Shown: one piece after another, positions 1-64,000 of the stretch | Position numbering within the stretch: position 1 is the stretch's first letter | Layout of the letters: the number at the start of each line of letters is the position of its first letter | DNA from: Mobula birostris | Lineage: Eukaryota | Assembly: GCF_030028105.1 (NCBI RefSeq) | Contig: NC_092378.1 | Location: 100,925,731 to 100,989,730, forward strand | Reading direction: 5' to 3' | DNA length: 64,000 nucleotides | Program-made: the position numbers and the translations under genes | The notes under the pieces: generated by a model | Seen by the model: the letters and a program-made list of their open reading frames with translations, nothing else | Database searches by the model: none | Told to the model about the DNA's origin: nothing

Positions 1-1137
1 AGGCTGCTTAACAAATTAAGAGCCCATGATATTACAGGAAAGATACTAGCATGGATAGAGCATTGGTTGATTGACAGGTGGCAAATAGTGGGAGTAAAGG
101 GAGCATTTTCTGGTTGGCTGCTGGTGACTCGTGGTGTCCCAAGAGGTCTGTGCTGGGACATATTCTTTTTATGTTAAATGTAATTGATCTGGATGACAGA
201 AAAGATGGTTATGTGGCTAAGTTTGTTGATAATTCAAAGATAGGTGGAGTGGTAGGTAGTTTTGAGGGAGCAGGGAGGCTACAGAAAAACTTAGACAGAT
301 GAGGAGAATGGGCAAAGAAGTGGCAGATGGAATACAGTGTCAGGAAGTGTATGGTCATGCACTTCGGTAGAAGAAATAAAAGCCTAGACTATTTTCTAAC
401 TGGAGAGAAAGTACAAAAACCTGAGGTGCAAAGGGACTTGGAGGGGGGGTCCTCGTGCAGGATTTCCTAAAAGCGAATCTGCAGGTTGAGTCAGTGATGA
501 GGAAGATAAATGCAATGTTAGGACTCATTTTAAGAGGAGGAGAGCATAAAAGCAAGGATGTAATGTTGAAACTTTACAAAGCACTGCTGAGGCCTCACTT
601 GGAGTACTGTGAGCAGTTTTGGGTCCCTTATCTAAGAAAGAATGTACTGACATTGGAGACCGTTCAAAGCAGGTTCACAGAAATGAAAGGCTTATCATAT
701 GAGGAACGCTTGATGGCTCTGGGCCTGTACTCACTGGAATTCAGAAGAATGAGGGGAGATCTAATTAAAACCTACCGAATGTTGAAAGGCCTCGATAGAG
801 TGGATGTGGAGAAGGTGTTCTCTATGGTGGGGGAGTCTAAGGTCAGAGGGCACAGCCTCAGAACAGAGGGAAATCCACTTAGAATGAAAATGAGAAATTT
901 CTTTAGCCGGAGAGTGGTGAATCTGTAAAATTTGTTGCTACCGGCAGCTGTAGAGGCCAGATCATCGGGTATATGTAAGGCAGAGGTTGATAGATTCTTG
1001 ATTAGTCAGGGCTTGAAGGGATACAGAGAGAAGGCAGGAGATTGGGGCTGAGAGGGAAACGGATCAGCCATGATGAAGTGGTAGAGCAGACTCGATGGGC
1101 CAAATGGCCTAATTCTGCTCCTATATCTTATGGTCTA
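1..1137 (+). mobile_element. CR1 LINE 3' fragment (degenerate RT C-terminus plus 3' tail)
   Basis: [37 protein letters not shown]; tail gggccaaatggcctaattctgctcctatatcttatgg. Confidence 0.9.
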
Positions 1138-1487
1138 ATAAATCCATAATGGAAACCGATTGATTTAATTCATTCATGCCAGGACTGTGTCATTTTAATG
1201 CACCGTAAACCCTGAATGAGCCAGTTTACTGCCACCCCAGCATTTCAATAGCCCATGTAGATTCTGTAAAAAGGCCTTTTCAGTGTAATATGCTGTCTTG
1301 ATTCTAGTATGTTTAATATACCCTCTGGATTCCCTGGCCAGACCTGAAGGGTCCCATACTCTCAACATTCCATAACAGTAACCTGCCTGTTTAGTACATG
1401 CTCTGGATCAGCTAACAGAGGTCTGTCAGTATATTATACTCTTTCACTTCTGTAATGGGAACTTGTCAACGTAAGACAGTGACTTAC

Positions 1488-1605
1488 CCCAACTCGGATT
1501 ATCCTGCTGGTTACAGTAGTGTGCTCCCTCAGGTAGAGGGTAAGTTTGATGCCCACATCCACAGTTCTGCACCATCTGATCCTGGAAACAGGAACGCAGG
1601 CAGGT
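1488..1605 (-). CDS. SCNN1B: SCNN1B exon 8
   Basis: [39 protein letters not shown]; 118 nt; donor GTAAGT; not in the ORF track. Confidence 0.95.
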
Positions 1606-4600
1606 CTGGGAATAGAACGGAATAGAAAAGGCGCATTAGAGGCACAGGAACCACTGTGGCCTATTTTTAAAATTTTCTACCCTTGCAACAATGGCGCATA
1701 GTGAGGACTGCTGAGAACACCATCGGGGTCTCTCTCTCAACCCACCCTCCCCATTTCAGGACATATATCAGAGGTGCTGCATATGCCTCCGGTGTTGTCG
1801 AAGTCCCCTTCACACTACCTCTTTGACCTCCCGCTGTCAGACAGAAGTTGCCGCAGCACAAAAACCAGAAATGCCAGGCTGGGGAACAGCTTCTTCCCCC
1901 AGGCTGTTAGACTTTTTAAAACCTCGCCGCAACTCAGCACATACGTCTAAATGCCTAGCTGCCTACCGCCCCCACAAAATCATGGACACTTTCTCATCCT
2001 GCACTGGTCACTTGTCATCTTTTATTGGTGCTGTTTCACATATTTATACCACTGTTTTTTTTATTATAATAGTGCCAGCAACATTATACTGTCTTACATA
2101 ACAAGCACCTCGCACTTCCTGTCAACCAGTCAATCTTCAGGCTATGCCATTCAATGACTTGTGCTAATCTTATTCTGTGACTGTACTATATGCACTGGAT
2201 CATAACTATATGTGCTGTGTGTGACTGTATGTATTGTGTTTTATACCTTGGCTACAGAGGAACAATGTTTTGTTACCTGTACATGTGTGTATTGTTTAAT
2301 GATAATAAACACAAACTTGAATTAGAACTTTAATGCCAATGAATTAAACCATCTCCACTCATTCCTGTTGCACAGAAACCTCATCAACTAACTCTTCCCA
2401 TCCATTCTAACTGCATGAAATCCCGATGGTCCAAAACCCAACAGTACCTGTTTTACTCCTCAAAAAACACTCCATTTAAGAACAAAACCTGTTACTTTCA
2501 GTGAGGTTGCACCTTCAGGGTTAAACTGGAAAAAAATAGGAATAATGGAGTTTATTTTATTGTAGGGTTGGCATACCTGCATGGTGTAGGTAGTTTTGAA
2601 AAGAGATTTGACATTGACATCTGAACCATCAAACGTGCAGCGAGAGTACAGGCCACCCAAACGCACTATTTCATCCTGCACAGAGAAGGAACACATATAA
2701 GGCAGTTAAGAAACGAAGTTGTCTGACACACTACATGATCTCCGGACTCTCCAAAGAACTGTAGGGCCATTGGTGGGAGTAACTGTTATAATGGCTGCCG
2801 TTTAAAGAGGAAGAGCAAACCTGCAGCAATGGTACAATGACAACATCACCTGTGCTATTAGTTTAAGGGATAAATACCTGCCAGTGTAACAGGGTGAACT
2901 GCTGGCCCAAACAACTGCACAAATGCAGTGTTAATTTCTAATGCGCAGAAGATTTCAATGATGTGCAATCCCCCTCAATGATGTACCTAGGCTTTGGCCT
3001 GAAATATGTGCTCCTGTCTCCAAAGGCAAGGGTGTTCATACTTCATCACAAAGTCCTCGAGTAATTCAGTACAAGTCCAACTCATCCAAGCCAACCACTG
3101 GCCCATTTGCCTATATTTGGCCTTTATCTTACTAAACCTTTCGTGTCTATGTATTTTTTTTAAATGTTATTGTTCTCAGCTCCAGTGGCTTGCTCCACAT
3201 ATGCTTGTTCCACCCTCTGCATGAAGATGTTGCCTCCCAAATCCCTTTTAAACTTTTCCCCTCTCAGCTTAAACCTATGCCCTTTAGTTTTTGGTTCCTT
3301 TACCCGCAGCTGGCGGGGGTGGGAGAACTTGGTGTAAGGAGTAATAATGAAGTGAAGCGTAAAGTCACAGCCCAATACGGCACTGGCTCAGGCAATGGTG
3401 AGCTGACCATTGGTCACTGGGTCAAGAATCCAATCAGAACAGAGGGGCTTTGAACCGTGAAAAGTGTTGTCTCTTCTTTCCACTTTCAGTTTCAGGTATT
3501 AGCCTAGCTCCTGGCAACCAAGTGGCATTTCACTCAAACCCCTCCCCAATCCCCAAAAGCCAGCCATTGCCGGGAGATGTACCTACCACAAATATTCCAA
3601 TGGATGTTTCTGCCCCAGCCCTGGCATATAGACCCAGGTCCTGGAGGAACGGGTAGGTGTTGGGCTGATGCAGCATGAGCCTGGCACCAGCTGCAAACGA
3701 CAGGAAGGGGTTGTAATCATCCTGCGAGATATCCAATACCAGCTTCAGCCCTGCACAAAAAATAACAGCAATCATTTATTTTCTCTTGGGCACATATATA
3801 TGAGTAATTATACAGAAAGTTTGAGGTTAATAACTTATCAGGGGTGATTGATAAGTTTGTGGCCTAAGGTAGAAGGAAATGAGTTATTAACTTCAAACTT
3901 TCTGCATAATCGCTCAGAGTTGAACTGCATGTGCATGTAACGAGAGCTGTATAATTCATATCCTTCAACCTTGGCCACGAACTTATCAATCACCCCTGCT
4001 GTGGGCACTTTCTGGAGGTCCAAGATCCGTATGCTCCATGACTGCTGGACTAAGTATGTAAGTGTAGGAGGGGACTATGTTGAAAAATAAATATGCAAGG
4101 TTTTCTAAAATTGACTCCTTCTACCTTAGGCTACAACTTATCAATCACCCCTAGTATGATATACACACACACACACATAGTGACACTGTGTGTTTACTTC
4201 TATCTCATATGTGCAGTATGCGCCTTAGGCTGTCTATGATTGCTGGTACTGTGTTTTGCACCTTGTTTGGCTGTATTCATGTATGGATGAATGACAATTA
4301 AACTTGAACTTGAACTAGAGAGGGGAACAATTTAAAAGAGATTCGCAAGTCAAATTTTCTTTTCACATAGAGAGCAATAGGTGTCTGGGACACACTGGCA
4401 GGGCAGCTGTTGGAAACAGATGCAGCAGCAATATTTAGACACGGACATGCAGAGTCAGGGAATGGAAATATTTGAACCATGTGCAAGTAGATATGCGGTT
4501 TAAATTGGTAAGATTCTGCAAAGATATGATGGGCTAAAAGGCCTATTCTACACGTGACGAAACTGAGCGGCCTCTAGGTCATTTCAGGGGGCAATGAAAA

Positions 4601-7600
4601 GGTTTGGCAAAAGAATACATCAAGGAAAGTAGTGCACCCATGGCTGACAAGAGAAATTAGGGATAGTATCAATTCCAATGAAGAAGCATACAAATTAGCC
4701 AGAAAAAGTGGCTCACCTCAGGACTGGGAGAAATTCAGAGTTCAGCAGAGAAGGACAAAGGGCTTAATTAGGAAGGGGAAAAAAGATTAAGAGAAAACTG
4801 GCAGGGAACATAAAAACTGACTGTAAAAGCTTTTATAGATATGTAAAAAGGAAAAGACTGGTAAAGACAAATATAGGTCCCCTACAGACAGAAACAGGTG
4901 AATTGATTATGGGGAGCAAGGACATGGCAGACCAATTGAATAATTACTTTGGTTCTGTCTTCACTAAGGAGGACATAAATAATCTTCCAGAAATAGTAGG
5001 GGGCAGAGGGTCCAGTGAGATGGAGGAACTGAGAGAAATACATGTTAGTAGGGAAGTGGTGTTGGGTAAATTGAAGGGATTAAAGGCAGATAAATCCCCA
5101 GGGCCAGATGGTCTGCATCCCAGAGTGCTTAAGGAAGTATCCCAAGAAATAGTGGATGCATTAGTGATAATTTTTCAAAACTCGTTAGATTCTGGACTAG
5201 TTCCTGAGGATTGGAGGGTGGCTAATGTAACCCCACTTTTTAAAAAAGGAGGGAGAGAGAAATCGGGGAATTATAGACCGGTTAGCCTAACGTCGGTGGT
5301 GGGGAAACTGCTGGAGTCAGTTATCAAAGATGTGATAACAGCACATTTGGAAAGCGGTGAAATCATCGGACAAAGTCAGCATGGATTTGTGAAAGGAAAA
5401 TCATGTCTGACGAATCTCATAGAATTTTTTGAGGATACTAGTAGAGTGGATAGGGGAGAACCAGTGGATGTGGTATATTTGGATTTTCAAAAGGCTTTTG
5501 ACAAGGTCCCACACAGGAGATTAGTGTGCAAACTTAAAGCACACGGTATTGGGGGTAAGGTATTGATGTGGATAGAGAATTGGTTAGCAGACAGGAAGCA
5601 AAGAGTGGGAATAAATGGGACCTTTTCAGAATGGCAGGCAGTGACTAGTGGGGTACCGCAAGGCTCAGTGCTGGGACCCCAGTTGTTTACAATATATATT
5701 AATGACTTGGATGAGGGAATTAAATGCAGCATCTCCAAGTTTGCGGATGACACGAAGCTGGGCGGCAGTGTTAGCTGTGAGGAGGATGCTAAGAGGATGC
5801 AGGGTGACTTGGATAGGTTGGGTGAGTGGGCAAATTCATGGCAGATGCAATTTAATGTGGATAAATGTGAAGTTATCCACTTTGGTGGCAAAAATAGGAA
5901 AACAGATTATTATCTGAATGGTGGCCGATTAGGAAAAGGGGAGGTGCATCGAGACCTGGGTGTCATTATACACCAGTCATTGAAAGTGGGCATGCAGGTA
6001 CAGCAGGCGATGAAAAAGGCGAATGGTATGCTGGCATTTATAGCAAGAGGATTCGAGTACAGGAGCAGGGAGGTACTACTGCAGTTGTACAAGGCCTTGG
6101 TGGGACCACACCTGGAGTATTGTGTGCAGTTTTGGTCCCCTAATCTGAGGAAAGACATCCTTGCCATAGAGGGAGTACAAAGAAGGTTCACCAGATTGAT
6201 TCCTGGGATGGCAGGACTTTCATATGAAGAAAGACTGGATGAACTAGGCTTGTACTCGTTGGAATTTAGAAGATTGAGGGGGGATCTGATTGAAACGTAT
6301 AAAATTCTAAAGGGATTGGACAGACTAGATGCAGGAAGATTGTTCCCGATGTTGGGGAAGTCCAGAACGAGGGGTTACGGTTTCAGGATAAAGGCGAAGC
6401 CTTTTAGGTCTGAGATTAGGAAAAACTTCTTCACACACAGAGTGGAGAATCTGTGGAATTCTCTGCCACAGGAAACAGTTCAGGCCAGTTCATTGGCTAT
6501 ATTTAAGAGGGAGTTAGATATGGCCCTTGAGGGTATGGAGGGAAGGCTGGTACAGGGTTCTGAGTTGGATGATCAGCCATGATCATAATAAATGGCGGTG
6601 CAGGCTCAAAGGGCCAAATGGCCTACTCCTGCACCTATTTTCTATGTTTCTATGTTAGAATCAGATCTGGTAGGGTGCTGGGTTTTTCTGGATCTACTAA
6701 TGGGCTGTGGAATCTGATATGGTATTTAAAACAATGACAGGGACAGGTTCAAAGAGAAAGGGAAAGACAGAGAGGCAGGAATTTCAAGGGGTGGAAAATG
6801 GCAGAAGGGGGGAAACAGAAGGAGAAGAATGGAAAGAGAGAGAGAGATGGAAACAGATATAGAGAAACAAAAAGTAAAAGGACAGAGGTGTGCACAAACA
6901 TAGTTCACGTGCTTCTGAATTGGGTTTATTCTACGGATTTACAGACATTGGCCACAGACAGCACCTGGTGTTGTTACTAGTGGATTGGATTGTTCTGTTC
7001 TTGCAAGGAAGGGAAGATCTCAGACAGAAGCAAGTAAAATAATACAAAAGTCAGATTGTACCGAACTCTGCTCCCGGGTTGGATGACATCAGGATCTGCC
7101 CATTGGATCCCCAGTTGAAGATGTAACAGTTCCCATACATCGGATGCATCAACTGGGTGAAGTTACTGAAAAATAATGGAGTGACCTGTTTTAGTTTCTG
7201 TTTTTAACCCCTGTATAGTATATTGTTCTGGAGCCTTACTGTGTTTAATTCTTTATAGACTATAAAAACATAAAAGAACAGGAATGGGCGTGAGGCCATT
7301 CATCCCATCAAGAACATGAATGTTTAAGGTGCCAGATGGATCCACAATCAAGCTAGTCGCCTCATTCTGGTTATGTACAACTTCCTGACCGCTGCTCAGC
7401 TGCATTCATTCAGGTTAGTAGAAAGTGCAACAACACGATTTGGGGTTACAGACGAAGGAAAGTCTTTGAGGTGTGAGGAAGTAACTCACTGACTACTGGA
7501 TACCCAACCTTTGGCCTGTCCTTATAACTGCAATATTTATGTGGGTGGTTGGGTTGTTGAAGTAAGTTGTAAAGGTTTTGTAAATCTTTTTGGAATTGGA

Positions 7601-10600
7601 ATCCCATAAGTAGAATTGTTCAAAACCAGCATCCCTAACATCCCTCAGCTGTCACCCTTCTTTCCTCAATTGGTAACATAGTCAAATCTCTTATATTCTT
7701 GGGCATAAAACCATTAACAATCTGATGCCGGGTTCCAGCTGGGAGAGGAGTGAGGGAAATGTCACATAACTTACTCAAGATTACAAGGCTGCCCACCAAA
7801 AAGACAAGCAAGAATGAAATCTTCACCCTGCTCGGCCATCGCTTGCCGTTCTGATTGAGATGCGTTTGACAGGATGGTCATGTAGTGCAGATAGTACCAC
7901 TCACTTATCACCTCCATCACTGAGCTGAAGTTCCTGTATATACAGTTCGACCTATTCTCATTGCACTAGAAGAAACGAGAAGCAGAGTGTTACTCACTGT
8001 ACACAGTGTATACCGCCGTGTACAATGTGCACTGTATACTGTCTGAAACACCACAAATAACCTTCCGGTCAAGAAAGTGTCTGCATACAATGCTCCTTCG
8101 GTCAACATCTTCTGGATAGAACATGAAACCATATATTTAACTTCTTTTATGTTTGATTTTTGTCTTGAATGTGATTCTGCAACTGTTGGAACAGTTTGGA
8201 GATCATCTGGTTGTTCCAGCACTCTGCAGTCCCCGGGGGGGGACTCCAGGAGGCAGAGGCAGTGTGTGGAAACCTTGTGGTGAGAAGGCTGTCAACTGAT
8301 GTTCAACTCCATTTTGCCAATTAAAGCAATGAGGCAGACTAAAACGCTGGCTGCCTGCCTTTTTATCACTGGTGAGATCGGTCTGCTACTGAGAGGGGAG
8401 ACTGCCTTTTTATTGCTGGGGAATTGCTCTGCACGGAGAAGGGAGACTACCTTTTATTGCTGGTGAGATCACTCTGCATGGAGAGGGGAGACTGGCTTTT
8501 TATTGCTGGGGGATCGCTCTGCACGGAAAGGGGAGAATGGCTTTTTATTGCTAGGGGATCGCTCTGCACAGAGAGGGGAGACCGGCTTTTTATTGCTGGT
8601 GAGATCACTCTGCATGGAGAGGGGAGACTGCCTTTTTATTGCTGGGGGATTGCTCTGCACGGAGAAGGGAGACTACCTTTTATTGCTGGTGAGGTCACTC
8701 TGCATGGAGAGGGGAGACTGGCTTTTTATTGCTGGGGGATCGCTCTGCACGGAGAGGGGAGACTGGATTTTTATTGCTGGGGGATCGCTCTGCATGGAGA
8801 GGGGAGACTGGCTTTTTATTGCTGGGGGATCGCTCTGCATGGAGAGGGGAGAATGGCTTTTTATTGCTGGCGGATCGCTCTGCACGGAGAGGGGAGACTG
8901 GCTTTTTATTGCTGGGGGATCGCTCTGCACGGAGAGGGGAGACTGGCTTTTTATTGCTGTGGGATCGCTCTGCACGGAGAGGGGAGACTGGCTTTTTATT
9001 GCTGGGGGATCGCTCTGCACGGAGAGGGGAGAAGGGCTTTTTATTGCTGGGGGATCGCTCTGCATGGAGAGGGGAGACTGGCTTTTTATTGCTGGGGATC
9101 GCTCTGCACGGAGAAAGGAGACTACCTTTTATTGCTGGTGAGATCACTCTGCATGGAGAGGGGAGACTGGCTTTTTTATTGCTGGGGGATCGCTCTGCAC
9201 GAAGAAGGGAGACTATCTTTTATTGCTGGTGAGGTCACTCTGCATGGAGAGGGGAGAATGGCTTTTTATTGCTGGGGGATTGCTCTGTATGGAGAGGGGA
9301 GACTGGCTTTTTATTGCAGGTGAGATCACTCTGCATGGAGAGGGGAGACTGGCTTTTTATTGCTGGGGGATCGCTCTGCACGGAGAGGGGAGACTGGCTT
9401 TTTATTGCTGGGGGATCGCTCTGCATGGAGAGGGGAGACTGGCTTTTTATTGCTGGGGGATCGCTCTGCACGGAGAGGGGAGAATGGCTTTTTATTGCTA
9501 GGGGATCGCTCTGCACAGAGAGGGGAGACCGGCTTTTTATTGCTGGTGAGATCACTCTGCATGGAGAGGGGGGACTGCCTTTTTATTGCTGGGGGATTGC
9601 TCTGCACGGAGAAGGGAGACTACCTTTTATTGCTGGTGAGGTCACTCTGCATGGAGAGGGGAGACTGGCTTTTTATTGCTGGGGGATCGCTCTGCACGGA
9701 GAGGGGAGACTGGATTTTTATTGCTGGGGGATCGCTCTGCATGGAGAGGGGAGACTGGCTTTTTATTGCTGGGGGATCGCTCTGCATGGAGAGTTGAGAA
9801 TGGCTTTTTATTGCTGGCGGATCGCTCTGCACGGAGAGGGGAGACTGGCTTTTTATTGCTGGGGGATCGCTCTGCACGGAGAGGGGAGACTGGCTTTTTA
9901 TTGCTGTGGGATCGCTCTGCACGGAGAGGGGAGACTGGCTTTTTATTGCTGGGGGATCGCTCTGCACGGAGAGGGGAGAAGGGCTTTTTATTGCTGGGGG
10001 ATCGCTCTGCATGGAGAGGGGAGACTGGCTTTTTATTGCTGGGGAACGCTCTGCACGGAGAAAGGAGACTACCTTTTATTGCTGGTGAGATCACTCTGCA
10101 TGGAGAGGGGAGACTGGTTTTTTTATTGCTGGGGGATCGCTCTGCACGAAGAAGGGAGACTATCTTTTATTGCTGGTGAGGTCACTCTGCATGGAGAGGG
10201 GAGAATGGCTTTTTATTGCTGGGGGATCGCTCTGCACGGAGAGGGGAGAATGGCTTTTTATTGCTGGGGGATCGCTCTGCATGGAGAGGGGAGAATGGCT
10301 TTTTATTGCTGGGGGATCGCTCTGCACGGAGAGGGGAGACTGGCTTTTTATTGCTGGGGTATCGCTCTGCACGGAGAGGGGAGAATGGCTTTTTATTGCT
10401 GGGGGATCGCTCTGCACGGAGAGGGGAGAATGGCTTTTTATTGCTGGGGGATCGCTCTGTATGGAGAGGGGAGACTGGCTTTTTATTGCTGGGGGATCAC
10501 TCTGCACGGAGAGGGGAGACTGGCTTTTTATTGCTGGGGGATCGCTCTGCACGGAGAGGGGAGAATGGCTTTTTATTGCTGGGGGATCGCTCTGCATGGA

Positions 10601-13600
10601 GAGGGGAGAATGGCTTTTTATTGCTGGGGGATCGCTCTGCACGGAGAGGGGAGACTGGCTTTTTATTGCTGGGGTATCGCTCTGCACGGAGAGGGGAGAC
10701 TGGCTTTTTATTGCTGGGGGATCGCTCTGCACGGAGAGGGGAGACTGGCTTTTTATTGCTGGGGATCGCTCTGCACGGAGAGGGGAGAATGGCTTTTTAT
10801 TGCTGGGGGATCGCTCTGCATGGAGAGGGGAGACTGGCTTTTTATTGCTGGGGGATCGCTCTGTATGGAGAGGGGAGACTGGCTTTTTATTGCTGGGGGA
10901 TCGCTCTGCACGAAGAGTGGAGACTGGTTTTTTATTGCTGGGGGATCGCTCTGCACGGAGAGGGAAGACTGGCTTTTTATTGCTGGGGGATCGCTCTGCA
11001 CGGAGAGGGGAGACTGGCTTTTTATTGCTGGGGGATCGCTCTGCACGGAGAGGGGAGACTGGCTTTTTATTGCTGGGGGATCGCTCTGCACGGAGAGGGG
11101 AGACTGGCTTTTTATTGCTGGGGGATCGCTCTGCACGGAGAGGGGAGACTGGCTTTTTATTGCTGGGGGATCGCTCTGCACGGAGAGGGGAGACTGGCTT
11201 TTTATTGCTGGGGGATCGCTCTGCACGGAGAGGGGAGAAGGGCTTTTTATTGCTGGGGGATCGCTCTGCACGGAGAGGGGAGACTGGCTTTTTATTGCTG
11301 GGGGATCGCTCTGCACGGAGAGGGGAGACTGGCTTTTTATTGCTGGGGGATCGCTCTGCACGGAGAGGGGAGACTGGCTTTTTATTGCTGGGGGATCGCT
11401 CTGCACGGAGAGGGGAAACTGGCTTTTTATTGCTGGGGGATCGCTCTGCACGGAGAGGGGAGACTGGCTTTTTATTGCTGGGGGATCGCTCTGCACGGAG
11501 AGGGGAGAATGGCTTTTTATTGCTGGGGGAATCGCTCTGCACGGAGAGGGGAGAATGGCTTTTTATTGCTGGGGGATCGCTCTGCACGGAGAGGGGAGAC
11601 TGGCTTTTTATTGCTGGGGGAATCGCTCTGCACGGAGAGGGGAGACTGGCTTTTTATTGCTGGGGGATCGCTCTGCACGGAGAGGGGAGAATGGCTTTTT
11701 ATTGCTGGGGGTTCGCTCTGCACGGAGAGTTGAGACTGGCTTTTTATTGCTGGGGGATCGCTCTGCACGGAGAGGGGAGACTGACTTTTTATTGCTGGGG
11801 GATCGCTCTGCATGGAGAGGGGAGACTGGCTTTTTATTGCTGGGGGATCGCTCTGCACGGAGAGGGGAGACTGGCTTTTTATTGCTGGGGGATCGCTCTG
11901 CACGGAGAGGGGAGAATGGCTTTTTATTGCTGGGGGATCGCTCTGCATGGAGAGGGGAGACTGGCTTTTTATTGCTGGGGGATCGCTCTGCACGGAGAGG
12001 GGAGACTGGCTTTTTATTGCTGGGGGATCGCTCTGCACGGAGAGGGGAGACTGGCTTTTTATTGCTGGGGGATCGCTCTGCATGGAGAGGGGAGACTGGC
12101 TTTTTATTGCTGGGGGATCGCTCTGCACGGAGAGGGGAGAATGGCTTTTTATTGCTGGGGGATCGCTCTGCACGGAGAGGGGAGACTGGCTTTTTATTGC
12201 AGGTGAGATCACTCTGCATGGAGAGGGGAGACTGGCTTTTTATTGCTGGGGGATCGCTCTGCACGGAGAGGGGAGACTGGCTTTTTATTGCTGGGGGATC
12301 GCTCTGCACGGAGAGGGGAGACTGGCTTTTTATTGCTGGGGGATCGCTCTGCACGGAGAGGGGAGACTGGCTTTTTATTGCTGGGGGATCGCTCTGCACG
12401 GAGAGGGGAGACTGGCTTTTTATTGCTGGGGGATCGCTCTGCACGGAGAGGGGAGACTGGCTTTTTATTGCTGGGGGATCGCTCTGCTACAGAAAAGGAG
12501 AATGTTGCCCAGGTCTTCTGCAGTTTGGATGTGGACTTGGGACTGCGGACTTTTCTTTCCATCATGGTTTTTTTGTATTCTGTGTTTTTCACCAATCTTT
12601 CTCAATTATTTTTTTGTGTGTGGGGGAGTGGGATTTGGGGGTCAATGTGCCAGTTTTGTTTGTGTAGGGAGGAGGAATTTGGGGGTTGATGATTGTGCTG
12701 CTTTTTTTTCTTTCTTGGTTTCATAGTATCTGGAGAAGAAGAATTTCAGAGTTGTATACTTTGATAATAAATGAACCTTTGAATACACATGCATTCATAA
12801 GTATGTACACAAATTCATATGCACACAGATACACATGCATGTCCATGTACAAAGGGCATATGCACACAGCAATCATACATGCACACTTATGCATCTACAT
12901 GCAGGCAGGAACACAGATATTCAAACATAAGCACCCACATTCACGCACACACAGGCACAAACACACACATACACACAACGCCACAAACATAGAAAGACAC
13001 AAACACCTACACACACAGCAATGCCTTTGCTCACCAGTTCCATCGTCACCTTGTAGCTCCCTGTCCATGTCCTGTCTCTAGGTGCTGATTGGGTCTGATT
13101 TTGCCCCAACCCCAGGACCTGCAGAACGTTCTCCTCTCCTTGCTCATTCTTCTCAATGATGACCAGCGATGCCACCTGGCTCCAGTTTGTCTCTGACACT
13201 GGCAGCTCACTAGGAATTGTCCCGTTCTGGCTGTAAACATAAATACGCTCCAGCGCAAGTTTGGTAAATTGATCTAGATGCTTCAACAGCTGCTTGGACC
13301 TTGTGTACCTGCAACAAATATCAGACCGGTGGAAGATCATATACCAGCATATCCTCTCACAGCTTGCTGTGCCCTCTTCCAGAAACAGTGGCTCTGCCTT
13401 TTCACACTCCTTCCAGATTATTATTTAGGAGAGAGTTTGGCCCAGAAACCTTGTTCTACAGTTTCATCTCCTGCTGACCCATAAAACCACTTGTTCGCCT
13501 CATTCCTGTTATGTATGAACGGAGCAAGAATGGCGATGGAACAGTAAGATTAAACGTTTTTACTAAGCCATGTTAGTCTCTGTACACGCTGTGCAACTTA

Positions 13601-14502
13601 CAGTGTGGGAGCTACAAACTGGGGCCCACTGAGACGAAAACACGCGCACGGGAAAGCGCATGCGTACCTGCCACATTCCTGTAATCGATCCGATGTGGTT
13701 CAGTCGCACGGAAGGTTTGGACTGAAAACTTATTATTGGCCAGAGAGTGAGGTGGACAGTGGTGGGGTCGGGATGGCAGGGTCACAAACAAGGTAACACA
13801 GAGTTAAAATGATTGGCAAAAGACATGAGCATAGTTCATTTACGTGGAAGGTCAGTAAGTTGTAAAAGAAAATTGCATTAATATTTAAAAAGAAGACGTT
13901 TGCTGAGCTATGGTGGAAGAGTAGGGGAACTGGACTGAGTAAATGTAAACGAGGCAGTACAGGCAAATTGACCTCCTTCAGTGCTTGAGCAACAAATAGT
14001 GATCAATCTCTGTCCTGACAACTCTGCGTTCCCCCTCCCTGGACAACTTTACATCCACAGAATTTTATCATGGATTTACAGCCATGTGTGGAAAAGTGTT
14101 TCCTGAATTTGCCCATTTCCCTACATTGTCAATCACTGGGGGGGGGGGGGGGGGTGCCTTTGGACGGAATATTCCTACAGCACAGCATTACCTGAAAGGG
14201 TTGGAGTTGCAGACTGTGACAGCAGGGAAATCCATTGCCTTGAAGCCAGTCCGTAGGTTCACTTTGACCTCCCAGGCAAGGTAGCTCCGGATAAGGATTC
14301 CCCATTGCCAACAGACAAGACCTGTGAAGGCTAGAGTGAGCACGAACCACACAGCCCGCTTCTTGGGCCCCTCAGTCACAATTCGTTTCGGTCCGTGCGT
14401 GTTGGTGTTCTCGCAGTACCAGACCAGGAGTTCAGTGTAAGTGTAGCCCGGCCCTTTCTGCAGCCGGTGCAGGGCGCGGTTGAAGAATTGCCATACTTTC
14501 AT
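1488..14502 (-). CDS. SCNN1B: Epithelial sodium channel beta subunit, coding exons 2-8 (420 codons; remainder lies beyond the left edge)
   Basis: Exons 14192-14502, 13035-13308, 7775-7965, 7062-7165, 3587-3750, 2577-2675 and 1488-1605 join in frame. Beta-type motifs: [70 protein letters not shown]. Confidence 0.96.
2577..2675 (-). CDS. SCNN1B: SCNN1B exon 7
   Basis: [33 protein letters not shown]; 99 nt; donor CAG|GTATGC. Confidence 0.93.
3587..3750 (-). CDS. SCNN1B: SCNN1B exon 6
   Basis: [55 protein letters not shown]; 164 nt. Confidence 0.95.
3838..4156 (+). mobile_element. Mariner-derived MITE
   Basis: ~37-bp TIRs (aggggtgattgataagtttgtggcctaaggtagaagga at 3840 / tccttctaccttaggctacaacttatcaatcacccct ending 4152). 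Internal remnant [14 protein letters not shown] resembles a mariner transposase C-terminus. Confidence 0.8.
4620..6655 (+). mobile_element. Young 5'-truncated CR1 LINE with open RT frame (4903-6582), in SCNN1B intron 5
   Basis: [49 protein letters not shown]; (ttctatgt) tail; no endonuclease domain. Confidence 0.95.
7062..7165 (-). CDS. SCNN1B: SCNN1B exon 5
   Basis: [34 protein letters not shown]; 104 nt; not in the ORF track. Confidence 0.95.
7775..7965 (-). CDS. SCNN1B: SCNN1B exon 4
   Basis: [63 protein letters not shown]; 191 nt; donor GTAAGT; not in the ORF track. Confidence 0.95.
8357..12490. repeat. 45-bp minisatellite, ~92 units (TGCTGGGGGATCGCTCTGCACGGAGAGGGGAGACTGGCTTTTTAT), in SCNN1B intron 3
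   Basis: Directly visible tandem periodicity; 15-aa periodicity in the overlapping ORFs. Confidence 0.98.
13035..13308 (-). CDS. SCNN1B: SCNN1B exon 3
   Basis: [22 protein letters not shown]...[12 protein letters not shown]...YKVTMEL; 274 nt; donor GTGAGC. Confidence 0.92.
14192..14502 (-). CDS. SCNN1B: SCNN1B first coding exon (exon 2)
   Basis: [22 protein letters not shown]...NSNPF; tandem acceptor cagcag 1 nt before the ATG; donor AG|GTAATG; 311 nt. Confidence 0.96.
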
Positions 14503-14904
14503 TCTGCTGAGTACAATAGGAAACTGTCATCTTGTGCCTATAATAACTACAGCAAGTCTACCAAAACATTGTAATCTTCGTCAGGAAACTTATGTCTCTT
14601 GCACTTGTACCTTTAACATTCCTTCTTCCGAGTTAGCCATGGTTTCAGAGGTTTCAGCATTTAATACAAACTACTACTCATAATTGAATCCCACTGCTCC
14701 TCTTTATTCCTGATAGACTAGTATCAATTCCAAACTAATCCCATTCAACACTTACCTCACACAACGTACCGACGCTAAGTCATTCCCAATCACCAGCTGC
14801 CTAGCAGTATCAGTACAAATTTTACTCCCCTAATCCTCTCTCAATGCCCTGTCATTTTGCCCCCATTCTCCAGAATGCTGTTTGAATTATCAATTCTGTT
14901 TGGA

Positions 14905-15435
14905 AGTTCAAAGTAAATTTTATTATCAAAGTATCTATACAGTATGTCACCATATACCACCCTGAGATTCATTTTCTTGTGGGCATTGTCATCAAATCTA
15001 TACAATAGTAACTACAACAGGATCAATGAAAGACCACCCAACTGAGACATTCAACAAGAGTGCAGAAGACAACAAACCGATCAAATGTAAATAGCAATAA
15101 ATAGCAAGAACAGGAGGTGAAGAGTCCTTGAAAGTGAGTTCATTGGTTGTGAGGACATTTCAATGATGGGATAAGTGAAGTTGAGTTAAGTTATCCCCTT
15201 TGGCTCAAGATCCTGATGGTTGAGAGGTAGTAATGGTTCTTGAACCTGGTTGTGTGAGTCTAGAGGCTCTTGTACCTTCTACCTGATGGGAGCAGTGAGA
15301 AGACAGCATGACCTGGCTGGCGGGGATCCCTAATAATGGACGATGCCCTCCTGTGACAGTACTTCATGTAGATATGCTCAATTGTCTCGAGGGCTTTCCT
15401 CATGATGTACTGGGCTGAATCCAGTACTTGAGTCA
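14905..15435 (-). mobile_element. Rex1-like LINE 3' fragment
   Basis: ASSIIRDPRQPGHAVFSLLPSGRRYKSL; reverse-complement tail tactttgataataaa...ttactttgaac. Confidence 0.75.
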
Positions 15436-16062
15436 TTGGTAAATCAGAGCAACTGCTTATTTGGGACAACTCTTGAAGAACAAAAATTAATCGAGAAAAT
15501 AACTGGGACTCCCTTCATTTATTTGGGATGCTATGCCATTAAATTGGGACAGGAGACTGTTGACAAACAGATTCTAACTAGTGCAGTTAAATTCACTTGT
15601 GTGGCCATTAGACACAAGGAAGCAAACATTTTAAAAATGGCATTATTTGCATGTGTTTGTGTTATATTAGCCATTTAGGCTGATGGACACCGATTCAAAA
15701 AGCAGAGATGTTTGATAGTGATTTTTATTTTGACTTTATGCAGGAAGGCAATGAAGACAGTCCATTATCTGCATGAGGTGTCTGTGCTAGTTTTGTTGAT
15801 TTACAGTCAAAGAAAAGAACACAGCAGCGTAACATGGATTAATCCCTCCATTGTTAACTATTTGGAACTAATACAGTTTTAGAGTACTGTAGTGGTATTG
15901 GTAGTGTTCTAATTTGCTCTGTATTTCATTTAAATGCATAATTTATTACTGAGTTAATTGGTAGTATGTCTCTTTTAAACCCTTTAACTTCAGCTAATTG
16001 GAGCAGCCGCTTAATTGGGCCAACATGAACTGGTCCTGATGTGTCCCATTTATCCAGAATAC
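15436..16062. mobile_element. Tigger/pogo-like non-autonomous DNA element, degenerate
   Basis: Shares gcagc...ttaattgggcca..atg.actggtc termini with the element at 44502-45465. Confidence 0.5.
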
Positions 16063-16149
16063 ATATAATTTCCTTTGTATGTTTTACTTCCTACAAATTC
16101 ATATGAAACCCAACAGATACTAATACTCTGCTCTCCTTTTAAAGCTTTT

Positions 16150-16472
16150 AAAGATTAGTTTTATTTACCATATGTACATTGAAACATACAGTGAAATGCC
16201 TTATTTGTGCCAAAGCCCAACACAGCCTGATGATGAGCCGGGGGCAGCCCCTAAGTGTTCCCATGCTCCCTGCGCTAACATAGCAGGCCCACAACTTCCT
16301 AACCCGTACTTCTTTGGAAGATTGGAGGAAATCAGACCACCCAGAGAAATCCCACATGCTCATGGGGAGAACACAAAATCTCTTTCCAGTAGCTGCAGGA
16401 ATTAATCTCTGATCATCCAATTCTTGGTACTGTAAAGCTTTGTACGAAGCACAATGCTACCATGTCGCCCTA
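16150..16472 (-). mobile_element. V-domain tRNA-SINE (HE1-like)
   Basis: Reverse complement contains ttctccccatgagcatgtgggatttctctgggtggtctgatttcctcc...ccaaaga. Confidence 0.7.
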
Positions 16473-17689
16473 CCAACCTCACTGCCCTTCCTCACCCTAT
16501 TATACACCAATCTTCATTTGAATCCATCGTCCCTCGCTTCCCATAACCCAACTTCCACTGTATCAATCACAAAGTACTCTTGTGCCTCATTTGCGCTGTA
16601 CCTACTTCTACAAGCATATGTCAGATATCCTCTATAAACCTACAATCCTCCCTCCTTGTGCTGCTGGGTACAACCAGAATGAGCGAAAGTGTTCACAGTC
16701 TGCTGCCAGGGCTGAAGAATAATATTCACGGGGAAAGGTCGGCACAGCAAGTCATTTTATTTGGCACGAAGGAAGATGAGAAGAAATTTAATTCAATGGT
16801 ATGAAGTGAGAAGGTGATGAGACCAGTTGACCACTTGTCATCTACCTGACAACACGGAAAATGAGCCAGCTATGCACAGTTCACAAAATACTGGAGAAAG
16901 TCAATCTATCCAGTTACACCCAACCAGTGTGCTTCTGATCTTGGGTAAAGTGATGTAAAGTTATTGACAGAGCTGACGGGCACCATCTACTCATTAATAA
17001 TCAGCTCACTGATGCCCATTTTGGGTTTCACCAAGGCCCCTCAGCTCTAGAACGGATTACAGCCATGGTTCAAAGAGCTGTGTAACAGTGCTGAGGTGAC
17101 ATTAGATGCCCTTAGCATCAAGGTATAATATTGACTGTATGCAGCATCAAGGACCTCTGGTAAAATGGAAGTCAGGCGTCCAAAGGGTAACCTCTCTGAT
17201 AGCTGTAGCCATACCTCACACAAAGGAAGAGAGTTACAGTTGTTGGAGGTTATTCATCCCATTCCCAGGTCATCACTTCAAGAATTCCACAGGTTAGAGT
17301 TCTAGGCCCAACAATCTACAGCTGCCTCACTAATAACCTCTGTTCATCATCATGTTAGAAGGGGCAATATTTGTTCACAATTGCACAGTTCCATTTGCTG
17401 CTCCTTAATAAATGAAGCAAGCCATGCCTGCAGGCAGTCAGATTTAGCCAATCACCTCCATTTGGCATTCTGTAACATTACCTCAAAATGTACTATTTCT
17501 GGATACTGTTCCAAACCCACAACCTCTCCCACCAGTAAAGATCATTGCACTTGGAGGGTCCTGTCTAAATTGTACATTATCCTGATTGTCATTGCTGGGT
17601 CTAAATTTTGGAATTCTCTCTTCAACAGTTGTGCAAGGACCTGGACCCACTGCAATTTGCCTAGCGCCAAAATAGGTCTACGGTGGACA

Positions 17690-18737
17690 CAACCTCGTTG
17701 GCTCTTCACACGGGCTTGGATCACCTAGACAATATAAATACGTCGAGATGCTATTTATTGACTACAGCTCAGCATTTAACACAGTCATTCCCACAGTTCT
17801 GATTGAAAAGCTCCAGAACCTGGGCCTCTGTACCTCCTTCTGTAACTGGATCCTCAACTCCCTAACCAATTGACTACAATCTGTGCAAATCAGAAACAAC
17901 ATCCCTATTTTGCTGACAACAGTGCTGCACCTCAGGGATGTGTGCTCTACTCTCTCTATACCCATGACTGTGTGGTGAGACACAGCTCAAATGCCCTTGA
18001 TAAATTTGCTAATCATACAAACATTGTTGGCAGAATTGCAGACGGTGACAAGAGGGCATACAGGAGTGAGATATATCAGCCAGTCAAGTGGTGTTACGGT
18101 AACAATCTTGCGCAACATCAGTAAGCATAAAGAACTGAGTGTGGACTGCAAAAAGAGTAATATGAGGGAGCACACACTAGTCCTCATAGAGGGATCAGAA
18201 GTGGAAAGAGTGAGCAATTTCAAATTGCTGGGTATCAGTATCTCTGAGGATCTAACTGGTCCCAACATATCGATGCAGCTACAAAAAAGGCACGACAGCG
18301 GCTAGGTTTCATTAGGAGTTTGAGGAGATTTGGTATGTCACCAAAAACACCAAAAGCAGGGGTGGGGTGGGAGGCACTCCTGCTGCAGAGAGTTGTAAAC
18401 TCAGTCATCTCCATCATGGGCACCAGCCTCTGTAGTATCCAGGACATCTTCAAGGAGCAATGCCTTGAAAAGGACCTCCATCACCCAGGACATGCCTTGT
18501 TCTCATTGCTGCCATTAGGAAAGAGGTACAGGAATGTGAGGGCACACACTCAGTGATTCAGGGAAAGCTTCTTTCCCTCAGTCATCGGATTTTGGAATAG
18601 ACATTGAACCCATAAACACTACCTCACTACTTTCTTAATTCCTATTTTTGAACGACTTATTGAACTATTTAATATATATCTTATTGTAATGCACAGTTTT
18701 TTTTCCTCTATTATTATGTATTGCATTGTACTGCTGA
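17690..18737 (+). mobile_element. Rex1-like LINE fragment (degenerate)
   Basis: [48 protein letters not shown]; frameshifted. Confidence 0.85.
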
Positions 18738-18739
18738 CT

Positions 18740-19118
18740 GGTCAGGTCACTGGTCTGAGTGCTACTGGTACCATGTAACCCAGTACTACCTGTCGCATGG
18801 TCGGGTGGTCGCTACTAAACTGGCTCCCCCACCAGGCTTGCCCTCTCGTAGGGTCAATGGCCATCTAGCAAACAGGTGCCATAAAGCGCATAAAGGGCAT
18901 CCCTTGCATCGAAGCTTGGTCTGGCCATTCACTGCAAGAGAACTTCCCCCAGCCATCTTGGATCCCACCATGCTGCTGGATCCGGGAGGGGATGTCGGGA
19001 GGGTGGGTCTGGACCTGTGCAATCCCCTACTCACCTAAAACCCATTCACGCACATGCTGTTCCTTTCTGAGGAGTGGGGTACCACCCCGATAACTGACTG
19101 AAAGAAACCATCATCATC
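18740..19118 (+). mobile_element. Unclassified SINE-like repeat with (CAT)n tail, possibly RTE-mobilised
   Basis: GC-rich insert interrupting the Rex1 tail, which resumes near 19190; ends in ccatcatcatc. Confidence 0.45.
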
Positions 19119-19550
19119 CTATGGGATAGAGATAGAGATAGAGATATAGAGATAGAGAGAGAGAGAGAGAGAGAGAAAAGAAAAAAAAATGCTGCCTCAA
19201 AGTCAACAAATTTCATGACATATGTTGGTGATATTAAACCCGATTCTGATTCTGAATGGCAGTAAGGGGGTTGTCTCATTTGAAAGGAGGCTGACCATCA
19301 CCTTATCAAGGACAGTCAGGATGGGCAATAAATTTTGATCTTGCCAGCATCACTTAAATTAATAAAGAACTATTGCTTTCGTCTAAGAGCTCTGGGACCA
19401 GGGGTCCAAGGTCCCAGGTAAATGAAGAAGCACTAGTGGGAAGATCAGGAAAGATGTTTTCATTAGGAGAAATAGAGCAGCTAGTGAAGATTACTGCCTG
19501 AGAGAGCCATAGCAGCAGAAACCCTCATCATGTGTAGGATGCATGAAGTA

Positions 19551-19812
19551 GGTGGCACGGTAGTGTAGTGGTTAGCACAACGGCTATGGCACCAGCAGCC
19601 TGGGTTGAATTCCTGCCAATGTCTGCACGTTCTCCCCGTAACTGCGTGGGTGTCGTCTGGGTGCCCAGTTTCCTCCCACAGTCCAAAGACACACCTTACT
19701 TGGTAAGTTAATTGTCTTGTGATTAGGCTGCGACTGAATTCAGGGCATTGCTAGGTGGCGTGGCTCCAAGGACAGGAAGGGCATATTCCTTACTGTATCT
19801 CAATAAATAAAT
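19551..19812 (+). mobile_element. V-domain tRNA-SINE (HE1-like)
   Basis: A/B-box-like head ggtagtgtagtggttagc...gggttgaattcc; V-domain tctccccgt..ctgcgtggg..tttcctcccacagtccaaagac; aataa tail. Confidence 0.8.
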
Positions 19813-20084
19813 AAAGGTGTGTTCAGTATGAACTGAAAGAAAGATCAAACCAGATTTCTTGTTTTCTTTGACCCCCATGGGCTGAGTGATCTCCCACTGT
19901 GCCATGTATTTCTAGGGTTCTATGCTCAAACCCTAAATAAACCTCAAGTCTGTGCCTTTCTCAGCCAGAACTTAAAATTGACTTTTCCCTCACAGAGTAA
20001 ATGTCCTGTGGACGTTCACCCTGTGGATATATATGGTATGGAAAAAGAAACTTTGGCTCACCAAGTCCTTGCTAGCCATCTATT

Positions 20085-20325
20085 GGCACTATAGTCTCTT
20101 CATATTCCCATTAATTCTACCTTTCATTAACACACTAATAAGGAATTTATAGTGACCAATAAACCTACCAAACACACATTTCTTTCGGATATGGGTAAAA
20201 ACGTGGTTCCAAGGATAATTTGCAATGTCCATACAGACAACACCAGAAGCTGGGATCCGAACCCATCTCCGGCACTGTTCGGGAGTGACTCTACCGATGA
20301 TGCCGCTTTGCTGCCCTTGCCGTCT
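20085..20325 (-). mobile_element. Degenerate tRNA-SINE
   Basis: Reverse complement has ggcagcaaagcggc...ggtagagtcac...gggttcggatccc head. Confidence 0.5.
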
Positions 20326-21059
20326 CTCATCACTACGCTTTCCCATTGCTGGGCTGTGGCATCCATATAGAACTTACAGTCAGCTTTAGTTACCTCCAGC
20401 ACTGATGTCAACTGGGTTGGGAGATTTGTTTAGACTCCAGTGGTTTGGCAAGTGATAACGGAACAGCCAGTTTGTTCTGTCTCGAATAAAATCGGACCCG
20501 CCTGGAACTACTCAGCAGTCTGTGGAAAGAAACACAGGATCAATGGTTAGGGTGGCTGGCCTTGCTTCCGAGCAGGATAGTAACCTTCTGGGGAAATCCA
20601 GCTGCCCTTTATTGCAGGATTTTGCCGCACGAGTTTTATTGTGTTTATGGGATGGAGTTGGGCTGAGTTCAATTTCTTAACTTCTCCGATGCCGTTAGTC
20701 TTACTACAAGTTGTAAGGCACTTTTTCAAAGGGAGGGAATTTTTTTTGGGTGGCTGATAATCTCAACGACGCACAATAGAAAGCCAGTCGGGCTCACACC
20801 CGCCCCGGTCAGAGAAATATCCATTGCTGGATATTCTCCAGGATCTGCGACCGAGAAACGGATGCGATCTCTCACCCACACCCGTATGACAAAATCAAAA
20901 TATTTACATCGTGCCGTATACAATTCGTGGGCAACGTTTAATGCAATAGCTAATATATCATGGAAGCTCTATGTGCTAAGTTTTAGAAACAAAACATACA
21001 CTAATCATAAATGGGCTGCAGTTTGTTCAAAATACAGCTGCAAAAAATCTTAACCAAAA

Positions 21060-21605
21060 AAAGATAAATCTGAGCACATTTTACCAGTTTTGGCATCTGT
21101 CAGCCGGTGTCCTTTAGGATCAATTTTAAAATACATTTATAAAACGCTCAGAGTAATCTAGCTCCTCTGTATATTTTGGAGCGTCAATCCCTTACATCCC
21201 TAATAGTAATCTTAGATCCGCGAACACTGATTTGCTTCGTGTTTCTAGAGCCAAACATATAAGAACTGGCGATGCGCCCTTTTGCTCTTCTGCACCAAAG
21301 ATCTGGAATACTCTACCGACTGAGGTATGCCAGGCTAGTACTGTGGAACGTTTCAAAACATTTCTTTAAAAAAACCGTTTTTTTAATTTGACCTACTTAT
21401 AGAATTACTTAATGTCCGCTGATGTTGATTACATTGATATAATTTAGTATATTCGATTACATTTTATTCTTTACGTTTGTCTTATGATTTTTTAATTGTG
21501 TCTCGTATTTTATGACTATATTGATTTATCTTTACAATCTATGTAAAGCACCTCGACCCTACACCTTTATGACAGGTGCTAAATAAATAAAATTATTGTC
21601 ATTAT
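21060..21605 (+). mobile_element. L2 LINE 3' fragment
   Basis: gagcacattttaccagttttggcatct...tttaggatcaattttaaa (HI.PVLAS...FRI.FK), aagatctggaatactctacc, and an aataaataaaattatt tail. Confidence 0.6.
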
Positions 21606-21837
21606 TTTTCAAACATTGTGCACACATTGACGAAGGGTTGTAAAGGCAGTTGGAACTTCTCTTATGGATATAGATTAAAATAAACTTTAATATTAATCAT
21701 GGGTTTCTGTAGAGATTAAGTTGAAAATTCTGTACGATAGCAGTTGGAAAAACTTTGTTTTATCTCCCGTAAATAATATTAAACCCCTGCGCCACGAATC
21801 TACGATATAATCTATAAATAACAACTCATATCCTCAC

Positions 21838-22160
21838 CTTTTAAGTCCGCGCACCTGCAGATCCTCGGAAGTTTTGAAGCGGCGGAACTCGCAGTTAGAA
21901 GAAAGGCCAAGAGGAGGAGGGTGAAAAGGGCAGAAAAACGGGATAAGACAAAATAAAAGAGGGATATGTAGAAGTCGGGGAAAGAGAAGGAATCAGCTTC
22001 ACCTGCTTAGTTCTGTTTCGGTCCGTACGGAGGGAAAAGAACCTGCGCCGGCTCAAACCTGAACAATTGCTATCAAGCCCCGCGCATCAGCTTGACCTGG
22101 TTAGCAAGTCGGCCAGATCACAGAGTAACGCTGCTACAGGCCAACGCAAAGGCGCACGTA
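21838..22160 (-). promoter_or_regulatory. Candidate non-coding first exon / CpG-rich promoter of SCNN1B
   Basis: Local CpG enrichment in unique sequence with a strong donor AAG|GTGAGG at 21838/21837. Exon 2 has an acceptor immediately before the ATG, so an upstream exon is required. Confidence 0.35.
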
Positions 22161-22164
22161 ATCA

Positions 22165-22299
22165 GACACACACACACCCACCCACCATCCCACCCACACA
22201 TACGTGCGCGCTCAGACACACACACACACACACACGCATACAAACACACACACACACCACCCCACCCACACGTACGTGCGCGCGCGCGCACACACACAC

Positions 22300-22340
<41 letters not shown>
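22165..22340. repeat. (CA)n / (CG)n microsatellite
   Basis: Visible dinucleotide runs; (GT)n(AT)n also at 22705-22751. Confidence 0.9.
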
Positions 22341-22708
22341 TCCACTAAATTCACTAAAGTTTAAACAATAAAAACGCACACACACAAACACGAAATAATA
22401 CCAGAAACACCACACACACGTGCACATGCATTCGCTCACACTCATTTTCACGTTACCGTGCACTCTAACATAGACATGCACTTAAATACACATACAAATT
22501 CACAATAACGTACAGAACTCAAATACACTGATACAACCACATTGCAGAGACGCCAGGCTATACAAAAGTCATACTTACAGACATACAGATAAAAGTACAT
22601 ATATACCCCTTCTCAAGAACTTACACATATATACTGTCTGAAATGCACACTCACATTCACATGCACTATAGTCATTCAATTATACTTTAATACACATACA
22701 CTGATGTA

Positions 22709-22754
<46 letters not shown>

Positions 22755-22799
22755 TATAAATATATAATTGCACACACAGACTCAGGCACATATGCACAA

Positions 22800-24177
22800 T
22801 CAAAAGGACAATTATTTCAGTGCCTGGGAAGAGTAATGTGAACTGCCTTATTGACTGTCATCCTGTAGCACTCACATCTACAGTGATGAAATGCTTTCAG
22901 AGGTTGGTCATGGCTAGAATCAACTCCTGCCTCAGCAAGGACCTGAACTTGCTGCAATTTGCCTATTGCCACAATAGATCTACAGCAGACACAATCTTAA
23001 TGGCTCTTTGCATGGCCTTTGATCACCCGGACAACACAAACACCCATGTCAGGATACTGTTCATTGACTATAGCACTTAATACCATCATGGCACTGTCCT
23101 GATCGACAAGCTACAGAACCTGGGCCTCTGCAATTGGATCCTTAACTTCCTAACTGGAAGACCACAATCTGTGCAGAATGGTGATAATATCTTCTCCTCT
23201 CTGACGATCAACACTGGCACAACTCAGGGATGTGTGCTTAGCCTGCTGCTTCACTCTCTCTACACAAATGACTGTGTGGCTAGACATTGCTCAAATACCA
23301 TCTATAAATCTGCTGATCATATAACCATTGTTGGTAGTATCTCAGGTGGTGACGAGAGGGCGTACAGGAGTGAGATATGCCAACCAGTGGAGTGGTGTCG
23401 CAGCAACAACCTGGCACTCACCATCAGTAAGACCAAAATGCCGTTTGTGGACTTCAGGAAGGGTAAGTCAAGGGAACATGAACCAATCCTTATAGAGGGA
23501 TCAGAAGTGGAGAGAGTGAGCAGCTTCAAATTTCTGGAAGTCAAATTCTCTGGAGGTCTAATTGGTCCCAACATATTGATGCAGCTATAAAGAAGGAGAT
23601 TTGGTTTCTCACCTAAAACACTCAGAAACATCTACAGATGTACCATGGGGAGCATTCTGACAGGCTGCAACACTGTCTGGTCTGAGGGCATGTGGTTACT
23701 GCACAACATCGAAAGAAGCTAAAGAAAGTTGTAAAATTAGTCAGCTCTGTCTTGGGTACTAGCCTCCATAGTATCCAAGACATCTTCAGATAGTGGTGCC
23801 TCAGAAAGGCTGTGTCCATTATTAAGGACTTCCATCACACGGGACATGCCCTCTTCTCACTGTTACCATTAGGAAAGAGGTACAGAAGCCTGAAGGTACA
23901 CACTCTACGATTCAGGAACAGCTTCTTCCCCTCTGCCATCCGATTCCTAAATGGACATTGAACACATGAACATTACCTCACTTTTTTTTTTTATATTACC
24001 TGTATTTCCGATTTTACTCTACTTTAAATTTAACTATTTGATATACATATTAAATTACTTATTGTAATTGATTTAGTTATTTATTTTCTCAGTATTATCA
24101 TGAATTACATTGTACTGCTGCCGCTAAGTTGACAAATTTCACGACATATTCCGGTGATATTAAACCTGATTCTGATT
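22800..24177 (+). mobile_element. Rex1-like LINE, 5'-truncated and degenerate
   Basis: [55 protein letters not shown]; tail aaacctgattctgattc. Confidence 0.9.
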
Positions 24178-24225
24178 CATTGGTGCTCTAAGTGCCAACA
24201 GTGTAATGGGCTGCAAGTAAGGAAG

Positions 24226-25450
24226 TGTCATAAGGGGGGGCATTGGGAGTGTACCCTAAAGCAAGACACAGACACAAGGAACAGGATCAGGATTATCGAG
24301 ATAGCAAGGTGAGTCAGGAAGAAATGACACTGGACATTGACACAGGCCCTGGACGAGACTAGGATTCAGGGCCTGGGCTAGAAGCATGGGACCCAGACGT
24401 GGAAGTAGGAAAAAGGAGCCTGGACCAGGAACTCAGAACTCCAGAACCAGAGTCTGGACAAGGACCTGGAACCTGGGTCTTGGATGGGAATTGGAACTGG
24501 AACCTGGGCCTAGGCTAGGACTCGGGACTAGGATCTTGGCAAGGACAGGACGTGGCTACAGGACTGGACGTGGAACTCCTGCACAGGATGAGGCACACGG
24601 ACAGGACGAGAACACAAAGCCTTGACTTGGACAGGACGAGGTTTTTGGATGTGGTTTGGACAGGATGAGAGACTCCTGGACAGGACGAGGGATCTCCAGC
24701 ATCGGGTTGGGCGAGGAATCTCCAGCACAGGACATGACTCTTGAACTAGATTCAGCTTGGCTCTTGGACTCCGCTTGGTTAGGCTCTTAGGTACTGAGCC
24801 GGGACTCATCCGTGGAGCGCAGGGCCGGAGCCCTTTCTTGGACTCAGGGCCGGGATGACTACTGAGGTAAACTGCCAAGGATTTGGGTGGGATGATCCAG
24901 CACAGGACGAGGAATCTCCAGCACTGGGCTGGGCAAGGTACTCCTGGACTGGGTGAGGCCATGAAGCTCAGACTTGGACAGGGCTGGAACATGGTGCCGG
25001 GACTTGGTCTTGGAACACAGGAACACAGAGCCTTGGACTTGAGCACAGGAACACGGAACACAGAGTCAGGACACCTCCTTGGGAAGCACAGGACGTAGGG
25101 CTGGGACTCGTATACAGAACACGGTTACTAAACATGGGGGCACAAAGAGACAGTTCCAAACTCAACGATAGATACTTCCTTCTCTTGGCGTGGCAAGGCT
25201 CCAGTCTCACTCCAGCGGTTGAACTTGACGAGGTTGCAGGTGGAGGTTCAGAAGGAAGCAGAAGGGAAGGGAACAGTCCACAAAACAACACCTGGTTTGC
25301 AGAGGTATTTATGTGCCTGACCAAAATGAGAATCAGGTGCCTCAATTAAGGCACCCAACAGAACAAGGGAGAAAACAGGAAAACCTGGAACAAGGATCGA
25401 TGGACTGGACTGTGAACCAGAATCCAGACTTCACGGACCGGACCATGACA
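24226..25450 (-). mobile_element. Solo LTR (TGTCA...TGACA) with internal short tandem repeats
   Basis: Termini TGTCAT at 24226 and ATGACA ending 25450; flanks GGAAG / GGAAA (5-bp TSD with one mismatch); CATAAATA on the minus strand near 25310. Confidence 0.75.
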
Positions 25451-26138
25451 GGAAACAATAATATTTAAAAAAAGGAGGAAACTATGAGATTAAATTAACA
25501 GGAACGTTAAAGTAAAATGGATCCTACTGAGAAAATAAATATCAGAAATTAAATGATGCACAGGCAACAAGGTTAAAATCACAAGAAATTATAGTGAAGC
25601 ATCAAATAAATGAATATTCTGTCTTGATCTTTACCAGGGATTTAATATTGTAGGATGAGGCCAGGTCCCCAGCTTGAAGTCCTCATTCATACCACTACAA
25701 ATGGCAAGAGCATGAAAAGTTTTGGTGTATGGGGGGTGGTGGTGAGCTGGATGTTCTTGTATTCGAATCACTGCAGCAAGCGAGTTGAAATACAAATGAC
25801 ATATTGCCATAATTGCTAAAGGACTTGAGAATGAAACTAAAGACACCTTATTGGCGCTGGAATACCTCCTTTGGTCTGGTCTCCTTATCCATAGAAGGAT
25901 CTACTAGCAATAGAATAAGTAGGATCGGCAGACTAACTCCTGAGATGGGGAATTAGGGATATTGGTCCCTAGAGACTTGAAGAAATGTAAACTTTTACCA
26001 CTGAAATATAAGATTCTACTGCGATTTCATGGATCCAGGGAAGATGTTTCCATTCAGGATAATTTTTACATCAGTGATTAACCTTCATTATGATGTAAGA
26101 AACCAGAGTGGGAACTCAACTCACACAGGCACAAGGAG

Positions 26139-26370
26139 CATCTCTAGGAAGAGGTACAGTCGACGTTTCGGGCTGAGACCCTTCATCAGGACTAACTGAA
26201 AGAAGAGCTAGTAAGAGCTTACTAGCTCTTCTTTCAGTTAGTCCTGAAGAAGGGTCTCGGCCTGAAATATCAACTGTACCTCTTCCTAGAGATGCTGCCT
26301 CGACTGCTGCGTTCACCAGCAACTTTGATGTGTGTTGCTTGAATTTCCAGCATCTGCAGAATTCCTCGTG
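26139..26370. mobile_element. Penelope-like terminal-repeat insertion forming a long inverted repeat, with TSD
   Basis: Arms ~26137-26215 and 26218-26296; flanking duplication caggcacaaggag at 26126-26138 and 26371-26383. Confidence 0.85.
26157..26194 (-). ncRNA. Minimal type I hammerhead ribozyme motif
   Basis: UAGUC-CUGAUGA-A-GGG UCUCAG CCC-GAA-ACGU-C^GACUG: full core, stems I and II, palindromic stem III. Confidence 0.75.
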
Positions 26371-29300
26371 CAGGCACAAGGAGGACATGCAAACTCTACA
26401 AAGTCAGGATCAAACTCAGGCTTATGGGAGCTGTGAGACAACAGTGTGAGCCAATGTGCCATCCAGGAGTCACAGTCCCAAAATAAAGGGTCAGAACTTC
26501 AAACATCAGCCATGATCTTATTGAGTGGTGGAGCAGACGCGAGAGGTTGAATGGCCTGATCCTGCTTCTCGTTATGTTCTTAAGAAATGGTTTTAAGACC
26601 AACATCTTGCAGGTGCGCTTAGGATATAAAAAGAAGAAGCAACAGATGAACTGTTCAGCCTCCAGTGAACAAGTCTGGATGAATGGAATGAATCCGTGGG
26701 CAGTATAACAAAGTTGGGGAGTGATGACAAGACAACATTATGCACATTAAAATATCATTTGCAATTAATTAAAGGGGTTTGATTTGTTTTTTACTTAATG
26801 TGATTTCTATATTTGAAAAGAGAGAAAGAACAATTATAAACCAAACAGCTTAATATTGGCAGCAGGAATATAATGGCATCCTTAGCCAATGGCGTAATGG
26901 AAAACAAATCAGAAAGTGCAAATTGGTATAGTCAACACAGAAACCAAAAGGGGAATTAATGAGTAACCATCCTTATTATACTGTATATTCCAAGAGGAAT
27001 AGATAAAAGTTAATATACTGGATGTGATATATTTGGCCTTCCAAATCACCTTTGAAAAGTTGCTGCAAATGGGACTTGTGTGACATCGGAGAAAGTCACA
27101 AACTGAATGGTCTATTAGTCATACCAAATGGAGGAACCACTGTACTTAAATCTGCATAATCAATTTAGGTGCAGTCTTGGACATTACTAAATTGACAATG
27201 AGACCAATTTGGGCAGAGGTAGGGTAAGGGGGAGGCTATAAAATGGCTCTGTAATAGGCAATAGACCATTATAGATATGTTTATTGATACATGCTTGCAG
27301 GAAGAAAAAGAAGGTTACAATTTCTTGGAAATAAAGTGCCCAATGTGGTAGAGGAACAGTGAGTTATAAAGTGTGTAAATATATAGAGTAAGATTTTATT
27401 ATTCTTTTAAAAAAAATCTATCCACAGCTTTACAAATCTTAAGAAGGGCTTCTTCTGCCTTTGAACAGGAATCAAAGTCATCTGTTACAATTGACACCTT
27501 TGCACGATTTTTGCCCAAAAGTATATATTTTTTATTAAGTAAGATATTCCGTTTTGTAAAACAGTTACTGGAGATACTACAGTCCATTAGCAATTGTAAT
27601 ACCAACTAAAGGTCATGAAAAGGCAATGTTTTTTTCTTTATATTTTCCATGTTCATTTCTAAAGTAAAAAGCAGAAGCTCAAACTCACATTGATATTGGT
27701 TGGACCGTTGCTGAATAGTATTGCAAGTCATGTTGGGTGTAAGAAGGGTAGAGACACTGAAGACAGTGGCTGAACAATAAAGATCAAACTGACTAGGTGC
27801 ACTTGACCTCAGAAAGAAAAGACAGAGGAGCGATGTGATATCAGAAAGGGTTTGAAAAATTTTAGAATAGACTGGTTTATTGTCATATACATCAGAGTGA
27901 GGTTGCAATGAAATTCCTTGCTCATGAAAGGCTCACAGAATAAACGGTACACATGGTAATAATAAATACAACTATAAATACAGAAATAAATACGCTATGA
28001 TGTAGCAATTTTTCTACTTGTCACAAAGGCTAGTACTTGGTTCTAGAGTTACTAACAAATACAATAGGAAATTCAACAAAAATATTTTATCCAGAGAATG
28101 GGAAGAATATGGAACTCTGCCACAAGATTGGTTAATGTGAATTCTGTAGGTGCACTTGAGGGGACCCAGATATGTTTTTTTTTGTAGAGAAAGGCATCTA
28201 AGGATATTCTGACAGAGTGAAATGAAAGGTGGAGAGAGTAGGCATGTTAGGATCAAAAAACAATGCAATTAGCTATTGAGGATGGGCTACATGCTTCAGT
28301 GACATATAATATATTGCACACAGGTCATTCAAGAACCTCCAGCTGCAAAGTCTTTGTTACAGTCTACAGAAGGCTCTGTTGGGTGGGGAACAGTGGGAGG
28401 AGTGGGAGGAAGGCTGAAATAACAGCATCCATGGGAAACAAATTGAGAAAGAGTTGTGTAATATCCTATTAGATATAAGCCCATGGATTGACAGAATATG
28501 TTGGAGGTGCCAAAGAGTCCACCCCTACTTCCTAACTTTCTTCTGGATGTCAACACCAACGTCTGGTATTTATTTCCAGAATACTCAGGATTCAACTTAA
28601 AAGCAGGAACAATCTACAAAGCTATTGGGAAGATAAGATCATAGCTGTCAGTGGGAAAATTATTAACAAAATATCAAAGACAGAAAAATGACTAAAATTA
28701 CCCTCCCTATTTTGAGGCTCTTTTTAAATTTTACTTCTCTTTCTCCCATTCTTTCCTTCCTTGCCAATTTCCATACAAAGGAGGCTGGTGCTCACTTGGC
28801 TGCAGATTCGTGGACACTGTGGTATCCTCTGACTCAGCCTAAGGGACTGTTGCTCATGTTCAGATGCAGAGAGAAACACTGGGACAAACTTAGAGTATCC
28901 TAAGGTCATAAGGCATGGAAATAGACCCTTTGGTGCACTGGGTCTGTGTCAAACATCAAGCACTTCTTCATACTAATCTTATCCTAACCCATTTTTATTC
29001 GCTTCCCACTTGCATCAACTATTTCGGGATTTATGACTTAGGGGTAATTCAGTGGACAACTAACTTGCTATCTTTTCTTTGGGATGTAGGCAGAACCAGA
29101 GGATGCAGGGAAAGCCACGGTGTTGCAAAGAGCATGTGCATACTCAGAGTTCCAGATCAAATCCAGGTGTCTGGAGCTATGAGGTCCTAAAATGAAATAA
29201 AAATAGAAAATGCTGGAAACACTCAGTTGATCAGATAGCATGTGTCCAAAGATAGACTGTCAACATTTCAGGTTGAGCATCTTTCATGAGATGAAGGGCC

Positions 29301-30639
29301 TAACCAATTTTATTAGCTGGTGAATTTTGCCTGAATCTGACTGAGATGCACACTGTCCTAAGCAGGAGAATGGAGTTTATGATCTCCAGTAAGTACTGAT
29401 TCTGAAGGTCTCTAAACACAGGAGATGTTGGAAATCCAGACCAACACACAAAGTGCTGGAGGAGCTCAGCAGGTCAGGCAGCTTCTATGGAGGGGATAAA
29501 CAGTTGGTGTTTCAGGCCGAGATCCTTCATCAGACTGAAAAGGAAGGGGAAAGAAGCCAGAATAAGAAGGCGGGAGGATGGAAGAGAGTACAAACTGACA
29601 GGTGATAGATGGAGACAAGTGAGGGGGAAGGAGGGTGGGTGGTGAAAGTCTTTCACCACCCACCCTCCTTGCCTATGGTCTAGATAATTCAGCCCATAAC
29701 TGGATGGAAAAACTACTTGTATATGTATAATGCAAAAGCAATTGCAATCAATGAAGTACTTTTGCAATACAGTCAATTTTGCAATATAAAAATATTGCAG
29801 ACATTTTAACACACCAGACTCCCACAAACAGTGAAGTAAGACACTCTGATGAGGATATATTATTAGGCAGAACTTGTCCATCTTCTTCAAGGTAGCATTT
29901 TTTTGTCCGCTTGATAGGGTACTATCTCAATATCTTTTCCAAGAGCTTCTTCAATAGTGCAACATTTCTTTGTTCCTAAACTGAGCCCATTTCCCAGAGG
30001 TGGGATGTGCCCAGTGCACCATCTTTTCCACTGGAGCAAGAGCGCAGAGAATTACCAAGTCCCAAACATAACAATTCAGTCCTTCTTGAAGATTTAATAT
30101 GCTGTCACAAAGCAGTTTGTTCTTATCTGATAAAGTGATGAATGTAATTGTGGTTCCACAGTCAGAGATGAACGACCCAGCATCTTTGGAATGCAACTGA
30201 TCAGGTTGTGGTCAAGTCAACTACAGATTTGGACTGAGATTGAAGTGTGTATTTCCCTTAGGGATAATCATGTTGTTTTGGGGTTAAATCACATTGCTGG
30301 TGCTAGCCTGGGGATATTCACAGAATGATCGACTATATCTACATAATTTCCACATCCTCAGGATGTCCCGAAGCACCTCAAATTTAAACATTAACTTTGG
30401 AAGTGTAATCTCTCTGGTCTTCTTTGTGTAGAGCAAGGCTCCTCATTCAGCTGATTAGCCCACTTTAACTAGAGCAACTTTTTAGTGGTTCTAGTTAAAG
30501 GAGCTATTTTGGGCAGTCATTTGATGAACTTCACTGTCCTTCTCCATATGTGCATCTGAACTAATCCCAGGGTCTTTCACTGAATCATGAAAAAAAAGAG
30601 AACCCTTTAAAGGATATTACTCCTTCAGTAAGGAAAAGG

Positions 30640-30990
30640 ATGCATTTAAATAGCATCTTTCATAGTGACAGGACAGTTCAATGTGATTTGCAGCTGATCT
30701 ATAGTCTCGTCAATGTCACTGTATAGAAAATGCAACGGCCTGTTTGTCCACATATAAACTTCCATGATGTTGGCTGAGAATTAAAAAATGTCCAGAAGAC
30801 TGTGAAGAACTCCCCTGTTCTTCATTAAGATAGTACCATGGGATACTTCATGATTAAGATCTTATCTGAAAAATGGCATTTCTAATGGTACAGTACTGTT
30901 CTGGAGAATTGCCAAGGCTTTCTGTGCTTGGATCTCAGGACTGTACTTGAAGCAACACTTCTGTGTCTGAGCCAAGGAACTGAACCAAGA
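30640..30990 (-). mobile_element. Old DeuSINE-like (SacSINE1/AmnSINE1-related) remnant
   Basis: gaactcccctgttcttc...atagtaccatgggat resembles the Deu-domain as recalled; not verified by alignment. Confidence 0.45.
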
Positions 30991-31081
30991 TATTGAGACA
31001 TCATTTTGAATATTGTGCATGTGGGAACCTGCCAGATCTGGTCATTTCTGATGATTTCCTTGTTTTTGCCTTTGAGACTTT

Positions 31082-31888
31082 GTAAGACGATAACCTATCC
31101 CTCAACGTCAGTAAGACAAAGGAATTGGTTGTTGACTTCAGAAGGAGTAGCAGACCGCATGACCCCATTTACATCGGTGGTGTGCAAGTGGAACAGGTCA
31201 AAAGCTTTAAGTTCATCGGGATCAATATCACAAATTACCTGACTTGGTCCAACCAAGCAGAGTCCACTGCCAAGAAGGCCCACCAGCGCCTTTACTTCCT
31301 GAGAAAACTAAAGAAATTTGGCCTGTCCCCTAAAACTCTCACTAATTTTTATAGATGCACCGTAGAAAGCATTCTTCTAGGGTGCATCACAACCTGGTAT
31401 GGAAGTTGTCCTGTCCAAGACCGGAAGAAGCTGCAGAAGATCGTGAACACGGTGCAGCACATCACACAAACCAATCTTCCGTCCTTGGACTCACTTTACA
31501 CCGCACGCTGTCGGAGCAGTGCTGCCAGGATAATCAAGGATATGACCCACCCAGCCAACACACTTTTCATCCCTCTTTCCTCCGGGAGAAGACTCAGGAG
31601 CTTGAAAACTCATATGGCCAGATTTGGGAACAGCTTCTTTCCAATTGCGATAAGACTGCTGAACGGATCCTGACCCGGATCTGGGCCGTACCCTCCAAAG
31701 ATCCGGACCTGCATCTCGGTTTTTTGCACTACCTTACTTTCCATTTTTCTGTTTTCTAGTTATGATTTATAATTTATATTTTTAATATTTACTATCGATT
31801 TGTAATCCAGGGAGCGGGAAGTGCAGAATCAAATATCGCTATGATTGTACGTTCTAGTATCAATTGTTTGCTGACAAAGTATAAAGTA
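31082..31888 (+). mobile_element. Young Rex1-like LINE 3' fragment
   Basis: Open 182-aa frame VVDFRR...KKAHQRLYFLRKLKKFG...FYRCTVESIL...SFFPIAIRLLN; tail aaagtataaagta. Confidence 0.9.
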
Positions 31889-32731
31889 TGCATTTTCTTT
31901 GTCTTCATTACAATTAAAACTAATGTGATTTAATTATAGTTCAAGTATGTCATATTTAAAAAGATAACATTTGAGCCTTGTGTTAAGCTCATTTAACAAC
32001 TCATAAAATAGGAAATACTTTATAAGCACAAGAGATTCATCAGATGCTGGAAATCTGGAGAACAACACATAAAATGCTGGAAAAACTTAGGTCAGGTCAC
32101 GCAGCATCTATGGGGAGGAATAAACAGTTGAGGACCATTCTATGCTGGATCACAAGGGTTGGAAGCCTTAGATAATTTCTTATTTTGTCTCTAAATCTTT
32201 GATCAAGTTCTGAATCTCAATGGCAGTAAAGTATTTTTCCCTGTGTATGAAGTTCCAACAAAAATGTTGAACAGCTCTCACAAATGTCCTCCTGAAATCA
32301 GCCTCTAGAGGAACAATGAATGCTCAGTTTTGCTAAGGATTGTGAATTGAACCTATTTTGATGTAGACAAGGTTTGTGAAAGGTGCCTGGAAAAAATGAA
32401 GACAAGAAAATGACTCAACGTTATTGAGCAGTTCAAATTCTTTGCCTTCCCGTGTACAAAACAAAGACTTACCTACATTTTAAACAACTAATCTGAGAGG
32501 CATACAAAGCCAAAATAGGGGCGATCTTTCCCATTTATTAGATTAGATCATGAGGACACGCAGTCCTCTTTTATTATCATTTAGTAATGCATGCATTAAG
32601 AAATGATACGTTTCTTAATGTATCATACTCCAGTATCTAGAGTGTACTACAGACACATGGGTGATACTGAAAAACAAGCAACTCACACAGTTCTAAATAG
32701 TAACGATTCATTTGTGATCTAAAACCTAACT

Positions 32732-32852
32732 TTTATTTCAGAAACAGTAAAACAGACAGTGGCTATGGTCTGTATCATTATGGTAAGTTAGTATCCATCT
32801 CCGTTTGGACAAAAAATACTTAATTTGCCAAATATTTGAAATAGCATTTATT
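32732..32852 (-). other. Candidate SCNN1G polyadenylation signals (AATAAA at 32847-32852 and 32732-32737)
   Basis: TTTATT on the + strand 166 and 281 nt past the stop codon; which one is used is unknown. Confidence 0.35.
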
Positions 32853-33017
32853 ACAGGTAGGATCACAAAGATGAGAAGACAGTATTTTTTTTAGTATTTT
32901 CTCTGAGTTGCTGGGTTATTCTCACTTGCTGACCATGAACTAGCGTAACCCTTCAGCACTGATCTGCTTCTCCCTGCCAGACTAAAGACATCTTCAGACA
33001 TCCCTGCGACACAGCAG

Positions 33018-33383
33018 TCAGTGAGTGCAGCACCTCAAACCAGGTGTGTCCGGGAGGAAGTCTGCATGCATCTGAAGTGTTTCATAGGTGGGAGGCAGCA
33101 TGTCTGATGCATGAGCACGCGGCAGCTGCAGGGCAGCATTAAAAGTTGGGGGGTCTTCATCGATGTTGTAGACCGGAGATCTGTGAGCCCCTCTACTGGC
33201 TGTCGGTGGCTCCTCCTCTTCTGCCTCTCTCCGCCACCACTTACAAACTGTCTGTATGCCTTTCCGTGCACCAATTAGGAACATGTCGATGAAGAACACC
33301 TCTATTATCTCAATAACACAGACGACAGAGCAGCTCATCCAGAGTCCCAGCTGGCCTCCGAAGTTTGAGAGTAAGGTGACAAC
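33018..33383 (-). CDS. SCNN1G: SCNN1G exon 13 (TM2, selectivity filter, PY motif, stop)
   Basis: [33 protein letters not shown]...[14 protein letters not shown]...LPPTYETL...RCCTH*. Confidence 0.96.
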   Translation of the reverse strand, partial: VVTLLSNFGGQLGLWMSCSVVCVIEIIEVFFIDMFLIGARKGIQTVCKWWRREAEEEEPPTASRGAHRSPVYNIDEDPPTFNAALQLPRAHASDMLPPTYETLQMHADFLPDTPGLRCCTH

Positions 33384-33962
33384 CTAGAATCCGACAAGCA
33401 GAGGCATTAGCACAACCTGAACCCATGCATGTAATGTGCACCTCAAACAACACCATGTGATTCCTGGATCCTGTTCTCCATTCCTGGTGTTTAATAATTA
33501 CCTGCCAACTGTCTGTGCTGGCTGCTTTCTTTCCAATTTCATGTGACTCACCAAATGAGCCTTTTGTTTTATTGATTGTCTTATAGCAAATAACACCAGC
33601 TTTTGAGAAAGGCCACGCTCTATGAGTGAACTGTATCAATAAAACATAATGCGGAATCTAGACTGGACATTTATGAAGTTAAGAGTCATGCTCAACAATC
33701 AGCTATGAGCTTGCTGCTTAAGGTGACGTGCTAACATGAAACACATATCTCAAAGTGGCATGTTCTAGGTAATTTTATGAATGGAGCTTGTTTGACCCAC
33801 CCAAGTGATGATTTTATGTTGCCAAGAAGGTTTGCCATGAGAGATCAAGCAGATTGGGTACCAGCAAGTATTAATTCATTCTTACCAGCGAGATGGACCT
33901 TGAGGAAGGTAATCTAAGGACCTGTCTGTTCTGCTTGGCTAAACATTTGCAACACAGGCTAA

Positions 33963-34003
<41 letters not shown>

Positions 34004-37000
34004 GATAACAACACTAATACTTACATTATTTTCTGCTGTCTCAGTTATGTTCCTCAGATTGAGACTTCTATAGAAGATGGCCAGATTGGCTAACTCATTC
34101 CTGTTAAGTGAAAATGAGAGCACAAAACCAGTGTAATCTGTACACTTTGTTGTAAACCTGTTATGAAATATGCTGCACTGAATAAGCTAAAAACCTCCTG
34201 TTATTCCCACTACACTAAAGTACCACGCAGTAAAAGATTTTCATTCTTATTGTGCTTTTATAACTTTAAAATGTAACAAAGACCCTTATAGCCAATGAAG
34301 TAGATGAGAAAATTGCATGGTAGTTGCAAAGCAGAAAAAACATCCCAATTTAAAACATTACTCAGATTCCAACGAACCATCCACCTTCCTATTCCCTTCT
34401 AACACACAGAATCCCAATGCACCAAGCCCCTTCTTAAAATTTGTGCCTCCTACCTTTTAATCTTTGTGGTGTGCCCTACTCTCTTAGATAACAAGAGTTC
34501 GTCTGGCTGCCCAATTGGTTTGTGTTAGAGTCATGTTCCCATAGCTGAACTGTTCATGCACACTCATTATCCTACTGAGCCTTGCCCTTCAAGTGCCTAT
34601 AGAACAGATATTTCCCCCTTGGAGGAATGATGAAGTTGCCAGTCCTGGAACTACGTGCATTAGTGATTTTCGTTCCTGGATTTCCAGATCATTCTTATCA
34701 AATATACTGATGTGAAGATTTAATTGAATCTCACCTTCATGATCACATTGCATATTAGCAGGCTGACAAATCAGAACTTACTTTCTTAGTGTTTGGTTTC
34801 TATTGAGTTTCCTTTCCCAGTTCAGAAGGTGAAGGATCCACTCCTATTGAGGAAGGACAGTGGTGTGAGCAAATTCCATCACAACAAGTCAGAGGTCTTT
34901 ATGGATCAGCTTAGTCTCTCTACCCATTAATTAGTTGCTTCTCTCTCACAATTTACTTAATTCAATTTGACCCACTCACTCATTGTCTCCTACAAAAAAA
35001 ATTACACGTGCGTGTGTGTGTGTACTTTTACATGCACTCTCTTTTACCAATATGAATATATGGAAATTCAAATCCATATGGATTACGCCTGACTCAAAGT
35101 CACACCATTCAATTATATTTGAATATTTTACTTCTTGGAATCCAAGGTTACATTTTCCACATTAAATACTAAAAGTTTTCTCTTCTCATTTAGGAAATGT
35201 CTCTTTGTAAAGATCTTCACCCTACAGGACAAAAACTTTCCCTGTCTCCTGATCAAAGAGAACTGAGGTATTTGACTTGTTTTTCCTTTCAAAGATGAGA
35301 AAGCTGAGGCTCCAGTACAGACCTCTGAAGAGCACGCCACGGACACTCGGATGTTTCAGATGCACTTCCACAATGTGGATTGGTCCAAGGATTCTATGCA
35401 GAATCCCTGGGATGACGTACTTAAACAAAATAAGGCAGCAGTGCAGAACAAGGCCACGGTGAAGCAGGCAGTAGATATTGTCCTGAAGATGCCGAGGTGC
35501 ACGTAACACTAGCAGGGTAAATTCATCATTCAAGGAGAGTGGTCCTCAAATCAGATATGGGGGCAACACAACCAGTGGTTCATTCCATGCAACCTGGTTC
35601 AAAGTCAGTGTGAGGCTGGTGGGATACATTTATCTAGGAGTTAAAAGTTTCTGGATTTATTAGATTCATTCTTGGGAACCAGTGTAAGTGAGGGAGGGAA
35701 AAAGTGATCAAGTATATGTAATTGAACAAGCACACATATATTGAAGACTGTGAGTGGGTGCAGTACAGAAGCTAATGATTGAAAGAGTGTGTGATGGACA
35801 AAGAGAGAGGGGCAGATTGAGTAAGTCTAAAGGAATGAATGTAAGCTTGTGGGCAAGAATTTGACTTGAATGAGAACGTGACTTTGCGGGCAAGGACAAA
35901 TGTGAATGAGTAACTGACTGAGTATATAAATGTGAGGGATCAAGCGGTCGTGTAAATGTGCAAGTTTTAGTGAGAAAGATTCTATGTAAGTGACTGAAGG
36001 AATGAGTACAAGAGAGCATGAATGGTACTGCATGGGACTGTGAGAGAATGAGTGAAGCAAATGAGAGAATGAATCAAGGAGATGAGAGTGAATGACAGGC
36101 AGTGAAAGCTCAAGTTAGTAAGCATGGAAAATTGAGCAGAAGTAAACTGAGCAAACACCAGTGTGAATGAATGACGATGCGATGGTGCGTGGGTGAGTGT
36201 AGATCTATGTCACTGAGAGTTCGGGCGAATCAATATCTCTGTGTCTGCGTGCACGTGCATGCTTGTGTATCTGAACTTGTGAACGAGAGCACTGTTACAT
36301 CTTTATACCTGACTAGCCCACTCACCAGGTCCCTGCCCCCCACCTTCAAGCAGACATGCTGGAACCTGGGTAGGGTACCAGGAAATAGGAATCTCGTGGG
36401 CGTTGCTCACCTCAGATGGTGGTGAGGGCCACTGGGCGACACTGACAGTCATTGTCCATTCCTTAGAGCTGTGGAGAAAGCACAAAGACCGTGGCTCAAT
36501 GTCCTAATATCCAACGAAAAGCAGAGAAAAATTGGACTAGGCCTTGGTTGCATGGGGATCAACACTGACTGGGTGATGATTTTAGAGGGATTACATTCAC
36601 CCCTGCCACCCCTCTCCCCCCTCCAGCTCCCTTCCCCTGATTATGACTCTCAACGTTCCACAGGCAGAGGACTCAGCCTTAACTGGATATGAGATCTAAA
36701 TGATCCACAGTTTGAGCATTGGCTCTAGAGTAACTGAAAATGACTGGACACTAGAATTAACTACAAACTAGATCTAGTGGCATGACGTTGACTGGAAAGT
36801 GGCTCCAAAAGCATGAACAATGTCAGTACATGAGATATTGTGGCGCTGGCAATTGCTGGACACAGGGTCCTAATGGACTGGAATTGTCTGGACCCACACT
36901 GGTAAATAAGCCCCATTGGTATTGGCACTGATTGGGCACAAGGCCCACAGAGGCCACGTTGGACAGTGGCTTTACAGGAAGTAGAATTGAGGGTAATTTA

Positions 37001-40000
37001 AATCCAGATAGTGGCAATGAGTGGACACTTGTCTGTAGAGAGACTAGCGGTGGCTGGTTATTCAGGGGGATGAGGGGGCTGTGTCAGTGAAGCAACAAGA
37101 GGGGACAGCAAGAAGGTATTTCTTGGTGCAGTGAGATGAGCCACAAAAACCTCAGAATTTGTGCCTTTAAATATAGTACAACTAAAAATATTAGCATCTG
37201 GTTCAATGCATTTAAGATTATCCCGCATTTCTTGTGAGCGGACTTCACAACTGGTTTGCTTTTCATATCTAGTCCTCCCTAAAAATGCTGTGTCCACTGA
37301 TCTGGAAAATACTACATACTATGTTGCATTACTTACAGTAATTGTTGAATTGCATTTGCTAAATTTATGCACCTTTGACCGAACTTCCCCGAAGAGGACC
37401 ACAACCTTGTCATAGGGTTTGGAAGCTTGTGTGCTTCAATGACCCAGAGAGTGACATTGGCTGGAGTCAGGGCCTTATGCCTGGCTCTTTGTAGGGTCAC
37501 CCATTCCAAACAGGACAAAGGGTAGAGGCCAGACTAAGAGAGGTCCACCAGTCCTTCAGGTTTGGGGGCTCAGCTCAGGGCCGACAACCATGACTAATCA
37601 AAAAAAGTTGATATGGAAACAGCAATGAAGAATCCTATATCTGGGTGCGATCTAAGGAGGACCTCCATTGCTGCCCTAAACGCCAATGACAACAGGCAGT
37701 AAGTAAGTGACCAAACTTGGGTAAAATGTCTTCTCTTGCTTTTGGGTTACAAACCCCTGTTCTAGAATGACCAGCACTTACTAGATTTAGAGCGGCACAG
37801 CTGTGTAGTAGTTAGCACAACACTTCCTGTGCCAGCTGGAAGGTCAGGGTTCAATTCCTGCAGCTACCTGTAAGGAGTTTCTACATTCTCCCCGAGACCC
37901 CATGGATTTCCTCCAGGTGCTCTGGTTTCCTCCCACAGTCCAAAGACATACGGTTAGGGTTAATGAGTTGTGGGCATGCTATGTTGGTGCCAAAAGTGTA
38001 TTAATCCTAGCTGATTTGATTTGATGCAGACGACATATTTCACTGTATGTTTCGATGTACATGTGACAAATGAAGCTAATCTTTAAACACAGCTCCAGTG
38101 GACTTGGAGTTCTTTGTGGCAGCTGGTACAAAAGGACATCATGTCCTCAGGGATGGGCACTAGTTTTAGGGCAACTTGACCACAAAGTTTTAACTGGGAT
38201 TCATGGTTGCATATTTGACTGCATCGCCAGCTCCATGGGAACGTAAGTGGACCGGACATCAACAACAATGCTGACAAAAGAGTCTTACTGGACATGACTC
38301 CAGAGGGACAAGCAATGACTCAACTCTGGCTCAAGAAAGGCTGGAAATGCTTGAACACTATTAACAAGAATCCACATGGACTGCACTGGTGTTTTACAGG
38401 AAGCACATAGAATATATTCTGATAATCCAAAGTGGTGCACCTCTCTGCAACTAACACTGAGAGAAGGACAACTAACTTGTGGGATTTCATTGAGCTATCT
38501 TGTTGGAATGGAAATTATCTTCAGGTCTTAGGAACTTACTGACAGGCAGGTCGGCAAATCTTCTGGCAAACCAATTGTTCTTGAATAAATTGATTGCGCA
38601 GTCTGTAATAGCAGGAAACTATGGGAAAAGAGAAGTTTCTTAAACTCTGTGGGCAACATCAAATAACTAAACAAACAGAATTATATCTACTTCCAGATTT
38701 CCATTATTCTTCCTATCAAAAACACCCTGAATTTATTCATGACCCCTTGACTCTTGTACTGTGTCCCCAATTTCTCTGTATCTGGATTAAGAAACTTCTT
38801 CAGGAAACCTGATTGAACTCATCCTTACATTGAACAACTTCACTCACTTGCACTTTATTGTCTACCTGCACTGCACTGTCTCTGTAGCTATAACACTTCA
38901 TTCTGCTCTGTTATTTTTTCCCCCTGCACTACCTCTGCACTTTTATAATGAATGATATTTAAGTCAAGTTTTTCACTGTTCCGCAGTACACGTGACCATA
39001 ATGAACTAATTTAATTTCTCCAAATCAAAGATGTCTGACGAACTTCCAAATCAGACAACTTTGATTTGGAAGTTCAGCATCAGGCATCTGATCAACATGA
39101 TTCGTGTAACATAATCAACAGGGTATAATTATGCTATATAGAGCTATTCAAGTGCAAAAAGATTTGTTTGTTTTATCGACTACACAAAAGCATTTGATAA
39201 AGTGAAGCACAATAAGTTATTTGAAATATTAGAGCAAACTCTAGATCTAGATTCTAAAGACCTCTGTCTAATCAGAAATCTGTACTGAGAACAAACTGCC
39301 GCTGTAAGAATAGATGGAGAAGTGAGTCAGTTTACGAAAATCAAGAGAGGTGTTAGACAAGGGTGTGTTTTCTCCCCTGATTTATTTAATGTGTACAGTG
39401 AAACAATATTACAAAAAATAAGAGACATCTTGGGAATCAAATTTGGCAGTGAAAACGTCAATAATTTCAGATATGTAGATGACACTGTGTTAATTGCAAG
39501 TACAGAGGAAGAACTACAAAACTTAATTGATATAATTATTGAAGAAAGTGCAAAAATGGGTCTATCAATTGCAAAAAGACAGAATGTATGGTGATATCCA
39601 AAAAGGAGGAGAATCCTATCTGCAGGCTGAGAATAAACGGAGAAGACATAAAGCAAGTACAGAACTTTTGCTACTTAGGAAGCTGGGTGACATCAGATGG
39701 CAGGTGAAACATGGACATCAAAAGAGGAACAGGGATGGCAAAAGACACCTTCACAAGAATGAAGAGTATACTGACCAATACTAAACTAGGCATGACACCC
39801 GCCTCAGAGCACTGAAATGCTACGTTTATCCAGTTATGTTATATGGATCAGAATGTTGGACAATATCTAGTAATATGAGGAAATGAATCGTAGCAGCAGA
39901 GATGTTTTTTTGAGCAGGATGCAAAGAATATCATGGATGAACCGAATGTCTAACAAGGATGTCATGAACAGAGCAAACACAAAAAGAGAAATAATGTATG

Positions 40001-43000
40001 AGATCATGAAAATGCAACGTAACTTCATTGGACATGTGATTAGGAAAGAGGAGTTAGAATGCACTGTAATTATGGGGAAAGATTGAAGGGAAGAAAGCAA
40101 GAGGAAGACAAAGACAAAGGATGATGGAGACAGCAGCCAGAGAACCGGAAATGAATACCAATGAATTGATCCACTTGACCCAAAACAGGAGTGTGTGGAC
40201 CATGGCAGTCAAAGCTCAAACTGGGCACGGCACCTGATGATGATGATGATGATGATAATAATTATGCTTAATTGCTGGGGATCACAAGTCACTGGAAAAA
40301 CATCACCAATGCTGAATAAACTCTTATTGGACTTCCAGCTGGGTGCAGGTATCAATTTTAACCAACGTTTCAATGACAAACTCTGCCATCTTCATTAGGG
40401 ATGATGCCTGGGCATGTTTAGTCTGGTGGTATTTATACTCCCATCGTCCATCACTTCTGATTGGTTAGTCCTCTTCCAATCCCAATCAGGTTTCCGCTGT
40501 CCCACCTTGTTTACAATCAAAATTCAGTTCTTACTTAGAATGAGAGTTTTGTCTTTGTTAAAATTCTTTCCCTCTAGTTTTATTTCAATGGCTTCCTTCA
40601 CCAGCCCGTCCCAAAAGCCACTGGTGTGGCAGAGTAGTTCTGCATCATTGAAACACTTAATCTTTTTTCACCAGCATTGCTATCCCAGCAAAATGCTCCA
40701 AATTCATCAGAATATTCATGACTAAAATAAGCCAGCCGATCTGGGGGAGAGCTCGCTGACTTTTGTTTGCTTATCCTTCCAATGAATTCAGATGATTTTG
40801 CTGAACTGGCACTGGTGATGCTTTTCTGTTGCCTTGTGATGCCTTGGTGCATGGTCCAGGTCACAGAAACATTTGTAGGACAGAGATCACTTCTGCCTGG
40901 TACATCATAGGGTTTATGTCCAGTCTGAAGTCATAATCTTGAAGTACTCTTTTCTCAATCAACACAACATATACTGCTGCATTGAAGACAGTGGGAAATT
41001 TCATCATCAACGATTGCCTTTGCCAAGAGTTGACTCTCAAGATAAGGAAAGAGGTCCAATTCTCTGCGTTTTGTCATCAACTTCCATTGTCAGACTGCAC
41101 TGTGGTACAACACAGGCAGGTGGTAGAGGTCCTCTATCTTGTTGATTCTGAATATATTTAATGTATACCAATTTTAAATTTAGCATAGTCTAGATTTCAG
41201 AGTCTTCCTGATCATTTTGCTGGTGTCAAATTATAATAGATACAAATTTAATGCTGTTCTGATGAAATCAAAACTTTAAGCATTTTTTTTTACTCAAGAA
41301 ACCCCATCTGATCTGCTAATTATTTTCACCATTTTCTGTTTTTAATCTCAAAGGCAGCTCTGTTTCCTTGCCAGACCTTCTTGGGTTTGGTCTGTCATTT
41401 CCTGAAATTTACATTGGATTTTCATGATCAAATGGTTCAAAATTTGGAATTCACTCAACAATTGACTATGATAATTATGGAATAGTTTTGGTTTTTGTAC
41501 ACTGTTCTATTTCGGTCCATCTTTCAATGCTCATTGATACACTCCAAAACTGATTTGTTCTGGATCGTGATGGCAATTTCTTGAAGTCTTGATTGACTGC
41601 ATCTAGTCTGTAGATCACATTTTCACTTGCAATAGAGTGTAAGAGGAAGATGCAACAGTTCATCCACAATGAGCTCTACTTGAAACTTCTCTAGACCATT
41701 AAACACGCATATACCGAGAGATTGTGTGATTTACAGAGTAAAGGCAGGCAATGAGAACTTTACTGGAATCCAAAATAACTCAGACTGGGTGGCGGAGTGG
41801 AAATACATCTTTACCAAAGGAGGTGTAAGGTTCTCCTTCCCTACACTAGTCTGCAGGTCACCCTAGGGCAAGGTGTAGCACCTCCTTAGCTCTCCCCACC
41901 CCAATCAGGGTCACGTGAAGCCAAGGGGGCAGGTGGTGTATGGTCATTTGAGCAGCTGGTATATATCACAAGTCCTGGTTATGCAACCACTGATTCCAGG
42001 CAGACAGTCTCTGAAGAGTACTGGTAATGGCTGGCGTCACCCGTCTTGTAAAGGCACTGCCCAGAAGGTGGCAATGGCAAACTATTTTTGTAGAAAAATC
42101 TGCCAAGAACAATCATGATCAGGAGACCATGATTGCCTACATCAAGTAGCACAGCACATAACAATGATGATAATGGTGATACTGAGAGAATGACTGGGCA
42201 CCTTAGTAGATATTGCTGATGTGGGACCTACTAATAACGACTTACAATCTGTTGCTGGGGTAAAGGCTCTACCTAGTAAAAACTAATGGAACTTATTGAT
42301 TTCAGTTGCTCTTCTAAGTGCTTTCTTCCCAATTGGAGCATAGCTGTGCTCACTCTGAGGTGAAATGGATGGGTTTTGCTTGTACTCTTGCTTTACTACT
42401 GCACAGGCACCACAGGTTAAAGAACCATATGCTGGCTCATGGTGCCATAATAAATAAGGAGAGTTTCACTTGTTAGGTATGCCTTGCAACTAATGCACCA
42501 TACTTAGCTATATTTTCAGTACTGGTGATATAGCCTCTACATTCCCTTTATTAATCTTCAGCTTGACAGTGTTTTCCATTATCAGAATACGGCTGAACTT
42601 ATCAAATTACTGTATACTGACCGGTACTCAAACAGGTTATGACACAGCAGTTCACATGTTCATTCACTGGCTGTTAATCAAGCTCTTCATTTGAAGGTCC
42701 GTCCACGTGCTGTTGTCACTGCTGTATTTCATGCAATGAAAGCAATCACTGTGAGGACAAAACTCTTCTACAGTCTTGTGCTACTTCCATTGACCCAGCA
42801 ATTTAACAAACAATCTTGAATATTGGAGGCTGCATGATCAAAAGCTTTGAAAGAATTGGATCATTTAACAGTCCACTCACAAAACTATCAGATAAAGCAT
42901 GATCCAAGAAGACAGCAACAAAGTAATGTATTAATGAATAGTCTCATTCTGCTTCAGTTCCTTGTCCCAGACTGCTAGCCTTCTGTTATTTCCAACAGGT

Positions 43001-46000
43001 TTGGTTGGAAGTAGTTAGCAGTTTCTGTACAACTTTTTTTAAACAACTTATTGCATGCATTTGGTCCAATCACTGTCAGAGGTGAACATTTTTTTTTAAA
43101 TCCTTGCCCAGCACATAATTTTGGGCTCAGTTAACTTATTGAGAATGTTTTTTTAAATACTTGCTTCCAAATGGGAGTCGTACATTCCGTGAGCTTGTTA
43201 CATTGCGTAACAGGCAAGTACATCGTTGACTCCACTGGTCAACTTTACAGTCACGTGGAAAGAGAATGCCATATTTCATGCTTGAAAGATACATTACAGC
43301 AGGTGAAAGAATAAATAACAGAAATGTGATGATGCAAAGTGAGAGAATGAGTTAATGGGAGGAAAATGAGAATATAAATAAATCAGGGGAAATAGAAAAT
43401 GGAATACTGGAATCATTATCTGAAATCATTGTTGCGTCCAGACAACTGTAGTGAGCTGCTTTCCTCCAGCTTACATTGAGTTTGTACAGGAAGGTGGTTT
43501 GGAGAGGGAGGAAAATTCAAGTCATATGTACTTGTCAATCTGAGGTCACGACTGAAGACTGAATGGAGGTGTAAATTCAGTGACCACTTTCTAGACTGAA
43601 GTCTCCAAGCATAAATGATACTGCCTAGTAAAACACACAAAATGCTGGAGGAACTCAACAGGACAGGCAGCATCTATGGAAATGAATAAATAGTTGACGT
43701 TTCAGGCCGAGACCCTTCTTCAGGACAGCTCTGAAGAAAGGTCTCAGCCCAAAACATCAGCTGCTTATTCATTTCCACAGATGCTGCCTGATCTGCAGGG
43801 TTCCTATAGCATTTTGTGTGTTACTTTGGATTTCCAGCATCTACAGGTTTTCTTCTGTTAATGATACTACCCCTTGCTTTTCTGTCAGGAGGTGAAACTC
43901 CTTGTGATTTGTGCAATCCTGCCATGCATAAAATGCCTACTGTGTTTATCTGTGCAGCAACGAATCACTGTGGTAATCTTTGGATGTAATTAGATGCTGC
44001 AGACATATAGATATTGATCAGCAGGAAGTGTGAACTCACTCCAGCCTGGGAACTTTGCGTAATCGCAGTACTCTGCTTCGGCAGGTAGTGGCTTCTCATA
44101 ATGGGCACACCCACAGCATCGGACCATTTCCATCTGAAAGCACGAGTGCAGACACATCTGTGTGCACAAAAGGAGTCAACTGGATTAGTCTGCTCTTTCT
44201 ATTCCCAGTCGAAGTTTGTACTGATGATTTCAAGTGGGCTGAAGTCTTGCCTGTAAAGTGTATCTTTTGTTGTAGAGATTTGCCACTGGCACATTCAGCC
44301 CGTCCATCGTACAGTCACTGTACGGACTACCCAGTCTTTGCAATACAGTCTGAAATATCAACAAAAATGATTCATTGGAAAGCAATACATTGCAAGAGAC
44401 AAACAGCAGCAAATGTAAGTTATTGTAAGCCTTGCAATTGGTGAAGGTTGCTCAGTTTATCTGATTTTTATTTCAAAATGAATTTTATGCATAATAAAAA
44501 TATAGTGGGGTTCTGGTTAATTAGGCCATCAGGGCAGCTGTTTATATGGGACAATGTGCTGCTTCGTTGGGGCAGGAGACGACTGCTGAACATTTTCTAA
44601 CTAGCATCAGTCGCAGTGCCTGTTAGACACTACTACACCGCACATAGAGCAAACAGTTTTTAAGTAGCATCAGTTGCATGTGTTTGTGTTCAAAAAGCAG
44701 TGATTTTTGTCACTGACAGTTGTGAGAAATAAGTAGTGAACAACTCAGAACTCACTGCTGTTTCAATCATTCAGACATGGAAATACCAGAAACGGCTGGC
44801 TGTGAAAATGAAACGATTTCACTATTTCAACAAGGTAGGACTTAAGAAGAATTTGAGGGTATCATCTTGAATGTTACCTTTGGTCCCCACTGGGCACTCT
44901 GCTCTCACCTGTGGCTCTAAGCCCCATTTCAGTACACTGCTCCATCAGGTTGGCTATACCAGGTGAGGGTAGCTGGCAGTCTCAGACCCTGGTGAGATTG
45001 GGACATGCCTGTCCGAGCATGTGAAGTCAGCTCTGGAGGACTGGCTGGAAGAGATCTACACAGTGAGATCCAATGGCCAGAAAGGCCCTTCTGAAACGCA
45101 CAGGGAGAGCGAAGGGCATGACGAGGCACAAGATGATGTCATGGTCATCCACTGCAACCAGGGAAAACTCCAGTTGTGACATCTACTCATCCCACTGGAC
45201 CCAGACTTCTGAGATGGAGACAGTGGAACTGCCCAGGCTTTCTACACAGGTTTCCTGTCATTGTCAAATATGATGGCCAGCCACCAATAGTTTTGGTAGT
45301 GTTCTAGTTTGTTTTACTGTATATTTCATTCAAACACCTAAATTGTTACTCAGTTAAACAGGAGATTGTCTTTATATAACTTTTCAGCTACTCCCATGAA
45401 ACTTCTGGGGAAGCCACTTAATTGGGCCAAAATGTACTGGTCTCAATTGACTGGAATCTACTGTATATATAAAAGAAAAAATATAGTACAAAATATCTTA
45501 CTTTCTTACTATGTGCCATTTCATTGGAGGTTCAGCAGGAATTGAAAACTGCATTGCCTCTCTGTACACAGACCTGCCATAAATCACCAGGTAACAGATC
45601 TGAATCACAGCTACAATATTCTCATCTCAAACTCACCTAACCAGATTCCTCCATTCTCAATTCCATCCACCAATCAACTCTTATCTCCTTAACACTCATC
45701 TTCACATCATCTCCCCAACTATCTACTCAGTTTCAGAATGTGGGAACAGGCATATTTCCCCCCTTGAGTCTATTCTATCAATCAACCCAACCAACAGGGA
45801 TCTGTGATCCAACTCCATGTATCATTTCTCCATAAACCTTTAATAAGCAAAACTCCATCAATCTCAGATTTCAAATACCAAAATGATATGATTCAATTGC
45901 CAATTGCGGAAGAAAGTTCCATGTTTCCGCCATCCCCTGCATATTGAAATGCTTCCCAACTTCATTGTTCAACTCTAGTTTTCAGACTGAAGCCCCTTAG

Positions 46001-49000
46001 TCTTAGATTTACCAACTTCTAGCTCTTATCATTTCTGCTCAATGAACTGAAAACTTAAATCAAAACACTCCAAAACATGCTAAATTATGTAGAATCCAGC
46101 CAAGTATAACAGAATATAATCCAAGTTAACATTCATATGCACTCCCATCACAAAAATGAGATGCTTCAGCCAAATAAAATCCAACTACAATGTTGAATAG
46201 CTGGAGCCTAACTTCAAATATCTGATGCTCCAGGCATAAATTCCATTAATCCTCAGGTCTCCTTGGATTTTCACCATTTAAAAAGTATTCTGTTCAATTA
46301 TTTTTGTATCCAAAACAGAGGACCTCACATTTGCATGCTAAAATTGAGTTTGTTGAGTACTGTGAGAATTGCTTGGACCTTGACCATCAGCTGATACCGT
46401 CAGCTTAGTTGTGAAGGAGTGTTTCCCATTGGGAAGATTACCAATTCAAGGCCCATGGCCGTTTGGGTTTCTGTCTGAATCTCAATCCCCACATCTTCAA
46501 TGAAGGGGTGTTCATGGTGATCATGAATGACAATTTTGGCTCCCATTGAAGTGATGAGGTACGGATTGTACTCATCCTCATCCACATGCAGAGTCACCTT
46601 CAGGCCTGTGAAAGAGAAGAAGAGGAGAGCCAACTTTCAGGACATCGTGATCAGTTTATAGCCAATAAACACAGCCACGTTGCAAGTAGGAAATATGGTG
46701 GCCAATTGCACACAGCAAGCTCTGACAAACAGTATAACATTGACTTTCACTTGGAAATTCTTTATGCCTTATCAGATCAGAACTGATGAAGGTATGTCAG
46801 GCTAAAATGCTGCCAGTGAAACGTGAGCTAACCAGTCTATAATTTCCAATATTTTCTATCCTTAGTTTGTATCTCACTTCAGAGTTGAACAACTTCGGAT
46901 AGTAATTCTGTATTTCCATTAAAACCTGTTCTTTGACTTTTCTCATCATCACTCTCACTTTGATCAACCTTCCATCACAGATATCCCTTCCGTTGTTTCC
47001 ACCTCTACTTGCATTCTATTGCTTCTGGAAGTGCTAAAAATTTAGCCTAGCACACAATTCCCAATTCTAGTGAAAGATTCCCAACCAAGGATTTAATTCA
47101 CTTTCTCCTTCCACAGATGATGTCAGACGTGCTGAAAATCTCCACCATTATTTGTTTTGACTTTAGATCTCAAGGATCTGCATTTTTTTTTTACAACCCC
47201 AACAAAAGAACTTGGAGTGAAGTGTAGAAATCATGTAATAAGCTCAAGAAGGAGATGGAAAGTTTTCTAAAAGGCAAGTGGATCAAGGAATGTGGGACAA
47301 AAGTGGGAATAGGCTACCGAATGCTCAGGCAGATAGCATTGAACGGTGGAACAAATGCTAAGGGTGGAATAGCATTTTCCTGCTTCCGTTTTCGTTGTAA
47401 AAAAAAACCCATGTCGTGACTTGAAGATTGTGAGACACCACATCCTGGGGGGGGGGGGCATACTAAAGAGTGAAGTCACACAAGGACATAGGATCGTGGG
47501 CATTCTCCACCAAGAGAGACACGTGAATATTGCACTGGGACACCCAGAGTACAGTGGAAACTCTTCCCCAAGTCCTTCAATAAAGGTTAACTTCCATCTG
47601 GAAGATAATTGCGAAGAGTAGACTTTACCCAGAGGCTTTGAATCCGTAAAGCTGTACTGGCAGAATAAAATGTTTTATAATTATAGTGTCATACAGCACA
47701 GAAACAGGTCCTCTTGTCCATGGGGCCAATCAGTGCTAATCCCATTTACAGAGTAAATTGTAGACACTGCTTCCTCTGTCTTTCGACTTTACCCTCCATT
47801 ATCAGTGAAAACTCCGCCTCGTTTTACCGTTCTCACTGCCCCCGCTGTTGGTTCGCAGAGCTCTGCTATCTTCTCCACTGTTGAATGTGAAGCAGTTTCC
47901 ACGCAGCGGGTGGTGCATTAGGCTAAAGTTCCTGTAGCGGGGAGAGAAGGGGGACAGACACACCTCAGTCACTGCGGAAAAAAAGAGTGAAACATCAAAG
48001 ATGCAGATCTTCGGGAGGACTGGAGTGTCGGAGGAGGCAAACGCGGGAAAGCTGGAAACAAAGTGCATTTGGATATTGACCTCGGAAACCCCCTCCCCAC
48101 AAGGACTACAGACAACCCAAGAGTATAAAGGATTGAGATGATATCTTATTAAAATGTCATAATTTGTTAGATTTAATAAAGTGAACCTAGTTCCCCTGAA
48201 ACACTACTCTGTCTCAGCTCTCTGACAATGAAGGAGTCAATCAAAGAGCAACTTCAACAGGTTGAAAATTATTACTCTTCCTCCGGGCAACACCCCGTCA
48301 GCAGGTACCTGACAGTACAGCAAGCCCTCAGCACCACCCGACTCCTAATGAATCAATCCGTGCCGATATGTTCACACGCAAACACGAGGGAATCGGCAGA
48401 TGCTGGAATTTCAAGCAACACACATAAAAGTTGCTGGTGAATGCAGCAGGCCAGGCAACATCTCTAGGAAGAGGTACAGTCGACGTTTCAGGCCGAGACC
48501 CTTCGTCAGGACTAACTGAAAGAAGAGCTAGTAAGAGATTTGAAAGTGGGAGGGGAGGGGGAGATCCAAAATGATAGGAGAAAACAGGAGGGGGAGGGAT
48601 GGAGCCAAGAGCTGGACAGGTGATTGGCAAAAGGGATATGAGAGGATCATGGGACGGGAGGCCTAGTTTCAGACCATGCTGTACCCTACCTCAAGTAGTA
48701 CCCCTCGAAATGGTATAGTGCCCCTTACTGCCACTCCACGGCATTTGCCTCCCCAGCCCCATCAGAACTATCCTCTCTAAATGCGGCCCCCCACCACGCC
48801 AGTACTGCACTGAGCGTGGGGGAGCCGTGGCTGCTTCAGAAATGTCGCTCCCACTATGATTGAGCTCTTCAGAACTGCCCCCCCAAAACGTAACTCGACC
48901 CCCCCCCCCCGTTCTCCTCCAAACTAAATTCCTAGACTGGACCCGGGGACCTGCCTCCAAATTGTTCTTTCCACACTGTTTGAGCCTCCCCAATTGCGGA

Positions 49001-52000
49001 AACCCCAAACTACCCGTCCCCCACCTTCACTGCGGACCCACAAAATTTCTGCACAGGAACATTCTGGAAAGGTGTGAACCCAAAAACTGACGTCTCCTAG
49101 CGACAACTGCTTTTCTCGGTTGGCTACAGCCGAATATCTTACATACAGAGCAGTCTGCATTAACCTTGAATCGCAGGCTCTTCCCCCAAACGAACAGGAT
49201 AATATAAGATCATCAGCAGAGTAGCCCATCTGCAGTTTGGTTTGTTCGGGCACCCGTGCCATAATGTTGAGGTAGTGGAGTCGATACCATTCCTGGATGG
49301 CGGCTGTGCCCGAGTTGAATGTATAGATGTCACAGGTAGAGTCATCGTGTTTCTTCTCGCACTGCCCCGGGAGAGAAAGAAGAAATAAGCGAACTTGCAA
49401 TACAAGGTCAAGCTAGTTTCCAGTGCCCAAGATGTCCTCAGCAGATCCTGACCCAAAGGATCTGGCTCTTCCCTATGTATCAGACTCACCAACTTGAAGC
49501 CAATCATGTTGCTCGGTTTCAGGGTGTAGCTGCCCCCGAACGATCGGGTTCGGAGTGTCCCGTTCATCCTGTGTAGCCTCTTGGTGATGAGGTCGGACAG
49601 GATGGTGTAATCCTCGCCCACCTTGACCCGCAGCAGTGGAATACTGTTGGAAAATCCGCCCCCTTGGCTTTCGGCGGTGTTTCGCCGAGCTCGCCACTGA
49701 CTGCTGTTGGAAGTATTGGTGAAGTGGTAAAGCTCGCTGATGGCAATCCGCGTCTCCTGGTCCAGTTTATCAAAGAGATGTCTCGTCGCAGTGTATCTGT
49801 AGAGAGACGGGAGCAAACCCAGGGCAATGATAACCGCCATGGTCTGGGTGTGTATGAGGGAATTCAAGTAGGACCTTTCTAGGAGGTTCATGTTCACATT
49901 ATTGACAAGGAAGACATCTTCAGAAATACAGTACATCTTTTATGATGACAATTGTTTGAAAATTTCTGTGCTTCCTACTGTATTTTTAGCCAACATACAC
50001 CTTCATCAGGTGCTAGTCAAAGCATTTGACCTCTGCCACCGACCCTCCAATCATGAAACGGTGGAGAACCTTGGGGAACAATGGCCCGCAGCGACGGGTT
50101 CCCGTATTTACCAAACATCGCAGTTTAAGAACTGGACAGGGAGCATTATCTGCTCAACAGTCTCCTTCATTTTCAGCGAGATCATGATTACTACTCCATC
50201 TCGTCTCCAATTCCCACCCTCAGCCTTATCCCTGAATTCCTAGCAGACCAAAAAATTGCACGAAATCTACCAAGTAACTAACACACGCACACGCGCACAC
50301 ATACACACGCACACAGTGCTGGAGGAACTCAGTAGGCCAGGCAGCATCTATGGAAAGGAGTAAACAGTCGATGTTTCTGGCTGAGACCTTTCGTCAGAAC
50401 TGGAAAAAAGATTAGAAGTTAGAGCAAGAAGATGGGGGGGGGGGGAGGGGAGGAAGAAGTACAAGGTGATAGGTGATAGGTGAGACCAGGAGAGAGGGAG
50501 GGGTGAAGTTAAGAGCTGGGAAGTCCATAGGTGGAAGAGATAAAGGCTGGAGAAGGGGGGATCTGACAGGAGAGGGTAGAATACCATTGAAGAAATGAAG
50601 GAGAGAGGTGCTACGTAGTTAAGGAGATAAGGTGAAGGGAGGGGGAAAAAATCCAGAAGTTCAAGAAATTGATGTTCATGCCATTAGGTTGGAGGCTACC
50701 CAGATGGAATAAAAGTGTTGCTACTTCAACCAGAGTGTGGCCTCATCATGGCAGTAGAAAAAACCATGGAGTGTCATGTCAGAATGGGAAGTAGAATTGA
50801 AATAGGTAGTCACCAGGAGATCTCGCTTTTTTTTCTGGCAGATGGAGTGTAGGTGCTTGGTGAAGCAGTTTCACGATCTACACCGTGTCTCATCGATATG
50901 CAGTAGGCCACATCAGGAGCACTGGATACTGTAGATGAATCCAACAGACTCTCAGTAAATGGTGTAGGGGCAGGTATGGCACTTGTCCTGCTTGCAGTGG
51001 TAAGTACCAGCAAGGAGATCAGTGAGTGGGGTGGGATAAATGGACAAGGGAGCAATCCCTACAGAAAGTGGGAAGTGGGGCCGAGGGAAAGATGTGCTTG
51101 GTGGTGGAATCCTGCTGGAGATGGTGGAAGTTATGTTGAATTATTTGCTGGACACGGAGGCTAGTGGGGTGGTATGTGAGGACAAGAGGAGCCGGTTGCT
51201 GGTGGGGTGCCGGGAGGATGGGGTGAGGGCCGTGTTGATAGTGGAGGAAGGAAAGCCCTTTTCTTTGAAGAAGAATGAAAAGCCTCATCCTGAGAGCAGA
51301 TGCAGTGGAGACAGAGGAACTGTACGAAAGGGATGGCATTTTTACAAGTGACAGGGTGGGAAGAGGTATAGTCCATGTAGTTATGAGAATCAGTGGGTTT
51401 ATAAAATATATCAGTAGATAAGCTGTCTCCAGAGATAGGGACAGACAGATCAAGGAAGGGGAGGGAGGTGTCAGAAATGGACCAAGTGAATGTGAGGTCA
51501 AGGTGGAAGTCAGAGGCAAACTTGATAAAGTCGATGAGCTCAGCATGGTGCAGGAAGCATCAGCAATGCAGTCATCGATGTAGTGTAGGCTCGGAACATA
51601 GACTGTTCTGTGTAGCTAACAAAAAGCAGGCACAGCTGGGAATTATGAGAGTGCCCATGGCTACACCTTTCGTTTGAAGCAAGTGGGAGGAGAATGTACC
51701 AGTCTTAGTCTAGACCACTCTATAGGGAAGGACTGAGCCCTGAAAGCATTCACATCCCACCAGTTTCTCTGGCAGTCCAAGAAAAATAAGTCAAGAAAAA
51801 TTTCACTTACTTTGTGAAAGCTTTCATTCTGCTGAATGGACTTTTCCCGTGTAAAATTGGAATACCGTAAATGGCAGGTTAATAGTTAGCACTCACTTGA
51901 TGGGCTGAAGGACCTGTTCCCATTCTGTCTTACTCTATAGTTCTAAAGTAAAGGTGCATGCCAGAAATTCTAATGTTCTCACATAGCAATGAGACACCAA

Positions 52001-54287
52001 AAGCCCTGGTCCTTGGATACCACTGACTAGGCATTGCAGTTTCATTGTCAAAAATGTGCTACCTGGGTTCAACATGTTCTTGTGCTGGAAAGGTCTAAGC
52101 TGTTTCTGGTGTGGAGGTTTTGGAATTGCCGCAATAGTTGAAAGGTCCAAGAAGGGAGGGGGCATGTCAGGACATAGAGTCTTAGAAAAGTATAGCAATA
52201 GAAACAGACCCTTTGACCCATCTAGTCTATGCTGAACCATTTAAACTGCCTATTCCCAATTGACCTGCACCCAGGACCATAGTCTCCATACCTCTACCAT
52301 CTATGAACCTATCCAAACTTCTCATAAACATTGAAATCGAGCTTGCATGCACCACTTGCACTGGCAGCTCATTCCACACTCTCACAACTCTCTGAGTGAA
52401 GAACTTTCCCCTCATGTTTCCCTTAAACTTTTAACCCTTAACCCATGACCTCCAGTTGTAGTCCCACCCAACCCCAGAGGAGAAAGCCTGTCTACATTTA
52501 CCCCTCATAATTTTGTATACTTTGGTCAAATCTTCTATGTTCCAAGGAATAAAGTTCTAACCTATTCAATCTTTCCCATATAACTCAGCTCCTCCAGATA
52601 CGGCAACATCCTTGTAAATTGGCGAACAGGTAGAGTCTTGATAGTCCAAATGCAGAGGTAAATACTTGATAAAGATAAACTTTATTTTGTCACATGTACT
52701 TTGAAACATCGGAACTTACATTGAACTGCATTGTTTGCATCAAATCAGCAATGATTGTGCTGTGCTTGTGAGGAAGTGTCGCTACGCTTCCTGTGCCAAC
52801 ACAGCACGCCGACAGCTCACTAAACCCAACCCGTACATTTTTGGAATGTGGGAGGAATGCAGAGCACCCGGAGGAAACCCAGGCTATCGCGGAGAGAACG
52901 CACACACTCCTTACAGCCGGCGGTGGGGACTGAACCATGATCTTCCGATCGCCGGTTGCCGCCACCGCGATACAAGGGCATTGGTCGGCAGGTGGGGGTG
53001 ATTGACATTGAGTGCATACAATGCAGGAAGGGGCTGACGAAGAAGGCAAATTATTCACCCTCCGGGTAGATACTGGATTTTGCTGTGCCTAACAAAATCG
53101 CGTTTGTTAATTATCAATTGGCTTGATGCTATTATATGGACATTTCCCTCGTAAGTGTTTGCAATGGTGGACAGCACCGGGGTGGAATTTCCAAAGTGAA
53201 GCAAATTCACCCAGGAAAGCCTATTTTCATGTCTCATTGTTGAAATAAAATCCAAATATATAATGGTTATAAAAGTCTGAACAATTACATGTGTAGATGA
53301 TATACTTCTATTGTTTCTCCCTTATCCGTAGTAATGGTTGTAGCCTCCAAGTGTTCTAACATTGTCAAATATTATCCCCCTTTCATGAGGTTACATGGAT
53401 TTTACAAGTACTTCTCTAGTAATGGATCCCAGCGGTTTCGCACATCTGGCGAAAGAGTACGAAAGCGCGGAAGTAGGAGAATGGAATTTTTAGGGTCTCG
53501 GCCCGAAACGTCGACTGTATTTTTCCCCCATAGATGCTGCCTGGCCTGCTGAGTTCCTCCAGCATTTTGTGTTGAATGATCTGTTCCTTATCTTTCAGAA
53601 ATTGTGGGCCCAGGCAGAATCTCCCAGTGCCACGGGGAGCTGCACTGTCGGAGATGCCGGCTTTTGAATGTGATACAAAACTGAGTTCTTGTTTGTTCCT
53701 CCCTCACCACCCCCCCTAGGTAAATCCGCAAGACCCACGGCGGTATACAAACAACCGGAGGAGTCAGCCAATGGTTCGGCGAATGTTTATACCGCAACCA
53801 TAAGTGGGCTGAAATAGATCATCTCTACGGGATCTTGCTCTGCATTTGCCTGGTACCGTGATTCGCGCAGTAACCCCGCTTTCAAAAGCGACTTCATTGA
53901 CTTTGGGAAATGCTGAAGGGGGCCACTGAACAGGGAGGTCTTTCTGCGGAGGGCGTGGGGAACTGACCTGTATGGGTTCATGTTGCAGATGGTGATGGCA
54001 GGGAAGGGAATCTCCTGGAATTGGACGGTGATGGCGACGGAAGCAGTGTAGTAGGAGGCGATGAGAAGAGCGCACTGCCAAAAAATGATCCCCACGGCGC
54101 CAAGGGTCAGGATCACCCAGATTGCCCGTCGCAGCCGGCCTTTAGACACCACAATCCTGCGGCAGCCGTGGGTGTTGGTGTTGTAGCAGTACCACCGTGC
54201 TAACTCATAGATGTTTGCTGCTTGTGGCCCCGTCACTGGCAGCTTCTCCTTGATCTTCTCTTTCAGTCGCTTTGTCTCCGATTCCAT
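33018..54287 (-). CDS. SCNN1G: Epithelial sodium channel gamma subunit, complete spliced CDS (12 coding exons, 1950 nt incl. stop, 649 aa)
   Basis: Exons 53968-54287, 49490-49796, 49165-49361, 47828-47931, 46442-46605, 44251-44349, 44040-44157, 38540-38618, 36411-36468, 34782-34843, 34025-34100 and 33018-33383 join in frame with compatible phases. Gamma-type motifs: [25 protein letters not shown] (HG motif), [35 protein letters not shown] and a C-terminal PPTY. Confidence 0.96.
34025..34100 (-). CDS. SCNN1G: SCNN1G exon 12
   Basis: (K)[25 protein letters not shown]; 76 nt; acceptor ttaacag, donor GTAAGT; not in the ORF track. Confidence 0.92.
34782..34843 (-). CDS. SCNN1G: SCNN1G exon 11
   Basis: [20 protein letters not shown]; 62 nt; donor GTAAGT; not in the ORF track. 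Confidence 0.92.
36411..36468 (-). CDS. SCNN1G: SCNN1G exon 10
   Basis: (H)[19 protein letters not shown]; 58 nt; AG/GTGAG boundaries. Confidence 0.93.
37385..37710 (+). mobile_element. RTE/Expander-5'-UTR-like non-autonomous element with (GTAA)n tail
   Basis: accttgtc..ggtttgga..caatgacccagagag..gtagggtcaccca..ccagactaagag head; gtaagtaagt tail. Confidence 0.5.
37791..38083 (+). mobile_element. V-domain tRNA-SINE (HE1-like)
   Basis: gggttcaattcc B-box; tttcctccaggtgctctggtttcctcccacagtccaaagac. Confidence 0.8.
38540..38618 (-). CDS. SCNN1G: SCNN1G exon 9
   Basis: Acceptor cttttcccatag; (I)[25 protein letters not shown]; donor GTAAGT; 79 nt; not in the ORF track. Confidence 0.93.
39135..40258 (+). 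mobile_element. RTE-clade (BovB-like) LINE, 5'-truncated and degenerate
   Basis: [51 protein letters not shown]; (TGA)n tail. Confidence 0.88.
40330..40700 (-). mobile_element. Penelope-like element 3' end (second family) with a mutated hammerhead
   Basis: Minus-strand [10 protein letters not shown] (GIY-YIG C-terminal region) followed by CUAAUGA-A-GAUGGCA..UGUCAUU-GAA-ACGU-U. Confidence 0.7.
41785..42180 (+). mobile_element. RTE-tailed SINE (Bov-A-like segment)
   Basis: gaaggtggcaatggcaaac...tgccaagaa segment and a (TGA)n-like tail. Confidence 0.55.
43630..43850. mobile_element. Palindromic Penelope-derived terminal-repeat element
   Basis: acacacaaaatgctggaggaactc...gcattttgtgtgt inverted arms; hammerhead core on the minus strand at 43691-43727. 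Confidence 0.8.
44040..44157 (-). CDS. SCNN1G: SCNN1G exon 8 (thumb, Cys-rich)
   Basis: [39 protein letters not shown]; 118 nt; donor GTGAGT; not in the ORF track. Confidence 0.95.
44251..44349 (-). CDS. SCNN1G: SCNN1G exon 7 (ends at a GC donor)
   Basis: [33 protein letters not shown]; 99 nt; donor CAG|GCAAGA. Confidence 0.9.
44502..45465. mobile_element. Tigger/pogo-like MITE with a nested RTE-like insert (~44880-45290)
   Basis: Imperfect TIRs ta(t)agtggggttctggttaatt / caattgactggaatctactgta with TA flanks. Confidence 0.6.
46442..46605 (-). CDS. SCNN1G: SCNN1G exon 6
   Basis: [55 protein letters not shown]; 164 nt. Confidence 0.95.
47828..47931 (-). CDS. SCNN1G: SCNN1G exon 5
   Basis: [34 protein letters not shown]; 104 nt; AG/GT boundaries. 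Confidence 0.95.
48375..48665 (-). mobile_element. Penelope-like 3' terminal repeat (same young family as 26139-26370), SCNN1G intron 4
   Basis: Near-identical to 26139-26370 over the shared part (ctctaggaagaggtacagtcgacgtttc...actaactgaaagaagagctagtaagag). Confidence 0.85.
48477..48514 (-). ncRNA. Minimal type I hammerhead ribozyme motif on the SCNN1G sense strand
   Basis: UAGUC-CUGACGA-AGG GUCUCGG CCU-GAA-ACGU-C^GACUG. Confidence 0.72.
49165..49361 (-). CDS. SCNN1G: SCNN1G exon 4
   Basis: [38 protein letters not shown]...[14 protein letters not shown]; AG/GT boundaries; 197 nt. Confidence 0.95.
49490..49796 (-). CDS. SCNN1G: SCNN1G exon 3 (finger/GRIP domain with furin site RARR)
   Basis: Acceptor tctctctacag; reads [16 protein letters not shown]...RARR...IPLL...MIGFKL; donor GTGAGT; 307 nt. 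Confidence 0.93.
50310..51695 (-). mobile_element. Penelope-like retroelement fragment (RT thumb, GIY-YIG region, 3' repeat), degenerate
   Basis: [36 protein letters not shown]; degenerate hammerhead at 50365-50402. Confidence 0.8.
52180..52620 (-). mobile_element. CR1 LINE 3' fragment
   Basis: [17 protein letters not shown]. Confidence 0.75.
52672..52995 (-). mobile_element. V-domain tRNA-SINE (HE1-like)
   Basis: Reverse complement ttctctccgcgatagcctgggtttcctccgggtgctctgcattcctcccacattccaaa. Confidence 0.75.
53968..54287 (-). CDS. SCNN1G: SCNN1G first coding exon (exon 2): N-terminus, HG motif, TM1
   Basis: [22 protein letters not shown]...[11 protein letters not shown]. Donor AG|GTCAGT at 53967. 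Candidate acceptor cctcctcccgtgccag at 54308, 20 nt before the ATG. Confidence 0.95.
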
Positions 54288-55380
54288 AGTGTCTTCACAA
54301 CAGCGCCCTGGCACGGGAGGAGGCATTAAAACTGGACGGGAAGCGCGAGCAGAGTTGCATTTTACTGCCTCACGTTCCTTCCCTCCCACTCACTTCACTC
54401 CCCTCCCCTCAATGGCACCCTCCCCTTTTTGACTTGTCACACATACAATCTCTTCCCCTCCCCTCAGTTGTACACTCACCCCTTTCCCCTGGCATTGTAC
54501 AGTGTAAATGTTGCTTCCCCCGAGTTTGATTGTTAACCCAGGAAAGGGGGCCAGAGAGCGCGGAAACTCTCTGTGAGCGAAATCGGTGGGGGTGTAAAAC
54601 AGGCACTGGACTTCGAGCACGGGACTGCCGGCTCGCTTGTTCGTTTGGTTGATGTTATTCATGATACAAGCAGCAGCCGGCAGCAAAGAAACAACGCCCT
54701 GATCGGGCCAAATCATAATCAGTACACACTTCCAGAGAACAAGCAAGTGTGGCCAAAAATTGTGGGACCCATTAGGCGGAAAGAAAAATGGGATCTGGAA
54801 CCCCAGAAATGAAAAGATGAATGAACTTTTAAAATATATATTCAACTTCTTTCTATATGCAAATCAATTTAAATATTTAATTGGAATTGGTCAAGTCTCC
54901 AAATTGTTCTGGGATGGGGGAGAGATTTAATTTCCCTTTAGAAAGTGTTTCATCCCCTAGATTCCTAGATCATTTGGATATATATTTCTAAACTCCAGAC
55001 ACTGGTTAAATCCATAAATCCAAGTTTCCTCAGATCACATCGTCTACTATCAGCCACTTACTCTTTGAGTCATAAAAAAGGCATTCAAATACGAGTAACA
55101 CATACAAATTTCTAGAGGAACTCAGCAAGTCGGGCAGCATCTATGAAGGGAAATAGACAACGTTTCGGGCCCAGACCTTCAGCATTTTGTTTTTGTTACT
55201 CAAGATTTCTAGCATCTGCAGAAACTCTTGTGAATCAGATATGATATTTTCTTTAATTTAGTAATGAATTTTCACCAATGAGTTCAGTTTATTTTATCCC
55301 ACTGTTCTTTTTCCAATATTACTTTAGTTTAAATGACTTTCTGGTGGAGATCGACTCGTACATTAAAGGGTTTGACCTAC

Positions 55381-55630
55381 CTGTGTGGGGAGCGTGGGTC
55401 ACCAAACTGTAGTTAAACTGGGTGCGAGACCGCGTCCGATTCTCAGCCACGACCACAGTCACAGCACAAGAGAAGAGAAGGGGGTTGGATTCGGCTTGTC
55501 GGACTCTGCTGACAGCTGCTTCACATTCACTGATTGATTGATCTATTGGTCAGGGAAACCGAGAGAGCAAAGAAAACGTGCGGGTATTTGAGGGGTGTGG
55601 ATAACATTTGCAAGGCCAGTGTTTACTGTT
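55381..55630 (-). promoter_or_regulatory. Candidate non-coding exon 1 and promoter of SCNN1G
   Basis: Strong donor CAG|GTAGGT at 55381/55380 in non-repetitive, CpG-containing sequence ~1.1 kb upstream of the exon 2 acceptor. CCAAT on the minus strand near 55545. Mammalian SCNN1G has a non-coding first exon. The TSS is not determinable from sequence. Confidence 0.4.
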
Positions 55631-56299
55631 TTCCATAGTTATTAAATAGTGATTGATGTTACAAACGAGGGACCTGTTCGACCACTTCATGGGATAATAG
55701 GGGGACAAACATTGGTACAGGTTCTACCTGTTGGCTTTGGTCTGAGACCTAAACAGCACAAGGGTCTACGCCCAAACTACTCAGACTCTGATGAAATCCT
55801 TCCTCATACATTGTAGGTGACAGGGCGACTTAAAGTTGGAATAAGGGGCATCACCGCTGACAGTAAGCCTGTACCCATCGTGTGATAACCCACGCCGATT
55901 TTAACACCCAATCAATAATCAATATGGGCTATACTGTATCATAAAGCACAATAAATTACGGGTTGAATAAAGATTGTTTATTTAATACAACGTGTCAGTG
56001 ATTTTGTTTCTCCTACCCCACTGAATCCGCAACGGAGAACAGTCCGAACTACAGGTGTCCTGCCAGGGATGCGAGTTCGGCAGAACCAGCCCCGTGTTTC
56101 GCAAACAAGCCAGGGTCGTACTGCTCCCTAATGGCCGACCGTCAGCTTCGCAGCACGACAGACTTGCACACGAGCGGCTGAAAACTGCGAGAGGAACACA
56201 CACAAAATGTTACGTTGTCTCCCTGGCGCCAGGATCGGGGAGGGATGTCTCGGATCGTGTCATGGCATTCTCAGGAGTGAAGGTGAGCGGCTAAAAGTA

Positions 56300-59200
56300 T
56301 TGGTATATTGGTACCGAATGACATAGGTAGACAAGCTGAGGAGGTCCCCAAAGAGAGATTTTAGGGAGCAAGGTAGAAAGCTAAGAAACAGGACCTCCAG
56401 GGTAGTAATCTCTGGATTGCTGCCTGTGCCACGTGCAGGTGAGGGTAAGAAAAGGTTGATTTGGCAGGTGAATCCATGGCTGAGGAACTAGTGCAGGGAA
56501 CAAGGGTTCAGATTTATTGATCATTGGGATCTCTTCTGGGGTAGGTATGACCTGTACAAAAGGGAAGGGTTACACCAGAACCTGAGGGGAACCCATGTCC
56601 TTGTGGGCAGGTTGGCTAGAGATGTTCAGGTAGGTTTGGTAGGAGGATGGGAACTGAGTGATAGTACTGAAGATGAGCTAGTTGGTTTACAAACAGGTAG
56701 TGTGTAGTGAGACTCCTAGCAAGGTGAGGCTGTTGATAGGGTGAAATTGCAGTCAACAGGATGAGATGCAATGTAAAAGGCAGACAAAATTGAAAAGGAT
56801 GAACACAGGACCGAAGGTGCTATACAGTATTTGAATATGTGCAGAATACGGAATAAGGTCGATGAATTTGTAGCACAGTTACAAATTGTCATGGATGATG
56901 TTGCAGGTATCACAGAATCATGGCCGAAAGAAGAACGTAGCTGGGATCTTAATGTCCAATAATACACATTGTATCGAAAGGACAGGCAGGAAGGCAAATG
57001 GGGCGGCATGGGTCTGTTGGTAAAAAATGAAAGTAAATCATTAGAAGAAGGTGACATAGGGTTGGAAGGTGTTGAGCCATTGTGGATAGAGCTAAGGAAC
57101 TGAAAGGGTAAATAGATCCTGCTGGGAGTTATATACAGACCCCCAAACAGTGGTAAAGATGTGGTCTATAAGTTACAATGAGGGATAGAAATTGCATGGC
57201 AAAAGGCAATGTTACATTAGTCATGGGGGATTTATTTCAATATGATTGGGAAAATCAAGTTGTTCCTGGATTCCATGAGGGGGAATCTCTAAAATGCCGA
57301 TTTTTAGAGCAGCTCATATTTGAACTCACCAGAGGATCAGCTATTCAAGATTGGGTTTTGTGCAATGAAATGGAATTGATCGGAGAGCTTAAGATAAAGG
57401 AACCTTTATTGGCAAGTGATCATAATATGATCGAATTCACCCTGAAATTTGAGAAGGAGAAGCTAAAGTCAGATGTATTAGTATTATAATGGAGTAAAAG
57501 GAATTTCAGAGGCATGCGAGGGGGGTTGGCCAGAATTGATTGGAAAAGAACTCTGCGAGGGATGATGATAGAGCAACAATAGCTGGAATTTTTGGAAGCA
57601 ATTCAGCAGGGACAGGATAGATACATCCACAGGAAGAAGTAATCCTAAAGGCAAGATGTCACAACGGTGGCAAACAAGAGGTCAAAGTCAACATAAAATT
57701 CAAAGAGTGGGCATATAATAGACCAAAAATTAGTGGGAAGTTAGAAGATTGGGAAGCTTTTAAAAACCATCAGAAGGCAAATAAAAAAGTCATTAAGAAG
57801 GAAAAGATGGAATATGAAAGTTTTCCTCTTTAACATTAAAGAGGATACCAAGAGTTTCTTCAGATACATACAGTAAATTATAAAAGAAAGATGAGAATGG
57901 ATATTGGACTGCTGGAAAATGATGCTGGAGGTGGAGTAATGGGGGACAATGAAATGGCAGATGAAATGTATCAGTATTTTGCACGAGTCTTCACTGTGGA
58001 AGATAGTGTCAGGGGTCATGAAGTGTGTGAAGTTACCATTACTAAGGAGAAGGTTCTTAGGAAACCAAATGGTCTGAAGGTAGATAAGCCACTTGGACTG
58101 GATGGTGTACACCCTAGGGTTCTGAAAGATGTGGCTGAAGAGATTGTGGAGGCATTAGTAATGATCTTTCAAGAATCACTAGATTCTGGAATGGTTCTGG
58201 AAAACTGCAAATGTCACTCCACTCTTCAACAAGGGAGAGAGGCGGAAGAAAGGAAACTATAGGCGAATTAGTCTGATCTCAGTGGTTGGGAAGATGTTGG
58301 AGTCGATTGTTAAGGATGTGGTTTTGGGGTACTTGGAAGCACATGATGAAATAGGCCATAGTCAGCATGGTTTCCTCAAGGGAAAATTTTGCCCGACAAA
58401 TCTGTTGGAATTCTTTGAAGAAATAACAAGCAGGATAGACAAAGAAGAATCGATGGATATTGTGTACTTGGATTTTCAGAAGGGCTTTGACAAGGTGCCA
58501 CACATGAGGCTGCTTAACAAATTACAAGCCCATGCCATTACAGGAAAGTTTCTAGCATGGATAAAGCAGTGGCTGATTGGCAGAAAGAAAAGAGTGGGAA
58601 TAAAGGGAGCCTTTTCTGGTTGGTTGCTCGTGACTTGCAGTGTCCACAGTGGTCTGCGTTTGGACTGATTCTTTTAATGTCAATGACGTGGATGATGGAA
58701 TTGATGGCTTTGTGGCAAGGTTTGCAGACAAAACAAAGATAGATGGAGGGGCAGGTAGTTTTGAGGAAGTAGCGAGGCTACAGAAGGACTTAGATTAAGA
58801 AATTTGGCAAAGAAGTGGCAGATGGAATATAGTGTCGGAAAGTGTATGGTCATGCACTTTGGTAGAGAAATTAAAGGGTTGGCTACCTTCTAAACAGAGA
58901 GAAAATACAAAAATCTGAGTGCAAAGGGACTTGGAAGTCCTTGAGCAGGATTCCCTAAAGGTTAATTTGCAGATTGAGTCTGTGGTGAGGAAAGCAAATG
59001 CATTCATTTCGGGAGGACTAGAATATAAGAGCAAAGATATAATATTGAGACTTTATGAAGCACTGGTGAGGACTTACTTGAAATATTGTTAGCACTTTTG
59101 TGCCACTCATTTTAGAAAAGATGTTTTGAAACTGGAGAAGGTTCGAAGGAGGTTCACGTAAATGATTCCAGGATTGATGTTTGTCATATGAAGAATGTTT

Positions 59201-59555
59201 GATACTTCTGAGCCACTGTTCGCTGGAATTCAGAAGAATGAGAGGTAACCTAATTGCAACCTATTAAATGGTGAAAGGCATTGATAGAATGGATATGGAG
59301 GAGATGTTTCCTATGGTGGGCTCCTCTAGTGGACACAGCCTCAGAACAGAGAGGCGTTCTTTTAGAATGGAGATGAGAAGGAATTTCTTTAGCTAGAGAG
59401 TGGTGAATCTATGGAATTCATTGCCCCAACTGTGGAGGCCAAGTCTTTATGTATACTTAAGACAGAAGGTGATAGGTTAGGGGATGAAGGGATACTGGGG
59501 TGGGGGTGGGGGTGTGGAGGGGTGGCAGGAGATCGGGGCATGATAAAATGGCCCA
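56300..59555 (+). mobile_element. Degenerate long CR1 LINE (ORF1 esterase part, endonuclease, RT)
   Basis: RVVISGLLPVP-type ORF1, YRPPN / SDHNMIEF endonuclease, YLDFQKGFDKVPH RT; many stops and frameshifts. Confidence 0.9.
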
Positions 59556-59872
59556 ATAGGAAAGGTGAAGAAGCCAAAATAAGCTGGGGGTGGGGGGGGG
59601 GGTTGAGGCTGAAGTGAGAAGCTGGGAGGTCATAGGTAAAATAGGTAAAGGGCTTAAGAAGAGATCATCTCAACTTCAGCATTCCTGCCTTCTCTATGTA
59701 CCTTACCTTCCCTCCACACTGTACGCACTGTCCTCCATTCTCTCTGTACCAATCCCAACCTCACCATCAAACCTGCAGACTGGGGGGAGGGGGTTGCTGT
59801 TGTAGTCTGGTGGACTGATTTCTACCTTAATGAGGCCAGGTGTCAACTCTTAGACACCTCCTCTTACTTACC

Positions 59873-62574
59873 ATAAGATCATAAGACATAGGAACAGAAT
59901 TAGGCCATTTGGCCCATCAAATCTGCTCCACCATTTTATCTTGGCTGATCCAATTTTCCTCTCAGCCTCAATCCCCTGCCTTCTTCCCATATACCTTCAT
60001 GCCCTGACCAATCAAGAATCTTTCTGGTCCAGATGACTTACCTACCTTGAGACCTTTCAGTTTCCGAAGAACCTTCTCTCTAGTAATGGTAACTTTACAC
60101 ACTTCATGCCCCTAACACCTGGGACTTCCACCATACTGCTAGTGTCTTTCACAGTGAAGACTGATGCAAAATACTTATTCAAGTCATCTGCCATTCCGTT
60201 GTCCCCCATTACTACCTCTCCAGCATCATTTTCCAGGAGTTCAATATCCACTCTCACCTCCTTTACACTTTATGTATCTGAAGAAACCTTTGGTATTCAC
60301 TTTAATATTGGCTAGCTTGCTTTTGTATTCCATCTTTACCTTCTTAATGACTTTTTAGTTGCCTTCTGTTGGTATTTAAAAGCTTCCCAATCCTCTAACT
60401 TCCCACTAATTTTTGCTCTATTATATGCCCTATTATTTGGCTTTGACTTCTCTTGTTCGCATGGTTGTGTCATCTTTCCTTTAGAATACTGCGTCCTCTT
60501 TGGGATGTAGATATTTTGTGCCTTCAGAATTGCTTCCAGAAATTTCAGCCATTACTGCTCTGCCATCATCCCTGCCAGTGTTCTTTTCCAATCAATTTTG
60601 GCCAGCTCCTTTCTCATGCCTCTGTAATTCCCTCTACTGCACTCTAATACTGATACATCTGATTTTAGCTTCTCCTTCTCAAATTTCAGGGTGAATTTGA
60701 TCAACTTATGATCACTTTCCATTTAGGGTTCTTTTACCTTAAGCTCTCTAATCAATTCTGGTTCATTGCACAAAACCCAATCTAGAATAGCTGGTCCTCT
60801 GGTGGGCTCAACCATGAGCTGCTGTATAAAGCCATCTCATAGGCACTCCAGAAATTCCCCCTCCTGTAATCTAGCACCAACCTGATTTTCCCAATCTTCC
60901 TGCATATTGAAATCCCCCATGACCATTGTAACATTGTCCATTTGGCATTCATTTTCTATCTCCCATTGTAATTTGGAGGCCACATCCATACTACTGTTTG
61001 GGGGTCTGTATACAACTCCCAGTAGGGTATATTTACTCTTGCAGTTCCTTAGTTCTATCCACAATGATTCAACACCTTTGACCCTATGTCACCCCTATCT
61101 AATGATATAATTTCATTTTTTACCAGCAGAGCAACTCCAGTCCCTCTGCCTTTCTGCCTATCCTTTCGATACAATGTGTATCCTTGGACATTCACCTCCC
61201 AGCTATAATCTTTTAGCCATGAGTCCGTGATGCCTACAAACATCATACCTGCTAATCTGCAACCGTGCTGCAAGTTCATCCACTTTATTCTGTATACTGC
61301 ACGCATTCAGATACAACACCTTCAGTCCTATATTCACCCTTTTCGATTTTGTCACACTATGTTCAAACTTTTGATTCCTAACTTGGGGTGAAGTCTTACC
61401 AACATCGGCCTCCACAACCTCTCCACTCACTGTTCTGGCACTCTGGTTCCCATCCCCCTGCAACTCTAGTTTAAACTCCACCATGCAGCATTAACAAACC
61501 TTCCTGTTAAGATATTAGTCCCCTCCAGTTCAGGTGCAAACCATTCCTTCTGTACATGCCCCACCTTCCTAAAAGAAAGACCAATGATCCGAAAATCTTA
61601 TGCCCTCCCTCCTACACCAACTCCTTAGCCAAGTATTAAACTGTATAATCTTTCTGTTCCTGGCCTCACTTGCATGTGGCTTGGGTAGCAATCCTGAGAT
61701 CACAACTCTGGAGGTCCTGCCCTTTAATTTAGCACCTAACTCCCTGAACTCCCTATGCAGAACCTCATCACTCGTCCTAACCATGTCATTGGTTCTTACA
61801 CGGACGACGACCTCAGGCAGTTCATCCTCCCACTTATGAATGCTAAGCAGTCGATCCGAGGTATCCTGGACCTAGGCACTCAGGAGGCAACATAGCATCT
61901 GGGAATCTCATTCTCGCTCACAGAACCTCCTGCCCGTTTCTCTAACAAACCAATCAAGAAGAGAGCATGCCTCTTTTTCCCCCTTCCCGTCTGAGTCACA
62001 GGGGCAGACTCAGTGCCAGAGACCTGATCACTGTGACTTTCTTCTGTTAGGTCATCCCCCACCCCGGACAGTATCCAAAGTGATATACCTGTTGTTGAGG
62101 GGGATGGACGCAGAGGTACTCTGCACTGGCTCCGTAACTCCTTTCCCCTTCCTGACTGTCACCCAGTTTCCTGTATCCTGCACTATCTATCACCTGCTTG
62201 TCCCCCCAAATGATCCGGAGTTCATTCAATTCCAGCTCCAACTCCTTAACGCGGATTGTTAGAAGCTGCAGCTGAATGCACTTCTCATGGTTACAGTGGT
62301 CAGAGATACTGGATGTCTTTCTGCCTTCCCACATCCTGCAAGTGCCGTATTGCACTATCCTGCCTGTCATCTCTACCTAGCTGAGTAGATATAAAGAAGA
62401 GAAGGAGAAAAAAGGAGAAAAAAACTTGAGCTTTGCTTTCTCTGAGTGAAGCCTCGAAGAGCTAAAACCACTCTGACTCTGTCCACTCCGACGATGGCTG
62501 CTGTGCTTGCCTCTGCCTGCCTTTAATTTGCTCTTACTAATTAATCCCAAACACCGATTGGCCGCTGGTCAAAG
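59873..62574 (-). mobile_element. CR1 LINE with 5' end, ORF1 and endonuclease but most of RT deleted
   Basis: RVVISGLLPKP, LKVLYLNACSIQNK, GVVYRPPNSS; jumps to the 3' tail (ctatgtcttatgatcttatg) near 60030. Confidence 0.85.
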
Positions 62575-64000
62575 CCCTGAAGAGAACCCCACTCAGGATC
62601 ATCAGTTTATTGTCTCCCACACCATCACCACTCTCATCAGCTCTGGAGATCTCCCATCCATTGCCACCCACCTCATAGTTCCCTTACCACACACTGCTCA
62701 TTTCTACCTCCTACGCAAGATCCAGAAACCTGACTGTCTGGGTAGGCCAATAGTTTGTGCCTGCTCCGGTCTCACTGAACTCATGTCTGCAAACCTCGAC
62801 TCCATTTTATCTTTCTTGGTTCAGTCACCTCCCACCTGCATCCATGATACTTCACATGCTCTTGATCTCTTCAACAACTTTCAGTCCCCGGTTCTAATTG
62901 CCTCATTTTCACGATGGTTGTCTGGTGCCTATACACTTCTATTGCCCATAAAGGTGACCTTAAAGCTCTCCACTCTTTCTTTCTAGACAACAGACCTAAC
63001 CAGTTCCCCTCCATCACCCCACTTTTCCATCTGCTGGAACTAGTCCTCACACTCAACAATTTCTCTTTCAGCTCCTCCCACTTTCTCCAAACCCAAGATG
63101 TAGCCATGGCCACCCACATGCACCCCAGCAATACCTGCCTTTTCATTGGCTGCGTGAAACAGTCCATGTTCAAAGCCTTCACTGGTAACACTCTCTAACT
63201 CTTTCTGCACTACATTGATGACTATATTGGTGCTACTTCATGCACCTTTGCTGAGCTCATCAACTTTGCCTCCAACTTCCACCCTGCCCTTAAATTCACT
63301 TGGACCACTTCTGACATCTCTCTCTCTCTCTCCTTTCTCGATCTCTCTGGCTCCAGCTATGGATGCAGGCTGTTTACTGTTATCTTTTACAAACCACCTG
63401 TTTCCCGTTGCTATCTTGACTATACCTTTTCCCACCCTGTCACTTGTAAAAATGCTATTTCTGCATTTCCACAGCATCTGTTCCCAGGATAAGATTTTCC
63501 TTTCTAGAATATCAGAGATGCACTCCTCGAAATAATGGGGTTTCCTTTCCTCTACCATTGTTGCTGCCCTTACCCACATTGTCTACATTTCCCAGACATC
63601 CACCCACACCCCATCTTCCTGCTGCCTTAGGGGAAACAGACTTCCTCTTGTCCTTACCTGCCATTCCATGAGCCTCCTCATCCAGCACATCACTCTCCAC
63701 AACTTCCATTATTTTCAATGGGACCCTACCATTAAAGACATCATTACCTCCACCCCCCACTCTCCATAATTTGCAAGGATCACTCTTTCCGTGATTCCCT
63801 TGCCCATTCGTCTCTCCCCACTGATGTCCCTCCTGGCATATCATTGCAAGTGGAAAAATGCTACACCTACCCATTCACCTCCCCCCTACCGCCATTCAGG
63901 GACACGAACAGTACTTCCAGCTGAGGCAACACTTTATCTGCCAGTCTGTCAGGTCATCTACTGCATCTGGTGCTCCTAGTGTGGCCTCCTTTACATCGGT
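62575..64000 (+). mobile_element. Penelope-like retroelement (degenerate RT); its 5' part continues at 59670-59872
   Basis: FYLLRKIQKPDCLGRPIV, LLELVLTLNNFSF, VAMATHM.PS, YIDD-like motif. Confidence 0.85.

Follow-up and report, generated by a model that had tools for sequence, protein, structure and literature searches.

Minimal hammerhead ribozymes (min-HHRs) are carried by Penelope-like elements (PLEs), where they were described in 2014 (Cervera and De la Pena, 2014; PMC4209133). Cleavage by single min-HHRs was undetectable, and dimers showed low activity (PMC4209133). The hammerhead of the anole element PAc (Poseidon of Anolis carolinensis; Frangieh et al., 2024; PMC11167929) requires the element's protein; in vitro, insertion did not depend on it, and no RNA-seq read stopped at the site (PMC11167929). 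Furthermore, non-LTR retrozymes, which bear type I hammerheads related to those of PLE terminal repeats (pLTRs), have been reported in one chondrichthyan genome (10.64898/2026.07.22.740005).

Here, we analyze hammerhead motifs in a 64,000-nucleotide stretch of the Mobula birostris genome (the window), which contains SCNN1G, the gene for γ-ENaC. We are highly confident that these motifs are fragments of PLE terminal repeats in and near the gene, probably inert passengers that are spliced out with their introns. An earlier note on this DNA had instead proposed that two of them cut the SCNN1G transcript and thereby couple transposon RNA catalysis to channel expression.

Hammerhead motifs and PLE fragments in and near SCNN1G

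SCNN1G lies at 32580..54310 on the minus strand, with its start codon at 54287; its best PDB match is γ-ENaC (E 1e-44), and three frames match the Pfam family ASC. Joints are shown at 53968/49796, 49490/49361, 49164/47930, 47827/46604, 44251/44157, 44040/38618, 38540/36468, 36410/34842 and 34781/34099 (all minus strand). The two introns of interest, 47932-49164 and 38619-44039, are GT-AG introns and bear the numbers 4 and 8, in line with human exon numbering. Both are bridged by spliced contigs from runs of two studies, in agreement with the earlier placement. The four runs used (presumed RNA, one probably DNA) consist of assembled contigs, which report splicing and do not allow ends, strand, level or a minor cut fraction to be read.

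All motifs listed in the earlier note are present where it had put them. Two minus-strand copies are intact, with the full type I core (CUGANGA, GAAA and UH with helices I and II) and ACGU. The first, at 48477..48514 in intron 4, has its predicted cut site at 48482^48481, as proposed, and a stem II closed by G10.1-U11.1 (A-U if the register is shifted), a feature absent from the earlier note; the motif is the same as in most PLE copies with a long ORF. It is carried by a 5'-truncated pLTR fragment of a young Penelope-like subfamily (48377..48661, minus strand), which shares 91.6% identity with a natural long copy, stops 105 nt beyond the predicted cut site and lacks an inverted arm. In a close relative, a contig extends ~55 nt into this insertion, which therefore likely predates the split between the two species. 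The second intact copy, at 26157..26194, lies downstream of the final coding exon of SCNN1G and is the best formed, with G10.1-C11.1 and a stem I of 5 bp, one of them U-G. It sits in an inverted-repeat PLE insertion (26126..26370; arms 26137-26215 and 26218-26296, 79 nt, matching at 92%), whose other arm holds a degenerate plus-strand motif (26239-26276).

In intron 8, the motif at 43691..43728 (minus strand) retains the core and ACGU. Its stem I is broken by the C-A mismatch at pair 1, beside the predicted cut, that had been described, and also by a second change in the 5' strand. The earlier note had overlooked the inverted arm 43731-43822 (plus strand), which forms, with 43632-43723, an inverted-repeat PLE insertion at 43632..43822 (arms of 92 nt, matching at 83%). 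In this copy and the two intact ones, ACGU forms a palindromic helix III (15.2-16.2) without a loop, as had been noted, and a partner is therefore needed.

The remaining copies are more decayed. ACGU has been lost from the motif at 26239-26276 and likewise from those at 29501-29538 and 50365-50402, all three correctly described as degenerate. The motif at 29501-29538 belongs to an older pLTR fragment 3' of the last coding exon (29423..29631, minus strand), and that at 50365-50402 to a broken PLE copy, likewise older, within intron 2 (50305..51691, minus strand), where it is followed by the tail and stands ~260 nt after ORF remnants (51691-50656) that match amino acids 472-870 of a natural long ORF. 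The half motif at 53491-53517 also exists; it lies with its tail (53491..53572) on the plus strand of intron 2, antisense to SCNN1G. Missing from the earlier list were a degenerate copy without part of the core (about 55098-55179, minus strand) and a PLE tail (about 32075-32131, minus strand). A broken RT/EN remnant of a PLE occupies 62579..64000 (plus strand), and a degenerate motif on the same strand lies at 465-491 of the neighbouring stretch. An Rfam scan (E<=5) gave no match to a hammerhead family, likely because these models expect a helix III. Pfam, too, returned no match for one SCNN1G frame and for nine frames from broken PLEs in the window.

The parent element and its copies across the genome

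Judged by its sequence features, the carrier of the motif is a Neptune-type PLE with the motif in its terminal repeat. In long copies, the motif lies ~300 nt 3' of an ORF with RT, Zn-linker and GIY-YIG parts, and it was found downstream on the same strand in 16 of 17 loci selected because the frame at their RT match stays open over a long distance; this bears out the attribution of minimal type I hammerheads to PLEs. One locus (L071) is a tandem with a period of 3,027 nt. The ORF of locus L061 scores 25.9 bits against RVT_1, below the cut-off of 29.6, and 23.2 against GIY-YIG, above the cut-off of 22.6; it has a CX4CxxC linker and, after the RT, a C-terminal GIY-YIG domain. A CX2-5CxxC Zn-finger-like linker combined with a C-terminal GIY-YIG domain is given as a mark of Neptune/Nematis EN+ PLEs in PMC8557442, and Neptune is favoured over Nematis because it has been reported in fishes (PMC4209133).

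The insertions are truncated on their 5' side, and many bear an inverted arm; ~70 or ~103 nt remain beyond the predicted cut site. No 5' ends pile up at that site: none of 31 alignments starts there, the nearest doing so at -2 and +6. Helix II has 4 bp, and the commonest form of the motif, shared by the long-ORF copies, has U11.1 where C11.1 is conserved: G10.1-U11.1 is found in 24,435 genomic copies and in those of introns 4 and 8, G10.1-C11.1 in 6,161 and in the copy at 26157. The unpaired base between A9 and 10.1 is A in 67 of 70 copies sampled from ASIC introns. This extra A had been linked to a viroid variant; it is indeed present, but as a standard trait of PLE min-HHRs (PMC4209133) it implies no special tie to viroids. 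In U11.1 copies, it could pair with U11.1 instead.

A genome-wide motif search yielded 34,648 exact copies (17,080 on the plus and 17,568 on the minus strand), one per 116 kb. As the random expectation is 3e-10 and a reversed-pattern control gave no matches, the motifs are not due to chance; at this density, the SCNN1G locus is also not enriched. The window holds two strict copies, compared with 0.55 expected (P=0.11), and ten family copies, where 8.0 would follow from the family's density in ASIC introns (P=0.28), while five copies fall at SCNN1G, with 2.7 expected (P=0.14).

These copies decay neutrally, and the catalytic G12 is lost as fast as a loop base: genome-wide, G12>A occurs in 1,471 copies and loop G>A in 1,289, for a parent motif with 6,161. 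The same is seen in ASIC introns, where 70 of 149 tail-anchored hits were free of gaps and formed the sample, the other 79 being truncated, gapped or too diverged. In these 70 copies, CpG G>A changes affect G12 in 15/35, the loop in 23/54 and stem III in 22/51, and outside CpG sites, changes number 45/630 in the core and 96/1050 elsewhere (P=0.17). G8>A, at only 2/23, falls below the other CpG sites; perhaps older subfamilies had no CpG there. A search for double changes at 10.2/11.2 found 130 matches, and those among the 100 listed are mostly A/T double transitions; it is uninformative, because neutral decay also yields such transitions.

Of the intact copies in ASIC introns (1.2 Mb), five are sense and five antisense, a small sample (95% CI of the sense share 0.19-0.81) from neuronal genes, the limits of which were deduced from matches to exons. 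Taken together, the family copies there lean antisense (62 sense, 87 antisense, P=0.049). Family-wide, there is no sign of selection after insertion, and in particular no purifying selection on the core as in domesticated intronic ribozymes; this describes the family, and a single copy could still be selected.

Readings of the SCNN1G copies

By far the best explanation is that PLE fragments came to lie in and near SCNN1G by insertion, as tens of thousands of copies did elsewhere. Within the parent element, cleavage by the motif would probably be weak and would involve either dimers formed by tandem repeats or the help of the element's protein, and the 3' motif would stay uncut in the RNA that is used for reverse transcription. 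Lone copies in introns would rarely or never attain the active fold, and the motifs thus likely neither cut nor regulate SCNN1G RNA. Two features of the intron 4 copy count against passengers: it lacks an inverted arm, and its motif equals that of the long-ORF copies.

It is for this copy that the leading alternative, improbable as it is, has been framed: PLE-derived RNA or PLE protein might cut it in trans at a low rate, as an incidental, unselected leak. Apart from the features just named, this is favoured by the help that PLE protein gave its hammerhead in vitro (PMC11167929) and by the many contigs of the sequencing runs that match the PLE repeat. In its context, however, stems I and II of the copy are both predicted not to form (P<=0.01), and two monomers are more stable than its homodimer (-22.0 versus -11.5 kcal/mol), by nearest-neighbour energies that leave out tertiary stabilization of the hammerhead core. 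Moreover, the antisense half copy in intron 2 (53491..53572) would form a duplex of -122.8 kcal/mol with the intron 4 element, and introns are not depleted of intact sense copies.

A stronger version, which we consider rather less probable still, holds that expression of the retroelement would lower γ-ENaC mRNA through such cutting by its RNA or protein, as part of a transcriptome-wide cutting of pre-mRNAs, and that the change of C11.1 to U may have damped the cutter. It would address many thousands of identical intronic sites, and the intron 4 motif does not differ from the one in the youngest Neptune-type family.

The mechanism originally proposed, in which the copies of introns 4 and 8 pair in cis as a double hammerhead that cuts the nascent transcript and tunes γ-ENaC, is very improbable. 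Both copies are indeed on the sense strand, 4.8 kb apart, with CUGANGA, GAAA and ACGU, and an intronic ribozyme can lower a host mRNA, as reported for Cpeb3 (PMC10919898). Against this, the inverted arm of the intron 8 motif is transcribed ahead of it, and the motif is predicted to be wholly paired within the resulting 92-nt hairpin (duplex of the arms -134.6 kcal/mol; probability of unpaired ACGU 0.00). In the heterodimer, both stems I are mismatched, by C-A at the first pair of one site and by U-U in the other, and its predicted -5.5 kcal/mol compares with -15.2 for two monomers and -23.9 for the best cofold, leaving the double hammerhead 18 kcal/mol less stable than the latter. Neither stem II has G10.1-C11.1, and SCNN1G is not enriched in copies. 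The intron 4 element also has a much stronger antisense partner in intron 2, spliced contigs run across both introns, and the family lacks signs of selection after insertion; the cis pairing thus fails here.

Finally, that the copy at 26157, a sense-strand motif between SCNN1G and SCNN1B and the best formed of all, is a co-transcriptional cleavage site that helps to end read-through towards SCNN1B is hardly credible, as it is buried in a predicted 79-bp hairpin with an earlier-transcribed arm whose motif has lost ACGU, leaving no intact partner, and as AATAAA signals (32575, 27400 and 27285) precede it in the direction of SCNN1G. Contig pieces of one run cover 27297-32913 among the matches listed, which include no unique piece at this copy, a lack of cover that proves nothing.

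Comparison with described ribozyme-bearing elements

The closest match is the PLE min-HHR (Cervera and De la Pena, 2014; PMC4209133), which shares the type I core, the extra base between 9 and 10.1, the loop-less palindromic 15.2-16.2, the short helix I and the location in the pLTR of an element with RT and GIY-YIG, and which likewise occurs in thousands of mostly single, truncated copies, some of them adjacent on opposite strands. The 34,648 exact matches here compare with ~4,000 in coelacanth and ~9,000 in Xenopus by the descriptor of that study. Helix II has 4 bp here, and the commonest form has U11.1, whereas theirs has a conserved C11.1; the available parts of the literature on altering G10.1-C11.1 contain no measurement of G-U. 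The searchable supplementary text of PMC4209133 has no entry for shark, skate, Callorhinchus, Leucoraja or Squalus.

PAc (PMC11167929) also has its hammerhead in a PLE terminal repeat, and its genomic copies, too, stop at two preferred points beyond the ribozyme (the 30-40 nt tail), which points to an uncut template. It belongs, however, to the Penelope/Poseidon clade and its ORF starts within the ribozyme, whereas the element here has a Neptune/Nematis Zn-finger linker.

Non-LTR retrozymes are head-to-tail tandem arrays of short units, each with a hammerhead and none with an ORF, in contrast to the single or inverted PLE ends seen here, one of them with ORF remnants. No tandem array overlaps the motifs of the window, which do not fit this definition.

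Domesticated intronic ribozymes, such as the mammalian HDV-like CPEB3 ribozyme and the intronic hammerheads of amniotes, resemble our copies in that a motif of a self-cleaving kind lies in a host intron in sense orientation. The CPEB3 ribozyme is conserved and, according to PMC10919898, its half-life matches the time of transcription to the next exon; by contrast, the motifs here belong to a high-copy, decaying repeat whose stem III cannot be closed alone.

Tens of thousands of near-identical copies form a large natural series for a clean test of neutrality, and the amplification of the dominant subfamily with G10.1-U11.1 rather than the conserved G-C pair bears on whether PLEs need the hammerhead to transpose. 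The motifs lend no support to ribozyme control of ENaC and are an ordinary example of the class described in 2014.

Motif anatomy and the host gene

All motifs listed in the earlier note are present in the window, and their assignment to the minimal hammerheads of Penelope-like elements (PLEs) exactly fits the definition in the part of PMC4209133 that describes this class, including the extra base after A9. The motifs are of type I and run from the 5' strand of stem I through CUGANGA, the extra A, a 4-bp stem II, GAAA, ACGU and C17 to the 3' strand of stem I, the ACGU being a palindrome without a loop. Stem II is closed by G10.1-C11.1 in the copy at 26157-26194 (-) and by a G-U pair in those at 48477-48514 (-) and 43691-43728 (-).

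The host gene is SCNN1G (top match gamma-ENaC, E 1e-44); SCNN1B lies downstream of it in the same orientation (E 1e-52). The copies at 48477 and 43691 lie in sense orientation within the GT-AG introns 47932-49164 and 38619-44039, both spanned by joined contigs in runs from two studies; the RNA nature of these contigs is only a guess, and their joints coincide with splice sites. This bears out the placement in introns 4 and 8, names that agree with human exon numbering. The copy at 26157 lies beyond the last SCNN1G coding exon.

A likely acceptor lies directly 5' of the SCNN1G start codon, which suggests that the gene begins with a non-coding exon. In one contig of 8,022 nt (run X2), SCNN1G exons extend to 54310 (-), which corresponds to record position 875, and are followed by ~7 kb from outside the window, perhaps a first exon fused with a neighbouring transcript. 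Contig pieces of another run (X1) cover 27297-32579 (-); they overshoot the probable main 3' end of SCNN1G (near 32580) by ~5 kb, stop close to an AATAAA at 27285 and may represent a form with a long 3' UTR that includes the degenerate copy at 29501-29538 (-). The spliced exons 20394-20519 and 21838-22156 (-), connected in two runs (skip 20519-21838, CT..AC), are likely 5' non-coding exons of SCNN1B. The window further contains a minisatellite at 8355-12487 (45-bp period, 91.7 copies, 92% matches) between SCNN1B-like exon matches, and a LINE-like RT frame of 604 codons at 4768-6579 (+), presumably CR1-like by its motifs, similar fragments of which form a long inverted pair at 56931-61212 (~57-61 kb).

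The parent element and its copy ends

With an RT remnant from the window as query, a protein search yielded 26,121 candidates; scoring covered 150 of them, and 17 with long open frames were taken. The motif lies downstream of the ORF and on its strand in 16 of these 17 loci, ~300 nt from the stop where the frame extends that far. The ORF of one long-frame locus (L061) scores 25.9 bits against RVT_1 (cut-off 29.6) and 23.2 bits against GIY-YIG (cut-off 22.6), and it has a CX4CxxC linker. Such a linker is a mark of Neptune and Nematis in PMC8557442, where truncated 5' ends, neighbouring copies in inverted orientation and tails of 30-40 nt are described as usual features of PLEs. One locus, L071 (G000:C3:231674000-231683999), is a partial-tandem PLE with three hammerheads spaced 3,027 nt in ~99% identical units, and is a very recent insertion or duplication. 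Within the window, the degenerate intron 2 motif (50365-50402, -) is still preceded by ORF remnants (51691-50656).

Long copies terminate ~62-72 or 102-106 nt past the cut site. These two zones, the second bounded by the query end, hold the ends of 26 of 31 sampled alignments, and none of the 31 starts at the cut site. Since copy ends lie past the cut site, we infer that the RNA template still had an intact 3' hammerhead when it was copied. Most likely, tandem copies give rise to the parent-element transcript, reverse transcription begins beyond the hammerhead, and short truncated and inverted ends spread across the genome and then decay. Going by the literature, cleavage in the parent is probably weak and occurs in dimers or with the aid of protein. 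The SCNN1G copies would probably be spliced away with their introns.

Folding of the intronic copies

The proposed cis pairing between the copies of introns 4 and 8 fares poorly in folding predictions, in which the intron 8 motif is sequestered and the dimer appears mismatched and unfavourable. The intron 8 motif makes up one side of a 92-nt inverted repeat, and transcription reaches the antisense arm before it; the predicted arm duplex reaches -134.6 kcal/mol, with an ACGU unpaired probability of 0.00. Were the motif released from this arm, a double hammerhead of both copies would still have a C-A mismatch adjoining one cut site and, in stem I of the other site, a U-U; its predicted energy is -5.5 versus -23.9 for the best cofold. 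In context, stems I and II of the intron 4 copy are both predicted to be unformed, an antisense partner in intron 2 is predicted at -122.8, and the 26157 copy is predicted to be buried like the intron 8 motif. As such energies omit tertiary contacts, they rank alternatives rather than prove silence.

In published work, no cleavage of a single minimal hammerhead could be detected, and dimers had little activity (PMC4209133). For the anole PLE hammerhead, cleavage required the element's protein, insertion in vitro could proceed without the ribozyme, and RNA-seq reads did not end at its site (PMC11167929). Regulation of gamma-ENaC by the motif is not supported. Separately, sense and antisense PLE ends at 43632-43822, 26137-26296 and 53491-53572 would form long dsRNA within the pre-mRNA, which A-to-I editing would likely target.

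Abundance, subfamilies and decay

A strict 34-letter pattern matched 34,648 times genome-wide (reversed control 0). The SCNN1G locus is not special: neither strict copies (2 in 64 kb versus 0.55 expected, P=0.11) nor family copies (10 versus 8.0 expected, P=0.28) are enriched in the window.

The dominant form carries U11.1, which replaces the G10.1-C11.1 pair described as highly conserved in PMC4209133. With 24,435 exact copies it outnumbers G12>A, a change at the same CpG, 17-fold, and it occurs in 15 of 16 motifs from long-frame loci; abundance and presence there argue that it was carried by the amplifying master, beyond mere decay. U11.1 may weaken the ribozyme or move the register to A-U; a literature search found no measured effect of the substitution. 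The change also abolishes the CpG behind the hypermutability of the catalytic G12.

Exact counts of the C11.1 parent motif, the G12>A form and the loop G>A form are 6,161, 1,471 and 1,289. G12 is the general base according to PMC11300833, and the dead G12>A copies are if anything slightly commoner than the loop form (ratio 1.14, P=0.0006), an excess that could come from the surrounding sequence or from active copies being weakly selected against. ASIC-gene introns (1,199,000 bases) gave 149 tail-anchored matches, of which 70 gap-free ones were retained. Among these 70, the CpG at G12 had decayed in 15/35, that of the loop in 23/54, that of stem III in 22/51, that at position 1.1 in 15/43 and that at G8 in 2/23, a low value that may stem from older subfamilies without that CpG; non-CpG variation did not differ significantly between core (45/630) and non-core (96/1050) positions (P=0.17). 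Intact ASIC-intron copies numbered five sense and five antisense, a small strand test, and all matches lean antisense (62 sense versus 87 antisense, P=0.049).

The hammerhead class in the window is already known, and one chondrichthyan genome is already covered in a retrozyme preprint (10.64898/2026.07.22.740005).
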